From positions 1 to 60,012 of the IMG/VR virus record IMGVR_UViG_3300037099_000042: a stretch of 60,012 nucleotides of DNA; one strand, given 5' to 3'. Position numbers and translations under genes: made by a program. The stretch is from a virus (Duplodnaviria; Caudoviricetes). The notes below the pieces were generated by a model. That model had not been told where the DNA came from and did no database searches. It saw only the letters and a list, made by a program, of their open reading frames with translations. This document shows positions 1 through 60,012 of the stretch, one piece after another (position 1 is the first letter of the stretch; each line of letters begins with the position of its first letter).

Positions 1-127
1 TAATTTGGGGGCCGTTGTCAGCCCGGAAACTGTCGTGCATACCCTTCTTCTTAAACTTCGGAAACTTAGCCCGCCCCTCGAAGACGTTTTTGAACGCCAT
101 TCCCAGATTCTTGATTGCCTGTTGCGG
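1..127. repeat. Terminal overlap identical to 59886-60012 (circular assembly)
   Basis: First 127 nt match the last 127 nt exactly; a TnpB ORF reads through the junction. Confidence 0.97.
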
Positions 128-349
128 TGCGTTCTTGGTAACCTCACCCATCCATGGGAATTGTTCATCTTTGATGGCGTTCAACTGCTTGCGCAAGGCC
201 ATCTCGTTCGGCTTTCCGCCGGCTTGGTACTGGTCACGCCACTGCCCTAGCGCCCAATTCCACGCGAACCGTGCCGTGCCCGCCGCCTTGGCAAAGTGCG
301 TTGCCTGCCGGTCGTTCGGATCAAGCGCGATTTTGTGGGCAAGGATCAC
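1..349 (-). CDS. tnpB: IS607 TnpB, N-terminal part (joins 59035-59885 across the origin)
   Basis: GTG at 349 overlaps the tnpA stop (GTGA); reads MILAHKIALDPN...ARFAWNWAL...FPWM, in frame with the 59035..59985 ORF. Confidence 0.92.
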   Translation of the reverse strand, partial: MILAHKIALDPNDRQATHFAKAAGTARFAWNWALGQWRDQYQAGGKPNEMALRKQLNAIKDEQFPWMGEVTKNAPQQAIKNLGMAFKNVFEGRAKFPKFKKKGMHDSFRADNGPQI

Positions 350-984
350 GACGGGTCTTTCTCAACAGAGCTAACGGCAGCCTTTAAGCCATCGAGCAAC
401 TTCTTGTTCTTGCGGGAACGCGAGCCGTACAGGCGTGCCGAGAATACGGTGATGATCTCAAGAACGTCTTTGGCCAGATCTTCCTCGAACGTGGCGTCCT
501 CACCCTTGTTGACGATAACGACTTCGACGTTTTTCGCTTCACAAATCGCAAAAACAAGTTCTGCACCGAATCGCAGTAATCTGTCTTTATGGAGCACCAC
601 AAGACGCCCGACTTTATCGTCGAGAATTGCCCGAAGCAAAAGCCGCAAGCCTTTCTTATGGTAGTTCATCCCCGAACCGAGGTCTGACACGATTTCAAAC
701 GTCCAGCCTTGAGATGCGCAGTAAGCCTCCAACACCTGCCTTTGCCTTTCAAGATCGTCTTTCTGATCATGGCTCGACACCCGAGCGTAGGCAATGGTCT
801 TCCTGTCGGCTGGATCGTTGCCTCGGAACATCTCCGGACGCAACCGCGCCAAGTCATATCGCCGCTGGCCTCCCGATGTCCGTTCATCTGGTTTGAGGCG
901 CCCCTCGGCTTCCCAGCGGCGCAACGTCTGCACCGAGACTCCAAGGGCGTCCGCCGCCTCACCTATCGTCACTAATCTGCTCAT
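346..984 (-). CDS. tnpA: IS607 TnpA serine recombinase (MerR-type HTH + resolvase)
   Basis: TIGEAADALGVSVQTLRRWE HTH; YARVSS catalytic motif; DRLLRFG; start placed at MSRLV (984). Confidence 0.95.
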   Translation of the reverse strand: MSRLVTIGEAADALGVSVQTLRRWEAEGRLKPDERTSGGQRRYDLARLRPEMFRGNDPADRKTIAYARVSSHDQKDDLERQRQVLEAYCASQGWTFEIVSDLGSGMNYHKKGLRLLLRAILDDKVGRLVVLHKDRLLRFGAELVFAICEAKNVEVVIVNKGEDATFEEDLAKDVLEIITVFSARLYGSRSRKNKKLLDGLKAAVSSVEKDPS

Positions 985-1035
985 TTCGGTAATGTATGAG
1001 CATGTTTGCGCAATGTCAATGCACTCTGTTAAAAA

Positions 1036-1140
1036 CCCATTAGCTTGGCACATGGCGGTTGCATCCATATAGCCGTCGGCTCGGCGCTGGGAAATATTGG
1101 TCCCGTTGAACTGACGGATGGTAAGGTTGGTTCCGGTCAT
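1036..1140 (-). pseudogene. KilA-N domain gene, 5' fragment (interrupted by IS607)
   Basis: ISQRRADGYMDATAMCQANG is a typical KilA-N start; GGAGAC RBS; remainder at 58796-59010. Confidence 0.85.
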
Positions 1141-1285
1141 TTTTTGTCTCCGTCGGGCAGGCGCTGGAAATCACCCTGCGCGACCATAGGGGAGCCGAAT
1201 TAACGACCACCTGCCCGACGGGTCTCTAAAACTCGGCAAACTGGTGGTCACGCTTACGTTCGGTTTCCAGTCGAACGGCCCCCGT
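1141..1285 (-). ncRNA. C4-like structured antisense/leader RNA upstream of the KilA-N gene
   Basis: Stems GTTCG/CGAAC and GACCACC/GGTGGTC; CTGGAAA loop complementary to downstream TTTCCAG; CCGTCGGGCAGG complementary to CCTGCCCGACGG at the RBS; paralog at 56066-56205. Confidence 0.65.
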
Positions 1286-1314
1286 ATACCACACTTTGCC
1301 CCCTCGGAAAACAC

Positions 1315-4017
1315 CTATCCCTTCAGCACCAGCGAGATCGGTATCCCGATTCCCTTCTTCGTAGCGTGCCCAAACCGCATGGTCTTACCAGGTGACTGCG
1401 CCCCAGGAGTCTGTAATAACGTGCTAGGCCACGAAGTCCCCCACGGTGATTTTTCGAATAACCTATCAATTGATGCATGAGGTTTTGCCAGCCACAGAAA
1501 AACAGCGTCGGTCTTAATCCCAGACTGCAACAAAATAGCCCGTGACTGTTCCTTACCGGGATCGTATATCTCATTGTCAGCCAAACCTAGCGAACACGCG
1601 ATGACATTGATTATCGGCATGTCAATCGTTGCCCCGGATTTTGGGACTTTGACCATCTGTTCAAGCAAATGATTCAGTGCTTTTTCATGATCCGGAACCG
1701 TTTCCGTCCGCGCCACCGCATCGGCCACCCACGAGCGGTCCTGAATAAATGCCCGCGCCTCATCGATCCCCACGATCCGGGTGTGATGCAGGGCCGCATA
1801 GCCAGCCAGCGCCGCGCCGATCGTGTCTCCCTGCCGGCGGCTGCCGTAGACCTCTGCAACGGCCTGTGCATAGGTCTCGGCGTTGTCCCGGATTGTCCTG
1901 AGCATCCCCATCGTCCTTGACAGCAGACAGCCAGCGTACTCCCTCGTCACCACCGCAGCGACCTCGGCACTGAGCTTCCGGAATCGCTCTGCCCGTGCAA
2001 ATTTTCCCTCTTCCGACAGATCGGCGACGGTAGGCAGCTTGATTGATATCGTCCTAGACTCATCGGCGGCCTGTGTGAGGCCAAGGTTGATTGACGAAAA
2101 GAAAAACGATGAACGAATACTATACCGTTTCGATCCGCCCGTTGCAGTCCCTTTGATAATCGCCGATCCATCCTCGGAATACGCCTGTCGCGCCAGATCG
2201 AGAATGAATTGCATCCTATCCCGATCTCGTTCCGACTGCGTTTCAGCCTCGTCGAATAGAATCGGCCGGCCATCTGAGCCGAGTTCCCCGCGGATCCCGG
2301 CCTCGGTGGTTTTCGATCCAACGCGGAGTGCGATATGCGAAAGCAACGGCCCGACGATGTTGTCGATAATCCAGGTTTTTCCGGACCCCGCCGACCCCGA
2401 GAGCCAGAGGTGCGGCCTCTGTCTCAGCGCCGCACAAACCGGCGCGATTACCAGCCAGCCTGCGAACAGCACGGCCATATCAGACGTCTCGAACGTGATC
2501 ATCGCGCAGAGATCGGCCAGCCGTTTCGCCGCGTGATTTTTCAACGGCTCGCCGTCCGGAACCGCCATTTTCCGGCCGCGCTCATAGACCTGGTCAGAAT
2601 CGGGCAGCAGCAACGGCGAGCGCACGCCGTCCACGATTAGCTCGTGCCCAAGGTGCAGTACAGCCCGGCCGGCATCAAACCAACATCCGCGACCACGCAG
2701 GCGGTCGGGATCGTAAATGCCGAATGATTTACAGGCAGATCGCAGGGAATCGGCGGCCTGTTTCCAGTAGACGCCCTTCTCCCCCATAAACCGAGTGCGT
2801 TCCCAATACTGCGCAGCGGACGCCAGGTGGCACAGCATCGCCTCGGTGTGTTTCTCGGCCGCGATATCCTCGACCTGACCGGTCTCCTGGCTCAGGTAGT
2901 AATAGACCCCATGATCGTACCCGAGCGGGATTGGCGCCAGGTCGGCGTGACGCTGCAACGCGGATGCCGCTGGCCGGGACCCCGGCTCGGCGGACGGCTC
3001 CGGGATGATCTCGTGGATTTCCCCCGTCTCATGGTCATAGTCGCAGTCATCGCGCGGCGGCTGGTTCTCCCATGATTCCTGCCGCGATGGCCGCTGCGTC
3101 GGTTCCGGTATCTGCCTCGGTTGCGCGATCCCGGCACGTAGTCCTGAGTTCAGCGTCGCCTCGATCTCGGGCACCGACAGTCCGGCATCGGACGCCGCAG
3201 CCGTGAGTGCCGACCGCACCAGGCTCTCGGTCAGGAACCCGGCACCGACCAGCGACCCGAGCGCCAGCGCCGCGTTGTTCAGCGTGATATTCCTGACGCC
3301 CTCGCGTGCCGACCGAACCGCTGACACCTCGCCATCGAACGCCGCCGCGGCGTACCTGATCGCATGACCCACCCCAGATGGCGCTGCGGAGGGTCGCTGC
3401 TGTGTATCTGGGGTGGGGGCCGGTTTGGCCCCGCACACGACATCGAGCAGCCATGCCGGCGCATCGGCGAGGGGAAGATCGTTGTCCCAGGCGTAGACGC
3501 CCCCCGACCAGTGGTTGGCCGGCGCGATGACGATGTATCCGCCGTCTCCCCTGACATCGAGGCCAGGGCCGAGCTTACGGCAGGAGTTCGGCACGCGCGC
3601 GGTAGCCGGCCACCGAAACAGGTAATGCCGTCCTCCTGACCCGGTGGTCGCCGTCAGCGTCGCCGGCAACGGACCATGCTCGGCCTCCAGCGCACCGAGC
3701 GTCGCGAGGCCGTCCGCGCCATCGACATCGAGCACCCAGAACTTGGACTCCGGCCCGGTGCGGGCGGCCCAGTTCGTGCCTGGCCACCGCGCGTCCCAAG
3801 CCGAGATCACCGACGGTTCGGCGCTGGCGTCCTTGAGGCCGTTCTTAGTGCGCGGGTGTTTTCCGGGGCTGCCGTTCGGTTTCCCCGATGCCGTCCGCTC
3901 CCAACACGTCGGTTTTTCGCACGAGCACGAGCCAGATGGCGTGATGGTATGAACGGGGAAGCGAAGCCAGGTCGCTGTCAGGTCGGGTGCGTGATGGGGG
4001 GGTATATAGCCCATCAT
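1315..4017 (-). CDS. Bifunctional primase-polymerase (Prim-Pol) fused to P-loop helicase
   Basis: PGKHP, WVLDVDG, TGSGGRHYLF, GLDVRGDGGYIV motifs; Walker A GSAGSGKT and Walker B ILFDEAE; start at ATGA overlap 4017. Confidence 0.9.
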   Translation of the reverse strand: MMGYIPPHHAPDLTATWLRFPVHTITPSGSCSCEKPTCWERTASGKPNGSPGKHPRTKNGLKDASAEPSVISAWDARWPGTNWAARTGPESKFWVLDVDGADGLATLGALEAEHGPLPATLTATTGSGGRHYLFRWPATARVPNSCRKLGPGLDVRGDGGYIVIAPANHWSGGVYAWDNDLPLADAPAWLLDVVCGAKPAPTPDTQQRPSAAPSGVGHAIRYAAAAFDGEVSAVRSAREGVRNITLNNAALALGSLVGAGFLTESLVRSALTAAASDAGLSVPEIEATLNSGLRAGIAQPRQIPEPTQRPSRQESWENQPPRDDCDYDHETGEIHEIIPEPSAEPGSRPAASALQRHADLAPIPLGYDHGVYYYLSQETGQVEDIAAEKHTEAMLCHLASAAQYWERTRFMGEKGVYWKQAADSLRSACKSFGIYDPDRLRGRGCWFDAGRAVLHLGHELIVDGVRSPLLLPDSDQVYERGRKMAVPDGEPLKNHAAKRLADLCAMITFETSDMAVLFAGWLVIAPVCAALRQRPHLWLSGSAGSGKTWIIDNIVGPLLSHIALRVGSKTTEAGIRGELGSDGRPILFDEAETQSERDRDRMQFILDLARQAYSEDGSAIIKGTATGGSKRYSIRSSFFFSSINLGLTQAADESRTISIKLPTVADLSEEGKFARAERFRKLSAEVAAVVTREYAGCLLSRTMGMLRTIRDNAETYAQAVAEVYGSRRQGDTIGAALAGYAALHHTRIVGIDEARAFIQDRSWVADAVARTETVPDHEKALNHLLEQMVKVPKSGATIDMPIINVIACSLGLADNEIYDPGKEQSRAILLQSGIKTDAVFLWLAKPHASIDRLFEKSPWGTSWPSTLLQTPGAQSPGKTMRFGHATKKGIGIPISLVLKG

Positions 4018-4292
4018 TCGATTCCGGCTGCGGATTTTACCAGCGGGACGACGGCAGCATAAAAGCGGTCGGCGGTATCGCGATCTCCCCAATCAAGGAT
4101 ATTCTGGTATTTCCGTTCGCCGTTCTGGGTGTATTCCTTTGACGGAAAAGCGATCCAGTCCCGTCCATTGGTAATGTGCCACATGCACCCTTTAATAATC
4201 AGGTTCATAGCCCGAAATTTCAGGTCGAATGTTCCTTGAAGTGTGTTTTTGTTGATGGGACGATAATTCGAGATTATGATCTTCGGTTCCAT
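4014..4292 (-). CDS. SpoVG-like small nucleic-acid-binding protein
   Basis: LIIKGC...WIAFPSKEY...KYQNI pattern; coupled to the primase gene. Confidence 0.55.
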   Translation of the reverse strand: MEPKIIISNYRPINKNTLQGTFDLKFRAMNLIIKGCMWHITNGRDWIAFPSKEYTQNGERKYQNILDWGDRDTADRFYAAVVPLVKSAAGIE

Positions 4293-4373
4293 TATTGATA
4301 CTCCTCATCAACGAAAATCGTTTTTCTGTGTTCTACTTCGTTTTCGTACTCAAGATTCTCCCATATGTGAGAA

Positions 4374-5668
4374 GTCAACCACTCGGCCCTAAAGGGCCGA
4401 GCTTGTGAGCAGGGATCACGCGACATGCGCAACCTCTCCCACGATATGCGCGTTGACGGTGCGCACGCCGGAGCCAGTCTTGCCAGCTTCGGCTTGGTAC
4501 TTCCATGCGATATTCCGGGAAGCGTTGAGATCGGCGTTGGCCTCATAGCCGCAGGACCGGCACTTGAACACAGACTGACTTCGCCTGTTGCTCCGGGACG
4601 TGTGCCCGCACTTGCAACACCGCTGGCTCGTCTTGCTCGGGTCAACGGCGACGACCTTATGGCCGGCACCCTCGCCCTTGTATTCGAGGAAGCTGCGGAA
4701 CTGCTCGTAGCTCCAAGAGTGATGGCGCCGGCGTTGTGCGGTGCCACGCTGCTTGGTGCGGCTTCGGATACCCTTGAGGTTCTCAATCACGATCACGCTA
4801 CCCGGTGCCGCGTTCTCAACAATCCTCTTGCTGAGAACGTGGTCGCAATCCCGGCGGAAACGTCCACGACGGCGAGCGATCTTCTTCAAGTGTCGCTTTG
4901 CCGACTTGGTGCCTTTAGCCTGGAGCTTGCGATTGAGCCGGAAGTACCTCTGTTCAATCTCCTTCCAGCGCCGTTCCCCAAGAAATTGGGGCTTGGACGT
5001 AACTGCTGGTCTGTTAATCCCGAGATCGACGCCGATAACGCTACCGCTGGCGACAAACGCGGGGGTTGGAATAGTCAGGACGACATGAAGCCACCACCCG
5101 GACCGGCTGCGCACGAGGTCGGCGATGTCGAAGCCGCTGGCATGGTTGATCAACGCTTGAGCTTGGTCGTAGGCACGGAACGGCAGCTTGATCCGGCCGG
5201 CGACAGTGGACAGGCCAACAACGGCAACTTCCATACGGTAGGACCGCGCGTCATAACGGATGGTGCTATTGCGTGCGGTTGGGACCGATACTGTCTCGCC
5301 CTTCTTCTCAAGGGCTATGGCCGACCGGAGTGCCTCGGTCGCCTTGGTGCGGGCCGAGATCACCAGTTGCGACGGCAGCGTCGGGTGTGCTGCCCTCAAG
5401 GCGTAGTAGGTGGCGTTGTGCAGCGTGACGCCGTTCTTCTCGCGCGTCGGCCAGCCATGCTCGGCGACGGCGTTGAAGCACGCTCGCGACTGCTCGGCCG
5501 TGTCTGCCAGGATCGCGTCCTGTTCGGCCGTTGTCTTGAGCTTGAGGCGGATTGTGCGTTGCATGGATCATATATACATGCTAGGTTCATGTTTGTCAAC
5601 GGCCATGCGCGGAATGGCACGCAATTCCTCCCCGCCCTAAAGGGCCGGGTTTCCTTGCGAGGTGATCA
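4374..5668 (-). mobile_element. Non-autonomous IS200/IS605 (IS1341-type) tnpB-only element, target TCAT
   Basis: Subterminal hairpins CCCGGCCCTTTAGGGCGGGG and CTCGGCCCTTTAGGGCCGAG; right end TGAC; removal restores a 37-aa ORF 5700..4292. Confidence 0.9.
4416..5564 (-). CDS. tnpB: TnpB RNA-guided endonuclease
   Basis: RuvC GVDLG / VIENL / NADLNA motifs and CxxC zinc finger. Confidence 0.95.
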   Translation of the reverse strand: MQRTIRLKLKTTAEQDAILADTAEQSRACFNAVAEHGWPTREKNGVTLHNATYYALRAAHPTLPSQLVISARTKATEALRSAIALEKKGETVSVPTARNSTIRYDARSYRMEVAVVGLSTVAGRIKLPFRAYDQAQALINHASGFDIADLVRSRSGWWLHVVLTIPTPAFVASGSVIGVDLGINRPAVTSKPQFLGERRWKEIEQRYFRLNRKLQAKGTKSAKRHLKKIARRRGRFRRDCDHVLSKRIVENAAPGSVIVIENLKGIRSRTKQRGTAQRRRHHSWSYEQFRSFLEYKGEGAGHKVVAVDPSKTSQRCCKCGHTSRSNRRSQSVFKCRSCGYEANADLNASRNIAWKYQAEAGKTGSGVRTVNAHIVGEVAHVA

Positions 5669-5706
5669 ATGAATAGGGCATTGTAAATAGGCGAATACAT
5701 GGCTCA

Positions 5707-6015
5707 TCAATCTATCTCCCTAACTGCGCAGACGGCTTCATCGACCGACCGCACCACGACGTATTTCCCGCCTGCCCGCTCGAATGCGGCCTGATAGGCG
5801 CGTTGCTGCGCCGATTGCCGGCCCGTCTCGGTTTTGACCTCAATCTCAATCGCTCGGCCCTGATACACCACGGCGATATCGCCCTCTCCGGGCGTGCCGA
5901 ACCGAATGACCCCGGTCGGCGTTTTCGCCACCCCGACGTTCTGGCGCTTGACCAGCGTCCCGGGGATGGCCGAAACGGCGATCAGGCACGCGCGCATGAG
6001 TTCTGTCTCGCTCAC
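5707..6015 (-). CDS. VRR-NUC domain nuclease
   Basis: PGEGDI...IEVKT...GRQSAQQ...GGKYVVVRS; GTG start overlaps the helicase stop. Confidence 0.88.
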   Translation of the reverse strand: MSETELMRACLIAVSAIPGTLVKRQNVGVAKTPTGVIRFGTPGEGDIAVVYQGRAIEIEVKTETGRQSAQQRAYQAAFERAGGKYVVVRSVDEAVCAVREID

Positions 6016-7319
6016 GAAACCACCACGAGATGTTCGCTTGGCCTGGACGCAGCCACGTACAGTAGTTTCAACATTTCGACGCGGTTCCGGTTCTTGCAAA
6101 TATCCACCAAGTCCAGAAAAACCGTTCCAAACGTACTGCCTTGCGACCTATGAACCGTCATCGCATAAACCGGCTGCACGTTTGCATATAACTCTGAGAA
6201 CCAATAAAAAAACGGCCAATACATCCGCTCCTGACGTGCGATGATTTTAACGTCTTCGCACGCATGCGCGAATTTCTCCGCATCGTCTTCATGAATGACG
6301 TTCACAATCCCAGAGATGTCCTCGGATTCCATAAACAGTTCATGAACCGTGAAATTAGGCAACTCTATATCAGGCAACAGAATATCGTGCGGGATTTCAA
6401 TCGACGGCGCATGTAGTCCAGTCCGTATTGATGTAATCACAGCTTCTTCGTCGGTATTAAACAGAATTTTGCTCTTGCCCATCGACATGACGAATGCGGG
6501 CTTGCGGAATAGCAGTCGCTCTCCGACAATAAATCGGTCGGCACTCGGTCCATAGATTTCCTTGCGGACCATGGTGTTGATATTCTCGACGGCGCGGTTA
6601 GTCCAGGCCAAATATCGGAACTGATTGTTATCGTAGCGAAACGCTTCGGACTTGAAACCTTTTAATATCCATTCCCGCGAATTGCCATTAGGCCGATAAA
6701 TCCCAGTTTTGTCCTTGCCTTTTGCCGGGGCGAACACCGACATATCCGGCTTCTCCGCTTCGATCTGTCCACGAAGGGCCGCCGTCAGAGCCATGACCGG
6801 GTTATCGTCTCGCTGGCGCATGATTGCTGACAGGGTGGCTTTTTCTTTAACCTGGAAGGTCTCGGATAGCGTTTCTCCCACTGGTGGTAATTGTTTCGGG
6901 TCACCCACGTAAATAACGCATTTATTCCGCAAATGACGTTGCAGATACACCATGAGTTCAGAGCTAACCATACTACATTCGTCAATTACGATGACGCGAT
7001 ATGCTCCGGAACCGTCTTCGCCTTGTTTCCTCAGGCTACGCTTTTCATTGGAATTACTCGGACGAATTCCCATGAGTTTGTAGATCGTCATGCAATCGCA
7101 GGATAACCCTGCGGCAATTGCTTTCTCGCGTAGAACCTTGATGGCCTTGTTTGTCGGCGCGGTCATCGCGATTTCTGCGCCGAACTGGCGCGCGAACTCG
7201 ACGACAGTGACCGTCTTGCCACAACCGGCAAAACCCTCCAGCACGCACTGGCGATTGGCTGTAGCTACCGAGTTCAGTACGCCGAGAACGGCGCGCTGAT
7301 CGTGCGTGAGGGTGATCAT
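6012..7319 (-). CDS. Dda/RecD-like SF1B helicase
   Basis: GFAGCGKT, APTNKA, IDECSM, VGDPKQLPPV, YAMTVHRSQGST, LYVAASR. Confidence 0.93.
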   Translation of the reverse strand: MITLTHDQRAVLGVLNSVATANRQCVLEGFAGCGKTVTVVEFARQFGAEIAMTAPTNKAIKVLREKAIAAGLSCDCMTIYKLMGIRPSNSNEKRSLRKQGEDGSGAYRVIVIDECSMVSSELMVYLQRHLRNKCVIYVGDPKQLPPVGETLSETFQVKEKATLSAIMRQRDDNPVMALTAALRGQIEAEKPDMSVFAPAKGKDKTGIYRPNGNSREWILKGFKSEAFRYDNNQFRYLAWTNRAVENINTMVRKEIYGPSADRFIVGERLLFRKPAFVMSMGKSKILFNTDEEAVITSIRTGLHAPSIEIPHDILLPDIELPNFTVHELFMESEDISGIVNVIHEDDAEKFAHACEDVKIIARQERMYWPFFYWFSELYANVQPVYAMTVHRSQGSTFGTVFLDLVDICKNRNRVEMLKLLYVAASRPSEHLVVVS

Positions 7320-8227
7320 GCCGAAGCTCCCACTGCATGCTCTGCCCGTTCGCGGGCTCTGAACTCGCGCTCAGTCTTTCTGTCTCGCGTTATTTTTTTG
7401 GGGCCGATTGGAATGTGCTTCCAAGTCACCCTGCGTCGGATGCAACTTATTACCGATCTTGAGACGCCATAACGATCTGCTAAAACAGTTCCGTATTCTT
7501 CGGAATTAAGAATATCGATAACAATACTTTCGCTTAATTTTGCGCTTTGATGCCTTTCTCCGCATATAGAAGACGACTTTCCTTTATTCCATCCAGGCAT
7601 CAGTCCATTAGTATCCCCACGGCCTTTAGAAATCATGTCGATTACATTGTCATGATATGATCCAATGAACAAATGATCGGGATTCACACACGACCTATTG
7701 TCGCATTTATGGCAAACCAGCATACCTTCAGGTATGATTCCAAATGATATTTCATATGACACCCTATGCGCTAGGTACGTCTTATAGTTATGCCCTATAA
7801 CCCCATATCCATTTAAATGACGGCATCCGGCCCATTCCCAGCATCCGGCTCCTTTGTCAACTTTGTTCCAAAATTTGTCAGCTAAAGTCCTTTTCCCGAT
7901 CTTAGGCCATTGGCGGGATTTACGTTGTTCATCAGACAGAGTCCATCTCCCAGCCGATAGGCGATCAGCAATGTTATCGGAATGGCTCCCCGTTGCCAGA
8001 TGACTCGGATTAACACAAGTAGGGTTATGACAAAGGTGGCGCACAATCATTCCTTTCGGAATTTTTCCAAAATGTAATTCCCATGACATTCTATGGGCAA
8101 ACCTCTTGGCCCTGTCTTTACCAATTTTGCCATATCCGTCAAGGTCTCTATATCCCATCCATTCCCAGCATTCTGAATCACTAGCCTTGCTAACATTATT
8201 CCAGAACCTTTCTTCAAAAGTTTTCAT
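7316..8227 (-). CDS. HNH endonuclease with two tandem HNH domains
   Basis: Two CWEW...AHR.S..H.C.N..CVNP.HL units; AT-rich relative to neighbours. Confidence 0.9.
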   Translation of the reverse strand: MKTFEERFWNNVSKASDSECWEWMGYRDLDGYGKIGKDRAKRFAHRMSWELHFGKIPKGMIVRHLCHNPTCVNPSHLATGSHSDNIADRLSAGRWTLSDEQRKSRQWPKIGKRTLADKFWNKVDKGAGCWEWAGCRHLNGYGVIGHNYKTYLAHRVSYEISFGIIPEGMLVCHKCDNRSCVNPDHLFIGSYHDNVIDMISKGRGDTNGLMPGWNKGKSSSICGERHQSAKLSESIVIDILNSEEYGTVLADRYGVSRSVISCIRRRVTWKHIPIGPKKITRDRKTEREFRARERAEHAVGASA

Positions 8228-8242
8228 AATGCGCTTCCTCTC

Positions 8243-9550
8243 GTGAACTACTCGGCCCTAAAGGGCCAAGCTTCAAGCTTCACTGGGGACCGCGCGTCCA
8301 GAAGTCTTGCGGCTTCTCTGGCGACTAACGTCCCCTCCACTTGCAGTGGCCGGAGTCCCTCCGGCCAATATCCGTAGACCTTCGTCACGGATATTCCGAG
8401 CCGCGTTGATGTCCCGATCATGGTGCGCGCCACAATGGGCGCAAGTCCATGATCGAACATCTAACGGCATCTTGTCACAGATGGAACCACAATCGGAACA
8501 AGCCTTTGAACTTGGGAACCAGCGACCGCACTTGACAAACGCTTTGCCAGCACGAGCCGATTTGTATTCCAGGAAGTTCGTTATCATGTTCCAACCAGCA
8601 TCGGCCGTAGCCTTTGCCAGACAGTGGTTGCTCATTATTCCCTTCACATTAAGGTCTTCGACGGCGATTACTTGGTTTTCGCTCACGATCCGTCGAGACA
8701 GCTTGTGGAGGTAGTCTTTGCGAGCGCACGCCACCCGCTCATGTACACGCGCTACTTTCTGGCGGGCTTTATCCCGGTTCTTTGATCCTTTTTTCTTCCG
8801 ACTAAGCGATTGCTGTTTACGCTTCAGGTTCCTTGCGGCTTTCCTGATATGGCGAGGGCTTTCAAACTTCGACCCGTCGCTGGTGACGGCGAGATGAGTC
8901 AGGCCAACATCGATGCCGATTGCCTTCCCGTCAGTCGAGACGGTCGGCATATCCACGCCATCGTCAGTCAAGATCGAGGCATAGAACTGTCCGCAAGCGT
9001 TACGGCTCACAGTTACAGTCTTGAACTTTCCAGCGACTTCACGATGGACGACGCACTTAACCCAACCGACTTTCGGCAGATAGATACGCGCCCCGTTGAT
9101 CTTTACGCGCTGCGGATACTGGATAGACTGTCGCCCATGCTTGGACTTGAACCTGGGATATCGGCCGCGCTTGGCAAAGAAGTTGTCAAACGCGCGAGCG
9201 AGGTTTTGCAACGACTGCTGCAACGCCTGGGAGTCGGCACCCTTAAGCCATTCAAACTCTTGCTTGAGCTTAGGCAGGCGAATCGCCATTGCGTGGTAAT
9301 TCAGGCCCTTGCCTGTGGCGCGGTAGAGTTCCCCGGTCGCGGCAAGGGCGTTATTCCATGCCCACCGCGCGCACCCGAACTGGACGGCCAAGGATTTGGC
9401 CTGCGTGTCGGTCGGGTAGATGCGGATACGGGTGGCGGTCAACATGGCTTAGATATATGGCATCTGCGTCTAAGGGGCAAGTGCTTTCGGCGTTGCCGAA
9501 CGTGCTATTCATCCCCGCCCTAAAGGGCCGGGTTTTACGCACGAGACTGG
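8243..9550 (-). mobile_element. Non-autonomous IS200/IS605 tnpB-only element, target TTAT
   Basis: Same hairpin family as 4374-5668; right end TCAC; removal restores the helicase end KDFMRGSAL* with ATGA overlap onto the HNH gene. Confidence 0.92.
8273..9445 (-). CDS. tnpB: TnpB RNA-guided endonuclease
   Basis: RIYPT HTH start; GIDVG / AVEDL / DRDINAA; zinc finger. Confidence 0.95.
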   Translation of the reverse strand: MLTATRIRIYPTDTQAKSLAVQFGCARWAWNNALAATGELYRATGKGLNYHAMAIRLPKLKQEFEWLKGADSQALQQSLQNLARAFDNFFAKRGRYPRFKSKHGRQSIQYPQRVKINGARIYLPKVGWVKCVVHREVAGKFKTVTVSRNACGQFYASILTDDGVDMPTVSTDGKAIGIDVGLTHLAVTSDGSKFESPRHIRKAARNLKRKQQSLSRKKKGSKNRDKARQKVARVHERVACARKDYLHKLSRRIVSENQVIAVEDLNVKGIMSNHCLAKATADAGWNMITNFLEYKSARAGKAFVKCGRWFPSSKACSDCGSICDKMPLDVRSWTCAHCGAHHDRDINAARNIRDEGLRILAGGTPATASGGDVSRQRSRKTSGRAVPSEA

Positions 9551-10986
9551 ATAAAATCTTTCGCGGCATGCTGAGGCCATCCGCGTTTATAGCCCCGGCT
9601 TCTTGCAATCATTTTTAATCTATCGACTTTACCTCCTGCCCGCTCCAGCAGGGCTCGCCACTCGGCGCCGCTCGCCAGCGCCAGATCGATCCCTCCGGCC
9701 CACGCCAGCGGGTCTTCTCGCTTCGTCAGCCGGCCGCCGACACATTCCGGTGGAGCAATTGGTTCGCCACCGCCTTCGCGCTTCATCGGGCAGTCGTCGC
9801 AGGCTGCGCCGCAGTCCACCGCCTGACCGGCGGGGAAAATCTGGTAGCACTTCTTGCACTGACAGATACTGGCCGCGGTATGGCGTTTTGCCCTGCCATC
9901 GAGCGTCCATGCGCGGGGATCATCCGGCATGCCGAACCGCTCGACGTTTCCGACGTGATCGAGGATCACCGCGCGAGAACCATCGGATTTAGGCCGGAGC
10001 GCACGCCCTACCTGCTGGAGAAACATCGAGAGCGATCGGGTTGGCCGCAGCAAGATCGCCCCGGCGCAAACCGGAATATCGGTGCCCTCAGAAACCACGT
10101 CGCAGGAGGTGAGGACGTTCAGGCGTCCGTCTGCCAGGGCGGCGATACGGTCCCGGCGCGTTGTCCGGTCCATCGCGCCGTCGACCGACGCAGCCCGATA
10201 TCCGGCGGCACGGAATGTCTCGGCGACGTGCTCGGCGTGGGCGACGGTGACGCAGAACGCGAGTGCAGGTCGGCCACCCAGATGATCCCGATAGTGGTCG
10301 ACGGCGTCTCCGGTGATGGTCGCCCGATCCATGGCGTCGGCCAGGTCGCCGATTTTGTAGTCTCCCATGGCGGTTCCGACACCCGAGATATCGGCGATCG
10401 GCGGCGGCGCGAAATAGTCGAACGCGGCGAGATGGCCGGACCCGATCAGCGACCGGACGGACGGCCCGATTACCATGGCGTCGAAAACGTCGCCAAGACC
10501 GCGGCCATCGAGGCGTTCTGGTGTTGCTGTGACGCCGAGTACCTTGGCGGATGACCAGCGGTCCAGGATTTCGAGGTAAGTTTTACTCGGAGAGTGATGA
10601 GCTTCGTCTACAACCATAAGAGTAGGCGCCGCCATGCGATCGAGCCGCCGGCCAACCGTCTGAATCATCGCGACCTGTACCGGATCATCGGTATGCGTCC
10701 TACCCGGCATGATCAATCCATGCTGCACTCCGAACGCATCGAGCGCCCGGCTGATCTGATCGACAATCTCCTGCCTGTGCGCGACAATGGTGACGGTATT
10801 TCCGCGCGATGACGCCCCGAGTGCAATGTATGTCAGAACCACGGTTTTCCCGCTGCCGGTGGGGCTAACCGCCAGCACTCGGCGCTTCCGTGCGCCGAAC
10901 TCGGCGCGGACCCGCTGCACCAGGTCGTCCTGATAGCTGCGGAGTTTGACTCCAGCCATCGCCCCGGACACAATCGTCCCGTCCAT
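9535..10986 (-). CDS. SF2 (DEAH/ResIII-like) helicase; last codons replaced by IS sequence
   Basis: LRSYQ, PTGSGKT, DEAHH, TATP.RLDG, QQVGRALR. Confidence 0.93.
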   Translation of the reverse strand: MDGTIVSGAMAGVKLRSYQDDLVQRVRAEFGARKRRVLAVSPTGSGKTVVLTYIALGASSRGNTVTIVAHRQEIVDQISRALDAFGVQHGLIMPGRTHTDDPVQVAMIQTVGRRLDRMAAPTLMVVDEAHHSPSKTYLEILDRWSSAKVLGVTATPERLDGRGLGDVFDAMVIGPSVRSLIGSGHLAAFDYFAPPPIADISGVGTAMGDYKIGDLADAMDRATITGDAVDHYRDHLGGRPALAFCVTVAHAEHVAETFRAAGYRAASVDGAMDRTTRRDRIAALADGRLNVLTSCDVVSEGTDIPVCAGAILLRPTRSLSMFLQQVGRALRPKSDGSRAVILDHVGNVERFGMPDDPRAWTLDGRAKRHTAASICQCKKCYQIFPAGQAVDCGAACDDCPMKREGGGEPIAPPECVGGRLTKREDPLAWAGGIDLALASGAEWRALLERAGGKVDRLKMIARSRGYKRGWPQHAAKDFIQSRA

Positions 10987-11197
10987 CGGCTAATCCCCCC
11001 ATGGTCGCCGGCGGCACCGGGTTGGCCTGCGAAACTCGCCCGGTGCCGCCGTGTTTTATTATTCCGGCTGTTGCAGCCCAACCCGCGGTTTCCATCGCAC
11101 GCACGGCCTCGACCAGGTTAATGGCCTCGACTTGATCAATTCCAGCAGGGCGGAGCCGATCGATCAGCCGCACCAGGCGCAGTGCGATAGGGGTCAT
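10865..11197 (-). CDS. Hypothetical protein
   Basis: ORF from MTPIAL coupled to the upstream stop; 3' end overlaps the helicase so the extent is uncertain. Confidence 0.35.
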   Translation of the reverse strand: MTPIALRLVRLIDRLRPAGIDQVEAINLVEAVRAMETAGWAATAGIIKHGGTGRVSQANPVPPATMGGLADGRDDCVRGDGWSQTPQLSGRPGAAGPRRVRRTEAPSAGG

Positions 11198-11505
11198 CAC
11201 GGTGCATACTCCAACGTCGGCTTCCCGGTATTCGCCCAATCCCAAATAAACCAAGAAAAATTATGACGCGGCGACGTCTTTGTGTCTGAAAACCACCGCG
11301 GACGTTTAGTCAGAACCAACTTCATCTTAAACACTGGCAAGGTGAAAAGGTCTTTGCGACCGCTCGCGCAGTCCCATTCGTGGCGCAGCAGCATACCGCA
11401 CGAATTGTTCAGCTTTGTCGTATGGCGGATTAGTGATGATAGAAAACATCCCGGAAAAAGCAGGATACGGGTTAGTCCTGAGAAAGTCCGCGGACTCGAT
11501 GACAA
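11197..11505 (-). pseudogene. DNA adenine methyltransferase remnant
   Basis: DFL...IITNPPYDKAEQFVRYA in one frame and MLLRHEWD...RPRW...SPRHNFSWFIWDW in another; N-terminal SAM-binding part absent. Confidence 0.75.
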
Positions 11506-11627
11506 GATCGCGCCAATCGCAACCGCACCCGCCGCAGCCAGTCCTAGAAACCCGACGCACACGGCGACCAGCAGCAGCCCGGTAATCGGCTCGTCTTATG
11601 GGTCGCGCGGTCGGCGCCAGTAGTTGC

Positions 11628-11825
11628 TCATGCTGCTGCGTCTCCCCGGCATTCCGCACACACGCGGTCCTGCCCGCGCTGGGCAACGGTCTCGACGGTC
11701 AGGCCGCAGGAAATGCGGCATCCGCTGTTGCGCAGACGGTCGATTGTGCGAGCGAACTCGTCGACGCAGGACGAACCGGCGGGACCGCCGCATTCGTCGC
11801 GGGCTAGGCAAGGTTGGCAGGTCAT
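11628..11825 (-). CDS. Small Cys-rich hypothetical protein
   Basis: GAAAGGA RBS; CxxC motifs; ATGA overlap with the next ORF. Confidence 0.5.
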   Translation of the reverse strand: MTCQPCLARDECGGPAGSSCVDEFARTIDRLRNSGCRISCGLTVETVAQRGQDRVCAECRGDAAA

Positions 11826-12039
11826 GAGGCGTTTCCTTTCAAGGTTAGGGAATGGGTAGGGGATTGGGATTGGCGTATGCACTCTCAAGACGCGACCGCT
11901 CGGCATCCCGCCCATCGGGAGTCCCCTGGCTCTGGTGGGAAGTGGCGTCGGGGGCCGGTACTGCGTCCGTGGTGGACCCCGCCCCGGCCGGCGGGCGGTA
12001 TCTGATAGCGTGCGCGGAGCACGGGATTGTAGTTGCTGG

Positions 12040-12978
12040 TCATTCGCATAAACCGTAGCTGCTGGAGCAGAGCGGCGCCGGGACGGACTTCAGCAGATCG
12101 TATTGTACCCCCCCCCTCGAAGTCTTGGCCCACTCGACCATGGTGCGGATATTGGAGTGCTGGAAAGCATGCTCGTCATCGCCTCCATCGGCACCGGCGT
12201 GGTGCAGCAGCGTCGATCGGCCCCGCTTACTCGCCGATCCGACCAGCCGCTCCCACTCGGCCACTCGCTCAACTTCGGCCGGGAACCGCTTGGCGATTTC
12301 GTGTAACTCGTCCTTGGCGACGTTAATGCAGGGCATGCAGCCGACGCGGCGCATGCCGAGCGAATAGAGCGGATTTAGACGCACGCCGCGGGAGCGGATG
12401 AACTTAACCACCTCATTGGCGGTCCACGCCGCGATGGGCCGCTCGATCCACCAGCCCTCGGCGCTAAACTCCCGATCCAGCGCGTCGGCGCGATTTCGGC
12501 TCTCGTCGCGTCGGATGCCCTGCCAGGACTCCGGCGTCTGGCCGGCGGCCATCAAATCGAGCATGCGCGCATCGAGCGGCCGGCGCTTCAGCTCCTGGGT
12601 GCAGAACTGCGCCATCCGGCTCGGGAAGCGCCCCTTCATCATGCACAAATCAAGAAACGGAACGCCGGTCGGGTGAAGAACCGCAATGGCGCGCGCGCAG
12701 ACATCGGCAGGGACGCCTTTGCCAGGCCATTTCTCGGCGATGTACCGGCGCTTGCGCTCCATGTCGGCCGTGAAGTCGGCCTTCACCGTCTCGACCCTGA
12801 CGCCGAAATCATCCTGGAAGGCACCAAACAGATATTCGAGGGTCAACGGCGATTCGTGCCCAGTGTCCGCGAACACGAACCGGCAGCGGTCACGGCCAAA
12901 GCGGTCCAGCGCCAGCAAAGCAGTCGCGGTGCTGTCCTTGCCACCGGAGACGGAGACGACGGCGATCGGGTCGGCCAT
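12040..12978 (-). CDS. PAPS reductase family (PP-loop) protein
   Basis: SVSGGKDS, FADTGHE, CTQELK, GIRRDESRNRA, RVGCMPC, C-terminal CSSSYGLCE. Confidence 0.9.
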   Translation of the reverse strand: MADPIAVVSVSGGKDSTATALLALDRFGRDRCRFVFADTGHESPLTLEYLFGAFQDDFGVRVETVKADFTADMERKRRYIAEKWPGKGVPADVCARAIAVLHPTGVPFLDLCMMKGRFPSRMAQFCTQELKRRPLDARMLDLMAAGQTPESWQGIRRDESRNRADALDREFSAEGWWIERPIAAWTANEVVKFIRSRGVRLNPLYSLGMRRVGCMPCINVAKDELHEIAKRFPAEVERVAEWERLVGSASKRGRSTLLHHAGADGGDDEHAFQHSNIRTMVEWAKTSRGGVQYDLLKSVPAPLCSSSYGLCE

Positions 12979-12981
12979 CCC

Positions 12982-13296
12982 TCAGCACTCCACGCCGTCG
13001 ACATCGTCACCGTCGCTCGGCGGAATGTAATCGGCCGGCGCATCGATCACGGTCGGCTGGCAGTCTGGTGATGGCGCATGGGGGCATTCCGCAGTCTGGC
13101 GCTCGAAGAGAACGTCATCAAGTTGGACGCCTTTCGCAGCCGCCAGCTTGGAGAGCCGCGGGATGTGGCGAGTTGGAATGGCACCGCGAGTTTTCCATAC
13201 CCAGATCATATTGGGACCAACGCCCAAGGCATTCGCCAGGGATTGGCGCCCTCCGAGTTCCGTGACCAGCCGGTCAATGTGCGTGATCGTTTCCAT
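12982..13296 (-). CDS. Cro-like HTH transcriptional regulator
   Basis: LGGRQSLANALGV...WKTRGAIP; first gene after a promoter/operator. Confidence 0.75.
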   Translation of the reverse strand: METITHIDRLVTELGGRQSLANALGVGPNMIWVWKTRGAIPTRHIPRLSKLAAAKGVQLDDVLFERQTAECPHAPSPDCQPTVIDAPADYIPPSDGDDVDGVEC

Positions 13297-13301
13297 GCCC
13301 T

Positions 13302-13331
13302 AACCTACTTGCGTAACGCAAGCTTCGTCAA
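13302..13331 (-). promoter_or_regulatory. Promoter TTGACG-N18-TAGGTT with operator CTTGC-N5-GCAAG (13308-13322)
   Basis: Palindrome lies between -35 and -10; ATG 5 nt after -10 suggests a leaderless mRNA. Confidence 0.6.
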
Positions 13332-13348
13332 GCTCGTTTTTGTCCAGT

Positions 13349-14185
13349 CTAATGCAGCGACAATTCCGGCTCATCGGGCTTGGCGCGGCGCTTTGGCTTC
13401 CCCGTTACCGCGTTCGGACCCAACACCAGCGCCAGCTTCGCTAACCCGGCCGGTGTAACCATCACTTGCTCGACCACCTTGTCGCCGCCATTCACGGTAT
13501 CAGCCACCGTCTTGACTTTGTGCTCAATGTAGCCTTGCCGGATCACATCATGGTGCGCCATCCAATTCTTGTTTCCGTTCCGCCGAAAGGTCCATTTGTT
13601 GGCGTGCAGCCAGTCAAACAGGTCCTTGATCCGGGTGCATTGAAGCGCCTTATCTGCCTCTGACACGCTCATAGAGCCGGTGGCGCTGGCGATCCGATCG
13701 AACCCATCAACCTTCGGCTTGGCGTGCTCAACGAGCCTCTCAGCCGTGAGAGCGCGGCGTTCCGCATCGATTCTCTTGCCGACGTGATCGGCCAGAAGCT
13801 GCTGGAGCACCTTCGGGTCCGAAAGGTCGGGCAGGGCGACGGGGCCGCGCAGCGCCTCTTCCATGGCGCTGAAGCGAGCCAGATAGGCCAGTTTGAAGCG
13901 AATCGCCTTCTGACCGTCATACCCCATGACCAGCAATGTGAATCCGTCCCTGGTCATATCAAAGGTGCGGCGCTCTATCCCATTCCCGTCAGGCGCTGCC
14001 TGTTCGGCGAAGAGCGAACTCCCCAAATCTGGGGAGTCTATTTGTTTCAACATGTTATCGATGTCGCGCAACACGTGATCGTGCCGCTTTTCAAAGAACG
14101 CCGCCACGTCGCGGCTGTTGGCGTAGATCGCCCCTTCCCGCTCAAAGACCACCGGTTCGTCACCGGCCGCAATGCTGTTCGCCAT
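13349..14185 (-). CDS. Rha-family regulator with C-terminal antirepressor (ANT/KilA-C) domain
   Basis: NSRDVAAFFEKRHDHVLRDI, MTRDGFTLLVMG (Rha); KPKVDGFDRI...VTPAGL (ANT). Confidence 0.9.
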   Translation of the reverse strand: MANSIAAGDEPVVFEREGAIYANSRDVAAFFEKRHDHVLRDIDNMLKQIDSPDLGSSLFAEQAAPDGNGIERRTFDMTRDGFTLLVMGYDGQKAIRFKLAYLARFSAMEEALRGPVALPDLSDPKVLQQLLADHVGKRIDAERRALTAERLVEHAKPKVDGFDRIASATGSMSVSEADKALQCTRIKDLFDWLHANKWTFRRNGNKNWMAHHDVIRQGYIEHKVKTVADTVNGGDKVVEQVMVTPAGLAKLALVLGPNAVTGKPKRRAKPDEPELSLH

Positions 14186-14244
14186 GATGCTTGCTCCTAT
14201 CGACGCCAGCCCATCGGCTGGCTATGTCGCACCATAACAAGAAA

Positions 14245-14298
14245 CTTGCAAAACGCAAGCGAAAGGTTATTGACAGCTTGCAGCGCGCAAGCCACAAT
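14245..14298 (+). promoter_or_regulatory. Rightward promoter TTGACA-N17-CACAAT with two CTTGC-N5-GCAAG operators
   Basis: -35 at 14270-14275, -10 at 14293-14298; palindromes at 14245-14259 and 14277-14291. Confidence 0.7.
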
Positions 14299-14446
14299 CC
14301 CTGACATCAACCCCGGCCAAGCGCCGGCCAGCCCCACGCAGACCCCCTAGCCAGCTACAGCCTCCGGGCCGACTGACGCAGCAGGGCGACCAAAGCAAGG
14401 GGACGGGCCGGCGGCGGTTTGGGGAACACAAAGCGGAGATATCAAC

Positions 14447-14719
14447 GTGAGTGACAGCAGCGAAATCCGGATCGTCATCGCCCAGCGCGGATGGGTGTTT
14501 GTCGGCAAGTACAGCACCGATGGCGATGATGTTGTGATCAGTGGTGGGTCCGTTATCCGCCGATGGGGAACGACAAGAGGAATCGGAGAGATTGCAGCCA
14601 ATGGGCCGACCAAGAGCACGATTCTCGACGCCAGCCCCGATATCTGGATTCACAAGCTATCGGTAGTCGCCTCGATCGTCGCCAATGCCGAGAAGTGGGC
14701 AAACTATGTTGTCCGGTGA
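14447..14719 (+). CDS. Small beta-rich protein, Sm/LSm-like type A (DUF6948-like)
   Basis: GGAG RBS and GTG start; IVIAQRGWVFVG...IRRWGT..G.GEIA..GP; family recalled, not searched. Confidence 0.7.
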   Translation: MSDSSEIRIVIAQRGWVFVGKYSTDGDDVVISGGSVIRRWGTTRGIGEIAANGPTKSTILDASPDIWIHKLSVVASIVANAEKWANYVVR

Positions 14720-14819
14720 TGGCGAAAGCCATGCCTTGACCGGCGACGGAAACGGCGACGGCTACGGCGGCGGCGACGGCTACGGAAACGACTACGGAAA
14801 CGGCTTCGGAAACGGATGA
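14706..14819 (+). CDS. Gly-X dipeptide-repeat peptide (37 aa)
   Basis: MLSGDGESHALTGDGNGDGYGGGDGYGNDYGNGFGNG*; overlaps the upstream gene end. Confidence 0.55.
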   Translation: MLSGDGESHALTGDGNGDGYGGGDGYGNDYGNGFGNG

Positions 14820-15067
14820 ATGTCATGGACTGGATCGAAATCGAGCAAAACGGAAACGGCGACGGCATAGGCTACGGAAACGGCGACGGAAGCGGAAAAG
14901 GAAACGGCGACGGAAGCGGATACGTTTCAGGCGCAGGAAACGGCGCAGGAAACGGCTACGGAGACAACGACGGAGACGGCGCCGGCGCAGGCTACGGAGA
15001 AAACGACGGAGACGGAAAAGGAAACGGCTACGGAAACGACTACGGAAACGGCTTCGGAAACGGATGA
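14816..15067 (+). CDS. Gly-X dipeptide-repeat peptide (83 aa)
   Basis: ATGA overlap; GGM-NAC hexamer repeats. Confidence 0.6.
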   Translation: MNVMDWIEIEQNGNGDGIGYGNGDGSGKGNGDGSGYVSGAGNGAGNGYGDNDGDGAGAGYGENDGDGKGNGYGNDYGNGFGNG

Positions 15068-15183
15068 ATGTCATGGACTGGATCGAAATCGAGCAAAACG
15101 GAAACGGCGACGGCATAGGCTACGGAAACGGCGACGGAAACGGTTACGGCTACGGCTACGGCTACGGCTACAGAAAAGGGTAA
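15064..15183 (+). CDS. Gly-X dipeptide-repeat peptide (39 aa)
   Basis: MNVMDWIEIEQNGNGDGIGYGNGDGNGYGYGYGYGYRKG*; ATGA overlap. Confidence 0.55.
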   Translation: MNVMDWIEIEQNGNGDGIGYGNGDGNGYGYGYGYGYRKG

Positions 15184-15187
15184 AATC

Positions 15188-15526
15188 ATGGACATCAACG
15201 AACTTACGATCGGACAAGCGAAAGAACTTGCCGCACTGTTGAATACTGGATCTACAAAAAACGGCGCTCATGCCTGGGAAATCGGGAAAAACTACCTCAT
15301 CCGAACAGTGACCATGATCGACACTGGCCGACTGGTGTTGGTGACCGAGCAGGAGCTGGTGCTGGACGAAGCCTCATGGATCGCCGACACCGGGCGCTTT
15401 AGTGATGCGTTAGAGACGTCGAATTTCACCGAAGTGGAGCCGTTCCCGAACGGTCGGGTTATCATCGGACGCGGCGCAATCATTGACGCTGTGTTGCTCC
15501 ACGATTTGCCCAGGAGCCAGAAATGA
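15188..15526 (+). CDS. Sm/LSm-like protein type B, copy 1 (DUF6948-like)
   Basis: IGKNYLIRT...TGRLV...ELVLDEA resembles Sm1; GRVIIGRGAIID resembles Sm2. Confidence 0.75.
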   Translation: MDINELTIGQAKELAALLNTGSTKNGAHAWEIGKNYLIRTVTMIDTGRLVLVTEQELVLDEASWIADTGRFSDALETSNFTEVEPFPNGRVIIGRGAIIDAVLLHDLPRSQK

Positions 15527-15882
15527 TCGCCGCAGTTTCTCGCGCAGGAGTTGATTCTGCATGGTCGGGGTCGCGTTCGGGTTCGGGTTCGGGGTCGTGG
15601 TCGGGGTCATGGTCATGGTCGGGAGCATGGTCGTGGTCGCGGTCGGGGTCGCGGTCGTGGTCGGGTTCGGGTTCGGTGTCGCGGTCGGGGGCGCGGTCGT
15701 GGTCATGGTCGGGTTCGGTGGCGGGTTCGGTGGCGCGGTCGTGGTCGGGTTCGGGTTCGGTGGCGGGGTCGCGGTCGCTGGCGCGGTCGCGGTCGGGTTC
15801 GCGGTCGCTGGCGCGGTCGCGGTCGTGGTCGGGTTCGGTGTCGGGGTCGAATGCCGAGAAGTGGGCAAACTATGTTCGGTGA
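15523..15882 (+). CDS. Ser-X (SG/SW/SR) dipeptide-repeat protein
   Basis: ATGA overlap; TCG-NGG hexamer repeats; ends in a copy of the type A C-terminus NAEKWANYVR. Confidence 0.55.
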   Translation: MIAAVSRAGVDSAWSGSRSGSGSGSWSGSWSWSGAWSWSRSGSRSWSGSGSVSRSGARSWSWSGSVAGSVARSWSGSGSVAGSRSLARSRSGSRSLARSRSWSGSVSGSNAEKWANYVR

Positions 15883-16129
15883 TGGCGAAAGCCCCGCCTT
15901 GACCGGCTACGGAAGAAACGGCGACGGCGACGGCTGCGGCTGCGGCTGCGGCTCCGGCGACGGAAACGGCTACGGCCACGGCGACAGCGACGGAAACGGC
16001 GACGGCTACAGGGACGTCTACGGCGACGGCTACGGCTACGGAACCGGCTACGGAAAAGGCGGCGGCGACGGCTACGGCGACGGAAACGGTTACGGCTACG
16101 GCTACGGCTACGGCTACAGAAAAGGGTAA
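15872..16129 (+). CDS. Gly-X dipeptide-repeat peptide (85 aa)
   Basis: MFGDGESPALTG... is paralogous to the 14706 start; ends GYGYRKG like 15064. Confidence 0.55.
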   Translation: MFGDGESPALTGYGRNGDGDGCGCGCGSGDGNGYGHGDSDGNGDGYRDVYGDGYGYGTGYGKGGGDGYGDGNGYGYGYGYGYRKG

Positions 16130-16133
16130 AATC

Positions 16134-16472
16134 ATGGACATCAACGAACTTACGATCGGACAAGCTAAAGAACTTGCCGCACTGTTGAATACTGGATCTA
16201 CAAAAAACGGCGATCATGCCTGGGAAATCGGGAAAAACTACCTCATCCGCACCGTTACCATGATCGACACTGGCCGACTGGTGGCTGTGACCGAGCAGGA
16301 GTTGGTCCTCGAAGATGCCGCATGGATCGCCGACACCGGGCGTTTTAGTGATGCGTTGAAGACGTTGAATTTCACCGAAGTGGAGCCGTTCCCGAACGGT
16401 CGGGTAATCGTCGGACGTGGCGCAATCATTGACGCTGTGTTGCTCCACGATTTGCCCAGGAGCCAGAAATGA
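16134..16472 (+). CDS. Sm/LSm-like protein type B, copy 2
   Basis: Differs from 15188..15526 at 8 of 112 residues. Confidence 0.75.
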   Translation: MDINELTIGQAKELAALLNTGSTKNGDHAWEIGKNYLIRTVTMIDTGRLVAVTEQELVLEDAAWIADTGRFSDALKTLNFTEVEPFPNGRVIVGRGAIIDAVLLHDLPRSQK

Positions 16473-16582
16473 TCGCCGCAGTTTCTCGCGCAGGAGTTGA
16501 TTCTGCGTGGTCGCGGTCGTGGTCGTGGTCGCGGTCGTGGTCGTGGTCGCGGTCGGGATCGTGGTCGCGGTCGGGATCGTAA
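16469..16582 (+). CDS. Ser-X dipeptide-repeat peptide (37 aa)
   Basis: MIAAVSRAGVDSAWSRSWSWSRSWSWSRSGSWSRSGS*; ATGA overlap. Confidence 0.55.
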   Translation: MIAAVSRAGVDSAWSRSWSWSRSWSWSRSGSWSRSGS

Positions 16583-16610
16583 TTTCACCGATTGATCTGG
16601 AGGTTGCGCC

Positions 16611-16964
16611 ATGAGCTGGATCGAAATCGAGCAAAACAGCATCGTCATTGCCGGCTTGGAAATCGAAATCGATGTTCGCGCCGCCGGCTCCTACAGCCCA
16701 GGCTATCGCGGCGCTTGCGATCGCTATCAGCAGATCGAACCCGACGAGCCTGCATCGTTTGAGGTCAGCGCCGTCGAGTTTCGGACCAGCAAGCGGGACG
16801 CCACAACCAATGCGTGGGTTCCAACCAGCGACTGGCAAAGCATTCCGGTGGTCATGCTGCTGCCGGAGCACATGACCGCCATCGCCGACCAGTGCATCGC
16901 CTACCACCAGGATATGGACCAACGATCCCGCGAAGACGAGGCTGAAGCCCGGAGGGCAGCATGA
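16611..16964 (+). CDS. Hypothetical protein
   Basis: GGAGG RBS; coupled to the downstream ORF. Confidence 0.7.
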   Translation: MSWIEIEQNSIVIAGLEIEIDVRAAGSYSPGYRGACDRYQQIEPDEPASFEVSAVEFRTSKRDATTNAWVPTSDWQSIPVVMLLPEHMTAIADQCIAYHQDMDQRSREDEAEARRAA

Positions 16965-17155
16965 TGACCAGCGGAGACCACCAGCTTTCGGCGAACGCCG
17001 TCATGGAAGCTGCATTACGCAAGATCGCATACAAGCTCGACCAAAGCTACGGTCAGTTCAAGGACTCAGTCCCAAGGCTTTGCGCCGAAGATATTGCGGA
17101 GTCCTATACGATAGCCAGGGAAGCCATCGACGCACTAGAAACAGCGAGACGGTAA
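16961..17155 (+). CDS. Hypothetical protein
   Basis: ATGA overlap; GGAGG RBS. Confidence 0.6.
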   Translation: MMTSGDHQLSANAVMEAALRKIAYKLDQSYGQFKDSVPRLCAEDIAESYTIAREAIDALETARR

Positions 17156-17167
17156 ATAGTACAGAAT

Positions 17168-17253
17168 GCGCGCTTGGCGAAATAGGTAGACGCATCGGAC
17201 TTAAAATCCGATTCCTCATGGAGTGCTCGGTTCGAGTCCGGCAGCGCGCACCA
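17168..17253 (+). tRNA. tRNA-Leu, anticodon TAA
   Basis: Acceptor GCGCGCT/AGCGCGC; anticodon arm TCGGA-CTTAAAA-TCCGA; long variable arm; GGTTCGAGTCC; A discriminator and encoded CCA. Confidence 0.93.
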
Positions 17254-17459
17254 CCACCCCCCAAACTCAGCCGGGGCTTCGGCTCCGGCACTTTTCCCCA
17301 GGAGGCTGCCATGAACGACTTCACCCTAAAGCTCAAGGGCCGCGAGTTTGTCCTAAACAGCGGCGTCGTTTTTATCTCGCTCGGGACGGTGCGTCTGACC
17401 GACTTGCTCACCATGGGGCTGGTGCCGGTGCCGGGCAGCCGAGGGCGGTGGGTGTGGGG

Positions 17460-17648
17460 ATGATGAAGTCCTCTGGTGCAAGCGACATCGTTGATATTGA
17501 TCTCGATGTCATTACAGAAACCGAGAAAGCATACCGCGTCAGTAATAGCGAAAGGAGGTTTTGGCTCCCAAAGTCTCAAGTCGAATATGACGGCGCAAGG
17601 ACGTTCTCAATGCCGGAATGGCTGGCCCATGAGAAGGAGTTGATCTGA
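17460..17648 (+). CDS. Hypothetical protein
   Basis: TETEKAY...FWLPKSQVE...MPEWLA.EK.L, a recurrent small phage protein pattern. Confidence 0.6.
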   Translation: MMKSSGASDIVDIDLDVITETEKAYRVSNSERRFWLPKSQVEYDGARTFSMPEWLAHEKELI

Positions 17649-17863
17649 TGATGGTAACGAACACGCCGACCCGCAGGGCGGATCGGAAGCCCGCCCATCC
17701 CGCCGCAAAAGCTATGGCGGAGTGTGTTGTTTCTGATCATCCTAACCTCACTTGGAATAGCGTATCAGAAGAGATCAGGACGGCATTGATTAACCAAGCC
17801 GATAGGGTGATCGCTGCGCTAGATGTCGCAGGATGGTTAATCGTGCCTAATGATGGAGGTTAG
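17648..17863 (+). CDS. Hypothetical protein
   Basis: AAGGAG RBS; TGATG coupling. Confidence 0.5.
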   Translation: MMVTNTPTRRADRKPAHPAAKAMAECVVSDHPNLTWNSVSEEIRTALINQADRVIAALDVAGWLIVPNDGG

Positions 17864-18051
17864 CATCATGCACAAACCAGACTTCACCGGATGGGAATGG
17901 TGGGCGGCTTTATCTTGGCATGTGATAGCCAACTATAAAGCGTCTACGGAAGAACTGCGCAGCTTTGAGTTCCCCGTGGTGCCGTCAAAACAGTTGCCGC
18001 CGACGGAATACGACTCTTTCGTTATTCACGAAAAAGCGGAGTGCTGAAACG

Positions 18052-18555
18052 ATGACCTACATCACCGACCGCCGCCGCGTCGAGATCGCGGCAATCCCGC
18101 TACTGTTCCTCAAGGTCGCGTCCCGCATCGCTGTTCATTGCGTCGAGATCGGCGAGTGCGAGCGTGCCGAAGACCACACCGAACTCGGGCCGGCGATGCA
18201 CTATCTCGGCCTGGCTGCGGCCGAGGCATTACTCGATGGCCGTGACCGCCAGTCCGCCGATAAGTTGCTGCGCCGATCCAGCCGTCTCGCCAAAGACCTG
18301 ATGGAGAACAAGGCCCGCACGGGGGTTCTTCCGGCCTATCGGCACGCACAGCGCTTACTGACCGAGTTGCTGGAGAGCGAGCGGCTGGTCCTCTACGCCG
18401 GATCGTCGTTCGACCACGGATATGAGTTGCTCGACGCCGCAATCCTGTCCGAGCCGGCGAATGCTGAGGATCTGGAGCAAATCGACAAGTCCGCAACCAA
18501 ATCCGCGCGGCGCACGCTGCGGCGGATCGAGGAGAAGGGGCATTTCCATGCCTGA
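18052..18555 (+). CDS. Hypothetical protein
   Basis: ORF from MTYITD with GGAG RBS; overlaps the exonuclease start. Confidence 0.65.
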   Translation: MTYITDRRRVEIAAIPLLFLKVASRIAVHCVEIGECERAEDHTELGPAMHYLGLAAAEALLDGRDRQSADKLLRRSSRLAKDLMENKARTGVLPAYRHAQRLLTELLESERLVLYAGSSFDHGYELLDAAILSEPANAEDLEQIDKSATKSARRTLRRIEEKGHFHA

Positions 18556-19534
18556 TACCGCCCAAACCCGCCAGCCGCTCATTACGGTTCCTGGCGGCTA
18601 TCCCGACATCCCGCCCGCCACCTACCACTCGCCCGGCATCACCCCCACCCCGGCCCTGTCGGCATCGTTGGCGGCGGCTCTGGCGGACCCGGACGGTTGC
18701 CCAGCCCTTGCCTGGGTGGACAGCCCGCTCAATCCCAATCGCCCCGAGCGCGAGACGGACGCCATGCGCATGGGCACCGGCGCCCACATGGCGCTACTGG
18801 AGCCGGCCCGGTTCGAGACCGCCGTCAAGGTCATCGCGGGCGGATTCACTAAAAAGGGCGATTGGTCCGAGGGGTGGGTTTGCGAAGACGCAAAGTCCCA
18901 GGTCGCCGCCGCCCGCGCCGCTGGCATCGTGCCCATGAAGCAAGACGAACACGACCGCATTCTCCAGATGCGCCTTGCGCTCCGCAACCAACTCCCCGGC
19001 GTCCCGTTCCGCACGGTGGACGAGGTACTCGACGGCGTATTCGATGGCGGACAGCCCGAGTTCTCGATGTTCTGGCAGGAGCCGGATCGCGACGGTATCT
19101 GGTGCAAGGCCCGCGTCGATTACATGCATACCCTGCCCGATGGCCGGCTGCTCATGATCGACTACAAGGCCACCGCCGACGTGACGACTGATTTCTTCTC
19201 CCGGCAGATCAATGACCGAGGTCACCACATCCGGGGCGCCCACTATCTCCGGGCCGGTGAAATGGCGATCGGACGCCATCCCGATCTTTACCTCTATGTC
19301 TGCCAGATGACCAAATTTCCGTTCCTCGCGCGGGCGTTCGAGGTTGACCCGAACGACCTGGAAACCGGCCGGAACCAATGGCTGTTCGCCACGCAGAAGT
19401 TCGCCGAGTGCATGAAGTCTGCCATCTGGCCGTCGTTCCGGAGCCACCCGCGCCGGGCCACCGTGGTTTCCATGCCGACCTGGGCGCGGATGAAGATTGA
19501 CGCGGCGCATGATGCCGCTGTGGGAGGTGCGTGA
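18548..19534 (+). CDS. RecE/ExoVIII-like PD-(D/E)XK exonuclease
   Basis: YH...LSAS, AMRMGTGAHMALLEP, E.SMFW, CKARVD, IDYKAT. Confidence 0.88.
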   Translation: MPDTAQTRQPLITVPGGYPDIPPATYHSPGITPTPALSASLAAALADPDGCPALAWVDSPLNPNRPERETDAMRMGTGAHMALLEPARFETAVKVIAGGFTKKGDWSEGWVCEDAKSQVAAARAAGIVPMKQDEHDRILQMRLALRNQLPGVPFRTVDEVLDGVFDGGQPEFSMFWQEPDRDGIWCKARVDYMHTLPDGRLLMIDYKATADVTTDFFSRQINDRGHHIRGAHYLRAGEMAIGRHPDLYLYVCQMTKFPFLARAFEVDPNDLETGRNQWLFATQKFAECMKSAIWPSFRSHPRRATVVSMPTWARMKIDAAHDAAVGGA

Positions 19535-20541
19535 TGGGAATACTTCAAATAGAGCCGGTTTCCAGGTCGGGGATGAAGCTGTTGATCAGCCTCTATGGCC
19601 TGAGCGAGACCGGAAAGACGCTGTCCGCCCTCAAGCTGGCCGCCGGCATTGAGCCGAACCCGGCCAAGCGCATGATGCTGGACACGGAAGGCGGTCAGCG
19701 CGGCCGGGCCTATGTCGATCTGATCGCGGGTGGGTATCTGTATGGCGCGCTCACGCCGCCGTTCACGCCCGAACGGTACATCGAGGCGCTGAACGAAATT
19801 GAGGAGCACGGCGTCAATGTATTGGTGATCGACAGCGTGTCGCACGCCTGGTTTGCCGAGGGCGGTGTCCTCGATATGGTCGAGGCCGCGACCGAGAAGA
19901 ACGATATGGCGAAGTGGGCGAAGCCCAAGCGCCGTCTTGGTAAGATGACCCGCCGTATGTTGTCTTCCGATATGCACATCATCCTGTGCAGCCGGGCCAA
20001 ACAGCCGCTCATTGAAGAGTACGTTGATGGACGCAAGAAGTTGACCCTTGGCCCCGTCGTTCCAGTTCAGGAAAAGACGCTTCGCTATGACATGACGATT
20101 ATGGCGCAGATGCTCGGTGACGGACGGTTCACCATCGCTGCCCCCGCCGGTAAATGCCCCGGATCACTGCGGCCGGCATTCGCCACCGAACTGATGAATG
20201 AGGCGATGGGTCAAAAATTGGCATCGTGGGTCTCCGGCGGTGAGTTCAAGACGGCCGGAGACCGGCATATCGAGATTGAGGCGCGCGAGGTGGCTGAACG
20301 CGGCACCGACGCATTTCGCGCATGGTGGAAGGCCGCGGCGCCCGGCCATCGCGACCACCTGAAACCGATGATGGCGAATTTCCAGTCTATCGCCAAAGCG
20401 GCTGACGATGACGCCGAAGCGCTCCGGCGTGGCGAAGGGAATGATGACGATTCCGACGCCGGGGGCGCGCCATTCCAGATGCCAACCTCTGTTTCGACCG
20501 ACCCGGACGGATACCCGGCGACCGCCCATAACCAAGGATAG
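19531..20541 (+). CDS. Sak4-like AAA ATPase recombinase
   Basis: GLSETGKT, LDTE, VIDSVSHAW..EGG; adjacent to the exonuclease. Confidence 0.85.
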   Translation: MMGILQIEPVSRSGMKLLISLYGLSETGKTLSALKLAAGIEPNPAKRMMLDTEGGQRGRAYVDLIAGGYLYGALTPPFTPERYIEALNEIEEHGVNVLVIDSVSHAWFAEGGVLDMVEAATEKNDMAKWAKPKRRLGKMTRRMLSSDMHIILCSRAKQPLIEEYVDGRKKLTLGPVVPVQEKTLRYDMTIMAQMLGDGRFTIAAPAGKCPGSLRPAFATELMNEAMGQKLASWVSGGEFKTAGDRHIEIEAREVAERGTDAFRAWWKAAAPGHRDHLKPMMANFQSIAKAADDDAEALRRGEGNDDDSDAGGAPFQMPTSVSTDPDGYPATAHNQG

Positions 20542-20552
20542 GACATCGAACA

Positions 20553-20783
20553 ATGATGACCGAAGAGCAGGCCAAGACGAAGTGGTGCCCGAATGCCCGG
20601 CATGTGACGGAAGACGATGTTGGAATGCCGGTGGCGAACCGCTGTGGAGAACCGTGGAATGACGGTGGAATAACTGGCCTTCCATGGAATAAGTGCGTCG
20701 CCTCCGATTGCATGGCATGGCGATTCACCAGGCACATCCCGCTCGCTGGCTACTGCGGCGCGTTCGGCCGCCCGGAGAACTGA
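20553..20783 (+). CDS. Cys-rich hypothetical protein
   Basis: MTEEQAKTKWCP...CVASDCMAWR...GYCG. Confidence 0.7.
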   Translation: MMTEEQAKTKWCPNARHVTEDDVGMPVANRCGEPWNDGGITGLPWNKCVASDCMAWRFTRHIPLAGYCGAFGRPEN

Positions 20784-20824
20784 TCCAAATTTTAGCGACG
20801 CAAACCCGGTCGTTCAGGGCCGGG

Positions 20825-21307
20825 TTAGTCGCGTCCGGTTTGCTTCCGCTTGCGCGGCCCTCTAACGGTGTCTGAGCGTTTCTTGCGACCAGTCTCCGTC
20901 GTCTCGTCCCGCTGTTGGGCGACGTACTGAGCGATCACGCTCAGAGGCGCGCCGCCACAGGACGCGGCGAAGTAGCTTGGCGACCAGAGGTGCCCACCCC
21001 AGAGCTTCTTGGTCACTTCCGGAAACTTGTGTTTTCGTAGAAGTCGGCTTGAGACGCCTTTGAGGCTGTTCACCATCTTGGAAAGTTGGACGGTCGGCGG
21101 GTACTCGATCAGCAGGTGAACGTGGTCATCCTCGCCGTTGGCCTCTTTCAGGACGGAGTTGAACTCGGCGCAGACGCCGCGAAAGGCGTCGTTCAGGACC
21201 GCGTGCGCACGGTCAGTTAGGACGCCACGCCGGTACTTGGTGACGAATACCAAATGAACATGCAGGGCGCTTACCACGCTGCGACCCCGCCGATATTCTA
21301 ATTCCAT
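20825..21307 (-). CDS. tnpA: IS200/IS605 Y1 transposase
   Basis: HLVFVTKYRR, EDDHVHLL (HUH), LWSPSYF, catalytic Y in QYVAQQ. Confidence 0.95.
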   Translation of the reverse strand: MELEYRRGRSVVSALHVHLVFVTKYRRGVLTDRAHAVLNDAFRGVCAEFNSVLKEANGEDDHVHLLIEYPPTVQLSKMVNSLKGVSSRLLRKHKFPEVTKKLWGGHLWSPSYFAASCGGAPLSVIAQYVAQQRDETTETGRKKRSDTVRGPRKRKQTGRD

Positions 21308-21347
21308 GGGCTTGACTCCTGTCGTTAGACCGACTATACTACAACCC

Positions 21348-22547
21348 ATGAAGACGCTCAAGGCATACCGCTATCGCGTGTACCCAACCCCCGAACAGGA
21401 AATCCTGTTTCGGCAAACGGTCGGGGGTTGCCGGCTCGTCTACAACCTCGCCCTGGACCAGCGGAAGCTCAACTGGCATCGGAGCAAGCCGCTTCGGCTG
21501 ACCAGCTACGACCAGATTAAAGAGTTGCCGGCACTGAAGGACGAAGTGCCGTTTCTGCGCGACGTGCCGAACCATCCGTTGCAGCAGGCGATTGTCGATC
21601 TCGACAAGGCGTTCAAGAACTTCTTCGAAGGTCGGGCGGCCTATCCCCAGTTCCGCAAGCGCGGCGACCGGGACAGCTTCCGCTATCCCGATCCGAAGCA
21701 GTTCAAGATTGCGTCGGAGCGCATCTTCCTGCCCAAGGCGGGATGGGTCAGTTGGGTGCAGCATCGTCCTGTTCAGGGCACGCCCAAGACGGCGACGGTC
21801 TCCCGCACGGCGGATGCTTGGTTCGTCTCGATCCAGTGCGAGGTTGAGGCCGCCGACCCGGTCCCGGTGACGGGCGCTGCGGTCGGGATCGACCTTGGTG
21901 TTGCCAAGCCGATGGCCCTGTCTACCGGCGAGATCATCATGCTTCCCCGCACGACGGAGACGGAACGGCGGCGCCTCGGCACCCTGCAACAGCGGGTTGC
22001 CCGGCGGACAAAGGGATCACGAAACCGGCGCAAGGCTCAGGTGGCCGTCGCCCGGTATCAGGCGAGACTGGCGCGGCGTCGGAAAGACGCTGCCCATAAG
22101 GCAACCACGAGGATCGCCAAAAGCCACGGCGTCATCTTCGTTGAAAACTTGAAGGTGCGCAACATGACGGCGAGTGCGGCGGGCACGGTCGAAGAGCCGG
22201 GACGGAATGTCCGGGCCAAGTCCGGGCTGAACCGCAGCATGCTCGACGTGGCACCTTCGCAAATCAGGCAAATGCTGGAATATAAGTCGGTCTGGTACGG
22301 CTCAACCGTTATTGCCGTCCCGCCAGCCTATACCAGCCAGCGGTGCAGTCATTGCGGCTTTGTCCATCCGGACAACCGCATCACTCAGGCCGAGTTCGTG
22401 TGCCGCTCTTGCGGCTACACTGAAAACGCCGACGTGAACGCTGCCTGCAATATCCTTCAGCTTGGAACCGGAGGACTTCCGGGGATGGTCTGCGAATCGA
22501 ACCGTGCTACAGGTCGGAAGCAGAAACAGCAGCGCCGCAAGGCGTGA
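21348..22547 (+). CDS. tnpB: TnpB RNA-guided endonuclease
   Basis: AYRYRVYPT; GIDLG / FVENL / NADVNAA; promoter TTGACT-N17-TATACT at 21312-21340. Confidence 0.95.
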   Translation: MKTLKAYRYRVYPTPEQEILFRQTVGGCRLVYNLALDQRKLNWHRSKPLRLTSYDQIKELPALKDEVPFLRDVPNHPLQQAIVDLDKAFKNFFEGRAAYPQFRKRGDRDSFRYPDPKQFKIASERIFLPKAGWVSWVQHRPVQGTPKTATVSRTADAWFVSIQCEVEAADPVPVTGAAVGIDLGVAKPMALSTGEIIMLPRTTETERRRLGTLQQRVARRTKGSRNRRKAQVAVARYQARLARRRKDAAHKATTRIAKSHGVIFVENLKVRNMTASAAGTVEEPGRNVRAKSGLNRSMLDVAPSQIRQMLEYKSVWYGSTVIAVPPAYTSQRCSHCGFVHPDNRITQAEFVCRSCGYTENADVNAACNILQLGTGGLPGMVCESNRATGRKQKQQRRKA

Positions 22548-22579
22548 ATCTCGGCCCTTTAGTGCCAGGAGTAGTCACA

Positions 22580-22969
22580 ATGCCTATCACCGAAAAAACC
22601 GCCCACGGCATTCTTATCAGCCACCACGACATCGCGGTCGGGAAGAAGCTGCTGGCCGATATCGAGAAGAGCATCGAGGAAAAGCCGCGTTCCTTCCATG
22701 ACGATTTCCGGACGTTGCGGCGCGTTACCATGGGCATCCCAAGTGGGTCGAACGGCGAGCGCATTTTGGACGTCCCGCTCACGCTGGCGGTTAGCGTCAT
22801 CAGGGCCACGATCGCCGAGCATGAGCGGCGCCTGGTCGAATTGAACCAATGCGCCGCGATCGAATTACAGACGATTCTGGCGCCCGAGCGGGACGCGAAA
22901 ATTGATTTTTTCGCGGCGTTCGGCCCGGTGCGTGAAGCAACCCGTTCAAAATCCGGTGCTGGAGAATAA
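22580..22969 (+). CDS. Hypothetical protein
   Basis: ATG just after the IS right end; GGAG now supplied by the IS. Confidence 0.6.
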   Translation: MPITEKTAHGILISHHDIAVGKKLLADIEKSIEEKPRSFHDDFRTLRRVTMGIPSGSNGERILDVPLTLAVSVIRATIAEHERRLVELNQCAAIELQTILAPERDAKIDFFAAFGPVREATRSKSGAGE

Positions 22970-22972
22970 ACA

Positions 22973-23515
22973 ATGACCGACATCACCCTGACCCTATCCC
23001 CACGCGCACTGACCGCGCTCGCCGAGATATCCCGCCGGCATATCCGATCGGCCGGTGTAATCGTCACCACCATCCACCGGGCCGAAGCGCCTGACATTTT
23101 TGACGCCCTTGTCGAACGGCTGTCCGAGGAAGACGCGATCATCCGGGCCAGCGAACTGGGGCTGCCGGAATGCGGGCCGATCGCAACCACGCCACCGGTA
23201 GCCGCGCCCGACCCGACGCCCGAGCCCCGCGAGCGACAGAGTTTGGTCCCCGAGTGGGTGGCCGCCGGACAGGACGCCTATCGCGATGGGGTTGCTCGGG
23301 ATGCGTTGACCGGCGGCCGGCGGCAACTGCCGCACATGCAGGCCGGATGGGACCACGCCAAGGCCGAGGCTGAGCATGCGCTGGCAGCCGCCAACGCGAC
23401 CATGGAAGAGCCGGCCGGGGAGATGGATCAGTTTGCCGGAGACGTCGCAGCCGGCGAGCGGCTATTGGTTGAGGTGGTTAAGCCTGCTCCGGCCAACGAC
23501 GAAGTGCTGTTTTAG
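22973..23515 (+). CDS. Hypothetical protein
   Basis: GGAG RBS; 180 aa ORF. Confidence 0.65.
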   Translation: MTDITLTLSPRALTALAEISRRHIRSAGVIVTTIHRAEAPDIFDALVERLSEEDAIIRASELGLPECGPIATTPPVAAPDPTPEPRERQSLVPEWVAAGQDAYRDGVARDALTGGRRQLPHMQAGWDHAKAEAEHALAAANATMEEPAGEMDQFAGDVAAGERLLVEVVKPAPANDEVLF

Positions 23516-23607
23516 GGTCGCAACCGTCTGACCACCAACTACAGCCGGGGAGAAATCCCCGGCCTCCACCTCACGGATTTAACTCCACTTCATTTGCGGG
23601 GGACGCG

Positions 23608-24237
23608 ATGCAAAACACTTCTCATGCCGTTATGGCACAGCGAACCGAGGCGAAAAATAGCCCGGACTATTTTCCGACACCTCCATGGGCGACCCGCGCT
23701 TTAATCGAGTATATTCTGGATAATCAGCAAGAGCTGTCCAAGAAGGTATGCCTTGAACCAGCCTGTGGTGCTGGACATATGGCGCGGGTTATCAAGGAAT
23801 ATTTCGGGACAGTTATGTGCTCAGATGCATTCAACTACGGATATGGACCAGTAAGAGATTTTATTACACATCCGTTTGAAACAAACTCCGTTGATTGGGT
23901 TATCACAAATCCACCATTCCGTCTAAGCGAGGAATTCACAATTCGTGCGCTCAAGGTCGCTCGGGAAGGAGTGGCAATTTTAGCTCGGACGGTATTTATC
24001 GAAAGTGTTGGCCGGTACCGTAATCTATTCGAACGGATGCCACCGACCAAGTTTGCTCAATTCACTGAGCGAGTCCCCATGGTAAAAGGGCGGTTGGATC
24101 GAAATGCATCGACAGCAACTGGCTATGCTTGGCTTGTTTGGGAAAAGAAGACAAAACCCGCACATCCGCGCCTCATGTGGGTTCCGCCGTGTCGCAAGCA
24201 GCTTGAGCGTGATGACGACTACAAGTTCGTTAATTAA
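23608..24237 (+). CDS. DNA amino (N6-adenine) methyltransferase
   Basis: DYFPTPPWAT, LEPACGAGHM, VITNPPF, YAWLVW. Confidence 0.88.
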   Translation: MQNTSHAVMAQRTEAKNSPDYFPTPPWATRALIEYILDNQQELSKKVCLEPACGAGHMARVIKEYFGTVMCSDAFNYGYGPVRDFITHPFETNSVDWVITNPPFRLSEEFTIRALKVAREGVAILARTVFIESVGRYRNLFERMPPTKFAQFTERVPMVKGRLDRNASTATGYAWLVWEKKTKPAHPRLMWVPPCRKQLERDDDYKFVN

Positions 24238-24331
24238 ACCATCCGGTCAGGCGGCGTTGTGCTTAACCGTGATGTCAATGGCGCCCGAGGGATATTCCTT
24301 CGGGCTTTGGTAGATCAACCCTGGCTAAGAA

Positions 24332-24622
24332 ATGAGCGGTGACATGAGCATCACAAAACGCCTTCGACACCACGCAGAACCAGCGGACGCGCCGATCGGT
24401 TGGCCTTCATCATTGATGCTCGAAGCTGCCGACGAGATCGACCGCCTGGATGCCGAAGTCGCACGCCTAACCGCCGGCATCAAGAAATACTTGGATGAAG
24501 GCATCCAGGAGACGAGTGGCCCCTATGGGCAGTCCAAGAACAACCGATGTGAGCACAATCGGTTCGGTTTCGAGGTCTGCGAGCAATGCACAGACGCATA
24601 TTTCGAAAAGCTGTTGAAGTGA
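24332..24622 (+). CDS. Hypothetical protein
   Basis: EAADEIDRL motif common in small phage proteins; ends at the terminator. Confidence 0.65.
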   Translation: MSGDMSITKRLRHHAEPADAPIGWPSSLMLEAADEIDRLDAEVARLTAGIKKYLDEGIQETSGPYGQSKNNRCEHNRFGFEVCEQCTDAYFEKLLK

Positions 24623-24630
24623 GAGTGATC

Positions 24631-24664
24631 AAAAAGCCGCTCCGGTTTCCCGGAGCGGCTTTTA
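24631..24664. terminator. Bidirectional rho-independent terminator
   Basis: AAAAAGCCGCTCCGG-TTTC-CCGGAGCGGCTTTT between convergent arms. Confidence 0.9.
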
Positions 24665-24721
24665 TCGCTGGATTTTCCTCTGCCCGGATTTGCCGTCCGG
24701 GAGTGCGTAGTCCTCAGCGAA

Positions 24722-25210
24722 TCACGGCCCGGCCTTCAGCGCCGCAGCGCACGCGGCCGACAGACCAGCATAGGCCGCTTCATCGGCCACCGCACCCGGC
24801 ACCCCGCCAGCTGCCGTTGCCGCTGCTAGGATTTCCGGGTGAGCGGCCTGATCCGCCGCACAGGCTGCCGTCACCACGGCCGACTGCTCCGCCGGGGTGC
24901 AGGCGGACAGGGCGAGTCCGACGCCGATCACCAGGGAAGCAGCCACCGAAGCAGCCGCACCGCCAGATGGGGGGACAGATGGGGGGACAGACCCCCGCGC
25001 CTTTGTGACCACAATATCCAGGGCATCGAGGGCGGGCTTGGCCTCTGGGCACAGGATACCCCCGAGGGCCGATACGGACACCAGAGCGATGGTGACGTAA
25101 TCACCGCCAGAGACCACCGCCCCGACCGTGGCGGTGAGCCACGAGGCTAAGGCCGCGCGGGTGGTGGGCTCGGAGAGACGGGAGATGAGGTAAGCGAAGA
25201 TCGTTGACAT
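24722..25210 (-). CDS. Lysis membrane protein (holin-like N-terminus, internal lipobox)
   Basis: Follows the endolysin; hydrophobic segments; LALSAC; GGAGG RBS. Confidence 0.55.
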   Translation of the reverse strand: MSTIFAYLISRLSEPTTRAALASWLTATVGAVVSGGDYVTIALVSVSALGGILCPEAKPALDALDIVVTKARGSVPPSVPPSGGAAASVAASLVIGVGLALSACTPAEQSAVVTAACAADQAAHPEILAAATAAGGVPGAVADEAAYAGLSAACAAALKAGP

Positions 25211-25273
25211 GGTGCCTCCTTGGGTGGCCGCTCGCTGGCGGCCCTGGGGTGAACTCGGAAAGTGGCTTGAAGT

Positions 25274-26065
25274 TTATGACAATCTGACCTGGTGCAAGGT
25301 TGCGACGTCGGCGACGCCAGTCGGCGGCAACATCGTGTCGACCTGGTGGGTCCAGACCGAGACCATGGTTCCGGTGCCGAAGATGCCGTCGGCTTTCAGC
25401 TTCAGAGCGGTCTGCAACGGCTTCACCGCGTCGCCCCGGTCGCCCTTGATCAACGCTCCGGGCAACAGCCCGATGCCCCGCAGGCCGCGGGCGAACAGCG
25501 CCGCTTCGGCCAGTCGTCGGCCACTCAGGTTGGACGCGGTCGGCTTGCCCGGCCACAACCGAACCATCTTGGCGATTTGAACGACGACCTCGGGCCACTG
25601 GTCGGGACCGGCGGCAACTGCGGTTCGGGCTGCCTTCATTTCGGTGCGTCGCTCGCCTTCCATGCTCGTTCCACGGTTGTAAACCAGCGAAACTAGGGCT
25701 CCCAGACTGTCGGGGGGCAGCTTGTCCGAGCCGGGGAACGCCTTTAAGGTAGTCTTGTTTTCCTCTGGGAGGGTGTAATTAACGAATACCGTCTCGGCAT
25801 CTTCGGCACGAATCGCAATGTCTTTGACCGAAGCCAGGGCGTTGCGGGCGGCTTGACCGGTCATGCCTTTGACCGCCTCAAGCCGCATCAAGTCGCCAGG
25901 TGACAGCAGGCCAGTCCATGCCGACAGACTGCGAGGGTCGGCCCCGATGTCACAGCCGTAACCCAGGGTGACGCCGCTCCCGCAGCCGGGCCATTCCGGG
26001 TGAGGCGGGCAGCCTTCGAAGGATTTGATCAGGTCGATGGCGGCGTCGGAAATCGGTTGAACCAT
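25274..26065 (-). CDS. Endolysin (lysozyme-like + C-terminal peptidoglycan-binding domain)
   Basis: IDLIKSFEG, GVTLGYGCDIG, ALVSLVYNRG, RRLAEAALF; GDRGDAVKPLQ...DGIFG..T. Confidence 0.85.
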   Translation of the reverse strand: MVQPISDAAIDLIKSFEGCPPHPEWPGCGSGVTLGYGCDIGADPRSLSAWTGLLSPGDLMRLEAVKGMTGQAARNALASVKDIAIRAEDAETVFVNYTLPEENKTTLKAFPGSDKLPPDSLGALVSLVYNRGTSMEGERRTEMKAARTAVAAGPDQWPEVVVQIAKMVRLWPGKPTASNLSGRRLAEAALFARGLRGIGLLPGALIKGDRGDAVKPLQTALKLKADGIFGTGTMVSVWTHQVDTMLPPTGVADVATLHQVRLS

Positions 26066-26130
26066 GAGAACATCCTGTCGGTTTGGCGGTTTTCTGTGCC
26101 CGAAGCACGGCGAACCGGTGTCATTTGCGG

Positions 26131-26427
26131 TCAAGGGGCGTCTTCTTCGACGGGGAATGGTCCGACGCTTTCCTCGCAGTGGTTCCTCGCGCCAAGCAAC
26201 TCCCGTGCAGCGAAGTTGACTGGATACCAGATCGGCGATAGCATCCAGTACCAGACGCGGCCTAGCGTCCCGGCTTCGGCTTCCCCGCACCAGCACGAGA
26301 TGGTCTTGGTCCTGGCGCCGGTGAAAATGCACGCGATCAAGCAATCGAGCTGGAACGCGACATTGACAAGATAAGTCAGGATGCACCCGGTGCCCGGTGG
26401 AGCAGCGAGGGGATCAGATGAGGACAT
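26131..26427 (-). CDS. Hypothetical protein
   Basis: YLVNVAFQLDCL...TISC...NHCEES pattern; start uncertain. Confidence 0.5.
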   Translation of the reverse strand: MSSSDPLAAPPGTGCILTYLVNVAFQLDCLIACIFTGARTKTISCWCGEAEAGTLGRVWYWMLSPIWYPVNFAARELLGARNHCEESVGPFPVEEDAP

Positions 26428-26545
26428 GCTGGTCACCGTAGACGGAAGCCATGGGAGGTCCAATCGGTTAGAGGGGGAGGACGTGGCTGAGCCAGATCCC
26501 AAGCCAGAAGAAACCACCCGTTAGGGCTTCACCCCCTTCCCTTGG

Positions 26546-26869
26546 TTAGAATTGAACGCCTGAGGCCGAATACGCAAAGAACGCGGCCCCGACCACCGTT
26601 GCAGCGAGGGTAGCGCCAGCGGGGACAAAGATCGACCCCGAAACGCTGGTCCCTGTGGTCGCGGTTGCAACCGTCGCCCCGCCCACGGTCAGCACCGTTG
26701 AGCCCCCCGTCCCTACTAGCACATACGCCAGATAGATCGACTGATTGATGACGGTCGATGAAAGCGAAGACGTTAGGTATTTTGTGAACGGCACAGGGTT
26801 CGGCGGACAAACAAACCCGCCGAGGAAGTTAGCCCCAAGTCCATAGCCCGCAGGCATCGGGATTGACAT
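26546..26869 (-). CDS. Small virion-associated protein paralogous to the modules of 26881..28599
   Basis: GGST.L.V.G.T.ATAT.G..VSGS.FVPAGATLAATVVG shared. Confidence 0.65.
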   Translation of the reverse strand: MSIPMPAGYGLGANFLGGFVCPPNPVPFTKYLTSSLSSTVINQSIYLAYVLVGTGGSTVLTVGGATVATATTGTSVSGSIFVPAGATLAATVVGAAFFAYSASGVQF

Positions 26870-26880
26870 TCTGCGTGCTC

Positions 26881-28599
26881 CTAGAAATAGGGGTATGGGG
26901 CGTTGTAGGCGAACGATGCCGACCCGACGACAGTTGCCGCGAAAGTCGAGCCCCCCTGGACATAGGTTGTCCCGGTCACGGTGTTACCAGCGGTCGCGGT
27001 TGCGATCGTAGTTCCGTTGACGCTAAACAGCGTCGATCCGCCTGAGCCTGTCAGAGAGTAGGCGATGGTGGTTGACTGCGGGATCGCGGTCGAAGAGATC
27101 GACGCGGATGTGTAACGAAGCTGCGGCGAGGGTAGAAGTTGGGTTGCTGCGGAAGTATAGGAGAGGATCGCTATACCTCCTTGACCACCACCTACGACTG
27201 CATTAGTTGCGACATAAATACCGCCTGCACCGGGGTATAATGTGGAGCCTCCTGTGGCGCCCACCGACGCGGTATAGCCCCCACCCGGGTTACCGTAACC
27301 ACCTCCGCCGCTTGCGCCGCTAGCTCCGGTCCCACCGGTCGCCCCTTGCCCCCCCGAAGAGGCTGTCCCGTAATAATTATTGCCCCCTGTGTATTGGCTC
27401 CCCGGAGTCGCGCTACCCCCCGTGCCCGCCGCTCCGCCGACGGACGATCCGCCTCCACCAGGGGTTGCCGCGCCACCACCATAGCCAGCACCACCACCGC
27501 CATACCAACCAGACCCGCCCCCACCGCCCCCACCGCCGCCGCCTCCTCCTCCCACATAAACAGCGATGGTCGCCCCGGCCGGAACGTAAACAGAGCCGAC
27601 AACGGTGACCCCGGCAGTCCCGGGAGAACCCGGACCACCACCATTCCCGCCGTTCGCGATGATGGGTACCCCGTTAATTACGACAGCCGTAGACCCGCCA
27701 CCGCCCCCGCCACTACCGCCCGAGTTGCCCGCGCCACCACCACCACCGATCAGCGTATATCCCAGATACCCGCTGACCGGCATCACGCCAGAGTATGACG
27801 ACGTAACGGTGATTTCCGTGACTTGCGTCGGCGCTGGAATTGGGACTGATGATTGCGCGACGAAAGTCAGGATCGCTATACCTCCTTGACCACCACCTAC
27901 GACTGCATTAGTTGCGACATAAATACCGCCTGCACCGTGGTATAATGTGGAGCCTCCTGTGGCGCCCACCGAGCTTACATAGCCCCCACCCGGGTTACCG
28001 TAACCACCTCCGCCACCTTGTACTCCAGATCCGGTCCCACCGGTCGCCCCTTGCCCCCCCGAAGAGGCTATCCCGCTACCATCATTGCCCCCTGTGTATT
28101 GACTCCCCGGGGTCGCGCTAGCCCCCGTGGCCGCCGCTCCGCCGACGGACGATCCGCCTCCACCAGGGGTTGACATGCCGCCACCACCACCACCACCACC
28201 GCCATACCAACCAGATCCGCCCCCGCCTCCATATCCCCCGCCCCCACCACCGACATATACGGCGATGGTCGCCCCGGCCGGAACGTAAACAGAGCCGACA
28301 ACGGTGACCCCGGCAGTCCCGGGAGAACTCAAACCGCCGCCATTCCCGCCGTTCGCGATGATGGGTGCCCCGTTAATTACGACAGCCGTAGACCCGCCAC
28401 CGCCACCGGTATTGACCGTGCTGCCCGCCCCCCCACCGCCCCCAATCAGCTCATAACTGAGCACTCCAGCCTGGGCAAAAGTCGTCGTCAGCGTCGAGGT
28501 AACGGTGATCTCGATCGGGATTTGCAGTAACGGTGGGGTCATGGCTGAGGTATAGAGTAGGTTCCCGAGACCCCCTCCGAGCGGCTGGCCCATGCTCAT
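26881..28599 (-). CDS. Glycine-rich tail/receptor-binding protein with internal duplication
   Basis: Two near-identical Gly-rich modules (~27160-27760 and ~27870-28460); lies in the tail fibre region. Confidence 0.7.
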   Translation of the reverse strand: MSMGQPLGGGLGNLLYTSAMTPPLLQIPIEITVTSTLTTTFAQAGVLSYELIGGGGGAGSTVNTGGGGGSTAVVINGAPIIANGGNGGGLSSPGTAGVTVVGSVYVPAGATIAVYVGGGGGGYGGGGGSGWYGGGGGGGGGMSTPGGGGSSVGGAAATGASATPGSQYTGGNDGSGIASSGGQGATGGTGSGVQGGGGGYGNPGGGYVSSVGATGGSTLYHGAGGIYVATNAVVGGGQGGIAILTFVAQSSVPIPAPTQVTEITVTSSYSGVMPVSGYLGYTLIGGGGGAGNSGGSGGGGGGSTAVVINGVPIIANGGNGGGPGSPGTAGVTVVGSVYVPAGATIAVYVGGGGGGGGGGGGGSGWYGGGGAGYGGGAATPGGGGSSVGGAAGTGGSATPGSQYTGGNNYYGTASSGGQGATGGTGASGASGGGGYGNPGGGYTASVGATGGSTLYPGAGGIYVATNAVVGGGQGGIAILSYTSAATQLLPSPQLRYTSASISSTAIPQSTTIAYSLTGSGGSTLFSVNGTTIATATAGNTVTGTTYVQGGSTFAATVVGSASFAYNAPYPYF

Positions 28600-28602
28600 G
28601 AC

Positions 28603-29037
28603 TTAATAATCCTTGCGTTGGGCATTGAATCGGATACCACCAGCGTTCGCGACACCAATAGCCGCATAGAGGGACTGCCCGGACTTCAGTCGGAGCGGGT
28701 TCGATTCCGTGACCGCTGTGCCGTCGATATGGGTCAATGGAACCGGCCAAACCGCAGTAGTGGTGCTGAGCGTCTGCGCAGTCATCACGGCCATGCCGAT
28801 GAGCGCGTAATTAGTTCCGTCGAAGATGTAGAGCTGGAGATTAGTCAGAACGCTTGTTGCCACAGGGATCGCGGCAATGTGGGCATACTCGGAAAATCCG
28901 CCCGCCCCCGTCCCCGCTGTCGAAAGAAGGACGCCGTTAGGGAGTGACGTCCCGGTATACGTCGTGTTCGCCGCGGTGCAGACGCAGGTGTCGTTCGCCG
29001 CCAGTATGGGGAATGAACTTGTCGGTGAGGTTGACAT
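28603..29037 (-). CDS. Hypothetical tail-region protein
   Basis: GGAG RBS; tight packing in the operon. Confidence 0.65.
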   Translation of the reverse strand: MSTSPTSSFPILAANDTCVCTAANTTYTGTSLPNGVLLSTAGTGAGGFSEYAHIAAIPVATSVLTNLQLYIFDGTNYALIGMAVMTAQTLSTTTAVWPVPLTHIDGTAVTESNPLRLKSGQSLYAAIGVANAGGIRFNAQRKDY

Positions 29038-29061
29038 GGTAGACTCCGATCAAGAAAAATA

Positions 29062-29571
29062 TCAGTTCCACTTCGCGGCATCGATCTGTGCTGAGGTCGT
29101 GATCGTCCCGGCATTGATGCCGGCGATTACCGCGGCCAAGTCCTGCCAAAGCGCAGTGACCCAAGCGCCAACGGCACCACCGAACTCAACCATCTGCGTT
29201 GGCGTGATCGTGTGCTGACTGTAGTCGCAATCAACGTAGATCTGCGTAGGAGTTGCGGCCGTCATCGTTCCGTTGCTTGCCCACGCCATCAGACTATTGA
29301 TCCCGCTGATAGACACCGGGTCACACTCGGTGGTGAGGGTCACGGCGCTGCCAGACAGGGTATGGCTGTAGATCCCCGACAAGACGGCGGCTTGTTTGGC
29401 GCTGGCATAGTTCAAAAGCGCTGTCTTGCTTTGCGCAGCCAAGTGTCCGGTCCATCGCGGGTCAGTGTCGGGCATCTCGACGTAGCCAGTCGGCGGATTG
29501 AGTGCCTGAGATTGGGGAAATACGGCGTTGATCGTTCCGTCAACGCCATAAGAACAAAAGATCGTAGCCAT
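29062..29571 (-). CDS. Tail fibre assembly-like protein (DUF4376-like)
   Basis: D.DPRW...; I.AGTITT.AQIDAA.W C-terminus; follows the fibre gene. Confidence 0.6.
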   Translation of the reverse strand: MATIFCSYGVDGTINAVFPQSQALNPPTGYVEMPDTDPRWTGHLAAQSKTALLNYASAKQAAVLSGIYSHTLSGSAVTLTTECDPVSISGINSLMAWASNGTMTAATPTQIYVDCDYSQHTITPTQMVEFGGAVGAWVTALWQDLAAVIAGINAGTITTSAQIDAAKWN

Positions 29572-29585
29572 GATTTCTCGCCTCT

Positions 29586-31007
29586 TTAGACGGAGTATGA
29601 TGTGATCGAGATAGCACCAGACGTGACGTTTGCTGATGCCGAGTAATACAGCGTCTGCGCAGCGGCGAGGGGCAAGAAAAAGTCCCCGTTCGGCCCTCCT
29701 GTGACGCTACCAGAAATATTCGCCCCCACGTTCTGGCCACCGAAGCTTGCTGTCGTCGCCGCTACTGTGATGTTGGCCGTACCGTTCGAGCTACCTACGA
29801 CGCCGATAGTGCCGGAAATGGCTTTCGCATTGACGGGAACGATGCTTGAGATGCTCGTAGCCGTCAAACTTGCAGCGCCTGAGATCGTCACTGCGGTCGC
29901 AGCCGAGAACACTGACCACCCGCCTACCTGATTTGATGCTGTGGCGTACTTGACTGTTCCAAGATAGAGCGAAACAGTGTATCCGCTCGGGGCGTGGCTG
30001 CCCGCGTAAACAGCCGAGCCATTACCGTTGCTCGCCAAGGTCGCGATGGCACTGACGCTTGAGCTTGTTGGGTTGTAGATGGCGTAGATATCGTAGAACG
30101 TCCCAGAGATCGGCGTGCCGTAGTCCAGGGCTGCTGTGCCGGTCGTCGCAAAGTTGACGGACTGATCGAAGTTTGACAGGGTGTAGGCCGTTCCGCCGAC
30201 GGCAGTCGCGGCAATACCGCTATCAAACGAAGTGGTGACTACAGACGCTCCCGCGTACCCGATGAGCAGGTTGCGGATTGCACTCGGGGCACTGACCGGC
30301 GGCTGAGCGACCGTAGCCGGGATTGCTTGCGGGCCTGCGTAGATGTTAGTGCCGTCCCCCCAGACGGCCGATGTCGAGGACTGTCCAATCACAACGCCCG
30401 TACCCGCAGAAGTCTTGCAAGTGACGGTGTAGCTGCCGGTAGTGTTGTTGAACAGCTGCCAAGATCCAACAATTGTGGGGAATATAATCTGGACATTTGC
30501 AGTCAAGCTGCCAGAGAGTACGAAGAAACCGCGATTATACTGAACCGCAGTCAAGGTTACATTGGCGTTGCTCAACGAAAGAGAAATCAGACCATACGCT
30601 GTTCCGCTAGGTATCCAATTTGAGCCTCCTGTGTCTGGGTTTGACGTATTGCTGTCTGCCGTGGATCGCCAGAACCCCGTCCCGTCCAGGGACTGTAGAA
30701 CGGCGCCGGCAGGATACCCACCGATCGTAGAGGCGTAGGCGGCGTTGTAGACGGGTCGTCCGCCAACCTGCACCCACTGGAGTCCCGCAGTGGTCTGGTA
30801 CAAAATTCCGTTGAAATCTTGCCCGAACGGAGGCACTCCGCCCGCCGAAATCGGGAGGAACGTCAGCGGGGGGAACCCGTCATTGAGCGACGCCGCGCCG
30901 GGAGTCACGCCGATCTGGGAGGCGGTTGGGATCGTTCGGATGTACCCCGCCGCGGCGTTGACGCCGAACGGTTCAACAAACGAGGTAGGCGCGGAGGCTG
31001 CGAGCAT
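29586..31007 (-). CDS. Tail fibre protein
   Basis: ASLNDGFPPLT...GGVPPFGQDFNGIL...IGGYPAGAVL N-terminus typical of this myovirus group. Confidence 0.85.
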   Translation of the reverse strand: MLAASAPTSFVEPFGVNAAAGYIRTIPTASQIGVTPGAASLNDGFPPLTFLPISAGGVPPFGQDFNGILYQTTAGLQWVQVGGRPVYNAAYASTIGGYPAGAVLQSLDGTGFWRSTADSNTSNPDTGGSNWIPSGTAYGLISLSLSNANVTLTAVQYNRGFFVLSGSLTANVQIIFPTIVGSWQLFNNTTGSYTVTCKTSAGTGVVIGQSSTSAVWGDGTNIYAGPQAIPATVAQPPVSAPSAIRNLLIGYAGASVVTTSFDSGIAATAVGGTAYTLSNFDQSVNFATTGTAALDYGTPISGTFYDIYAIYNPTSSSVSAIATLASNGNGSAVYAGSHAPSGYTVSLYLGTVKYATASNQVGGWSVFSAATAVTISGAASLTATSISSIVPVNAKAISGTIGVVGSSNGTANITVAATTASFGGQNVGANISGSVTGGPNGDFFLPLAAAQTLYYSASANVTSGAISITSYSV

Positions 31008-31025
31008 AGCGTTGATCCCTCAGGA

Positions 31026-31763
31026 TTAGAAGCTGAATGGTATGGCGTGGAGAGCAGCAGTAGAAACGCCACCCCCCGACGAAGCCTGCCTGATTTGAAA
31101 GTATGTGCCGTCGTAGAACGCCTCCACGACTTGGCCTGCGACGATATCGCCTGTGGTAAGCGCGCTTGCTCCATCCTGGTGCTTGATTGCCGCCGCGCCC
31201 AGGCCGTTGACATTGAGGGTGCTGGCTCCCGTACAGGCGTTCGCGGCCTTGAACCTGACGGGGGCACCGATAAGCGCAGTCAGCGATGCCGGGACCGGGG
31301 AAAGCGTCACGACATAGGCATTCGCCGTGCCAGTATCCGCCGAATAGCTCGGTACCTGCGATTGGAGGTCGGTCTTATTGACCAGCGTTCCGGACGTTGG
31401 GAACGTCACCGCAGTCGTGGCCGTCAGCGTCCCGGTGAAACTATAGGCCCCCGCCAGGGTAAGTGCGCCGGCCAGCGTGACCGCCTTACCGCCGACCGAC
31501 CCAACGGTCACTGCGCCTGCGTTGGTGACCGTCGCATCCCCCGACACAGAAACTGCCGTGGCAACTCCGCCCGCACTCCCGACGAATATCTTGTTGTTGG
31601 CGAGCGGAAGAAGAGATGCGGCAATTGCGGCAAGCTGAGTTCCGGTGAACTGGACAACGTAACCGCTCGCAGCCTGATATCCAAGAACAGTATCCAGCGG
31701 CTGCATCGCGCTACCGGCTGGGTATTGGTAGAGCGCCTTATATCCGGCAGGGGTAGCCATCAT
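31026..31763 (-). CDS. Tail fibre-associated protein
   Basis: DTGTANAY...FKAANACTGASTLNVNGLGA domain. Confidence 0.65.
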   Translation of the reverse strand: MMATPAGYKALYQYPAGSAMQPLDTVLGYQAASGYVVQFTGTQLAAIAASLLPLANNKIFVGSAGGVATAVSVSGDATVTNAGAVTVGSVGGKAVTLAGALTLAGAYSFTGTLTATTAVTFPTSGTLVNKTDLQSQVPSYSADTGTANAYVVTLSPVPASLTALIGAPVRFKAANACTGASTLNVNGLGAAAIKHQDGASALTTGDIVAGQVVEAFYDGTYFQIRQASSGGGVSTAALHAIPFSF

Positions 31764-31768
31764 GGACC

Positions 31769-32659
31769 TCAATTGGTTGTAAGTGCGAACCCGTTCTGGT
31801 CAAGTATCTCTAGGTTGAACTGATCCATGACGCCAGAACCACGGTCGGCAGCGTCAACGATGCTGAACCCGGGGAACAGGGCTCCTTGGTTGAACGGTAC
31901 TGCGCAAGAGATCCCGGCTTCATTAAATCCAAACACCCCGCCCAAGAGGTCCACATCCATGATCTCTACTTCGACGCCTGTTGGCATCGGGATCAAACCA
32001 GACTGCGACAAGATCGCGATATCGAGTGGCTGGAGCAAAAACTCGGCGGTGATGCGGACATTCATTCCGCCGGTATCCTGATAAACCACCGGCTGGTCCC
32101 ATGTGCCGTATAGGGGAGCCTGATTAAACCCGGCAATCGTGCTCGTTACTCCGGCGCCAACCGCTTCCGCAAAGCCGAATGTCGCGAGCGCGAGTTGGTT
32201 GACTGAGTTTCGATCCGAAATGTAGACATTGCCCCCCCGCCCAGCAAACAATGATCGGAGCAATGTATTGTATGTTGGGATAGAAGTCTTGGATATATTC
32301 ATCAATGCTTTTAGCAGGATGAGCGACTGGTACTGCGCGTCTCCAATGGTGTAGTTCTGAGTTGCCGGCGTGCCGGAATAGAGCGGAGACTGCCCAAACG
32401 GATCGGCAGATACCGACGTGGCTTCCTCGTACCCTAGGAACTTGCTGCCGCCGGAGATCGTAAGCTTGCGGGTGATGCCAACAATCCGGCCCCATACGTC
32501 CAGTCCGTAGCCGGTCGCGGTCTGGACGTTCCATACGCTGTTGTAAAACGCCGTGATGTTCGTCGCGGGATCAATACAAGCATTGAACTCCTGGATCAGA
32601 GCCAGTATGCGCGGACTATTGGCGTATTGGCTCAGTATTGTTTGTTGCCAGTTTTCCAT
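31769..32659 (-). CDS. Baseplate protein (DUF2612-like)
   Basis: ILSQYANSP, TATGYGLDVWGRIVG; downstream of baseplate J. Confidence 0.8.
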   Translation of the reverse strand: MENWQQTILSQYANSPRILALIQEFNACIDPATNITAFYNSVWNVQTATGYGLDVWGRIVGITRKLTISGGSKFLGYEEATSVSADPFGQSPLYSGTPATQNYTIGDAQYQSLILLKALMNISKTSIPTYNTLLRSLFAGRGGNVYISDRNSVNQLALATFGFAEAVGAGVTSTIAGFNQAPLYGTWDQPVVYQDTGGMNVRITAEFLLQPLDIAILSQSGLIPMPTGVEVEIMDVDLLGGVFGFNEAGISCAVPFNQGALFPGFSIVDAADRGSGVMDQFNLEILDQNGFALTTN

Positions 32660-33873
32660 TATCTGAACACCACGCTGATGTTGGCGCTCGATATAGTTGG
32701 GACTTGTCCTATTCCCATAGTTATGGAGTTATTGACCGCCGACGTAAGCCCGATCTGGACTGAATAGATGAACGCCCACGGTCCTAGGGAGGCAATGCCA
32801 GCATAGAACCGACTGGCGAACAGCGTTGATCCGATGCGCGCGCGCGAACCCCCGTCCGTGCCGGTGAACGCCGCCGTGATCGCAGCTTGGATCAGCGCAA
32901 TCGCATTGGCCGGGACATTGGCGTTGTTCTGCATTGCTACATTGAACAGAACCGGCGTGGCAGTCGGAGTTTGAAACGTCACTGGATAGGTTGGGTAGGG
33001 GGCACTATACCCTGATGACGAGTCTTGAATATAGACCGTGGTGTTTCCGGTATAGTTGCATCCCGGCGACTTCTTGTTCCATATCGCCTGAGCAACGGCT
33101 GTTGCGTTGCCCCCGTAGACGCACACATAAATGCTATTCGGTACGAGAGTTATGCCGCCAACATTGGCCGACACCGGAGTCACATTCTCGGTGACGTAGG
33201 CGTCGAGTACGCCAGGGACCTGGAACACCGCCCCCAGAACGCTGGGGAGGCTCCCCTGTGCGTTGAGCGCAACCGATGCGGCACGCCGGTATTCAAAATC
33301 GGAACGGCTCTCCACGACGTTGCCAAGCACGCCTGCGCTGGCGTTGCCGACCCGGTCCCATCCGGGGATTGCCTGATAGATTGCGTTGAGGTATCCGGCT
33401 GGACACGCGAGGGGTCCGGTGCTCTGCGCTGCAAACGTCAGATCGACAGTGCCAGACGCAGGGATAGCGCCGGTCTGTGTGCAGAGATAAATGTTGCCGC
33501 CCTGGTCCTGGGCTTTTGCCCCAATCGGAATCACAGTCCCGAACAGACCGACGCAGGTGGCGGTGACCACAGTGCTCTGAGCCGGGTTGCGTGTCATGAA
33601 ATAAATGCGGCCGATGGCGTCCTGCATCCTGCCGCTGGCGTAGGACGGATCGACGCCCTGGGTCAGCGCCAGGAACTGATTGTTGCAGTCACCTATGATG
33701 GCCGTGAGCGATTGCGCAAGCTGCCCCTGGGGCGTGTTGAGGCCGAGATTGAGATTGCCGCCGAAAGCGAGGTTCTGGTCGGCCTGGACGCCTGCTAAGA
33801 TTGACGCCTCGGTCGGGGCAATAAAGCCTGTGGGTCCGAACGTGGGGGGCGGAACTGCTGTCGTGAAGGCCAT
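32659..33873 (-). CDS. Baseplate J-like protein
   Basis: TPQGQLA, DP.YASGRMQDAIG, G..VESR.DFE.RR. Confidence 0.88.
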   Translation of the reverse strand: MAFTTAVPPPTFGPTGFIAPTEASILAGVQADQNLAFGGNLNLGLNTPQGQLAQSLTAIIGDCNNQFLALTQGVDPSYASGRMQDAIGRIYFMTRNPAQSTVVTATCVGLFGTVIPIGAKAQDQGGNIYLCTQTGAIPASGTVDLTFAAQSTGPLACPAGYLNAIYQAIPGWDRVGNASAGVLGNVVESRSDFEYRRAASVALNAQGSLPSVLGAVFQVPGVLDAYVTENVTPVSANVGGITLVPNSIYVCVYGGNATAVAQAIWNKKSPGCNYTGNTTVYIQDSSSGYSAPYPTYPVTFQTPTATPVLFNVAMQNNANVPANAIALIQAAITAAFTGTDGGSRARIGSTLFASRFYAGIASLGPWAFIYSVQIGLTSAVNNSITMGIGQVPTISSANISVVFR

Positions 33874-33876
33874 GGA

Positions 33877-34227
33877 TCAGAACCCCAATGCGACGATATT
33901 ACCGGTCGAGTTCGTTACCTGAACTTGCCCAGAGACCTTCCGACCATTAAAGTCAGAAACAAACACCTGCGCGGCAGTAACTTCCGGTACCGTGAGCGCG
34001 GCTGCGACCCACTGCGCCTTCAACTGTGCCAACGGCTGTTGCTTACCCAAGGTCTGTGTCCAGTACGGCACGCCAACTGTGGTGTCGTACCAACACTCTG
34101 ACTTAAAGCACCGAATAGCTGATGCGGCGTCTTGCGCCAATGAATAGACATCGCTTGCTTTTGCAAAGTTTCCTGAAGAGTCTAGCACCATATCCCATGC
34201 TGCCGGATCAAGATACACTGTGTCCAT
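33877..34227 (-). CDS. Baseplate wedge protein (gp25-like)
   Basis: ECWYDTTVGVPY; position before J. Confidence 0.75.
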   Translation of the reverse strand: MDTVYLDPAAWDMVLDSSGNFAKASDVYSLAQDAASAIRCFKSECWYDTTVGVPYWTQTLGKQQPLAQLKAQWVAAALTVPEVTAAQVFVSDFNGRKVSGQVQVTNSTGNIVALGF

Positions 34228-34237
34228 CTTTGATCCC

Positions 34238-34951
34238 CTATGCGGTAAACGGGCTCACGGTGACTGTGGGTTCCGGCGGTCCCGACGTCCCAGTCCCCGG
34301 CATCGTGTTGATGTGCGTGTGAGCGATGGCACTGACCCCTCCAGCCACAACGTCATGGACCACGCTCACCGGTCCGGTCAGCGACACCGCGCTGCCATCG
34401 GCACCGCCGGCCTGGGTGACCATGCCGTTGAGGGCAATCAGCGGTGCGTTCAGGGTGATCCGTGTCGGGGACGTGATCGTGATGCCCTTGCTATCCCCGG
34501 CCGTCACAAACTGGATGTACTGTTCAGGCGTGTCGTTGCAGAACCCGCCGATATAGAGCGCATCTGCCATGTCAAACCTGCGTCGGCTTCCTGGATTGGA
34601 CTGCGCCTGGTTGGCGACCGCGCTTGAAATATCCCGGTCAGCGAAAACCGCGATGCCGATGTCGCCGACTTCCGGGTCAATAATGACCGCGTTGGCGCCG
34701 CCCTGAAGGCGAAAGTAGGGGCAGTGACGAACCTCGCTATGCTGCGTCGCAATGTCATTTCCATCGAGCATATTGACCATGGGCAGGATATCAACAAATC
34801 CGACGGGTACGACCCCGCCATCGTTGGTGACGGCCTGAACCTGCACGAGCGTCGCAACGCATATACGCGACATCATCATTTTGACAAGAAACTGTGTCGC
34901 GTGGAAGTGAGACGCAGAACTATTCAGCTCTTGGAACCCATTAGCATCCAT
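34238..34951 (-). CDS. Baseplate spike protein
   Basis: DPEVGDIGIAVFADRDIS, RRFDMADA, C-terminal HTH (HxH) iron-binding motif. Confidence 0.85.
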   Translation of the reverse strand: MDANGFQELNSSASHFHATQFLVKMMMSRICVATLVQVQAVTNDGGVVPVGFVDILPMVNMLDGNDIATQHSEVRHCPYFRLQGGANAVIIDPEVGDIGIAVFADRDISSAVANQAQSNPGSRRRFDMADALYIGGFCNDTPEQYIQFVTAGDSKGITITSPTRITLNAPLIALNGMVTQAGGADGSAVSLTGPVSVVHDVVAGGVSAIAHTHINTMPGTGTSGPPEPTVTVSPFTA

Positions 34952-35811
34952 CACCCACCCCCTGCCATCATTCGACCCGTCGCCTGTGTAAACCACGAGC
35001 CGTTTGGGGTGTAGCTTTCGATGTGGTGCATGATCCCACCGTTGGTAATCATCGTTCCATTTGCTGCATGAAAGCCCGTTTTGATCACAACTTTAGTTCC
35101 AAATTTTATCAACGGATTATAGAGCGTTGTCACCGTGACCGATTGACCATCAAATGACGGATATCCAACAAGTCCTGTCTCGGCCGACACCTGAACCGAC
35201 GAAAGCCCGTTGTCCCCGTTAGACGGCCAAATGGCGAGCCATCCGCCGCCGTCAGCAGTCGAAAATATTCTAGTCTCTATGTGCGCCGCTTCCGCACATT
35301 GAATCATTTGAGCATATGGCGTTCCCCAGAAATGTGGCTTGTGAAGAACCGAAGACACCCCATTATTGTGAAGTTTCAGCCCCATCAATCCAGCAACAGT
35401 TGCCATAAAGTCGGCAACAGCTACGTCGCCAGGATATGAGTTGTCAGATGTCGGAAGAATTCCGTCGATAGGGATGCCGTGGGCGATAATTTGAAGCGCC
35501 ACATCCGGCATGCCAACCATATCAGCCCACGACGCAGCCACAAGACCGCAGAACGCTACTGGCATCCCGTGCTCAGCATCGCCCGCGTAAACGGCGACGG
35601 TCGTCTTCAACAGACGGTCAGGCGCGTTCGGTTGGAAAGTTGACAACGCGGCCATGTGATCTTTACTGACGCCGTGGATGCGAATACTCGCGTTTTTCGG
35701 AACAGGACCGCCGAAGTCTTCCATTTGAACGGATGTTCTAAGGCCTGCAAAGCTGTACGACCCGCCCGGCGCTACGAGATCGACCCTGATCTCTTTCTTG
35801 GTAAAGGCCAT
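34951..35811 (-). CDS. Baseplate hub protein
   Basis: VSAETGLVGYPS; H..ES..PNG.WFT; position. Confidence 0.75.
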   Translation of the reverse strand: MAFTKKEIRVDLVAPGGSYSFAGLRTSVQMEDFGGPVPKNASIRIHGVSKDHMAALSTFQPNAPDRLLKTTVAVYAGDAEHGMPVAFCGLVAASWADMVGMPDVALQIIAHGIPIDGILPTSDNSYPGDVAVADFMATVAGLMGLKLHNNGVSSVLHKPHFWGTPYAQMIQCAEAAHIETRIFSTADGGGWLAIWPSNGDNGLSSVQVSAETGLVGYPSFDGQSVTVTTLYNPLIKFGTKVVIKTGFHAANGTMITNGGIMHHIESYTPNGSWFTQATGRMMAGGG

Positions 35812-36161
35812 CAGCCTATCCCGTTCAAGTCGGATAGTTCCAAATAGACCAACTGATATCGCACGCCAAGGCCGGGGCTGGTCGGATCGAGACTTCCCTG
35901 GGTGTCAAAAAACACGATATCGCCAGAGAACCCAAGATATACGTCTCGGACTATCTTGTTGTTGTTCTCGCAGATCACGCCGCCGATGATTAGTGCGTTA
36001 TTGACATAGACATCACAGAACAGCGACACGATAAGATTGGGGCTGGTCGGGTTCGCTGTGTCCGTATATTGCTTTTGATAAATGTTTATGGTGCAGTTCT
36101 GTCCGTCAAGAGAGACCTGAAGTATCTGTGCATAGACATCGTTGATCGGAATGATCTGCAT
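35811..36161 (-). CDS. Baseplate/tail protein
   Basis: YLGFSGD..F.DTQG..DP...GLG.RY.L.Y. Confidence 0.7.
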   Translation of the reverse strand: MQIIPINDVYAQILQVSLDGQNCTINIYQKQYTDTANPTSPNLIVSLFCDVYVNNALIIGGVICENNNKIVRDVYLGFSGDIVFFDTQGSLDPTSPGLGVRYQLVYLELSDLNGIG

Positions 36162-36166
36162 TACCT

Positions 36167-36766
36167 TTACGCCCCCGCGCCAGCTACGGCCGGAGTTGCC
36201 GGTTGAGGCTGCACCGTGCCGGTAGTTGTTGGGCTTGCCCCGCTTGGCGATGCTGGATTAGCAACACCGCCCGTCGCGTTGGGCGCGGTCGGTATCCAGA
36301 CGAACCACACCTCGACGGTCAGCAATCCGACGCCGTTGGTGGCGGATCGTCGGTAGTCGTAGTGATGTATCGTAAAGTTTGGATACACACGCTCCGGCGT
36401 CCAGATATCATAGAGCGGATCGACGACGTTCGTAATTTGCTCAAGCGATGATATAAATGCAGACCTATCGTCTTCTGACCCGCCCTTCGTCATGGTTAGT
36501 CGTATTTCAACGGGAACTTGCACTTTGTTGTAGGCTTGAAATCCGTCTGGTTCCATTGGATAGTCTGAAACCCGAAGCTCGTCTTTAATCTCGAATGAGA
36601 TCACGGAATCAGGCTGGAGAACAAACGAGCTACTGCCCGCCTCAGCAACACCCCATTGCGGCGGCGCAAACAGACTCTGAATGTAGAGTGCGTCCGACAC
36701 CAACAGCGACACGGTATTTGCAATCGCCGTGGCTTGGTTCAGCAGCGGCGGGACGCCATTTGCCAT
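36167..36766 (-). CDS. Tail tube initiator-like protein
   Basis: VSDYPME...F.AYNKV..P; follows the tape measure gene. Confidence 0.7.
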   Translation of the reverse strand: MANGVPPLLNQATAIANTVSLLVSDALYIQSLFAPPQWGVAEAGSSSFVLQPDSVISFEIKDELRVSDYPMEPDGFQAYNKVQVPVEIRLTMTKGGSEDDRSAFISSLEQITNVVDPLYDIWTPERVYPNFTIHHYDYRRSATNGVGLLTVEVWFVWIPTAPNATGGVANPASPSGASPTTTGTVQPQPATPAVAGAGA

Positions 36767-38772
36767 CAGCTGACACCCCCATACGCAAAGCTGGCTTGGT
36801 TGGCGTACAGGTGCCGCTTCAGCGCCGACGCGACGCTCTTAGCCACCCCGTCGCCGTCAGTCGCCGCCGTGTGAACGACCACAGTCTGGATGTTCACTTC
36901 ATTGCTCGACGTGTGGGTTCCGCCGGCGGCGGGCGGGGTCGCGCCTTGCGCGGCGGGGCGGGCGCCTGTGGCCAGGGACGGGTCGGGGCGCGGCCCGGAA
37001 CTCGAGGTCGCGGGCGCGCGATCCAGCATACTGTTGATGGATTTGATGTAGTCCCGCGTTTCTTTGAACGGGATGCTCTTGCCCCAGGCATCATCAGAAA
37101 TGCCACCCTTGCGCGGGTCGCCGTACGCATTGAGCCACTTATCGACATTTCCGGCTCCGGCATTGTACGCAGCAAGCGCAAGCGTCCTGTCACCGCTGTA
37201 GCGGTTCAAGTCCCATGCAAATTCATTCTCTCCAAGCTTTCTATTGTACGCAGCATCTGTCTTTAGCTTTTCAAGATCATATTCAATGCCAAGTCTCTTT
37301 GCCGCATCTTCAGCCGCCCCAGGCGTGAGTTGCATAATGCCAATGGCGCCCTTTGAACTGGTCAACGCCTCGCCATTCTTGTCGAACTGCCGCCCGCCGG
37401 ACTCTTGCTGAATGATCGCATCAATGACGTTGCTGGCGGGAAGCGTTGACGCGGTTGCTTGCGAAAGCCCAAGGTGCCGAGCAATCCAATCCTGGACTCC
37501 TGAGAATGCCCCACCGGGCCGCGCGGCGTCCGGAGCGTATGGAACGCTAGGTGCAGCCAAGCCGCGCCTAGCGAACCAGTCATTGAGCGTAGACATCCAT
37601 GGAATGTTGCGCTCAATCCAATGCCCGAAGTCGTCACTCGGGTCCAGGGCACCCGCTATTGCATCAGCAATTCCAACTTTAAGCGCAAGCCCCAATCCGC
37701 TTTTCAAGACACCAGCGAACCGTGCGAGCAGCCCCGCCCCTACGGCAGCGCCGATTTCAGCACCAACCTCCGCAGCCGCAGGGGCGCCGAACAGTCGCGT
37801 CAACAGCCCTCGCACCCCGAGCGCACCCATCACGGTAAACGTCGCCACGCCAATAGCTGCAATACCAGCCGCGATCTTTGGGTTCGCCTGTACCCACTCA
37901 TTCACATGGCTTAGTATTGACTCCATGTGCTTCAATACCCAATCGAGCGGCGGGTATAGTGTCTCGGTTATGGCGTTGCCGACGCCACGAATCAGGTTGC
38001 CTATGTGCTCCCACCGTTGTGATATTTCCTTGGCCTTTTCAGCACCACTGTCGGTGATGCCGTTTTCTTTCTGCACCTTCTCCAGAAGAGACGAGAAGTT
38101 TTTGACCTGCCCCATGGCCGCGATCATGTCATCGGTGTACCCCAACTGATGACCGACCGTGTATGCCGATGTCCGCCCCGCTTTCCCGGAGTTGTAAAGT
38201 TCGTAAATATAGGGCTGGACCTTGCCTAGTTTTGCCAGGAGGTCTCCCTTTGGATCAAGATAATCCTGATAAAAGCTGGAGTCAGGAACTGACTTTCCTG
38301 CGTTTTGTAAGGCGCGAGTCAATCCCTGGAACTGCGTCACCGCCGAAGCATCGCCGTTCGATCCAACCCAGAACTCGTTAATCTTTTCCTGCGCGCTTCG
38401 GAGTACCGGGTTGATATCCACCAACTTACCAACGGTAGTGCTAATGGCCGATCCCCACGCAGCAATATCAGACGCGCTTGAATTGATGATGCTGGAGAGT
38501 GCTTGCAGTGCGCTTTCGGAGCCGATGACCCGCTCTACCGTTCCTTTGACGGCATCGAGACTCAAGAATGCCGCGGTCAACTCAGCGACCGACTTCATAA
38601 TGTTCCCGAAGAACTCTGCGGCCTGCTTCCCGCGCCGCTCCATTTCTTTTGCGGTGCTGGTAGCCTGTTCCTCCATCTTCTTGAGAGCTACTACGGCATC
38701 CTTCTGCCCCTGTGTGAATTTAGTTGGGTCAAGACCCAATTCGACCAACAAGGAATCTATCACAGTAGCCAT
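36766..38772 (-). CDS. Tape measure protein with lytic transglycosylase domain
   Basis: MATVIDSLLVELGLD start; QESGG...GAIGIMQL...ALAAYNAG...ETRDY SLT motifs. Confidence 0.9.
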   Translation of the reverse strand: MATVIDSLLVELGLDPTKFTQGQKDAVVALKKMEEQATSTAKEMERRGKQAAEFFGNIMKSVAELTAAFLSLDAVKGTVERVIGSESALQALSSIINSSASDIAAWGSAISTTVGKLVDINPVLRSAQEKINEFWVGSNGDASAVTQFQGLTRALQNAGKSVPDSSFYQDYLDPKGDLLAKLGKVQPYIYELYNSGKAGRTSAYTVGHQLGYTDDMIAAMGQVKNFSSLLEKVQKENGITDSGAEKAKEISQRWEHIGNLIRGVGNAITETLYPPLDWVLKHMESILSHVNEWVQANPKIAAGIAAIGVATFTVMGALGVRGLLTRLFGAPAAAEVGAEIGAAVGAGLLARFAGVLKSGLGLALKVGIADAIAGALDPSDDFGHWIERNIPWMSTLNDWFARRGLAAPSVPYAPDAARPGGAFSGVQDWIARHLGLSQATASTLPASNVIDAIIQQESGGRQFDKNGEALTSSKGAIGIMQLTPGAAEDAAKRLGIEYDLEKLKTDAAYNRKLGENEFAWDLNRYSGDRTLALAAYNAGAGNVDKWLNAYGDPRKGGISDDAWGKSIPFKETRDYIKSINSMLDRAPATSSSGPRPDPSLATGARPAAQGATPPAAGGTHTSSNEVNIQTVVVHTAATDGDGVAKSVASALKRHLYANQASFAYGGVS

Positions 38773-38775
38773 CGA

Positions 38776-39006
38776 TTATCCTTTCGCTTCTGCAAGCTGT
38801 CGGTTGTAATTGTCAACTGACAGTATCTCCAGCAGCAGATACAGGTCTTCAGCCCCAAGTACGGAGTCCAACTCTGCCAGCGTCGCCAGCCGACTTGAGA
38901 CTACCGCGCCGATGGAGTGCGGGACGTTCAGGTATTCAGCCCAAGTCCGGTCTTGCCCGCCGCCTCCGGGGTTGAGGTCGAGTTGGCGGCGGGAAAAGAA
39001 AAACCC
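38776..39006 (-). CDS. Tail assembly chaperone -1 frameshift extension (GT-like)
   Basis: Slippery G GGT TTT at 39000-39006; -1 frame open to TAA at 38776 (...LATLAELDSVLGAEDLYLLLEI...AKG). Confidence 0.8.
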   Translation of the reverse strand, partial: GFFFSRRQLDLNPGGGGQDRTWAEYLNVPHSIGAVVSSRLATLAELDSVLGAEDLYLLLEILSVDNYNRQLAEAKG

Positions 39007-39383
39007 GTATGAAGAGTGAACAACTCGGCCCGCAACTTAATCCTGGTCGCCACCTCTTCAATGTCATCCTCGATCAATCCACGGACGATATTCGGACGCA
39101 TTGGATCAGGGACAAAGGTGATGCACCGGAACATCTCGTCGAGCAACGGCTCCGCATCATCAAACCGAAGCCCGGCAAACGCCTTGATGCCGAGATAGGC
39201 GATACCTGCCAGCCCCGCCGAGGCGATGTTGTCGGGGATCTCGACGCCGGAACGCGCGAGCGCCAGGAGCGCCCGAGCGGCCCATTTCTCGGCCTGCGAC
39301 GCAGGCATTTCACGGAGGGTAAATACTTTGCCCTGGTCGCGACCCGGAGCGTCAATCGTGACGGTAAGCGTCTTGCGTGCCAT
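38928..39383 (-). CDS. Tail assembly chaperone (G-like)
   Basis: Between tube and tape measure genes; GRDQGKVF.L.EMPA. Confidence 0.8.
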   Translation of the reverse strand: MARKTLTVTIDAPGRDQGKVFTLREMPASQAEKWAARALLALARSGVEIPDNIASAGLAGIAYLGIKAFAGLRFDDAEPLLDEMFRCITFVPDPMRPNIVRGLIEDDIEEVATRIKLRAELFTLHTGFSFPAANSTSTPEAAGKTGLGLNT

Positions 39384-39386
39384 GGA

Positions 39387-39830
39387 TTAGTCCCCCGTCG
39401 AGATCGGAACCGCCGCGACAGCGCCCCATTCCAGCATGTATTTGCGAGGATTGAGGGTCTTCTTGACATCGGCAATCGGGGTGTGGGACTTCAGGATGCC
39501 GTTAATCAAGGTGTAAGCCTTGCCGACCGACGGCAGTGTGATCACAGCCTTGGCCCAGTAGACATCTTTGGCCGCAATCTGTGCCTGATACCACGTCTCG
39601 AACAGCGTGTTGCTGGCCGAGTCCGCTTGCAGGTTGATGGTCTGCTTGATGATCTGGGGGATCCAGCCAGCACTGAACACGCCATCGACACCCATCTTGG
39701 TCTCGGCGATCTCGATAGCCTCGGTCGAGAACGCATCGTCGGAGGCGTAGCCTTGGAGTGCCTGCGGGACCGTATACAGCCCCGCGATCGACAAGACGAA
39801 GGTGCTGTTGGCGGAAGTGATAGATGCCAT
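39387..39830 (-). CDS. Tail tube protein
   Basis: ITSANS...LQGYASDD...MGVDG...LQADSAS; follows the sheath gene. Confidence 0.85.
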   Translation of the reverse strand: MASITSANSTFVLSIAGLYTVPQALQGYASDDAFSTEAIEIAETKMGVDGVFSAGWIPQIIKQTINLQADSASNTLFETWYQAQIAAKDVYWAKAVITLPSVGKAYTLINGILKSHTPIADVKKTLNPRKYMLEWGAVAAVPISTGD

Positions 39831-39831
39831 G

Positions 39832-41985
39832 TTACATTACCTCAGTGCTGGAGAGGGAGATCTGCTGCACCGACTGCCCGTCCATATACCACACGGTAAT
39901 CGGAGGGGACTGGCGCAGCGCCCGCACCGCGGCGGTCGCCGGCAGGACTTGGATATAGTAGCCCTGAGAGTACAGGATTTGGTCAATAGGCAACCCAGCC
40001 GCAGCGTTGACTTCCGCGGCCTGAAGTGCTGACAGGGGGACGCCGGCACGCATCGCGCCGTAGTTCAGCGCGGCGTTGATCGGATCGGTCAGGGCCGAGC
40101 GGATCAGGCCGTAGCCCAATGAGTTATAGGGCACGCTGTTGACGGTGGTCAGGAGCGCCATCAGCGAGTTTTGCAGGGCGTTGTTCAGCCAAATCTGATT
40201 GACGTAGCTATCGGCCCATTTGAACTTGCCGGTGATGCTGCCGGGATAGAGGAACTGCCAAGAATTGTTGGCGTTGGCATAATTCCCGTAGAAATTATAT
40301 CCGTTGGCAATCAGGTTCGCCGCAGTCACCGGGTCGTTGACGCTGGTCCCAAGACCGGACTGACCTTTGAACGCCAAAGTCGGGCGGCCATTGGTCTGTG
40401 TGAAGTTGATGGCCGCGACCATGCCGCAGACGAACGGCGCCAAATAAAGGTCAGTCGGTTCATAGATCAGGATAGTTCCCGAAGTGCTATTTTGGGTCAA
40501 GATATAGCCAAGGCTCGACGTAGCTGCCGTGCTGGCTGTTGGGGTGATATCCGCGTCCCAACACACATATGCAAACTCATTGTTTTGAGTGGCGTTCCAT
40601 GCCGCGAACAACTGCTTCTGCGCATTGCCGGTACTGCCCAGAGCGTCGGGATCGAATGCGGTCATGAATGTTGCGAAGTTGGTGGTCTGTGCGATGACGC
40701 TCGACATGAACGCCGACGGCGTGGCGGCGGCGGCCCCCTGGCTGAGCACGGCGCCGGTTGCGCTGGTCAGGTACAGGGAGACTGCAAGAACGCCGCTAGC
40801 GTAGGCGATGGTAGACGCGGTGCCGGCGATCCCCGACGTGACAACGAACGACTGAGCAGTGCTGTCGTAGGTCACAGCCGGGGCGGTGGCTGACGCCACG
40901 AGAGCCTCCGACGCGACGTAGTAGGCGCCTGCCGCCGCTACGGTATAGACGCCAACACCGCCAGCCGTACCCGATACCTGAGCGGTGATGACGGCACCGG
41001 CCGGGATGCTGGTGCCCGTGATGGTTTGGCCGACCGCCAGGACGCCGCTCGACACCGCCGAAACGATCAGATTGGTTCCGGTTGCGTTGACGGTCTCGCT
41101 GGCGACGGTCTGGCTGACGGACACAGCGTAGGTGCCCGTGCCGCCCGTGCCCGTGCCAAGCGCGGTAATCGTGGTGCCGGCGGTGACACCCGAACCGGTA
41201 AGGGTTTGGCCGACCGCCAAAGCTCCGCTCGTCACTGCGGACACCGTAAACCCGCCGCCAGTCGCGGTGATCGTCTCGGACACGATGGTCTGGCTGATGC
41301 TGACCAGATAGGTGCCCGTGCCGCCCGCAGTGCCGGTAAGCTGGCTGACTATGGTGGTGCCGGCCGCGACGCTGGTGCCTGTGATGGTTTGGCCCGGAGC
41401 CAGGACGGTGCCCGCCACGACGGCCGAGACGGTCATCACGGTATTGGCGATTGCCGCGGTGCAGGAGTTGGCCGCGATGGCGCCAGTAACGATACCGCCG
41501 AGGGTGCCTGTGACGTTGGCCTGCACCGGCTCGCTGGCGGTGATCGCGGCGTTGAGAAGGGTGGCGGCGGTCGAGAACGATGACGCCGACGCAAGGCTGA
41601 CAGACCCGGTGTGTGTGTAGCCGTCAACCACGACCGAGAACGTGCCGTTGATCGCCTGGATTTGCGACAGGCTCAAGCCCGATACGGTGCCGCCCCGGAG
41701 CCACGCGGCCTGTGCGGCCTGGGGATAGGTAGCGAGCAGGATCGACCCCGGCGACAGGGTGGCGCCGTTGTAGCCAGCGAAGTAGACCGACGCGATGGCT
41801 GCTTCTTTGCTGTTGGCGCCGAAATAACCGGCGACCGAAAGCGCAGTAGGGAACGACAGGATTGACCCAATCGGGACGCGGCCAGAATTGGACAAGACAA
41901 GGCCATTCATGACCAGTCCATTACCGCTCGCCGAGATGACGTTCGGGACTACGTTAACGATCTGTGAGGCGGGGATGGTGGACAT
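39832..41985 (-). CDS. Tail sheath protein (DUF3383-like) with inserted repeat domains
   Basis: IPASQIVNVVP start; AFKGQSGL, NGYNFYG, WADSYVNQIWL, WYMDGQSVQ. Confidence 0.88.
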   Translation of the reverse strand: MSTIPASQIVNVVPNVISASGNGLVMNGLVLSNSGRVPIGSILSFPTALSVAGYFGANSKEAAIASVYFAGYNGATLSPGSILLATYPQAAQAAWLRGGTVSGLSLSQIQAINGTFSVVVDGYTHTGSVSLASASSFSTAATLLNAAITASEPVQANVTGTLGGIVTGAIAANSCTAAIANTVMTVSAVVAGTVLAPGQTITGTSVAAGTTIVSQLTGTAGGTGTYLVSISQTIVSETITATGGGFTVSAVTSGALAVGQTLTGSGVTAGTTITALGTGTGGTGTYAVSVSQTVASETVNATGTNLIVSAVSSGVLAVGQTITGTSIPAGAVITAQVSGTAGGVGVYTVAAAGAYYVASEALVASATAPAVTYDSTAQSFVVTSGIAGTASTIAYASGVLAVSLYLTSATGAVLSQGAAAATPSAFMSSVIAQTTNFATFMTAFDPDALGSTGNAQKQLFAAWNATQNNEFAYVCWDADITPTASTAATSSLGYILTQNSTSGTILIYEPTDLYLAPFVCGMVAAINFTQTNGRPTLAFKGQSGLGTSVNDPVTAANLIANGYNFYGNYANANNSWQFLYPGSITGKFKWADSYVNQIWLNNALQNSLMALLTTVNSVPYNSLGYGLIRSALTDPINAALNYGAMRAGVPLSALQAAEVNAAAGLPIDQILYSQGYYIQVLPATAAVRALRQSPPITVWYMDGQSVQQISLSSTEVM

Positions 41986-42020
41986 GGATTTTGGCTCCAA
42001 GCGGTGCAGAGTCGTCTAGA

Positions 42021-42563
42021 CTAGGGTTGATATTCAGCGTCCACACTGATGACACCAGCAACCAGAGAAGCCGCGAAATCCTGCGTGGTTGTAACGACAG
42101 GATTGGTCTGCATCACAGCATCTATGACCCAGCGGATCTCAACCTGTTGCTCTCCGTTCAGATACGGCAGCTGCTTCGGTTCGTCCGTGTACAGAGGAAC
42201 TACGTCATACCCGGAAGCGGCAAACTGGATAGTCGCCCATTCCGAGCGCCAAAGTGTGGTGATGATTTGAGTGTTATCCGCTGCTTGTGGTCCGTGTACA
42301 TCGATCTGAACAGTTAGCTTTATTGGCTGAAGGTCTGTTCGCAGTCCAGCAGACACCGGATAGTTGTCCTGGAACGTCGTAGTGTTAGTCTCCAGCCGTG
42401 CACGCAAGACGGGAGTCATGACTACGAAGTTGACGCCGGACGGTTCCGGTACGCGATTATCAAGTCCGCGCACAACTTCGGTTCCGGTCGGCAAGACCAG
42501 CATCAGGAACGAGCGCAGCGCTGTCAGGACTTGAGTTTCAGTGAGGCTGAGGGAGGCGCTCAT
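42021..42563 (-). CDS. Tail terminator/neck protein
   Basis: NRVPEP, VQIDVHGP, PLY.DEPKQ, E.RW; position. Confidence 0.7.
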   Translation of the reverse strand: MSASLSLTETQVLTALRSFLMLVLPTGTEVVRGLDNRVPEPSGVNFVVMTPVLRARLETNTTTFQDNYPVSAGLRTDLQPIKLTVQIDVHGPQAADNTQIITTLWRSEWATIQFAASGYDVVPLYTDEPKQLPYLNGEQQVEIRWVIDAVMQTNPVVTTTQDFAASLVAGVISVDAEYQP

Positions 42564-42937
42564 GATTGCCTTGTCACCGCCACCTTGACCCAACCATCAA
42601 CCGACGCCCAGTTCTCAAGCACCATTGCCACCAGCCAAACGCTTCCATCCGGCAGCGTAATGAGATCGCCCCCAGTTTGATCGGCGCGGACTACGCCGTC
42701 CCAATTGCCATTGATGTACATCGCCCGGCGCTCGCCCTGGATATCGAGGCCGTCCGTCATGATCAAATCATTGTACTGGAGCGATTGAACCTGGACTTGA
42801 ACCCGTGCCGGCTTGGCATAGGATGGGGTCCGCGAGCCATCGTCCGCAGTCGTGTAGCCGGTTGATCGCCGGATGGTCGCCGTGACGCACGGGTTGATCG
42901 CGGCGACGGCTGATAGGGCGATGGCGTGCAGGTTCAT
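42560..42937 (-). CDS. Head-tail adaptor/closure protein
   Basis: MNLH.I..., GGDLI...WLV..VLE.W. Confidence 0.7.
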   Translation of the reverse strand: MNLHAIALSAVAAINPCVTATIRRSTGYTTADDGSRTPSYAKPARVQVQVQSLQYNDLIMTDGLDIQGERRAMYINGNWDGVVRADQTGGDLITLPDGSVWLVAMVLENWASVDGWVKVAVTRQS

Positions 42938-43482
42938 GACTTCACCGTGTACTTGACGCTCTGCCAGAGGTGGCCGGTGTCGATAAGGGGCTTCTCGGAT
43001 TGACCACTGTAGTCGTCGCCGGCCTTCACCCGCGCGGCGGCCTCACCAACTACCTTGCCGGTAACGACAAGACTTTGGTCTTTGCTGCGCATCTTCTTGA
43101 GCATCAGCGTGATCGGCGAGAGTGGCGGGCTGTCAACGGCCTGGATGGACTCCTGAAGCTGCCCGGAGATTTCCTCGCCCATGCGGCCGAGCGTGGCGTC
43201 GGTGTCGTAGTTCGTGGCGACAAGCTGTTTTTCGATGGTGTCGCCCCAGCCGCCGCTTTCCTTGGCGATCATCGGCCGAAAGAACGGGCGCGGAGGAATA
43301 GATGCTCCGGGAGCGCCGAACTCTTGAATTGCGGCCACCATAGCGGTGTTGGTGCCATCGGGATAAACATCGGTATCCGCCATCCACCCGACCTCAAGCG
43401 TCCCCTTCTTGTTCAGCTTCGCGGCCATCTCGTTGAGCTGCGCGGTCAGCTTGTCGCCGCCCGTGAATGCCTTAGCTACCAT
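42934..43482 (-). CDS. Neck/tail completion protein
   Basis: AAIQEFG...IPPRPFFR...KPLIDTGHL. Confidence 0.8.
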   Translation of the reverse strand: MVAKAFTGGDKLTAQLNEMAAKLNKKGTLEVGWMADTDVYPDGTNTAMVAAIQEFGAPGASIPPRPFFRPMIAKESGGWGDTIEKQLVATNYDTDATLGRMGEEISGQLQESIQAVDSPPLSPITLMLKKMRSKDQSLVVTGKVVGEAAARVKAGDDYSGQSEKPLIDTGHLWQSVKYTVKS

Positions 43483-43913
43483 CTGCGGCCAAGCCCGTTG
43501 TATTGGGCGCGCGGGCCGTGGACATAGCGAGCGGTGCGGAACTGGGGCGTTGCCGCCCAGAACGCCGCGCCGTATTTGGTCTGCTGCCACCACTGAACGG
43601 TGCCGGCCGGATAGTCGTTCTGGGTCGCCACCGTGACGCTGCCCTCGGTCGCGTTGCTGATCCGGCCGACCAGGGTCGAAGCCGGCTGGCCGTTCAGCGG
43701 TGCGTTGATGGCGGCAATGTGGGCAGTCACCATGCCGAGCAACATCGCCCGCTGACCGCCCGCACTGTCGTCTGTGATGACGCTGCATGCCGTGTTGTCG
43801 CAGTAAAGCCCAGCCTCTGCCCAATACGCTGCGGCCGTCGCCGGCTGCACGGATGCCGCCAACTCGGGGTAACGTGCGGACCACAGGCTGTAGTCGAATG
43901 CGACAATCGCCAT
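43476..43913 (-). CDS. Head completion protein (DUF4054-like)
   Basis: RYPEL, VGRISNATEGSV, WWQQTKYGAAFW. Confidence 0.8.
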   Translation of the reverse strand: MAIVAFDYSLWSARYPELAASVQPATAAAYWAEAGLYCDNTACSVITDDSAGGQRAMLLGMVTAHIAAINAPLNGQPASTLVGRISNATEGSVTVATQNDYPAGTVQWWQQTKYGAAFWAATPQFRTARYVHGPRAQYNGLGRRW

Positions 43914-43916
43914 GAT

Positions 43917-44360
43917 TTAGGCCGCCTTCGCCGGTTGGATGCGCGCGGGGAGGTTCTCGGGGTCAATCGCCTCGAACCCGCTGCGGACCCTGAGCTTTTC
44001 CTTGGCTTCGGCGGTCGCGTGCAGGCTGCGGTCGTTGGCGAAAATGAGGTTGTTCTTGATGAAATCGCTGTCTTTGTTCTGCGCGTACCAGTGATCCCAG
44101 AAGTCCTTCGGAACGTCGTGGGTGATGCCGTAGCCTCCGACGATTTCGTGATCCGGGACTTTTTCCAGGTGGCGCGCGAATCCATTGAGCGTCACGCGCT
44201 CCGGGCGCTCTGCGGCCTTGGTGATGGTCCGCCAGCCGCCGCCAAACATCGGCTCGCTGCTTTCAACCATGTCGAAGACGCGCAGAATGAGGCCGTGCGG
44301 GAGCTTGCAAGCAACCGTGACGGTGTTGGTCGAGGTAATGGTGCTGGGCTGGGTGGCCAT
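43917..44360 (-). CDS. Conserved head-region hypothetical protein
   Basis: VTVACKLPHGL...GGYGIT..V.KDFW..W. Confidence 0.75.
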   Translation of the reverse strand: MATQPSTITSTNTVTVACKLPHGLILRVFDMVESSEPMFGGGWRTITKAAERPERVTLNGFARHLEKVPDHEIVGGYGITHDVPKDFWDHWYAQNKDSDFIKNNLIFANDRSLHATAEAKEKLRVRSGFEAIDPENLPARIQPAKAA

Positions 44361-44429
44361 ATGGGCAGTCTCCTGTGGATGGGGTTATCTGAAGCCCGCC
44401 CGGCGATTAACCGGGCGGATTCCAGGCAC

Positions 44430-44451
44430 AAAAAAACCCGCCAGCGGCGGG
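44430..44451 (-). terminator. Rho-independent terminator after the major capsid gene
   Basis: CCCGCC-GCT-GGCGGG followed by T7. Confidence 0.8.
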
Positions 44452-44476
44452 GTGGATTTCCGAGATGTTGGAGCGT

Positions 44477-45547
44477 TTACACGCCGATCATCTGGGCGAT
44501 GGCGAACGGCTGACGGATGATCGCGCCCCACGAACCCTGCGTCATCTTCTGTTTGAAGGACGACATATCGCGGATGATGGCCCCGGCGCGCAGCTTCTCG
44601 TTGAAAGCGGCATAGGCCGACTTCTGGCCCTCCACGTCCTTGGCGATCAACTGCACGACTTCTCCGGCGGCCGAACCCTGCGGGTTCTGAGCCGAGGACG
44701 CCCCGTACTGGATGGCGGTCTTGACCTCCAGGCTGGGGAAGTTCTTGCGGATCAGGTCTTCGACGTTGACGTTGTACTGGTTGGTCGCGGTCAGAGCGGC
44801 GCGGCTCTTGGGCGACAGGGCCAGCACGAGCGGGGTCTTCTCGTCGATGTTGCCGGACGACTGACTGACCAACTGCACGAACAGGCTCTGGATGTCAGCG
44901 AAGATTTCGTTCGCGGTGGCGTTCAGCGCCGTGCCGTTCCACCACTTCAGGCCACCGGCAGCCTTGGTCGCCGGGGCAATCGGGGTGGGCAGGCTCGGGT
45001 CGTTCAGCAGGCCGTAATTCTGCAAGCCGCTGACGCCGTAGAAGTAGGTCAGGTTCTGGAACTTGTTCAGAATGTTGACCGATGAGGTCTTCAGCTCCGA
45101 AGCCCAGTTGATGCGGGCGCGGCCGGCCTGCTCCAGTTCGCGCTCGCCGTATTCCACCACGACTTGGTAGAGATACGCCTGACGCTGCGGGAAGTTGCTG
45201 TTTGCCTTGGCCCGGCCGTTGGCGCTGAAGTCGCCATAGCTGGAGACCTCGCCAGTGTGCTCAACCATCGGGAAAATGGCGGTGGTGTCCACCCAATCGC
45301 CCTTGCGCACTTCGTCGATGATCTCGACGGCCGCATTCTTGGCCGTCAGGACGCGCAGAAGGTCGGGGTCAACGAAGGTGGTCAGGAACGCGGGAATACC
45401 GCTGTTCGGGGTGGAAATCAACGTCGGCTGGGCGTCCATCGCCAACTCGAAGTCGTACTTCCACTCGGGCTTGAGGTAGTCGACAGCGCCAGTGAAGCTG
45501 ATGCCCCACTCACGCTCAAAGCGCCTAAAATCAGGGTGGCGGTTCAT
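44477..45547 (-). CDS. Major capsid protein (DUF2184-like)
   Basis: AMDAQP, KGDW, N..YFYGV.GL.NYGLLNDP, WGAIIRQP; start at MNRHP. Confidence 0.88.
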   Translation of the reverse strand: MNRHPDFRRFEREWGISFTGAVDYLKPEWKYDFELAMDAQPTLISTPNSGIPAFLTTFVDPDLLRVLTAKNAAVEIIDEVRKGDWVDTTAIFPMVEHTGEVSSYGDFSANGRAKANSNFPQRQAYLYQVVVEYGERELEQAGRARINWASELKTSSVNILNKFQNLTYFYGVSGLQNYGLLNDPSLPTPIAPATKAAGGLKWWNGTALNATANEIFADIQSLFVQLVSQSSGNIDEKTPLVLALSPKSRAALTATNQYNVNVEDLIRKNFPSLEVKTAIQYGASSAQNPQGSAAGEVVQLIAKDVEGQKSAYAAFNEKLRAGAIIRDMSSFKQKMTQGSWGAIIRQPFAIAQMIGV

Positions 45548-45561
45548 AGCGGGGGGTGTCC

Positions 45562-46719
45562 TTAGTTGGAGATCTTGACCAGTTCGCCAACGGCACCAGC
45601 CGACGACGCGCGGAAAGGGGTTTCGGTGGTGCTGTTGACGCTGATGGTCTGAGCCGTCAAAGCGGTTTGGTAGCCGTTGGTCAGGTAGGTGCCCGAACCG
45701 CCCACGCCGGTCAGGTTGGCGTTGGTCGCGCCAGTGGCAGAGATGGACTGAGCAACCACGCTGGAGCCGGTCAACAGATCGTTGATCGCCCAAACGCCCG
45801 ACGAACTGGCATCAACCGTCAGGTACATCGCGTTGGTGGCGGTGATGGTCGAGGCGGTGGCGGCGGTCGAGGCCGGGCGGTCGGTGTAGTAGGTGCCCGC
45901 GCCGCCGGCAGTGGCGGTGCCATAGCCTAGGATGGTGGTGCCGGTCGGGATGTTGGTGCCGCTGATGACCATACCCGGAGCGAAGACGCCCGAGGTGTTG
46001 GCGCCGGTCAGGGTCAGGCCGCCGCCGCCGATGGTCAACGCCGTCGAGGCCACAGTCTGCGACACGTTCACCGTATATGTGCCCGTGCTGCCGGCGGTGC
46101 CGGTGAGCTGGTTGACAATCACGGTGGCGGTATCAACGCCCGTGCCGGCAACGGAGAGCCCAGCGCCAAGAACGGAGCCGGTGCCAACCGCAGTAACGGT
46201 CAGGACGGTGCCGGCGATGGAGCCGGTAGCGGTGTTGGTGGTCGGAAGCGCGCCGCCGGTCGCGGCGGAAACGACCTTGGCGAGAGTGGCCGATGTAGCA
46301 GTCGCGCCAACGGTCGGGTTGCCGGTAGCCGCGAAGCTCACCTGACCCGTGACGTTGTTGGCATAGGCTTTCTGCCCGATGGTGGCGGCAGTGGTGCCGT
46401 CGTTCTTGACCCAGAAGTCACCCGCGAAATACAGGGTAACGGGCAGGCCGGTCGGAACAACCATCGTGCTCTCGCCGAGATAGGCGGTGATGATCGCCTG
46501 CTGATCGCGGGCCAGGATGCCGGTCGGGGCAAGCGTGCCGGTGTTGCTGACGGTGATGTTGTTGGCATCGGCCCACGCGAAGCGGCCGACAGTGACGCCG
46601 TTCGGGCCAGCAACGAGGGCGCCGGGGCCGGCGTCAACGGACGAACGGGGATTGGTGGACGCGAAGTCACCGACAACCGCCGGAGCCTGCACCACGTTTA
46701 CAGCGGAGGGGAAAGGCAT
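45562..46719 (-). CDS. Head decoration protein with inserted repeat domains
   Basis: GDFASTNP, GVTVGRFAW, GDFWV, GELVKIS; between protease and capsid genes. Confidence 0.75.
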   Translation of the reverse strand: MPFPSAVNVVQAPAVVGDFASTNPRSSVDAGPGALVAGPNGVTVGRFAWADANNITVSNTGTLAPTGILARDQQAIITAYLGESTMVVPTGLPVTLYFAGDFWVKNDGTTAATIGQKAYANNVTGQVSFAATGNPTVGATATSATLAKVVSAATGGALPTTNTATGSIAGTVLTVTAVGTGSVLGAGLSVAGTGVDTATVIVNQLTGTAGSTGTYTVNVSQTVASTALTIGGGGLTLTGANTSGVFAPGMVISGTNIPTGTTILGYGTATAGGAGTYYTDRPASTAATASTITATNAMYLTVDASSSGVWAINDLLTGSSVVAQSISATGATNANLTGVGGSGTYLTNGYQTALTAQTISVNSTTETPFRASSAGAVGELVKISN

Positions 46720-46728
46720 CGTAAATCC

Positions 46729-47982
46729 TTAGATAGAGCGGATGCGGGCCGCGTTGGGGAACCGCGTTTCGAAGTCGGCACCGCCGGCACTGTCGCGGGC
46801 CATGGTGGAGCGGTCGCGCTCACCGGGCTTCGGGGCGGTGGACAGGATGGCGCGATAAGCGGAGGGGTGGACGCCATCGACGGGGATGCCGATGCTGTCG
46901 AGGGCGAGCTTGTAGACGGCCTCGGCGCTGTCCTGGGCAACGGCGATCTCGCCGATGTAGGGGCGAACCACCTTCTCGGCGTCGGCGATGTCACGCAGAC
47001 GCTTGACGGTGGCGGATTCGGCTGCCTTGACGGCTCTGGTGATGGCGGCGTCCATGGCGGCTTTGGACGGCTTGTCATCCTCGTCCAGCCGGTCGGGCTT
47101 CTCTTTGCCTTCCAGCTTCACCACGTCGTCATCCTTGGGGGGAACGGGCGGCTCGTCTTCGGCCGGCTTGTCGAGTTTGGCGACAGCGGCCTCAAGACGC
47201 CGCACGAGCGCCTCGATGCGGCTGGCCTGGTCGTCTTCCTTCTTCTCGGCAACGGCCGGCTCGTCGGTGTCAACGACCAGGTCGTCGTCGGGAAGGTCTT
47301 TCTCGTCAGCTTTGTCGAGCAGGTTGACAAGATCATCAACCGTCGCGTCCTGTGCCAACTTGGTGCGGAGAGCCGTGATAGCTCCCTTGACCATAGCGGC
47401 CTTTTTGTTGGGGGCCTTGCGAGCCATGAGGTTCTCCTTGAGTTTAGAATCTCCGACAACCACGTCGGAACCAGCGCGGCCATGGGGCACCAAAGCCACA
47501 TGGTTTCCGCGTATTTCAGTCATGCGTCCGTCGTAGCGGACACCCTGATAGGTGCCCGGCTCCATCACCGGGACGTAGCGATAGGCGCAGGACAGTTCCC
47601 GCTGCTCTCCGCTTTCGATGGCTTCGATTGCGTCCCGCGCCCAGACCACCAGCGAGTTGCGCAGATAGGGCGCGACGAACTCGGCGTCGGTTCCTGTCGC
47701 CCCAACCACGATGTCCGGCCTGTGATCGTCGGCGGAAACGGGAACATGGACGTTCAGCAGGGGAAGACTGTTGAATGAGGCTGCCGCCTTTTCGAGTTCG
47801 GCCGGGTCGCGCAACAGGTAGTAAACGCGGTCCCGATCCAGGCCGAGCCGGTCGGCGTCGGGGATTTCGTGGCCGTAGTAGGGGCAGACATTCGCCTTAG
47901 AGATGTTGGTAACGGCGACATGCAGGCGGCCGTCCTCATCCACCGAACGAACGGTGGAGCGGTCTAGGGCGAGAATTGTCAT
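46729..47982 (-). CDS. Prohead protease/scaffold (DUF2213-like)
   Basis: ISKANVCPYYG.EI, ELSCAY, NHVALV..GRAG. Confidence 0.88.
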   Translation of the reverse strand: MTILALDRSTVRSVDEDGRLHVAVTNISKANVCPYYGHEIPDADRLGLDRDRVYYLLRDPAELEKAAASFNSLPLLNVHVPVSADDHRPDIVVGATGTDAEFVAPYLRNSLVVWARDAIEAIESGEQRELSCAYRYVPVMEPGTYQGVRYDGRMTEIRGNHVALVPHGRAGSDVVVGDSKLKENLMARKAPNKKAAMVKGAITALRTKLAQDATVDDLVNLLDKADEKDLPDDDLVVDTDEPAVAEKKEDDQASRIEALVRRLEAAVAKLDKPAEDEPPVPPKDDDVVKLEGKEKPDRLDEDDKPSKAAMDAAITRAVKAAESATVKRLRDIADAEKVVRPYIGEIAVAQDSAEAVYKLALDSIGIPVDGVHPSAYRAILSTAPKPGERDRSTMARDSAGGADFETRFPNAARIRSI

Positions 47983-47988
47983 GGTTTA

Positions 47989-48816
47989 TTATCCCGGCAG
48001 TATGCTTCTACTAACGCATCTGCAATTTATTTCCCGGCCAGGGTAAGTCCATTTACCCTCTAGGAACATTCCTTTATCAACATCGTAAATCTTGCCGTTG
48101 GCCGCGACGTGTTCCGGCCTTGGATGCTTCCCGGCATGACTATGCAGCCACTTTGCTTGCTTGATCCCAAGCTGCGACTGACGCACGATTGTTATTGTTG
48201 ATGTCGCTTTATTGTTCTGGTCTCTGGCGATCAACTCAGCCCGGCGCCGTGTGACGCCGTACCGCTTCTGTAGTTCCTTGCTCAACTCGGCGAGATTTCC
48301 GCCCTGCGCCACGCTGCGCATCACAAGCCCATCGACCTCGGCCAAATGCTGCGACGCGATGGACTTGATCAGCCCGACCTGCTCGCCAATGGTGGCCTGC
48401 ATCACCTCGTTGGCTTCGCGGGTCATCTTCCATTCGATGGCAAAGCCGGACTTCTTCAGCGCCGCCTTCATCGCCGCGTCGGAGCGGTCGATTGCCGCCG
48501 TTGCAAACCACCGGGCCATGAACGGCGCGAGGTCGTTGATCTTCTTCATCCGCCGCCGCGCCAGCTTCGCCAGGGCTTCACGCATTGACGCTGCGGCGCT
48601 CATGCCATCGGTCCAGTGGCCGCTAACGTCCGTCGCGTCCTGGGCCATTAGCGGCGGGTTGGCCTTGTAGGTGGCCTCGACCCAGTACACGACGCTATTG
48701 TGCAATTCGTCCACCAGCTTCGTCAGCTTCTTGCGGTAGGCCGCCTCGATGCCCTGGTTCGGATGGATCGGGGGCAGGGTGATCGGCTTGCCGGTGGGAG
48801 AGCGGAGCGCAGTCAT
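47989..48816 (-). CDS. Head morphogenesis protein (Mu gpF-like)
   Basis: RAELIARDQ, W.HS...PR..H, PG.EINCRC. Confidence 0.88.
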   Translation of the reverse strand: MTALRSPTGKPITLPPIHPNQGIEAAYRKKLTKLVDELHNSVVYWVEATYKANPPLMAQDATDVSGHWTDGMSAAASMREALAKLARRRMKKINDLAPFMARWFATAAIDRSDAAMKAALKKSGFAIEWKMTREANEVMQATIGEQVGLIKSIASQHLAEVDGLVMRSVAQGGNLAELSKELQKRYGVTRRRAELIARDQNNKATSTITIVRQSQLGIKQAKWLHSHAGKHPRPEHVAANGKIYDVDKGMFLEGKWTYPGREINCRCVSRSILPG

Positions 48817-50321
48817 GGACGCCGAGCGGACGTGGCCTGTGGCGGCTCGTCGTCTTCCTCGGGATCATCATGCTCATGCTCGGGATCGTCGCCACCGCCG
48901 CCATCAGGCGGCTCCGGGTCCGCATTCAGATCAATCGCCGCATAGGGGCTGTCTTCCTGCTCGGCCAGCCGGACCCGCACCTCATGCGGCGCCAGGACGC
49001 CCGCGTTGATGTACTCAATGTCGGTGTCAGCTTCGACCTTGCGGACGTTCGCCATCGCGGTTTCGTCCAGGCTCCACAGCGGCTCCCAGCGGAAGGTAAT
49101 CTCGGGGTCAATCTCGCCGAACAGCGAGAGCTGGATGATTCGCAGCAGCTTGGTCAGGGCCGGCGAGAACAGGGCTTCTTGCTGCGCCTCGATCCAGTCG
49201 TAGAACGCCCGCATTTCGCCGTCACTTGAAGCGTTCAGGCCGCTCGGGGTGATGCCGAGTAGCTTGACCAGCGGGATACCTGTGACCGCAGCCATATGCT
49301 CCTGGGACTGCGCCTGGAGATGGTCCAGGCTGGACAGCGGCACCGAAATATTATCGAGTTCCTCGGTGTCCTTATCGAGCAACATGATTCCGCGATTGTC
49401 GCGAAGCCGGTTGAACAGTTCAGCGCGGCTATACATCGCCTCGCCGCCCCCGCCATTCAGGACGCCGGTCATGTTGGTCTTGAGCGAGAACACCGTGAAC
49501 GAGTGCAATAGATCGCTCACAGACTGCCGGGTACGGAGCCAGTTGTCGATATAGGGCTTTGCCATCTGCGACAGCGACAGGCCGCCAAACGCATATGCCG
49601 GCTTGAGCAAATCCGGGACTTCTCGGGAGACGAACGTCAGCAGGCGGGATGCGTGGATTTCCCGGCCCTGCACGTACCAGGAGGTCGGCTTGTAATAGTC
49701 GGCCCGCAATGGGTCGTTGCTGTTGTAGACGTTCGGGTAGGTCCACACCGGCTCGATGGTGGCGATGCGCTTCAGCGCGCCCTTGGCGATCTTGGCCGGG
49801 CTGATGGTGAGCGGCGTCTTCAGCTCAACCGGGTCGTCGGTGGCGCCCGTGTCGAGATAGATTTGCGATCGCCCGAAGAAGCCGTCCTGCTCGGCGGCTT
49901 CCCGGAACTTGGCCTGGACGCCGAGGCGGGTCATCTCGGTTTCGATGGCCTTCAGCTTGTCGCCCTTGTCCTCGCCGCCGGACGCCTGGAGCTTAACCCA
50001 CTTCCGGGTCATCTCTTTGGCGATGATCTCGGACGGCCGGCGATACTCCGGGCGCTGGGCAAGTTCGGCCAGATACGGGTAGCCGACGAACCCCATCACC
50101 TCGGCGCCCATGCCGACATACCCGCTCATCTCGCCAAAGCCTTCGTCCATCGCCAGCGCGGCACCCTTGGGCACAACTCCGGGGGCCGGGCGGGCCGGGC
50201 GGAACACGTCAAACTCGGCCGGCTCGCGGCACGCGCGGGCGATGGCCTCGTATCCGATCTTCATGGCGGGGCGAGGTTCGGTCATTAGCTGCCCTTGGGC
50301 ATGGCTGTGCATCCTTATCAT
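48813..50321 (-). CDS. Portal protein (DUF1073-like)
   Basis: IHASRL, IP.VKLLGITPSGLNASS, F.W.PLW; follows TerL. Confidence 0.88.
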   Translation of the reverse strand: MIRMHSHAQGQLMTEPRPAMKIGYEAIARACREPAEFDVFRPARPAPGVVPKGAALAMDEGFGEMSGYVGMGAEVMGFVGYPYLAELAQRPEYRRPSEIIAKEMTRKWVKLQASGGEDKGDKLKAIETEMTRLGVQAKFREAAEQDGFFGRSQIYLDTGATDDPVELKTPLTISPAKIAKGALKRIATIEPVWTYPNVYNSNDPLRADYYKPTSWYVQGREIHASRLLTFVSREVPDLLKPAYAFGGLSLSQMAKPYIDNWLRTRQSVSDLLHSFTVFSLKTNMTGVLNGGGGEAMYSRAELFNRLRDNRGIMLLDKDTEELDNISVPLSSLDHLQAQSQEHMAAVTGIPLVKLLGITPSGLNASSDGEMRAFYDWIEAQQEALFSPALTKLLRIIQLSLFGEIDPEITFRWEPLWSLDETAMANVRKVEADTDIEYINAGVLAPHEVRVRLAEQEDSPYAAIDLNADPEPPDGGGGDDPEHEHDDPEEDDEPPQATSARRP

Positions 50322-51646
50322 GCCCGCGCTATGACGCTGGGCGAAATTGTCATTGCGGCCTTGGTTCCGAGCATTGCGAAGGCGCCGCTTACAGCGTCCA
50401 CTTGGTCATCGTGGGCCGCTTGCGGGAATGCCTCGATCTCATCGAGGAACGCGCCGCACCACGTACCCCGCACCAGCCGGACATTTCCACGCTCGGCGGC
50501 GGCGGATACTGGTCGCGCCATCGTGGTTTTATCGCCTGTCTTTTTATCGCCCTTAAAGTCGAACCCAACTAGAACCCGGCGAGCGTAGTGGTCGATCATG
50601 CCGACGCCAGACGATCCCGGCTCTTGTTCCATCCGAATTGGAATGCCGCGCCCGTCTATGTCTGCGGTTTGTCGAATAACAGCCTCGATCTTCTGCGGTG
50701 TGCCACGGAGCCGGATGATGTCCTCAACAAACCATATCCCGTCTTTGACCGTAACCTTAGCCCCGACTGTCCAGTCTGGGTCTTTTCCGGGGGCGGCAGC
50801 GGTCGCGGCCAAATCCCAGTAGCGCAGTGACCGCCCGCCGGATGGCGCGGCATTGACGATCTCGAACCACTCCCGCTCGAATAAGCCGCCGCAGGGCAGC
50901 ACGTCCCAATCGCCATTGAGCAGCTGCGCGCGGGTCAGGTGGTCAAGTTGATCGAGTGAGCGTCGGTACTCTGCTTGGTCCAGGCCGGGGTTGTCTTCCA
51001 GCCGTGCGGGGATGAACGGTCGGCCCTTGTCGCGGCCCTCGACCACGAACCGCTGCCGAACCCACTCATGGCCGTGTCCGCCGGGGTTACTGGCTAGCCG
51101 GGCGCGGAGCGGAACCTGGACGCCGGCTTTGCGGCGCAGGCGTGATAGCAAGTAGCGGTACTGGCTCTCGCTGAACTGTGTTGCTTCGTCAATGCCGATG
51201 AACTGGAGTTCCGCGCCTTGGTAGCGGTATTTGTCCTTTTCGGTTTCCAGATATCCAAAATTGATGGTCGCTCCCGATGGGAATGACCACTGCTTGTCTT
51301 GAGCGTTCCACTTGGCGTCACTGCCTGCGAGCCATTGCTCGGCGCGATCCATCAAAGCGCCCGGCAATGCCAGATCAGCGTAAGTTCTGCGAAGCAAAAG
51401 AGCGGAATAACCGGGGACGTGGACGTATTGCAGCGCTGCCATAAGCAGACATTCCGACTTACCACCGCCGGCCGCTCCTCCGTAAAGCGCCTCCAGATGC
51501 GGCAGTGCCAGGAACGCCAGTTGCGGCGGAAACGGTTTATTCGGGCAGTATTTAGTCAGTACCGCCGGAGTCTTTACTATCAAACCCAATGCCTGTTGCG
51601 GCGAGAATCTGGGCCGCTCTGGCGGCTGTTCCGGCGTCCACAACAT
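50318..51646 (-). CDS. terL: Terminase large subunit
   Basis: YGGAAGGGKS, IDEATQF, ASNPGG.GH.WV, WDLA, HDDQVDA. Confidence 0.93.
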   Translation of the reverse strand: MLWTPEQPPERPRFSPQQALGLIVKTPAVLTKYCPNKPFPPQLAFLALPHLEALYGGAAGGGKSECLLMAALQYVHVPGYSALLLRRTYADLALPGALMDRAEQWLAGSDAKWNAQDKQWSFPSGATINFGYLETEKDKYRYQGAELQFIGIDEATQFSESQYRYLLSRLRRKAGVQVPLRARLASNPGGHGHEWVRQRFVVEGRDKGRPFIPARLEDNPGLDQAEYRRSLDQLDHLTRAQLLNGDWDVLPCGGLFEREWFEIVNAAPSGGRSLRYWDLAATAAAPGKDPDWTVGAKVTVKDGIWFVEDIIRLRGTPQKIEAVIRQTADIDGRGIPIRMEQEPGSSGVGMIDHYARRVLVGFDFKGDKKTGDKTTMARPVSAAAERGNVRLVRGTWCGAFLDEIEAFPQAAHDDQVDAVSGAFAMLGTKAAMTISPSVIARA

Positions 51647-51998
51647 GGTGCGTTAGTTCCATTTTCATAGCCGGGGCCTCATCGCTGCCCCCATGGCGTA
51701 GCTCTGTCGGTGCTTCTTTCCAGCGGGCGCGGGTCTTGAGCCAGAAGATCTGCGCCGCGACGTTGTTGCTGTCAACGGCGTTCTTGTAGAGCGCTCCCGC
51801 CACCCGCGCGTTTGCCTTGGTCGTCCCGGTGTCCAGCTCATGGCGGAAGTTGTCCGCCAGCGTCTGCTCGTCGATCTTCCGGCCCGATTCGGGATTGATG
51901 ATCATGGCGCAGATGTCGGCCTGGGGGATGCCATAGGCAGATAGCTGCTCGACCAACTTCCGGTGCTCAGGGGTGGGGCGAAAGGGTTTGCGGGCCAT
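51552..51998 (-). CDS. terS: Terminase small subunit
   Basis: PTPEHRKLVE..., AQIFWLKTRARWKE; directly upstream of terL. Confidence 0.75.
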   Translation of the reverse strand: MARKPFRPTPEHRKLVEQLSAYGIPQADICAMIINPESGRKIDEQTLADNFRHELDTGTTKANARVAGALYKNAVDSNNVAAQIFWLKTRARWKEAPTELRHGGSDEAPAMKMELTHHVVDAGTAARAAQILAATGIGFDSKDSGGTD

Positions 51999-52141
51999 GG
52001 TTGCTGTCCGGAATAGGTCTGCTTGCGATCACGCCATAAGCCGCGTGCGGTCCCGACTGCGGGATCAGCGTCCAGCCGTCGTCGAGATAGCGTTGCTGGT
52101 CGGCGTAGCTGATGTATCGGCACTCGGTGATCTCGGTGATG

Positions 52142-52842
52142 TCACCGGCCGGCATTCTTGATCTCATCGAACGTGCGGCCATCGCCTTCGAGTGTTGCGG
52201 TCTGGCCGGTAAAGTCCTGCCAGCGCTTGCATGCTACGTCGACGTAAGCCGGGTTCAGTTCCACGGCGTAAACGCAGCGGCCAGTCATTTCCCCAGCGAT
52301 GATCGTCGTGCCGGAACCGCTGAACGGTTCATATACCGCTTGACCGGGACTGCTGTTGTTCTCAATCGGGCGTTTCATGCACTCGATGGGCTTTTGAGTG
52401 CTGTGCCCAGTCTCGGACTTCTGCGGCTTGGGGATTTGCCAGAGCGTCGTTTGCTTGCGGTCGCCGCAATAGTGGCCTGAAATCCGGTAAGCGACAGATC
52501 GAAGTCGCAAGCGGCAAGCTCGCCCAACTCCAGCGCCAGCAGCTCGTCGTCCCACTCAGCCCAGTTTGCCGACTTGTTCGCCAGCAGGCGGAACGCTTTG
52601 ATCTGGGCATCGGTCAAGTCGTCGGCAAGCGCAACGGGGACAGTCTCCAGTCCGAGCTTCCTTGCTTCCTTTAATCGCAAGTGTCCGTCTACAACAGAGC
52701 CATCAGATTTCGCGACGATTGGAATGCGGAAGCCGAACTCGCGGATGGCAGAGCACATCTTGTCAACAACGGCGTCGTTCTTGCGCGGATTCCGAGCGTA
52801 GTCAATAAGACTATCTGTGTGCACATTTTTAACAATGAGCAT
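52142..52842 (-). pseudogene. ParB-like/N6-N4 DNA methyltransferase with internal deletion and frameshift
   Basis: ParBc part (YARNPR, DGHLRL) joined out of frame at ~52480 to the MTase C-terminus (HSTQKP, EPFSGSGTT); no DPPY region. Confidence 0.85.
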
Positions 52843-53590
52843 TTATCCGAGCCTTTATTACCGTAGCAGTTACCATAGCGCGTTCCATCAACATAGCGCC
52901 CAATGCCACTTTCATATCCTGGCAACTTGATCCGGTTGACTCAATGTCATGAGTTATTGACTCGACAAACTTGTGATGCTTTATACATAAAGTTATTAGA
53001 TTTTGCTGACTATTATCAAAACTAAGTCTAAATGGTGCTATATGATGGACCTGCAATAATTTCGTTGTTCCGCACATTGCGCAAAATGGCATACGCTTTT
53101 TTGCTTTTAATCTTATCTTGTTCCACTGTGACCCACGGCCAGTTATTCTGTCTGTCTGGCACATCCAGTTTTCATAGCATGGTCTGCTGCAAAAATTACC
53201 TTCGGCATTCGTATTTGCGCCTATAGAACTCTTGTAGACATCAAACTGTTTCAAGCAGTGCTTGCATTGACGATTTTCATGTGTGTTAGCGTGTCTACAT
53301 TCTAATGAGCAAAACTTCTGCCCAAGAGATGCCCGCATCATCTTTCCACACTCCGCGCAGGATACTTGATCGGATCGAACAGACCCCTTTCCCGATCTCC
53401 CTCCACGACTGCTTGCGCACCTTCTGCAAACTACTGGGTTAGTGTCGCGTCGCACTGTGGAAATTATCCCACAATCGGCACATACACAGTTTTTCATCCC
53501 ATTCTTGCGTTGTGCTTTACTAAGATGCAGCAACTCATGTCCGGGGATTGCGCGCCACTCTTCGTCAGGTGTATAGGAATCGTCAGCCAT
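52829..53590 (-). CDS. HNH endonuclease with Cys-rich repeats
   Basis: C..CG...LQVHH...N....NLITLC.KHH; FCS..C repeats; AT-rich. Confidence 0.8.
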   Translation of the reverse strand: MADDSYTPDEEWRAIPGHELLHLSKAQRKNGMKNCVCADCGIISTVRRDTNPVVCRRCASSRGGRSGKGSVRSDQVSCAECGKMMRASLGQKFCSLECRHANTHENRQCKHCLKQFDVYKSSIGANTNAEGNFCSRPCYENWMCQTDRITGRGSQWNKIRLKAKKRMPFCAMCGTTKLLQVHHIAPFRLSFDNSQQNLITLCIKHHKFVESITHDIESTGSSCQDMKVALGAMLMERAMVTATVIKARINAHC

Positions 53591-53912
53591 GACCGCAGCT
53601 CCTTTCAGCTCGGTTAGGTTAGGGTCGAGAGCGGGGTTCCAGCCTGCTTTCGGCCCGAATTATATCACAAACCTCTGTCTTTGTTAGGAAAAATCCGCAA
53701 CTGCGCGCTGTTCTAGCTTCATAGTTCCGATTTTTCCTAATGCATCCCAAAAAACGGCCCCACAACCGAGGCCGCCAAATTGCCCAGTACTCCGAGCACG
53801 AAGTCCCCGAACACCACAATCACCGTCCCGACCATCGCCGCGCTGACCGTGATCGTGTACCGCCGCCGATGCGCCTGGACATGCCGCACGACGCGGCGCT
53901 TGTGGGTCTCGG

Positions 53913-54152
53913 TCATTTCGGCGCGAACTTGGCTTTGAACACCGCATCGGTGGCGGACGACACAACCCCGCGTCGGCCCTTGATGACCCACGAACCCCGG
54001 CTGATGTAACCGATTGGCGTCAACAGCCCGGCCTCGGTATTCATGATGCCCCTGGTCCCTATCATGTTCATGATCCTGTTAGCGGACGCGGACGATCCAT
54101 CGTACTGCACGGCGTAAACCGTCGCGCCGTCGGCCTGTCTTGTGTAGATCAC
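53913..54152 (-). CDS. Hypothetical protein
   Basis: VYAVQYDG...GSWVIKG..G...F...F motif; GTGA coupling. Confidence 0.55.
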   Translation of the reverse strand: MIYTRQADGATVYAVQYDGSSASANRIMNMIGTRGIMNTEAGLLTPIGYISRGSWVIKGRRGVVSSATDAVFKAKFAPK

Positions 54153-54511
54153 CCCGGAAACTTCCCGCGAGCCGGGCAATCCACTTGATGCGCCATCAAC
54201 TCGACCCGACCGCTTGCCGTATCGTTCTGCATTTTATCCAACTGGTCTCCGAGATGCTGGACCTGCCTGGTCAACTCGGTGATCGCGTGCTCCAGCGACT
54301 TGATGGTTGCCTCGTACTCCCGCCGCGACACCACCACCGCCGGCAGGCCGTCCAGACGCTGGTGCAGGTGGTTGCCGGCGGCCACGGACTCGGCGCGGGC
54401 ATCGCGCACCTCGCGCAGCAGGGTCGTGAACATCCAGGTCGCGGCCGTGATCAGGACCGCGACCACCGCCGCCGCCGCTTGCAGCCAGGTCCCGGCATCG
54501 CCGGCCGTCAT
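54149..54511 (-). CDS. Membrane-anchored coiled-coil protein
   Basis: N-terminal hydrophobic helix; ATGA coupling. Confidence 0.6.
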   Translation of the reverse strand: MTAGDAGTWLQAAAAVVAVLITAATWMFTTLLREVRDARAESVAAGNHLHQRLDGLPAVVVSRREYEATIKSLEHAITELTRQVQHLGDQLDKMQNDTASGRVELMAHQVDCPARGKFPG

Positions 54512-54801
54512 GATCCGCGCCCGACGAGGTGAGCGAGGTGCTCCGGCACGGGCGGTGGGACCCAGTCGATTGGGATGCCGTGGTGGTCAGGCCAGCCGGG
54601 CGTGCGAATCGCGCCGCTAGATAGTCGGGGGCGTGGGTTCATGCGGGCCTCGGAAATTTGGGTGCGCGACCATGCTGCGCTGCTATAGGCTCTCGGGGAT
54701 TCCGGAGCCGGGGGCGCGGTTCGCGAAACGGCCGTAGCCGTCGTCATCTCGTCCCATATTTTGTAGGCCCGCGTGGCGTACCCACTATTTCGAACCTGCA
54801 T

Positions 54802-55497
54802 TTAACGTATTTCACGGATTTGCAGCGGCGTCAATGAGATTTTTGTGCCGTTCCGATATTTTTTTGGACTGATTGACACCACCACGCGGGGCTTCGGCCG
54901 CCGTGACATGACGGCGATCACGGTGTCGACCCCTGACAGCAGCGCCGTCTTCACCCGGTCGGCGTCGGGGTTGGCGCCCGCCACGAACCCCAACAGGGCC
55001 GGTGGAACCACGTCGTCGAGACACACGCTCTCCAGCACCGAAATCGCCAGACCACACAGAGGCAACCGGTGCAGCGCGCCCATAACCGCTGACATCCGGT
55101 CATCGCAGGCGCGCCACGCGTCCTCGGACAGATCGGCGCCCGTCGGTGCGACCTCGGGATGCCACCGCCGAGACCCCGACATCGCCGACCAGGTCACCCA
55201 CAGCGTCCGATATGCCGACAGCGCATCCCGCCGCTTCCTGCCATCACCGTCCCGATAGCCGAGCAGCCCGCGCACCCAGAGCGCATCGATCGCCGTCGCG
55301 GCCTCTTGCCCCGGAGCCAACCCGAGCCGCGCCCGCTGTTGCTCGATCGTCTGTGGCAGGATCACCGGCCCGCGATCGGCCACCTGGATGCGGCGCGCGA
55401 CCGAGCCGTCGGGCTGGCGGTCGACGTTAGCGCGGCGTTTCCGGCCGGAGCGGCGTTTCGCCATGCTGCTGGATTTGGTTTTTTTGGTCTCTGTCAT
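54802..55497 (-). CDS. Hypothetical protein, possible late transcription regulator
   Basis: Basic N-terminus; last gene before the packaging region; GGGGAGGG RBS. Confidence 0.55.
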   Translation of the reverse strand: MTETKKTKSSSMAKRRSGRKRRANVDRQPDGSVARRIQVADRGPVILPQTIEQQRARLGLAPGQEAATAIDALWVRGLLGYRDGDGRKRRDALSAYRTLWVTWSAMSGSRRWHPEVAPTGADLSEDAWRACDDRMSAVMGALHRLPLCGLAISVLESVCLDDVVPPALLGFVAGANPDADRVKTALLSGVDTVIAVMSRRPKPRVVVSISPKKYRNGTKISLTPLQIREIR

Positions 55498-56065
55498 GCT
55501 GTTTCCCTCCCCATATCTGCCCGCTGAGTACGATCCCAGACACAAACAGCTTTCCTCCAGTTATCAGGGTGTTCCTGGAAACGCCATTTGGCCCGCTTTT
55601 ACGTATCGCCTCATATGTCGTCATGAGATATTCCGGCACGGTGGATTTCGACGGCGCTGGCAATGCTCGGGACTGCGCGGCAAGCGCCTTACGGACAGCG
55701 CGATCGATCATTTCGTCGATTTGCAGCGACGGGGCATTCGGAGCCTCGAACCGCCCGGTCTTGCGGATGGCTGGGAGAACGTCGTGGGTCACGAACCGCT
55801 GGAACGGCTTGGCTTGAGGCTTGTCCGAGCGCATGACGAGGCGCCACATGCCGGGCTCGGAAATGATGTTGGCCTCGCGTTCGCCCCTGTTCCCCTGAAT
55901 TGAGGTTAGGGCGCGCTCATCGGCGTCGAGCGTCATAATCGCCTTCGTTGGATTCTCAAGGTCCAGAACCGCGCAGACATCGGCGGCCACGAACCACGGC
56001 TCGCCATCCACCTGGATGACGCGTACAGGTTTTCCTTCGTACTCAAACGGTATGATGCTTGGCAT
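55427..56065 (-). CDS. Bro-N domain antirepressor-like protein, C-terminus probably truncated
   Basis: GEPWFVAADVC.VL, ISEPG...LV.RS.KP.AK.F..FVT.DVLP.IRKTG. Confidence 0.9.
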   Translation of the reverse strand: MPSIIPFEYEGKPVRVIQVDGEPWFVAADVCAVLDLENPTKAIMTLDADERALTSIQGNRGEREANIISEPGMWRLVMRSDKPQAKPFQRFVTHDVLPAIRKTGRFEAPNAPSLQIDEMIDRAVRKALAAQSRALPAPSKSTVPEYLMTTYEAIRKSGPNGVSRNTLITGGKLFVSGIVLSGQIWGGKQHDRDQKNQIQQHGETPLRPETPR

Positions 56066-56297
56066 TGCTTTGGTCTCCGTTGAGGCCGGTGCTGGCACGC
56101 GCCCGGCACGACAACAGGAGGTCAATTTCTCGACCACCGGCCCCAACGAAGCGAGGAAACTGGTGGTCGTGCTTCAGGTCGTCCGGTGCCAGCCGAACCT
56201 CCTTTGCATACCACACCCTGGCCCCTCGGAAAACACCTATCCCACCTACCCGACCGCGGCGTCAACATGCTGTTTCCCTCCCCATATCTGCCCGCTG
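55495..56297. repeat. 32-bp perfect direct repeat (55495-55526 and 56266-56297) flanking the Bro cassette
   Basis: CATGCTGTTTCCCTCCCCATATCTGCCCGCTG occurs twice. Confidence 0.92.
56066..56205 (-). ncRNA. C4-like structured antisense/leader RNA upstream of the Bro gene
   Basis: Same architecture as 1141-1285 with compensatory changes. Confidence 0.65.
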
Positions 56298-56528
56298 GAT
56301 GGCCTCTGTCTTGTCCGCTACCCCAGTAGCCAAATCTGAAATCATCGCATCAGGCGCCAATCCTAGCGGGTGCGGCACGTCGTGAAACCCGCCCGCCTGA
56401 GCCTCAGCCACCAAAACGTCTAGAACCGCCCGCCTAGCAGCCATCCCGCGCCGATCCGGCACATCCGCCACGATGATCCGCGCCTCCGTGGCGGTCTCAG
56501 TCCAGCAGTCGGGCATAGTCGCGCTCAC
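56262..56528 (-). CDS. Hypothetical protein
   Basis: GGAGG RBS; ends at the direct repeat. Confidence 0.55.
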   Translation of the reverse strand: MSATMPDCWTETATEARIIVADVPDRRGMAARRAVLDVLVAEAQAGGFHDVPHPLGLAPDAMISDLATGVADKTEAIQRADMGRETAC

Positions 56529-56782
56529 GATCCGCCTCCCTCCGCTCCTGGAGCTTCGGCCCCATGTCCTGCCTGCGGTTCCGACAGCACCATTTGGAGC
56601 ACGGATGTCGCGTCCTGGCTCGTATCTGCGGCATCGGCACCGTCGGCAACAGCAGCTTGACCCTGGCTATCAGCCGACGGCGATGATGTCGTCGCAACGC
56701 TCTCGACCTCGATTTCCCGCTGGCCTCGGGGGTGTGGAATTTGGCGGAAGCGAGGATCATGTTTTGTCCGAAATGTTGAGCC

Positions 56783-56992
56783 GTCACAAAGTCACACACT
56801 TATCACATCTAACATACTGATATATATAATATGTTACTATGTGACTAATGTGATATGTATAGATATACGTCTATGTGCCTATATGCGCCTATGTGCGCAT
56901 ATGTGTGTATCCTGCGCAGTCACAACCGTCACGTCGTCACAAACCAATCGCGCCAATATGTTAGGCGTGACGGTTGTGTGACGATGTGACAA
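56783..56992. other. Putative replication origin with inverted GTCACA/TGTGAC iterons
   Basis: Clusters of (G)TCACA and TGTGA(C) flank an AT-rich core (TGATATATATAATATG). Confidence 0.7.
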
Positions 56993-57134
56993 CTCAACGA
57001 TTTTATGTTTTTTCTGCCAAGCACGGTTGGCCGCCTGACCCGAACCGGTATCACGGACCACGCCCCGGAGAAAGGGGGAAAATACCTACGCCGTGAACAC
57101 TCCGTCGGCTAAAGCCGGCGGCTTCTGTGACAAG

Positions 57135-58280
57135 TTATGCGGCAACCCGCTGACTTGACGCCACAAGGCCCGCTCCAGGCCCCTGAAAGTTAGGAAAGCC
57201 ACGATGCAGTATGTTCAAGGCAGCGTTGACATCGCGATCCAACACCAGCCCGCATTCAGGGCAGTGGTGGGTTCGCGTTGCCAGCGTTTTCTTGACGATA
57301 GTACCGCACTCGGAGCATTCTTGGCTCGTTCTGCGCGGGTCAACCAACTCGACTATCCCACCAGCATATTCTGCTTTGTAGGTCGTCATGAAGATCAACT
57401 GATTCCACGCAGCATTATGAACAGACTTGGCAAGCATGCCGCTCGCAAGCCCTTTGATGTTCAAGTCCTCAAACGCGATATGCGTAAACTCGTCTGCAAG
57501 CCTGTTGGACAGCTTGTGCAAAGAGTCGCGGCGACGATTGGCGATCTTGCTCTGGTATCGCGCGACAACCTTCTTGGCTCGCTTCCAGCCCTTGGAGAAC
57601 CGCTTGCAACGAGCCAGCGCGCGCTGACGGCGACGAAGTCCTTTGGCTGCGGTCTTGGTGATCTGCGGCGTCGGCACTGTTTCCCCGTTAGACAGAGCCA
57701 CCAAGGAAGTCAGGCCGACATCAATGCCCACCGGATTGACGGCCCGCTCTGCAACCTCGGCCTCGGGCCGTTCAAGTTGGAAACAGATGTACCAGCGGCC
57801 AGCGGATCGCGAGAGGACCGCAGCAACCGGCTTGGTCGGAAGTTCCCGGTGCCACTTGACCTTGATCTCTCCAGGAATGCCGACGATGCCGATTTTTCCG
57901 GACTTGCGGATCGTCAGGCCGTCACCAACGCGGAAATCGGCGCTGTCATAGCGGGACTTCGACCGGAACCTCGGGTACCCGGCTTTTTTGGTGGTCTTAA
58001 CACGACGAAAGAACGCCTTGAACGATTTGTCCAGTCTGCGGAGAACCTGCTGTTCAGTCGAAAACCCGTACTTCACCAAGCGGTCATCGGCAAGCCTGAC
58101 AGCTTTCAACTCGTTGGCCTGGTCGGCATAGCTGAGAGACTTTCCCTGACGCCGATAAGCCTCAATGCGCTGCTGCAGTCCGGCATTGTAGAGGTCGCAA
58201 AAAGCCCCCAGCATCTCGTCCAGAGCAGCCTGCTGCGCTCCGTTCGGTCGAATCAGATACTTGTAAGACCGGATTGCCAC
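57135..58280 (-). CDS. tnpB: TnpB RNA-guided endonuclease
   Basis: GIDVG / AFEDL / DRDVNAA; zinc finger. Confidence 0.95.
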   Translation of the reverse strand: MAIRSYKYLIRPNGAQQAALDEMLGAFCDLYNAGLQQRIEAYRRQGKSLSYADQANELKAVRLADDRLVKYGFSTEQQVLRRLDKSFKAFFRRVKTTKKAGYPRFRSKSRYDSADFRVGDGLTIRKSGKIGIVGIPGEIKVKWHRELPTKPVAAVLSRSAGRWYICFQLERPEAEVAERAVNPVGIDVGLTSLVALSNGETVPTPQITKTAAKGLRRRQRALARCKRFSKGWKRAKKVVARYQSKIANRRRDSLHKLSNRLADEFTHIAFEDLNIKGLASGMLAKSVHNAAWNQLIFMTTYKAEYAGGIVELVDPRRTSQECSECGTIVKKTLATRTHHCPECGLVLDRDVNAALNILHRGFPNFQGPGAGLVASSQRVAA

Positions 58281-58283
58281 AGG

Positions 58284-58685
58284 CTATTTGCCCTTCTGGT
58301 TCTTGATATATTGCGTAATAGCTTCTTCGGAAACGCCACCAATCGATGCAGCAAAGTAACTTCTGCTCCAGAGAGTTGGAAGCCGGGACCGGAGACCTGG
58401 AAATTCCTGTCTCAGTATTCTGCTGCTCCTGCCCTTGAGGCGGTTAACTATCTCTGCGACACTGAGCGTCGGATCGGCTTCGACAAACACATGAACATGA
58501 TCTGGCATGACTTCCATTGCGTGGATCATCATGCTGTGTTCAGCGGCAACCTCGCACATCAGTTCCTTCAGCCTCGCGTCGATTGGGCTCACCAGCACGC
58601 TGCGCCGATATTTTGGGCACCAAACGATGTGAAACTTCAGGGAAAAGACTGCCCCAACGTTCTTTCTGTACCTTGGCTCTGACAT
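58284..58685 (-). CDS. tnpA: IS200/IS605 Y1 transposase
   Basis: HIVWCPKYRR, MPDHVHVF, LWSRSYF, YIKNQ. Confidence 0.95.
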   Translation of the reverse strand: MSEPRYRKNVGAVFSLKFHIVWCPKYRRSVLVSPIDARLKELMCEVAAEHSMMIHAMEVMPDHVHVFVEADPTLSVAEIVNRLKGRSSRILRQEFPGLRSRLPTLWSRSYFAASIGGVSEEAITQYIKNQKGK

Positions 58686-58795
58686 AAGGAGAGATATATG
58701 CTTGACGGAAGGATAACGCAAGAGGTATCTTTGCCCTACGGGCAACCGGCATTCCGCCGTCGCCTGAAGGCGACGGTCCCCAGCCGGAGGTCATG

Positions 58796-59010
58796 ATGGG
58801 TTTTGCCGAAAACCGATCGATGACCCACTGCGAAACCTTTGCCGCGAACGATGGGCTGCACCACTGTCCGAGGTTGACGGCGACGTAAGGATGAACAAAG
58901 GTGCCCTGCCTCTGAGCCGCGCCACCCTGAACGGTCTGGACGATTTCCGTTATGGGAATCCCCATAACGCTCGATATCTCGTCCAGGAACGCATTGGTAC
59001 TGGAAAGGCG
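58796..59010 (-). pseudogene. KilA-N domain gene, 3' fragment between two IS elements
   Basis: RLSSTNAFLDEISS...QGTFVHPYVAVNLGQWCSPSFAAKVSQWV. Confidence 0.85.
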
Positions 59011-60012
59011 CCGTTCTTCCAGACTTGCTCAAACCTACGCATAGGTAGGTTTGACGCTGGATTTCTGCTTCACTGAGGCTGGTTTCGTGGCCGGCTTGCG
59101 CCGACCGCCAGAGCCTTCCTCTCCACAGGCTGACACCGTGGAACTCACGGCCAATTTCACGAGGTTCTTCGCCGCGTTCACGTCCCGATCGTGAGCGCGG
59201 CCACAGGCCGGACAAGTCCACTCTCGCACCGACAGCGGCAAGACTTCCATCTTGTATCCACATGTCGAACAGGTCTTGCTCGAAGGGTACCAGCGGTCCG
59301 CCACGATAATCCGGGCACCGTTCAGCTTGGCCTTGTACTCGATCTGCCGCCGGAACTCATGCAAACCCACATCGGCGATGGCCCTTGATAGTTTATCATT
59401 CGCCATCATGCCCCGCACGTTCAAGTCTTCGATCACGATGACGCCGTGGTTTTTGGCTATCGCCGTGGTCGCTTTGTGCGTAACATCATTGCGGATATTG
59501 CCGATGCGGGCGTGTAATCGGGCTATCTTCAATTTGGCCTTGCGCCGATTGCTCGATCCCTTGACCTTGCGGGACAGGGCGCGAGAAGCCCGACGAAGTT
59601 TCTTCAGGTTCTTGCGCAGCGCCTTCGGGCCTTCGATGACGCTGCCGTCGCTCAAGGTCGCCAGTGCCTTGACACCGAGATCAACACCAACCGCCGGTCC
59701 TTGGTTTTCGGACACGGCACGATCGGGCCTCTCGACCTGGAGACTGACGAACCAACGATCGGCGGTACGCGACACCACCGCCGACTTGACCTGACCGGCA
59801 AAGCGCAACGGCTCGCGCATCCGCACCCAACCGATCACCGGCAAACGAACGCGCTTGCCGTCAACGGCAACCGCATCAGCACCTCTAATTTGGGGGCCGT
59901 TGTCAGCCCGGAAACTGTCGTGCATACCCTTCTTCTTAAACTTCGGAAACTTAGCCCGCCCCTCGAAGACGTTTTTGAACGCCATTCCCAGATTCTTGAT
60001 TGCCTGTTGCGG
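59011..60012 (-). mobile_element. IS607-family element, right part
   Basis: Ends ...GAGCAAGTCTGGAAGAACGG, after which the KilA-N frame resumes. Confidence 0.88.
59035..60012 (-). CDS. tnpB: IS607 TnpB, C-terminal part
   Basis: GVDLG / VIEDL / DRDVNAA; zinc finger. Confidence 0.93.
   Translation of the reverse strand, partial: PQQAIKNLGMAFKNVFEGRAKFPKFKKKGMHDSFRADNGPQIRGADAVAVDGKRVRLPVIGWVRMREPLRFAGQVKSAVVSRTADRWFVSLQVERPDRAVSENQGPAVGVDLGVKALATLSDGSVIEGPKALRKNLKKLRRASRALSRKVKGSSNRRKAKLKIARLHARIGNIRNDVTHKATTAIAKNHGVIVIEDLNVRGMMANDKLSRAIADVGLHEFRRQIEYKAKLNGARIIVADRWYPSSKTCSTCGYKMEVLPLSVREWTCPACGRAHDRDVNAAKNLVKLAVSSTVSACGEEGSGGRRKPATKPASVKQKSSVKPTYA

Follow-up and report, generated by a model that had tools for sequence, protein, structure and literature searches.

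The question raised by this locus is how a single tailed phage came to carry five insertion sequences (ISs) encoding TnpB nucleases, and what these nucleases could do during infection. The window, that is, the whole stretch of 60,012 nucleotides that was analysed, holds a complete, circularly closing phage genome of 59,885 bp (Caudoviricetes; peat and freshwater), the record ends overlapping by 127 bp (59886-60012 repeats 1-127). No close relative of this phage was found in IMG/VR, JGI metagenome contigs or GTDB species genomes. A preliminary description had proposed that the TnpBs could cleave IS-free relatives in co-infection, in the manner of homing endonucleases; on the basis of current results, this interpretation is partly supported.

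TnpB nucleases and element load

A profile search of the record with PF07282 gave five matches above the cut-off among seven candidates scored, and all five proteins also matched PF01385. Their frames are open (381-413 codons), and a five-way alignment showed that each keeps the three RuvC acidic residues and both CxxC pairs of the zinc ribbon, which confirmed the earlier observation of five TnpB genes with a RuvC D-E-D triad in one phage. The ISs, here T1 to T5, comprise two IS200/IS605-type elements without transposase (T1 and T2), two with a Y1 TnpA (T3 and T4) and one IS607-type element with a serine recombinase (T5). Together they account for 8,002 bp (13.4% of 59,885 bp), in agreement with the previous estimate of about 8 kb and 13%, and all insertions lie outside the structural module: the T1 and T3 sites are intergenic, T2 and T4 are found in the last codons of genes and T5 interrupts a KilA-N gene. 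It should be noted that the range previously given for the elements (4374-59885) holds for T1-T4 but not for T5, whose left 1,035 bp, including tnpA, are located at 1-1035.

The T2 protein could be aligned with ISDra2 TnpB (8bf8/8exa) over 368 residues (E 4.4e-75). Counted along this alignment, D191, E278 and D361 of the chain, which we take to be the catalytic residues of ISDra2 TnpB, correspond to D179, E263 and D345 of T2. Among PDB relatives, ISDra2 TnpB was also matched by the T3, T4 and T5 proteins (E 1.7e-44 to 2.3e-51). The best PDB match of the T1 protein was the Cas12f-like chain 8hr5 (E 5.3e-24), followed by the ISDra2-like chain 9yyg (E 1.3e-12), and 8bf8 was absent among its PDB matches. 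Pairwise identity among the five TnpBs was just 23.1-38.8%, which therefore points to five separate acquisitions.

Element ends, targets and insertion sites

According to the published rule for IS608 of Helicobacter pylori, cleavage takes place on the 5' side of the left hairpin foot, at a distance of 19 nt; the guides GL and GR lie 5' of the hairpin feet (GL AAAG with TTAC and GR GAAT with TCAA; pairs A+16:T-3 and A+17:T-4). Seven of the eight ends of T1-T4 fitted this rule, reading by the 4 nt 5' of the foot: all four left ends, and the right ends of T1, T2 and T4. Differences from IS608 include the tetranucleotides themselves and the spacing (left, 18-20 nt vs 19 nt in IS608; right, 8-9 nt vs 10 nt). 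Thus, the claim that the 4 nt before the left hairpin (GAAA, AAAA, CAAA and GGGA) predict the target stood for every left end, whereas the corresponding pairing failed at one right end, that of T3. The motifs named earlier as targets (TCAT, TTAT, TGAT, CCAT and TGGG) were recovered at the flanks of T1-T5, respectively. The hairpin motif occurs at five sites in the genome (0.37 expected by chance).

T1 (4374-5668, minus strand; 1,295 bp) is IS1341-like and encodes a TnpB of 382 aa (4416-5564, minus; PF07282 E 3.6e-23, PF01385 E 5.1e-09) between hairpin cores at 5633-5646 (left end) and 4385-4398 (right end). Its target and putative TAM, TCAT (5669-5672, minus), is located in a spacer, 35 nt past the stop of the 5707-6099 ORF, and the right flank (4358-4373, minus), a putative 16-nt omegaRNA guide and target, occurs once in the genome. 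GL GAAA fits TCAT, and GR CAAG fits the terminal TGAC. T2 (8243-9550, minus; 1,308 bp) encodes a TnpB of 390 aa (8273-9445, minus), identified by Pfam and the ISDra2 TnpB alignment. TTAT (9551-9554, minus), its target and putative TAM, lies within the last codons of a helicase gene (9535-10986), and its putative 16-nt guide and target (8227-8242, minus) spans the helicase stop, which overlaps the start of an HNH endonuclease gene (ATGA). This free-standing gene (7316-8227, minus; PF13392 E 2.7e-27) is directly downstream of the T2 site and outside any IS. Here GL AAAA fits TTAT and GR GAAG fits TCAC. T1 and T2 share only two blocks, of 32 nt (93.8%) and 31 nt (90.3%); with near-identical hairpin blocks and unrelated cargo, both probably rely on TnpA supplied in trans, from T3 or the host.

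Further investigation of T2 relatives in bacterial and archaeal genomes covered 39 right ends, 10 of which had no hairpin call. GR/CR pairing was obeyed by 27 of the 29 automatically called ends (GAAG with TCAC 16 times; GAAT or GATT with TCAA 11 times), and compensatory changes were observed in 12 of the 14 predicted pairs of the T2-type right-end hairpin over 18 aligned sequences. The last 150 nt of T1, T2 and T5 folded better than shuffles (z-scores -2.95, -4.44 and -2.23, respectively), and those of T3 (+0.76) and T4 (-0.62) no better. An Rfam search at the element ends gave no match.

T3 (20785-22578, plus; 1,794 bp) is an IS605-type element with divergent genes for a Y1 TnpA (20825-21361, minus; probable start 21307) and TnpB (21306-22547, plus; probable start 21348), both identified by Pfam. 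The target and putative TAM TGAT (20781-20784, plus) overlaps the TGA stop of a small Cys-rich ORF, and the putative guide (22579-22594, plus) includes an ATG at 22580. GL CAAA fits TGAT. At the right end, GR GAAT predicts ..TCAA and the actual sequence is ..TCAC, a violation at the fourth position, and the hairpin is degenerate, differing by two changes from those of T1 and T2. Judged from this mismatch and the altered hairpin, T3 may have lost excision. T4 (57093-58795, minus; 1,703 bp) is IS608-like also in its gene order, Y1 tnpA (58284-58745, minus; Pfam; probable start 58685) preceding tnpB (57135-58280, minus; 381 aa). The target and putative TAM CCAT (58796-58799, minus) is two codons ahead of the KilA-N gene end, and the putative guide is at 57077-57092 (minus); GL GGGA fits CC.T (CCAT) and GR GAAG fits TCAC.

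T5 (minus; 1,902 bp) spans the record junction. Its right part (59019-59885) holds the 3' part of tnpB (stop 59035) and a right end in ..TCTGG, and its left part (1-1035) holds the remaining 5' portion of tnpB (GTG at 349; 399 aa overall), the serine recombinase tnpA (346-984, minus; Resolvase E 1.6e-20, MerR E 5.9e-16) and a short left end. In-frame fusion with the 5' fragment of the KilA-N gene (1036-1140, minus; 35 codons) extends the tnpA reading frame to 346-1140. Split by both T5 and T4, the KilA-N gene resumes at 59018-58796 and finishes at 57092-57084; its 3' fragment matched the Pfam profile at positions 39-102 (E 3.7e-09), and its 5' fragment was under the cut-off (E 0.01). TGGG (1036-1039, minus) is the target and putative TAM, and the putative guide is at 59003-59018. 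Canonical rejoining shifts the KilA-N reading frame by one base. This reflects either later loss of a G or a boundary misplaced by one base, which makes the register of the guide relative to the IS-free allele uncertain.

In CboIStron, an experimentally tested IS607-family element (preprint of Zedaveinyte et al., PMC10690162), TGGG is both target and TAM, and the scaffold ends in ..UCGG. T5 resembles that system in its MerR-type HTH serine recombinase followed by tnpB, in GG at both junctions, in TGGG abutting the left end and in its right end (..TCTGG vs ..UCGG), and differs in the frame of the rejoined site.

An IS-free allele and contiguity in other samples

A search for IS-free relatives had been suggested, and it located one at the predicted bases. 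In an independent freshwater metagenome, a contig of 311 nt (depth 7.9) runs straight from 8242 to 9551, skipping exactly the predicted 1,308-bp T2 and keeping TTAT. The joint has zero ambiguous bases; the first listed difference on the TTAT side is at 9635, and there is one difference somewhere in the 150 nt 8093-8242. Thus, related phages differ in T2, which some carry and another lacks. The comparison took in the regions of T1, T2 and T3; the coverage of this metagenome was nearly nil at the T1 and T3 sites, and of the empty sites that of T2 alone was seen. With regard to the earlier expectation that empty sites rejoin into sensible ORFs or junctions, the T2 site does so exactly in nature and T5 does not, whereas T1 and T3 are intergenic rather than within ORFs.

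Contigs from peat assemblies of different studies (X3 and X5) show 0 differences over 3500-14805 and about 16525-23400, crossing T1, T2 and T3. Because these independent assemblies span the three elements unchanged, and with the KilA-N gene continuing on both sides of T5, the concern that the contig was a chimera joined through IS copies was not borne out. The IS-bearing form was the sole form seen in X3 and X5, although contigs drop rare variants.

Origin and possible role of the TnpB elements

In our preferred reading, which we consider likely (probability about 0.65), a complete phage genome was invaded five separate times by selfish ISs of five lineages. First, the IS605-type elements would have arrived as single-stranded circles that inserted 3' of a tetranucleotide paired by the 4 nt 5' of the left hairpin, and T5 by serine recombination at the GG of TGGG; the phage would have tolerated all five at their landing sites, namely two spacers between genes, the final codons of two genes and a KilA-N gene that is dispensable. 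Second, by analogy with characterised systems, we infer that the TnpA target serves each TnpB as its TAM, and each TnpB would load an omegaRNA from its own right end running into the flank. The complex would then cut phage copies in which motif and flank are joined, that is, the IS-free allele, whether produced by TnpA excision or brought by a co-infecting relative. Finally, the element would be restored or spread through recombination with the IS-bearing genomes that replicate in the same pool.

Two parts of the previous proposal appear overstated. Cleavage at five loci is more than can be expected, since the T3 right end looks degenerate and rejoining at the T5 site misses the frame by one base. 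The idea of a natural panel of TAM-diverse editors is weakened by the fact that TTAT, TCAT and TGGG are contained in TAMs already tested (TTTAT, TTCAT and TGGG, respectively).

A rather unlikely alternative is that the ISs are passive passengers from the host IS pool, with TnpBs inconsequential in infection and the T2 difference reflecting a recent insertion or precise TnpA excision. This would fit the neutral position of all insertions, the decayed-looking T3 right end, the lack of transposase in T1 and T2, matched sequencing runs that are all DNA (0 recorded as RNA), and published comments that ISs in phages are rare and disadvantageous. However, open frames with intact catalytic residues would be unexpected for long-neglected genes, the IS-bearing form was assembled in several peat runs of different studies, and accumulation must have been repeated since the five lineages are distinct.

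It is improbable that at least one TnpB has been recruited by the phage as a weapon, kept since the phage itself gains from the cutting of IS-free relatives, by marker exclusion or interference competition, as it would from intron-encoded and free-standing homing endonucleases. A natural relative with an intact T2 target and TTAT exists, the phage keeps two HNH endonuclease genes, one adjoining the T2 site, and the TnpB density is high (5 in 60 kb; in other viral contigs, the surroundings of homologous replication genes gave 1 in 57 loci, or 831 kb). In a 2026 review, homing of transposon nucleases is already published as theory, with co-infected phages listed among theoretical targets. On the other hand, benefit to the phage and benefit to the element are indistinguishable, the flanks determine the guides, which holds for every IS, and the IS-free relative comes from a different habitat (freshwater rather than peat). 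Under the preferred reading of selfish invasion, the outcome would likewise resemble that of SegF or I-TevI type phage homing endonucleases, namely that a co-infecting relative has its element-free allele cut and then repaired from the genome that bears the element. In the proposed homing, recognition by TnpB would differ in using a guide RNA and a 4-5 nt motif instead of protein.

An assembly artefact, either a chimera through repeated IS copies or false circular closure within the IS607 element, is highly improbable: although the 127-bp terminal overlap falls inside the T5 tnpB and the X3 contig covering 3500-14805 would, by record coordinates, begin about 2,491 nt before 3500 (near 1009), close to the T5 left boundary, the five elements have no long mutual repeat (longest common block 82 nt at 78%), the X5 contig, judged by its length, would continue past 3500 for about 3,866 nt and so take in the T5 boundary and the record origin, and the KilA-N fragments flanking T5 align one after the other to a single Pfam profile.

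The target motif of ISDra2, an IS200/IS605 element of Deinococcus radiodurans, is TTGAT. The phage elements resemble ISDra2 in the TnpB matches of T2-T5, in having subterminal hairpins, in inserting 3' of a short motif that is not duplicated and in a right end that closes with ..GTTCAC-like sequence, which relatives also have; they differ in the lack of tnpA in T1 and T2, in their motifs (TTAT, TCAT, TGAT and CCAT, not TTGAT) and in their location in a phage genome. TTGAT has been documented for an element related to ISDra2, and +1 pairing in ISDra2 itself. Compared by gene matches, Acidianus two-tailed virus (NC_007409) is near-equal in size (62,730 bp) and has four PF07282 matches above the cut-off; their open frames are 385-459 aa long, and three carry an annotation as transposases. 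This virus is archaeal, from a different realm of hosts, with four elements instead of five. Several TnpB elements in one small viral genome are therefore not new, and the five ISs of this phage are an unusually heavy load of a well-known selfish-element kind.

The TnpB elements and their host genome

The window, one whole virus record, represents a tailed phage. Its first 127 bases recur exactly at its end (repeat family D12); its record class is direct terminal repeats, with completeness given as 100%. The unique genome is thus 59,885 bp, circle-closing or circularly permuted. The structural and packaging genes include those for an SLT-domain protein (36766-38772), a sheath-like DUF3383 protein (39832-42000), the portal (48813-50321), the terminase large subunit (50318-51646) and the small terminase (51552-51998). 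The remaining genome is a replication/accessory region with PrimPol, two helicases, Rha/ANT and anti-repressor genes, a ParB-like nuclease, methyltransferases and two HNH endonucleases (7316-8227 and 52829-53590, both on the minus strand). Two upstream repeats (1260-1321 and 56182-56243, 79% over 62 nt, family D16; 55495-55526 and 56266-56297, 100% over 32 nt, family D20) were observed close to the start of PrimPol and to the anti-repressor-like genes and may be shared regulatory sites. The nearest cultured-phage terminases were only ~50% identical. Of 20 rows listed, drawn from 14 studies, 19 contained the phage or a part of it: seven peat-metagenome runs contained the same phage (0.92-0.97 of sampled words), and freshwater runs contained more distant forms of it (0.47-0.49). 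No RNA run was among those detected.

Five insertion sequences were delimited: T1 (4374-5668; 1,295 bp), T2 (8243-9550; 1,308 bp), T3 (20785-22578; 1,794 bp), T4 (57093-58795; 1,703 bp) and T5 (59019-59885 joined to 1-1035; 1,902 bp). Together they make up 8,002 bp, or 13.4% of the genome, in agreement with the ~8 kb (~13%) of the preliminary description. PF07282 was found above its curated cut-off at five places in the record (E 3.6e-23 to 7.4e-25), and PF01385 was matched by all five open frames (E 5.1e-09 to 2.5e-31). The tnpB genes occupy 4416-5564 in T1 (minus strand, 382 aa), 8273-9445 in T2 (minus strand, 390 aa), 21306-22547 in T3 (plus strand, 413 aa, probable start 21348), 57135-58280 in T4 (minus strand, 381 aa) and, in T5, from 349 down across the junction of the record as far as 59035 (399 aa). 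All five proteins have an OrfB_IS605 (RuvC) domain followed by a Cas12f1-like TNB zinc-ribbon domain. The T2 protein aligned with the solved ISDra2 TnpB (8bf8) at E 4.4e-75, with D191, E278 and D361 of the latter, which we take to be its catalytic residues, corresponding to D179, E263 and D345 as counted along the alignment. In a five-way alignment D, E and D stand in these three columns in all five proteins, as do both zinc-ribbon CxxC pairs, so that the five TnpB genes with a RuvC D-E-D triad reported previously are present with their catalytic residues intact.

T3 and T4 each encode a Y1 transposase (TnpA) covering the full PF01797 profile (E 2.5e-40 and 1.8e-42, respectively), with the HUH motif (HVH) and the QY(V/I) motif; tnpA is divergent from tnpB in T3 and lies upstream in the same direction in T4. 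T1 and T2 have no transposase and are of the TnpB-only (IS1341-like) form. T5 encodes a serine recombinase (Resolvase, E 1.6e-20) with an N-terminal MerR-type HTH (E 5.9e-16) upstream of tnpB, the stop of tnpA overlapping the GTG start of tnpB, which is the IS607 arrangement.

Pairwise identity among the five TnpBs was 23.1-38.8%, and at the DNA level the elements had only short blocks in common. They represent five lineages and are not copies of a single element. ISDra2 TnpB was also matched by the proteins of T3 (E 1.7e-44), T4 (E 7.7e-45) and T5 (E 2.3e-51). The best solved relatives of T1 TnpB were Cas12f-type chains (8hr5, E 5.3e-24; 8j12 and 7wju, E likewise about 1e-23); the ISDra2-like chain 9yyg ranked behind (E 1.3e-12) and 8bf8 was absent from its matches. 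On these scores, T1 TnpB might be a member of the branch of TnpBs closest to Cas12f. A search of 185,579 species genomes with T2 TnpB gave at least 422 relatives among at least 600 stretches, the best among the matches listed, with 56% identity, being in cyanobacterial MAGs. Long antisense open frames were seen opposite tnpB of T1 (415 codons, 4425-5672, plus strand) and opposite tnpB and tnpA of T4 (492 codons, 57204-58682, plus strand). Neither had a Pfam match and both could be due to chance in DNA of 56-61% G+C; in a 2026 preprint, an antisense frame of an Anabaena tnpB is reported to be translated.

Ends, targets and guide pairing

The motifs abutting the left ends of T1 to T5 are TCAT, TTAT, TGAT, CCAT and TGGG, respectively, the motifs first proposed as targets. 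According to published work, IS608 is cleaved at its left end 19 nt to the 5' side of the hairpin foot and at its right end 10 nt to the 3' side, and the sites are read by the four guide bases 5' of each foot, with the pairs A+16:T-3 and A+17:T-4; the left guide AAAG goes with TTAC and the right guide GAAT with TCAA. The preliminary description had held that this rule predicts the targets of the four IS200/IS605-type elements. At their left ends the guides GAAA, AAAA, CAAA and GGGA call for TC.T, TT.T, TG.T and CC.T, and all four were found, 18-20 nt from the foot. At the right ends, CAAG of T1 calls for TG.C and fits the actual end (..TTGAC), and GAAG of both T2 and T4 calls for TC.C and fits ..TTCAC; GAAT of T3 calls for TC.A, yet the actual end is ..GTCAC. 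The rule is therefore obeyed at seven of the eight ends, the right end of T3 being the exception.

Relatives of T2 in bacterial and archaeal genomes served as a control. Among 54 loci scanned, 41 had a candidate right end; after two mis-cut ends were dropped and one was corrected, 39 ends remained, in 29 of which a hairpin was called. The right guide and the cleavage site agreed in 27 of these 29 (GAAG with TCAC 16 times, GAAT or GATT with TCAA 11 times), and in both rule-breaking cases the hairpin foot was misplaced, as judged by eye. Thus, the fourth position truly covaries in the family and the T3 right end is an outlier; its hairpin has two changes relative to that of T1 and T2.

A 14-base hairpin core was found at five sites (at each end of T1 and of T2, and at the right end of T3), with 0.37 expected by chance. 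The DNA common to T1 and T2 is limited to a 32-nt left-end block (93.8%) and a 31-nt right-end block (90.3%). Their nucleases are 25% identical. The simplest reading is that both elements would depend on one same transposase supplied in trans.

The right end of T2 matches its family, in which 12 of the 14 pairs of the terminal hairpin showed a compensatory change. Compared with shuffled sequences, the last 150 nt gave fold z-scores of -2.95 for T1, -4.44 for T2, -2.23 for T5, +0.76 for T3 and -0.62 for T4. Because the hairpin doubles as the TnpA site, neither folding nor covariation is proof of an omegaRNA. At Rfam gathering thresholds, the only match was a tRNA, with none at the element ends. 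This tRNA-Leu gene (anticodon TAA) lies at 17168-17253 on the plus strand; contigs in three runs (X5, X9 and X10) match from 17175 on and differ before that point; they probably represent other tRNA-Leu genes, but an attachment site could instead be indicated.

Empty sites and insertion contexts

Contigs of four metagenome runs were aligned over 3500-23400. In the freshwater run X10, from a study other than those of the peat runs, a contig of 311 nt (depth 7.9) covers 8093-8242 with one difference and then 9551-9711 with nine, all of the latter at or beyond 9635. Positions 8243-9550 are absent from it, with no letters between 8242 and 9551 and no ambiguous bases. The gap is exactly the predicted T2, with TTAT kept on one side and the putative guide flank on the other; the single difference falls somewhere in 8093-8242, a stretch that includes the putative 16-nt target (8227-8242). 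The IS-free relative matching a predicted empty site, which the preliminary description proposed to look for, was thus found for T2, and an element-free allele carrying the putative T2 recognition motif exists in the wild population. T2 is inserted precisely, 3' of its target motif and with no target duplication. In the rejoined allele the helicase gene (9535-10986) ends seven codons on, with a stop that shares bases with the HNH start codon ATG; insertion swapped these last seven codons for five from the left end of T2. The HNH gene at 7316-8227 starts in this ATGA overlap, and T2 sits exactly between the two genes. In the same run, 1,230 nt at 11846-13075, including a PAPS-reductase-like gene (12040-12978), are swapped for 86 other letters, which is an accessory-gene exchange unconnected with the IS elements.

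Other searches for empty sites gave only distant sequences. The PrimPol query found one locus in IMG/VR (30% identity) and three in JGI metagenome contigs (best 63% over 60 residues), all too distant for this purpose, and the helicase query found 53 loci in IMG/VR, none close enough (at most 59% over a portion of the length and 51% over the bulk of it). Run X10 had a depth close to zero around T1 and T3. Loose contig ends at 5660 and 8364 were rejected as empty sites: they lie inside elements and fit further members of these IS families in the samples.

A chimera joined through IS copies, which had been raised as a danger to the whole observation, is ruled out by the peat runs X3 and X5 (two studies) together with the single KilA-N gene found around T5. 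Each of these runs has one contig over 3500-14805 and a second over 16524-23400 (X3) or 16528-23400 (X5), spanning T1, T2 and T3 with no differences. The break between them lies in a Gly-rich repeat region and not at an IS. Judging by its length and the record coordinates, the X5 contig would extend ~3.9 kb past 3500, far enough to cross both the left T5 boundary and the origin of the record. In the repeat region (14700-16650), genes on both strands are made of 12/18-nt Gly/Asp/Tyr-rich repeats (families D1-D5, D11 and D14); its length varies among runs, contigs omitting 305, 964 or 1,534 nt, and every assembly breaks there.

All five insertions lie outside the structural module, as had been claimed. 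T1 lies between genes, 35 nt beyond the point where a VRR-NUC-like ORF (weak Pfam match, E 0.0038) stops and ahead of an ATG at 4292. A single base separates T3 from the TGA ending a small Cys-rich ORF before it, and a single base from the ATG at 22580 after it. T2 and T4 each take the place of a gene's final few codons, T4 being two codons from the end of the KilA-N gene, and T5 divides the KilA-N domain; one gene has thus been struck twice. Its first 35 codons are at 1140-1036 (a weak match to the profile start, E 0.01) and its continuation at 59018-58796 (profile positions 39 to 102, E 3.7e-09). In experimental work on CboIStron, an IS607-family element (PMC10690162), the transposase inserts at TGGG with a strict need only for GG; TGGG also serves its TnpB as TAM, and its omegaRNA scaffold finishes in ..UCGG. 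In T5 (left flank ..AATGGG / TTTTT; right end ..GTCTGG / AAGAAC), too, a GG core stands at each junction and the target is of the TGGG type. When T5 is rejoined canonically (flank-GG-flank), KilA-N is one base short of frame; with one base added there, the gene is a clean one of 111 codons that ends two codons past the T4 site. Either one G of a G run was lost after inactivation of the gene, or the boundary has been placed one base away from its true position. The earlier claim that all empty sites rejoin sensibly is weakened by this, and the TAM-guide register of T5 is uncertain for the same reason.

Element load and the possibility of homing

TnpB genes in phages are already known: a relative of T2 TnpB was present in 605 of 50,697 phage records, at 836 places, and published work describes insertion sequences as rare in phage genomes and discusses single TnpB copies in cyanophages. 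Several TnpBs in one small viral genome are also known: in Acidianus two-tailed virus (62,730 bp), PF07282 is matched four times above the cut-off. The five different flanking motifs do occur as described; as evidence of TAM diversity they count for less, since TTAT lies within TTTAT and TCAT within TTCAT, both five-base TAMs tested in published work, and TGGG is itself a tested TAM. Against the TAMs compared, only CCAT seems less usual. No new kind of nuclease is involved and little is added to the TAM catalogue. What is unusual here is the load, with five lineages taking up 13.4% of a complete phage genome, together with a wild IS-free allele. Around homologous replication genes of other viral contigs, TnpB occurred in one of 57 loci (831 kb); the TnpB of this locus (L046:146-1240) has 39.7% identity to that of T5.

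By analogy with the work on ISDra2, ISGst and CboIStron and with a review of homing, each TnpB would load RNA from the right end of its element, take the flanking motif as TAM and cut IS-free genomes, after which recombination would restore or spread the element. In the review, co-infected phages are listed as theoretical targets of transposon homing; transposon-nuclease homing between co-infecting phages appears there as theory only so far, with support limited to plasmids. No report of experimental TnpB homing between phages was found in the literature searched, which was of limited coverage. We consider it possible, with a probability of about one in four, that in this phage lineage TnpB elements are maintained, and passed from one co-infecting phage genome to another, by RNA-guided homing, T1 and T2, which lack a transposase, foremost among them. 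On balance, the observation made in the preliminary description is confirmed and its interpretation partly supported. Given the rarity of insertion sequences in phages and the share of phage records with TnpB, a complete 60-kb phage with five intact TnpB elements and a wild empty site is a convenient natural test bed for RNA-guided homing. If the homing reading is true, these elements would do with a guide RNA what phage homing endonucleases do, and the five together could allow the phage to convert IS-free relatives, or shut them out, at as many as five loci within its replication/accessory region.
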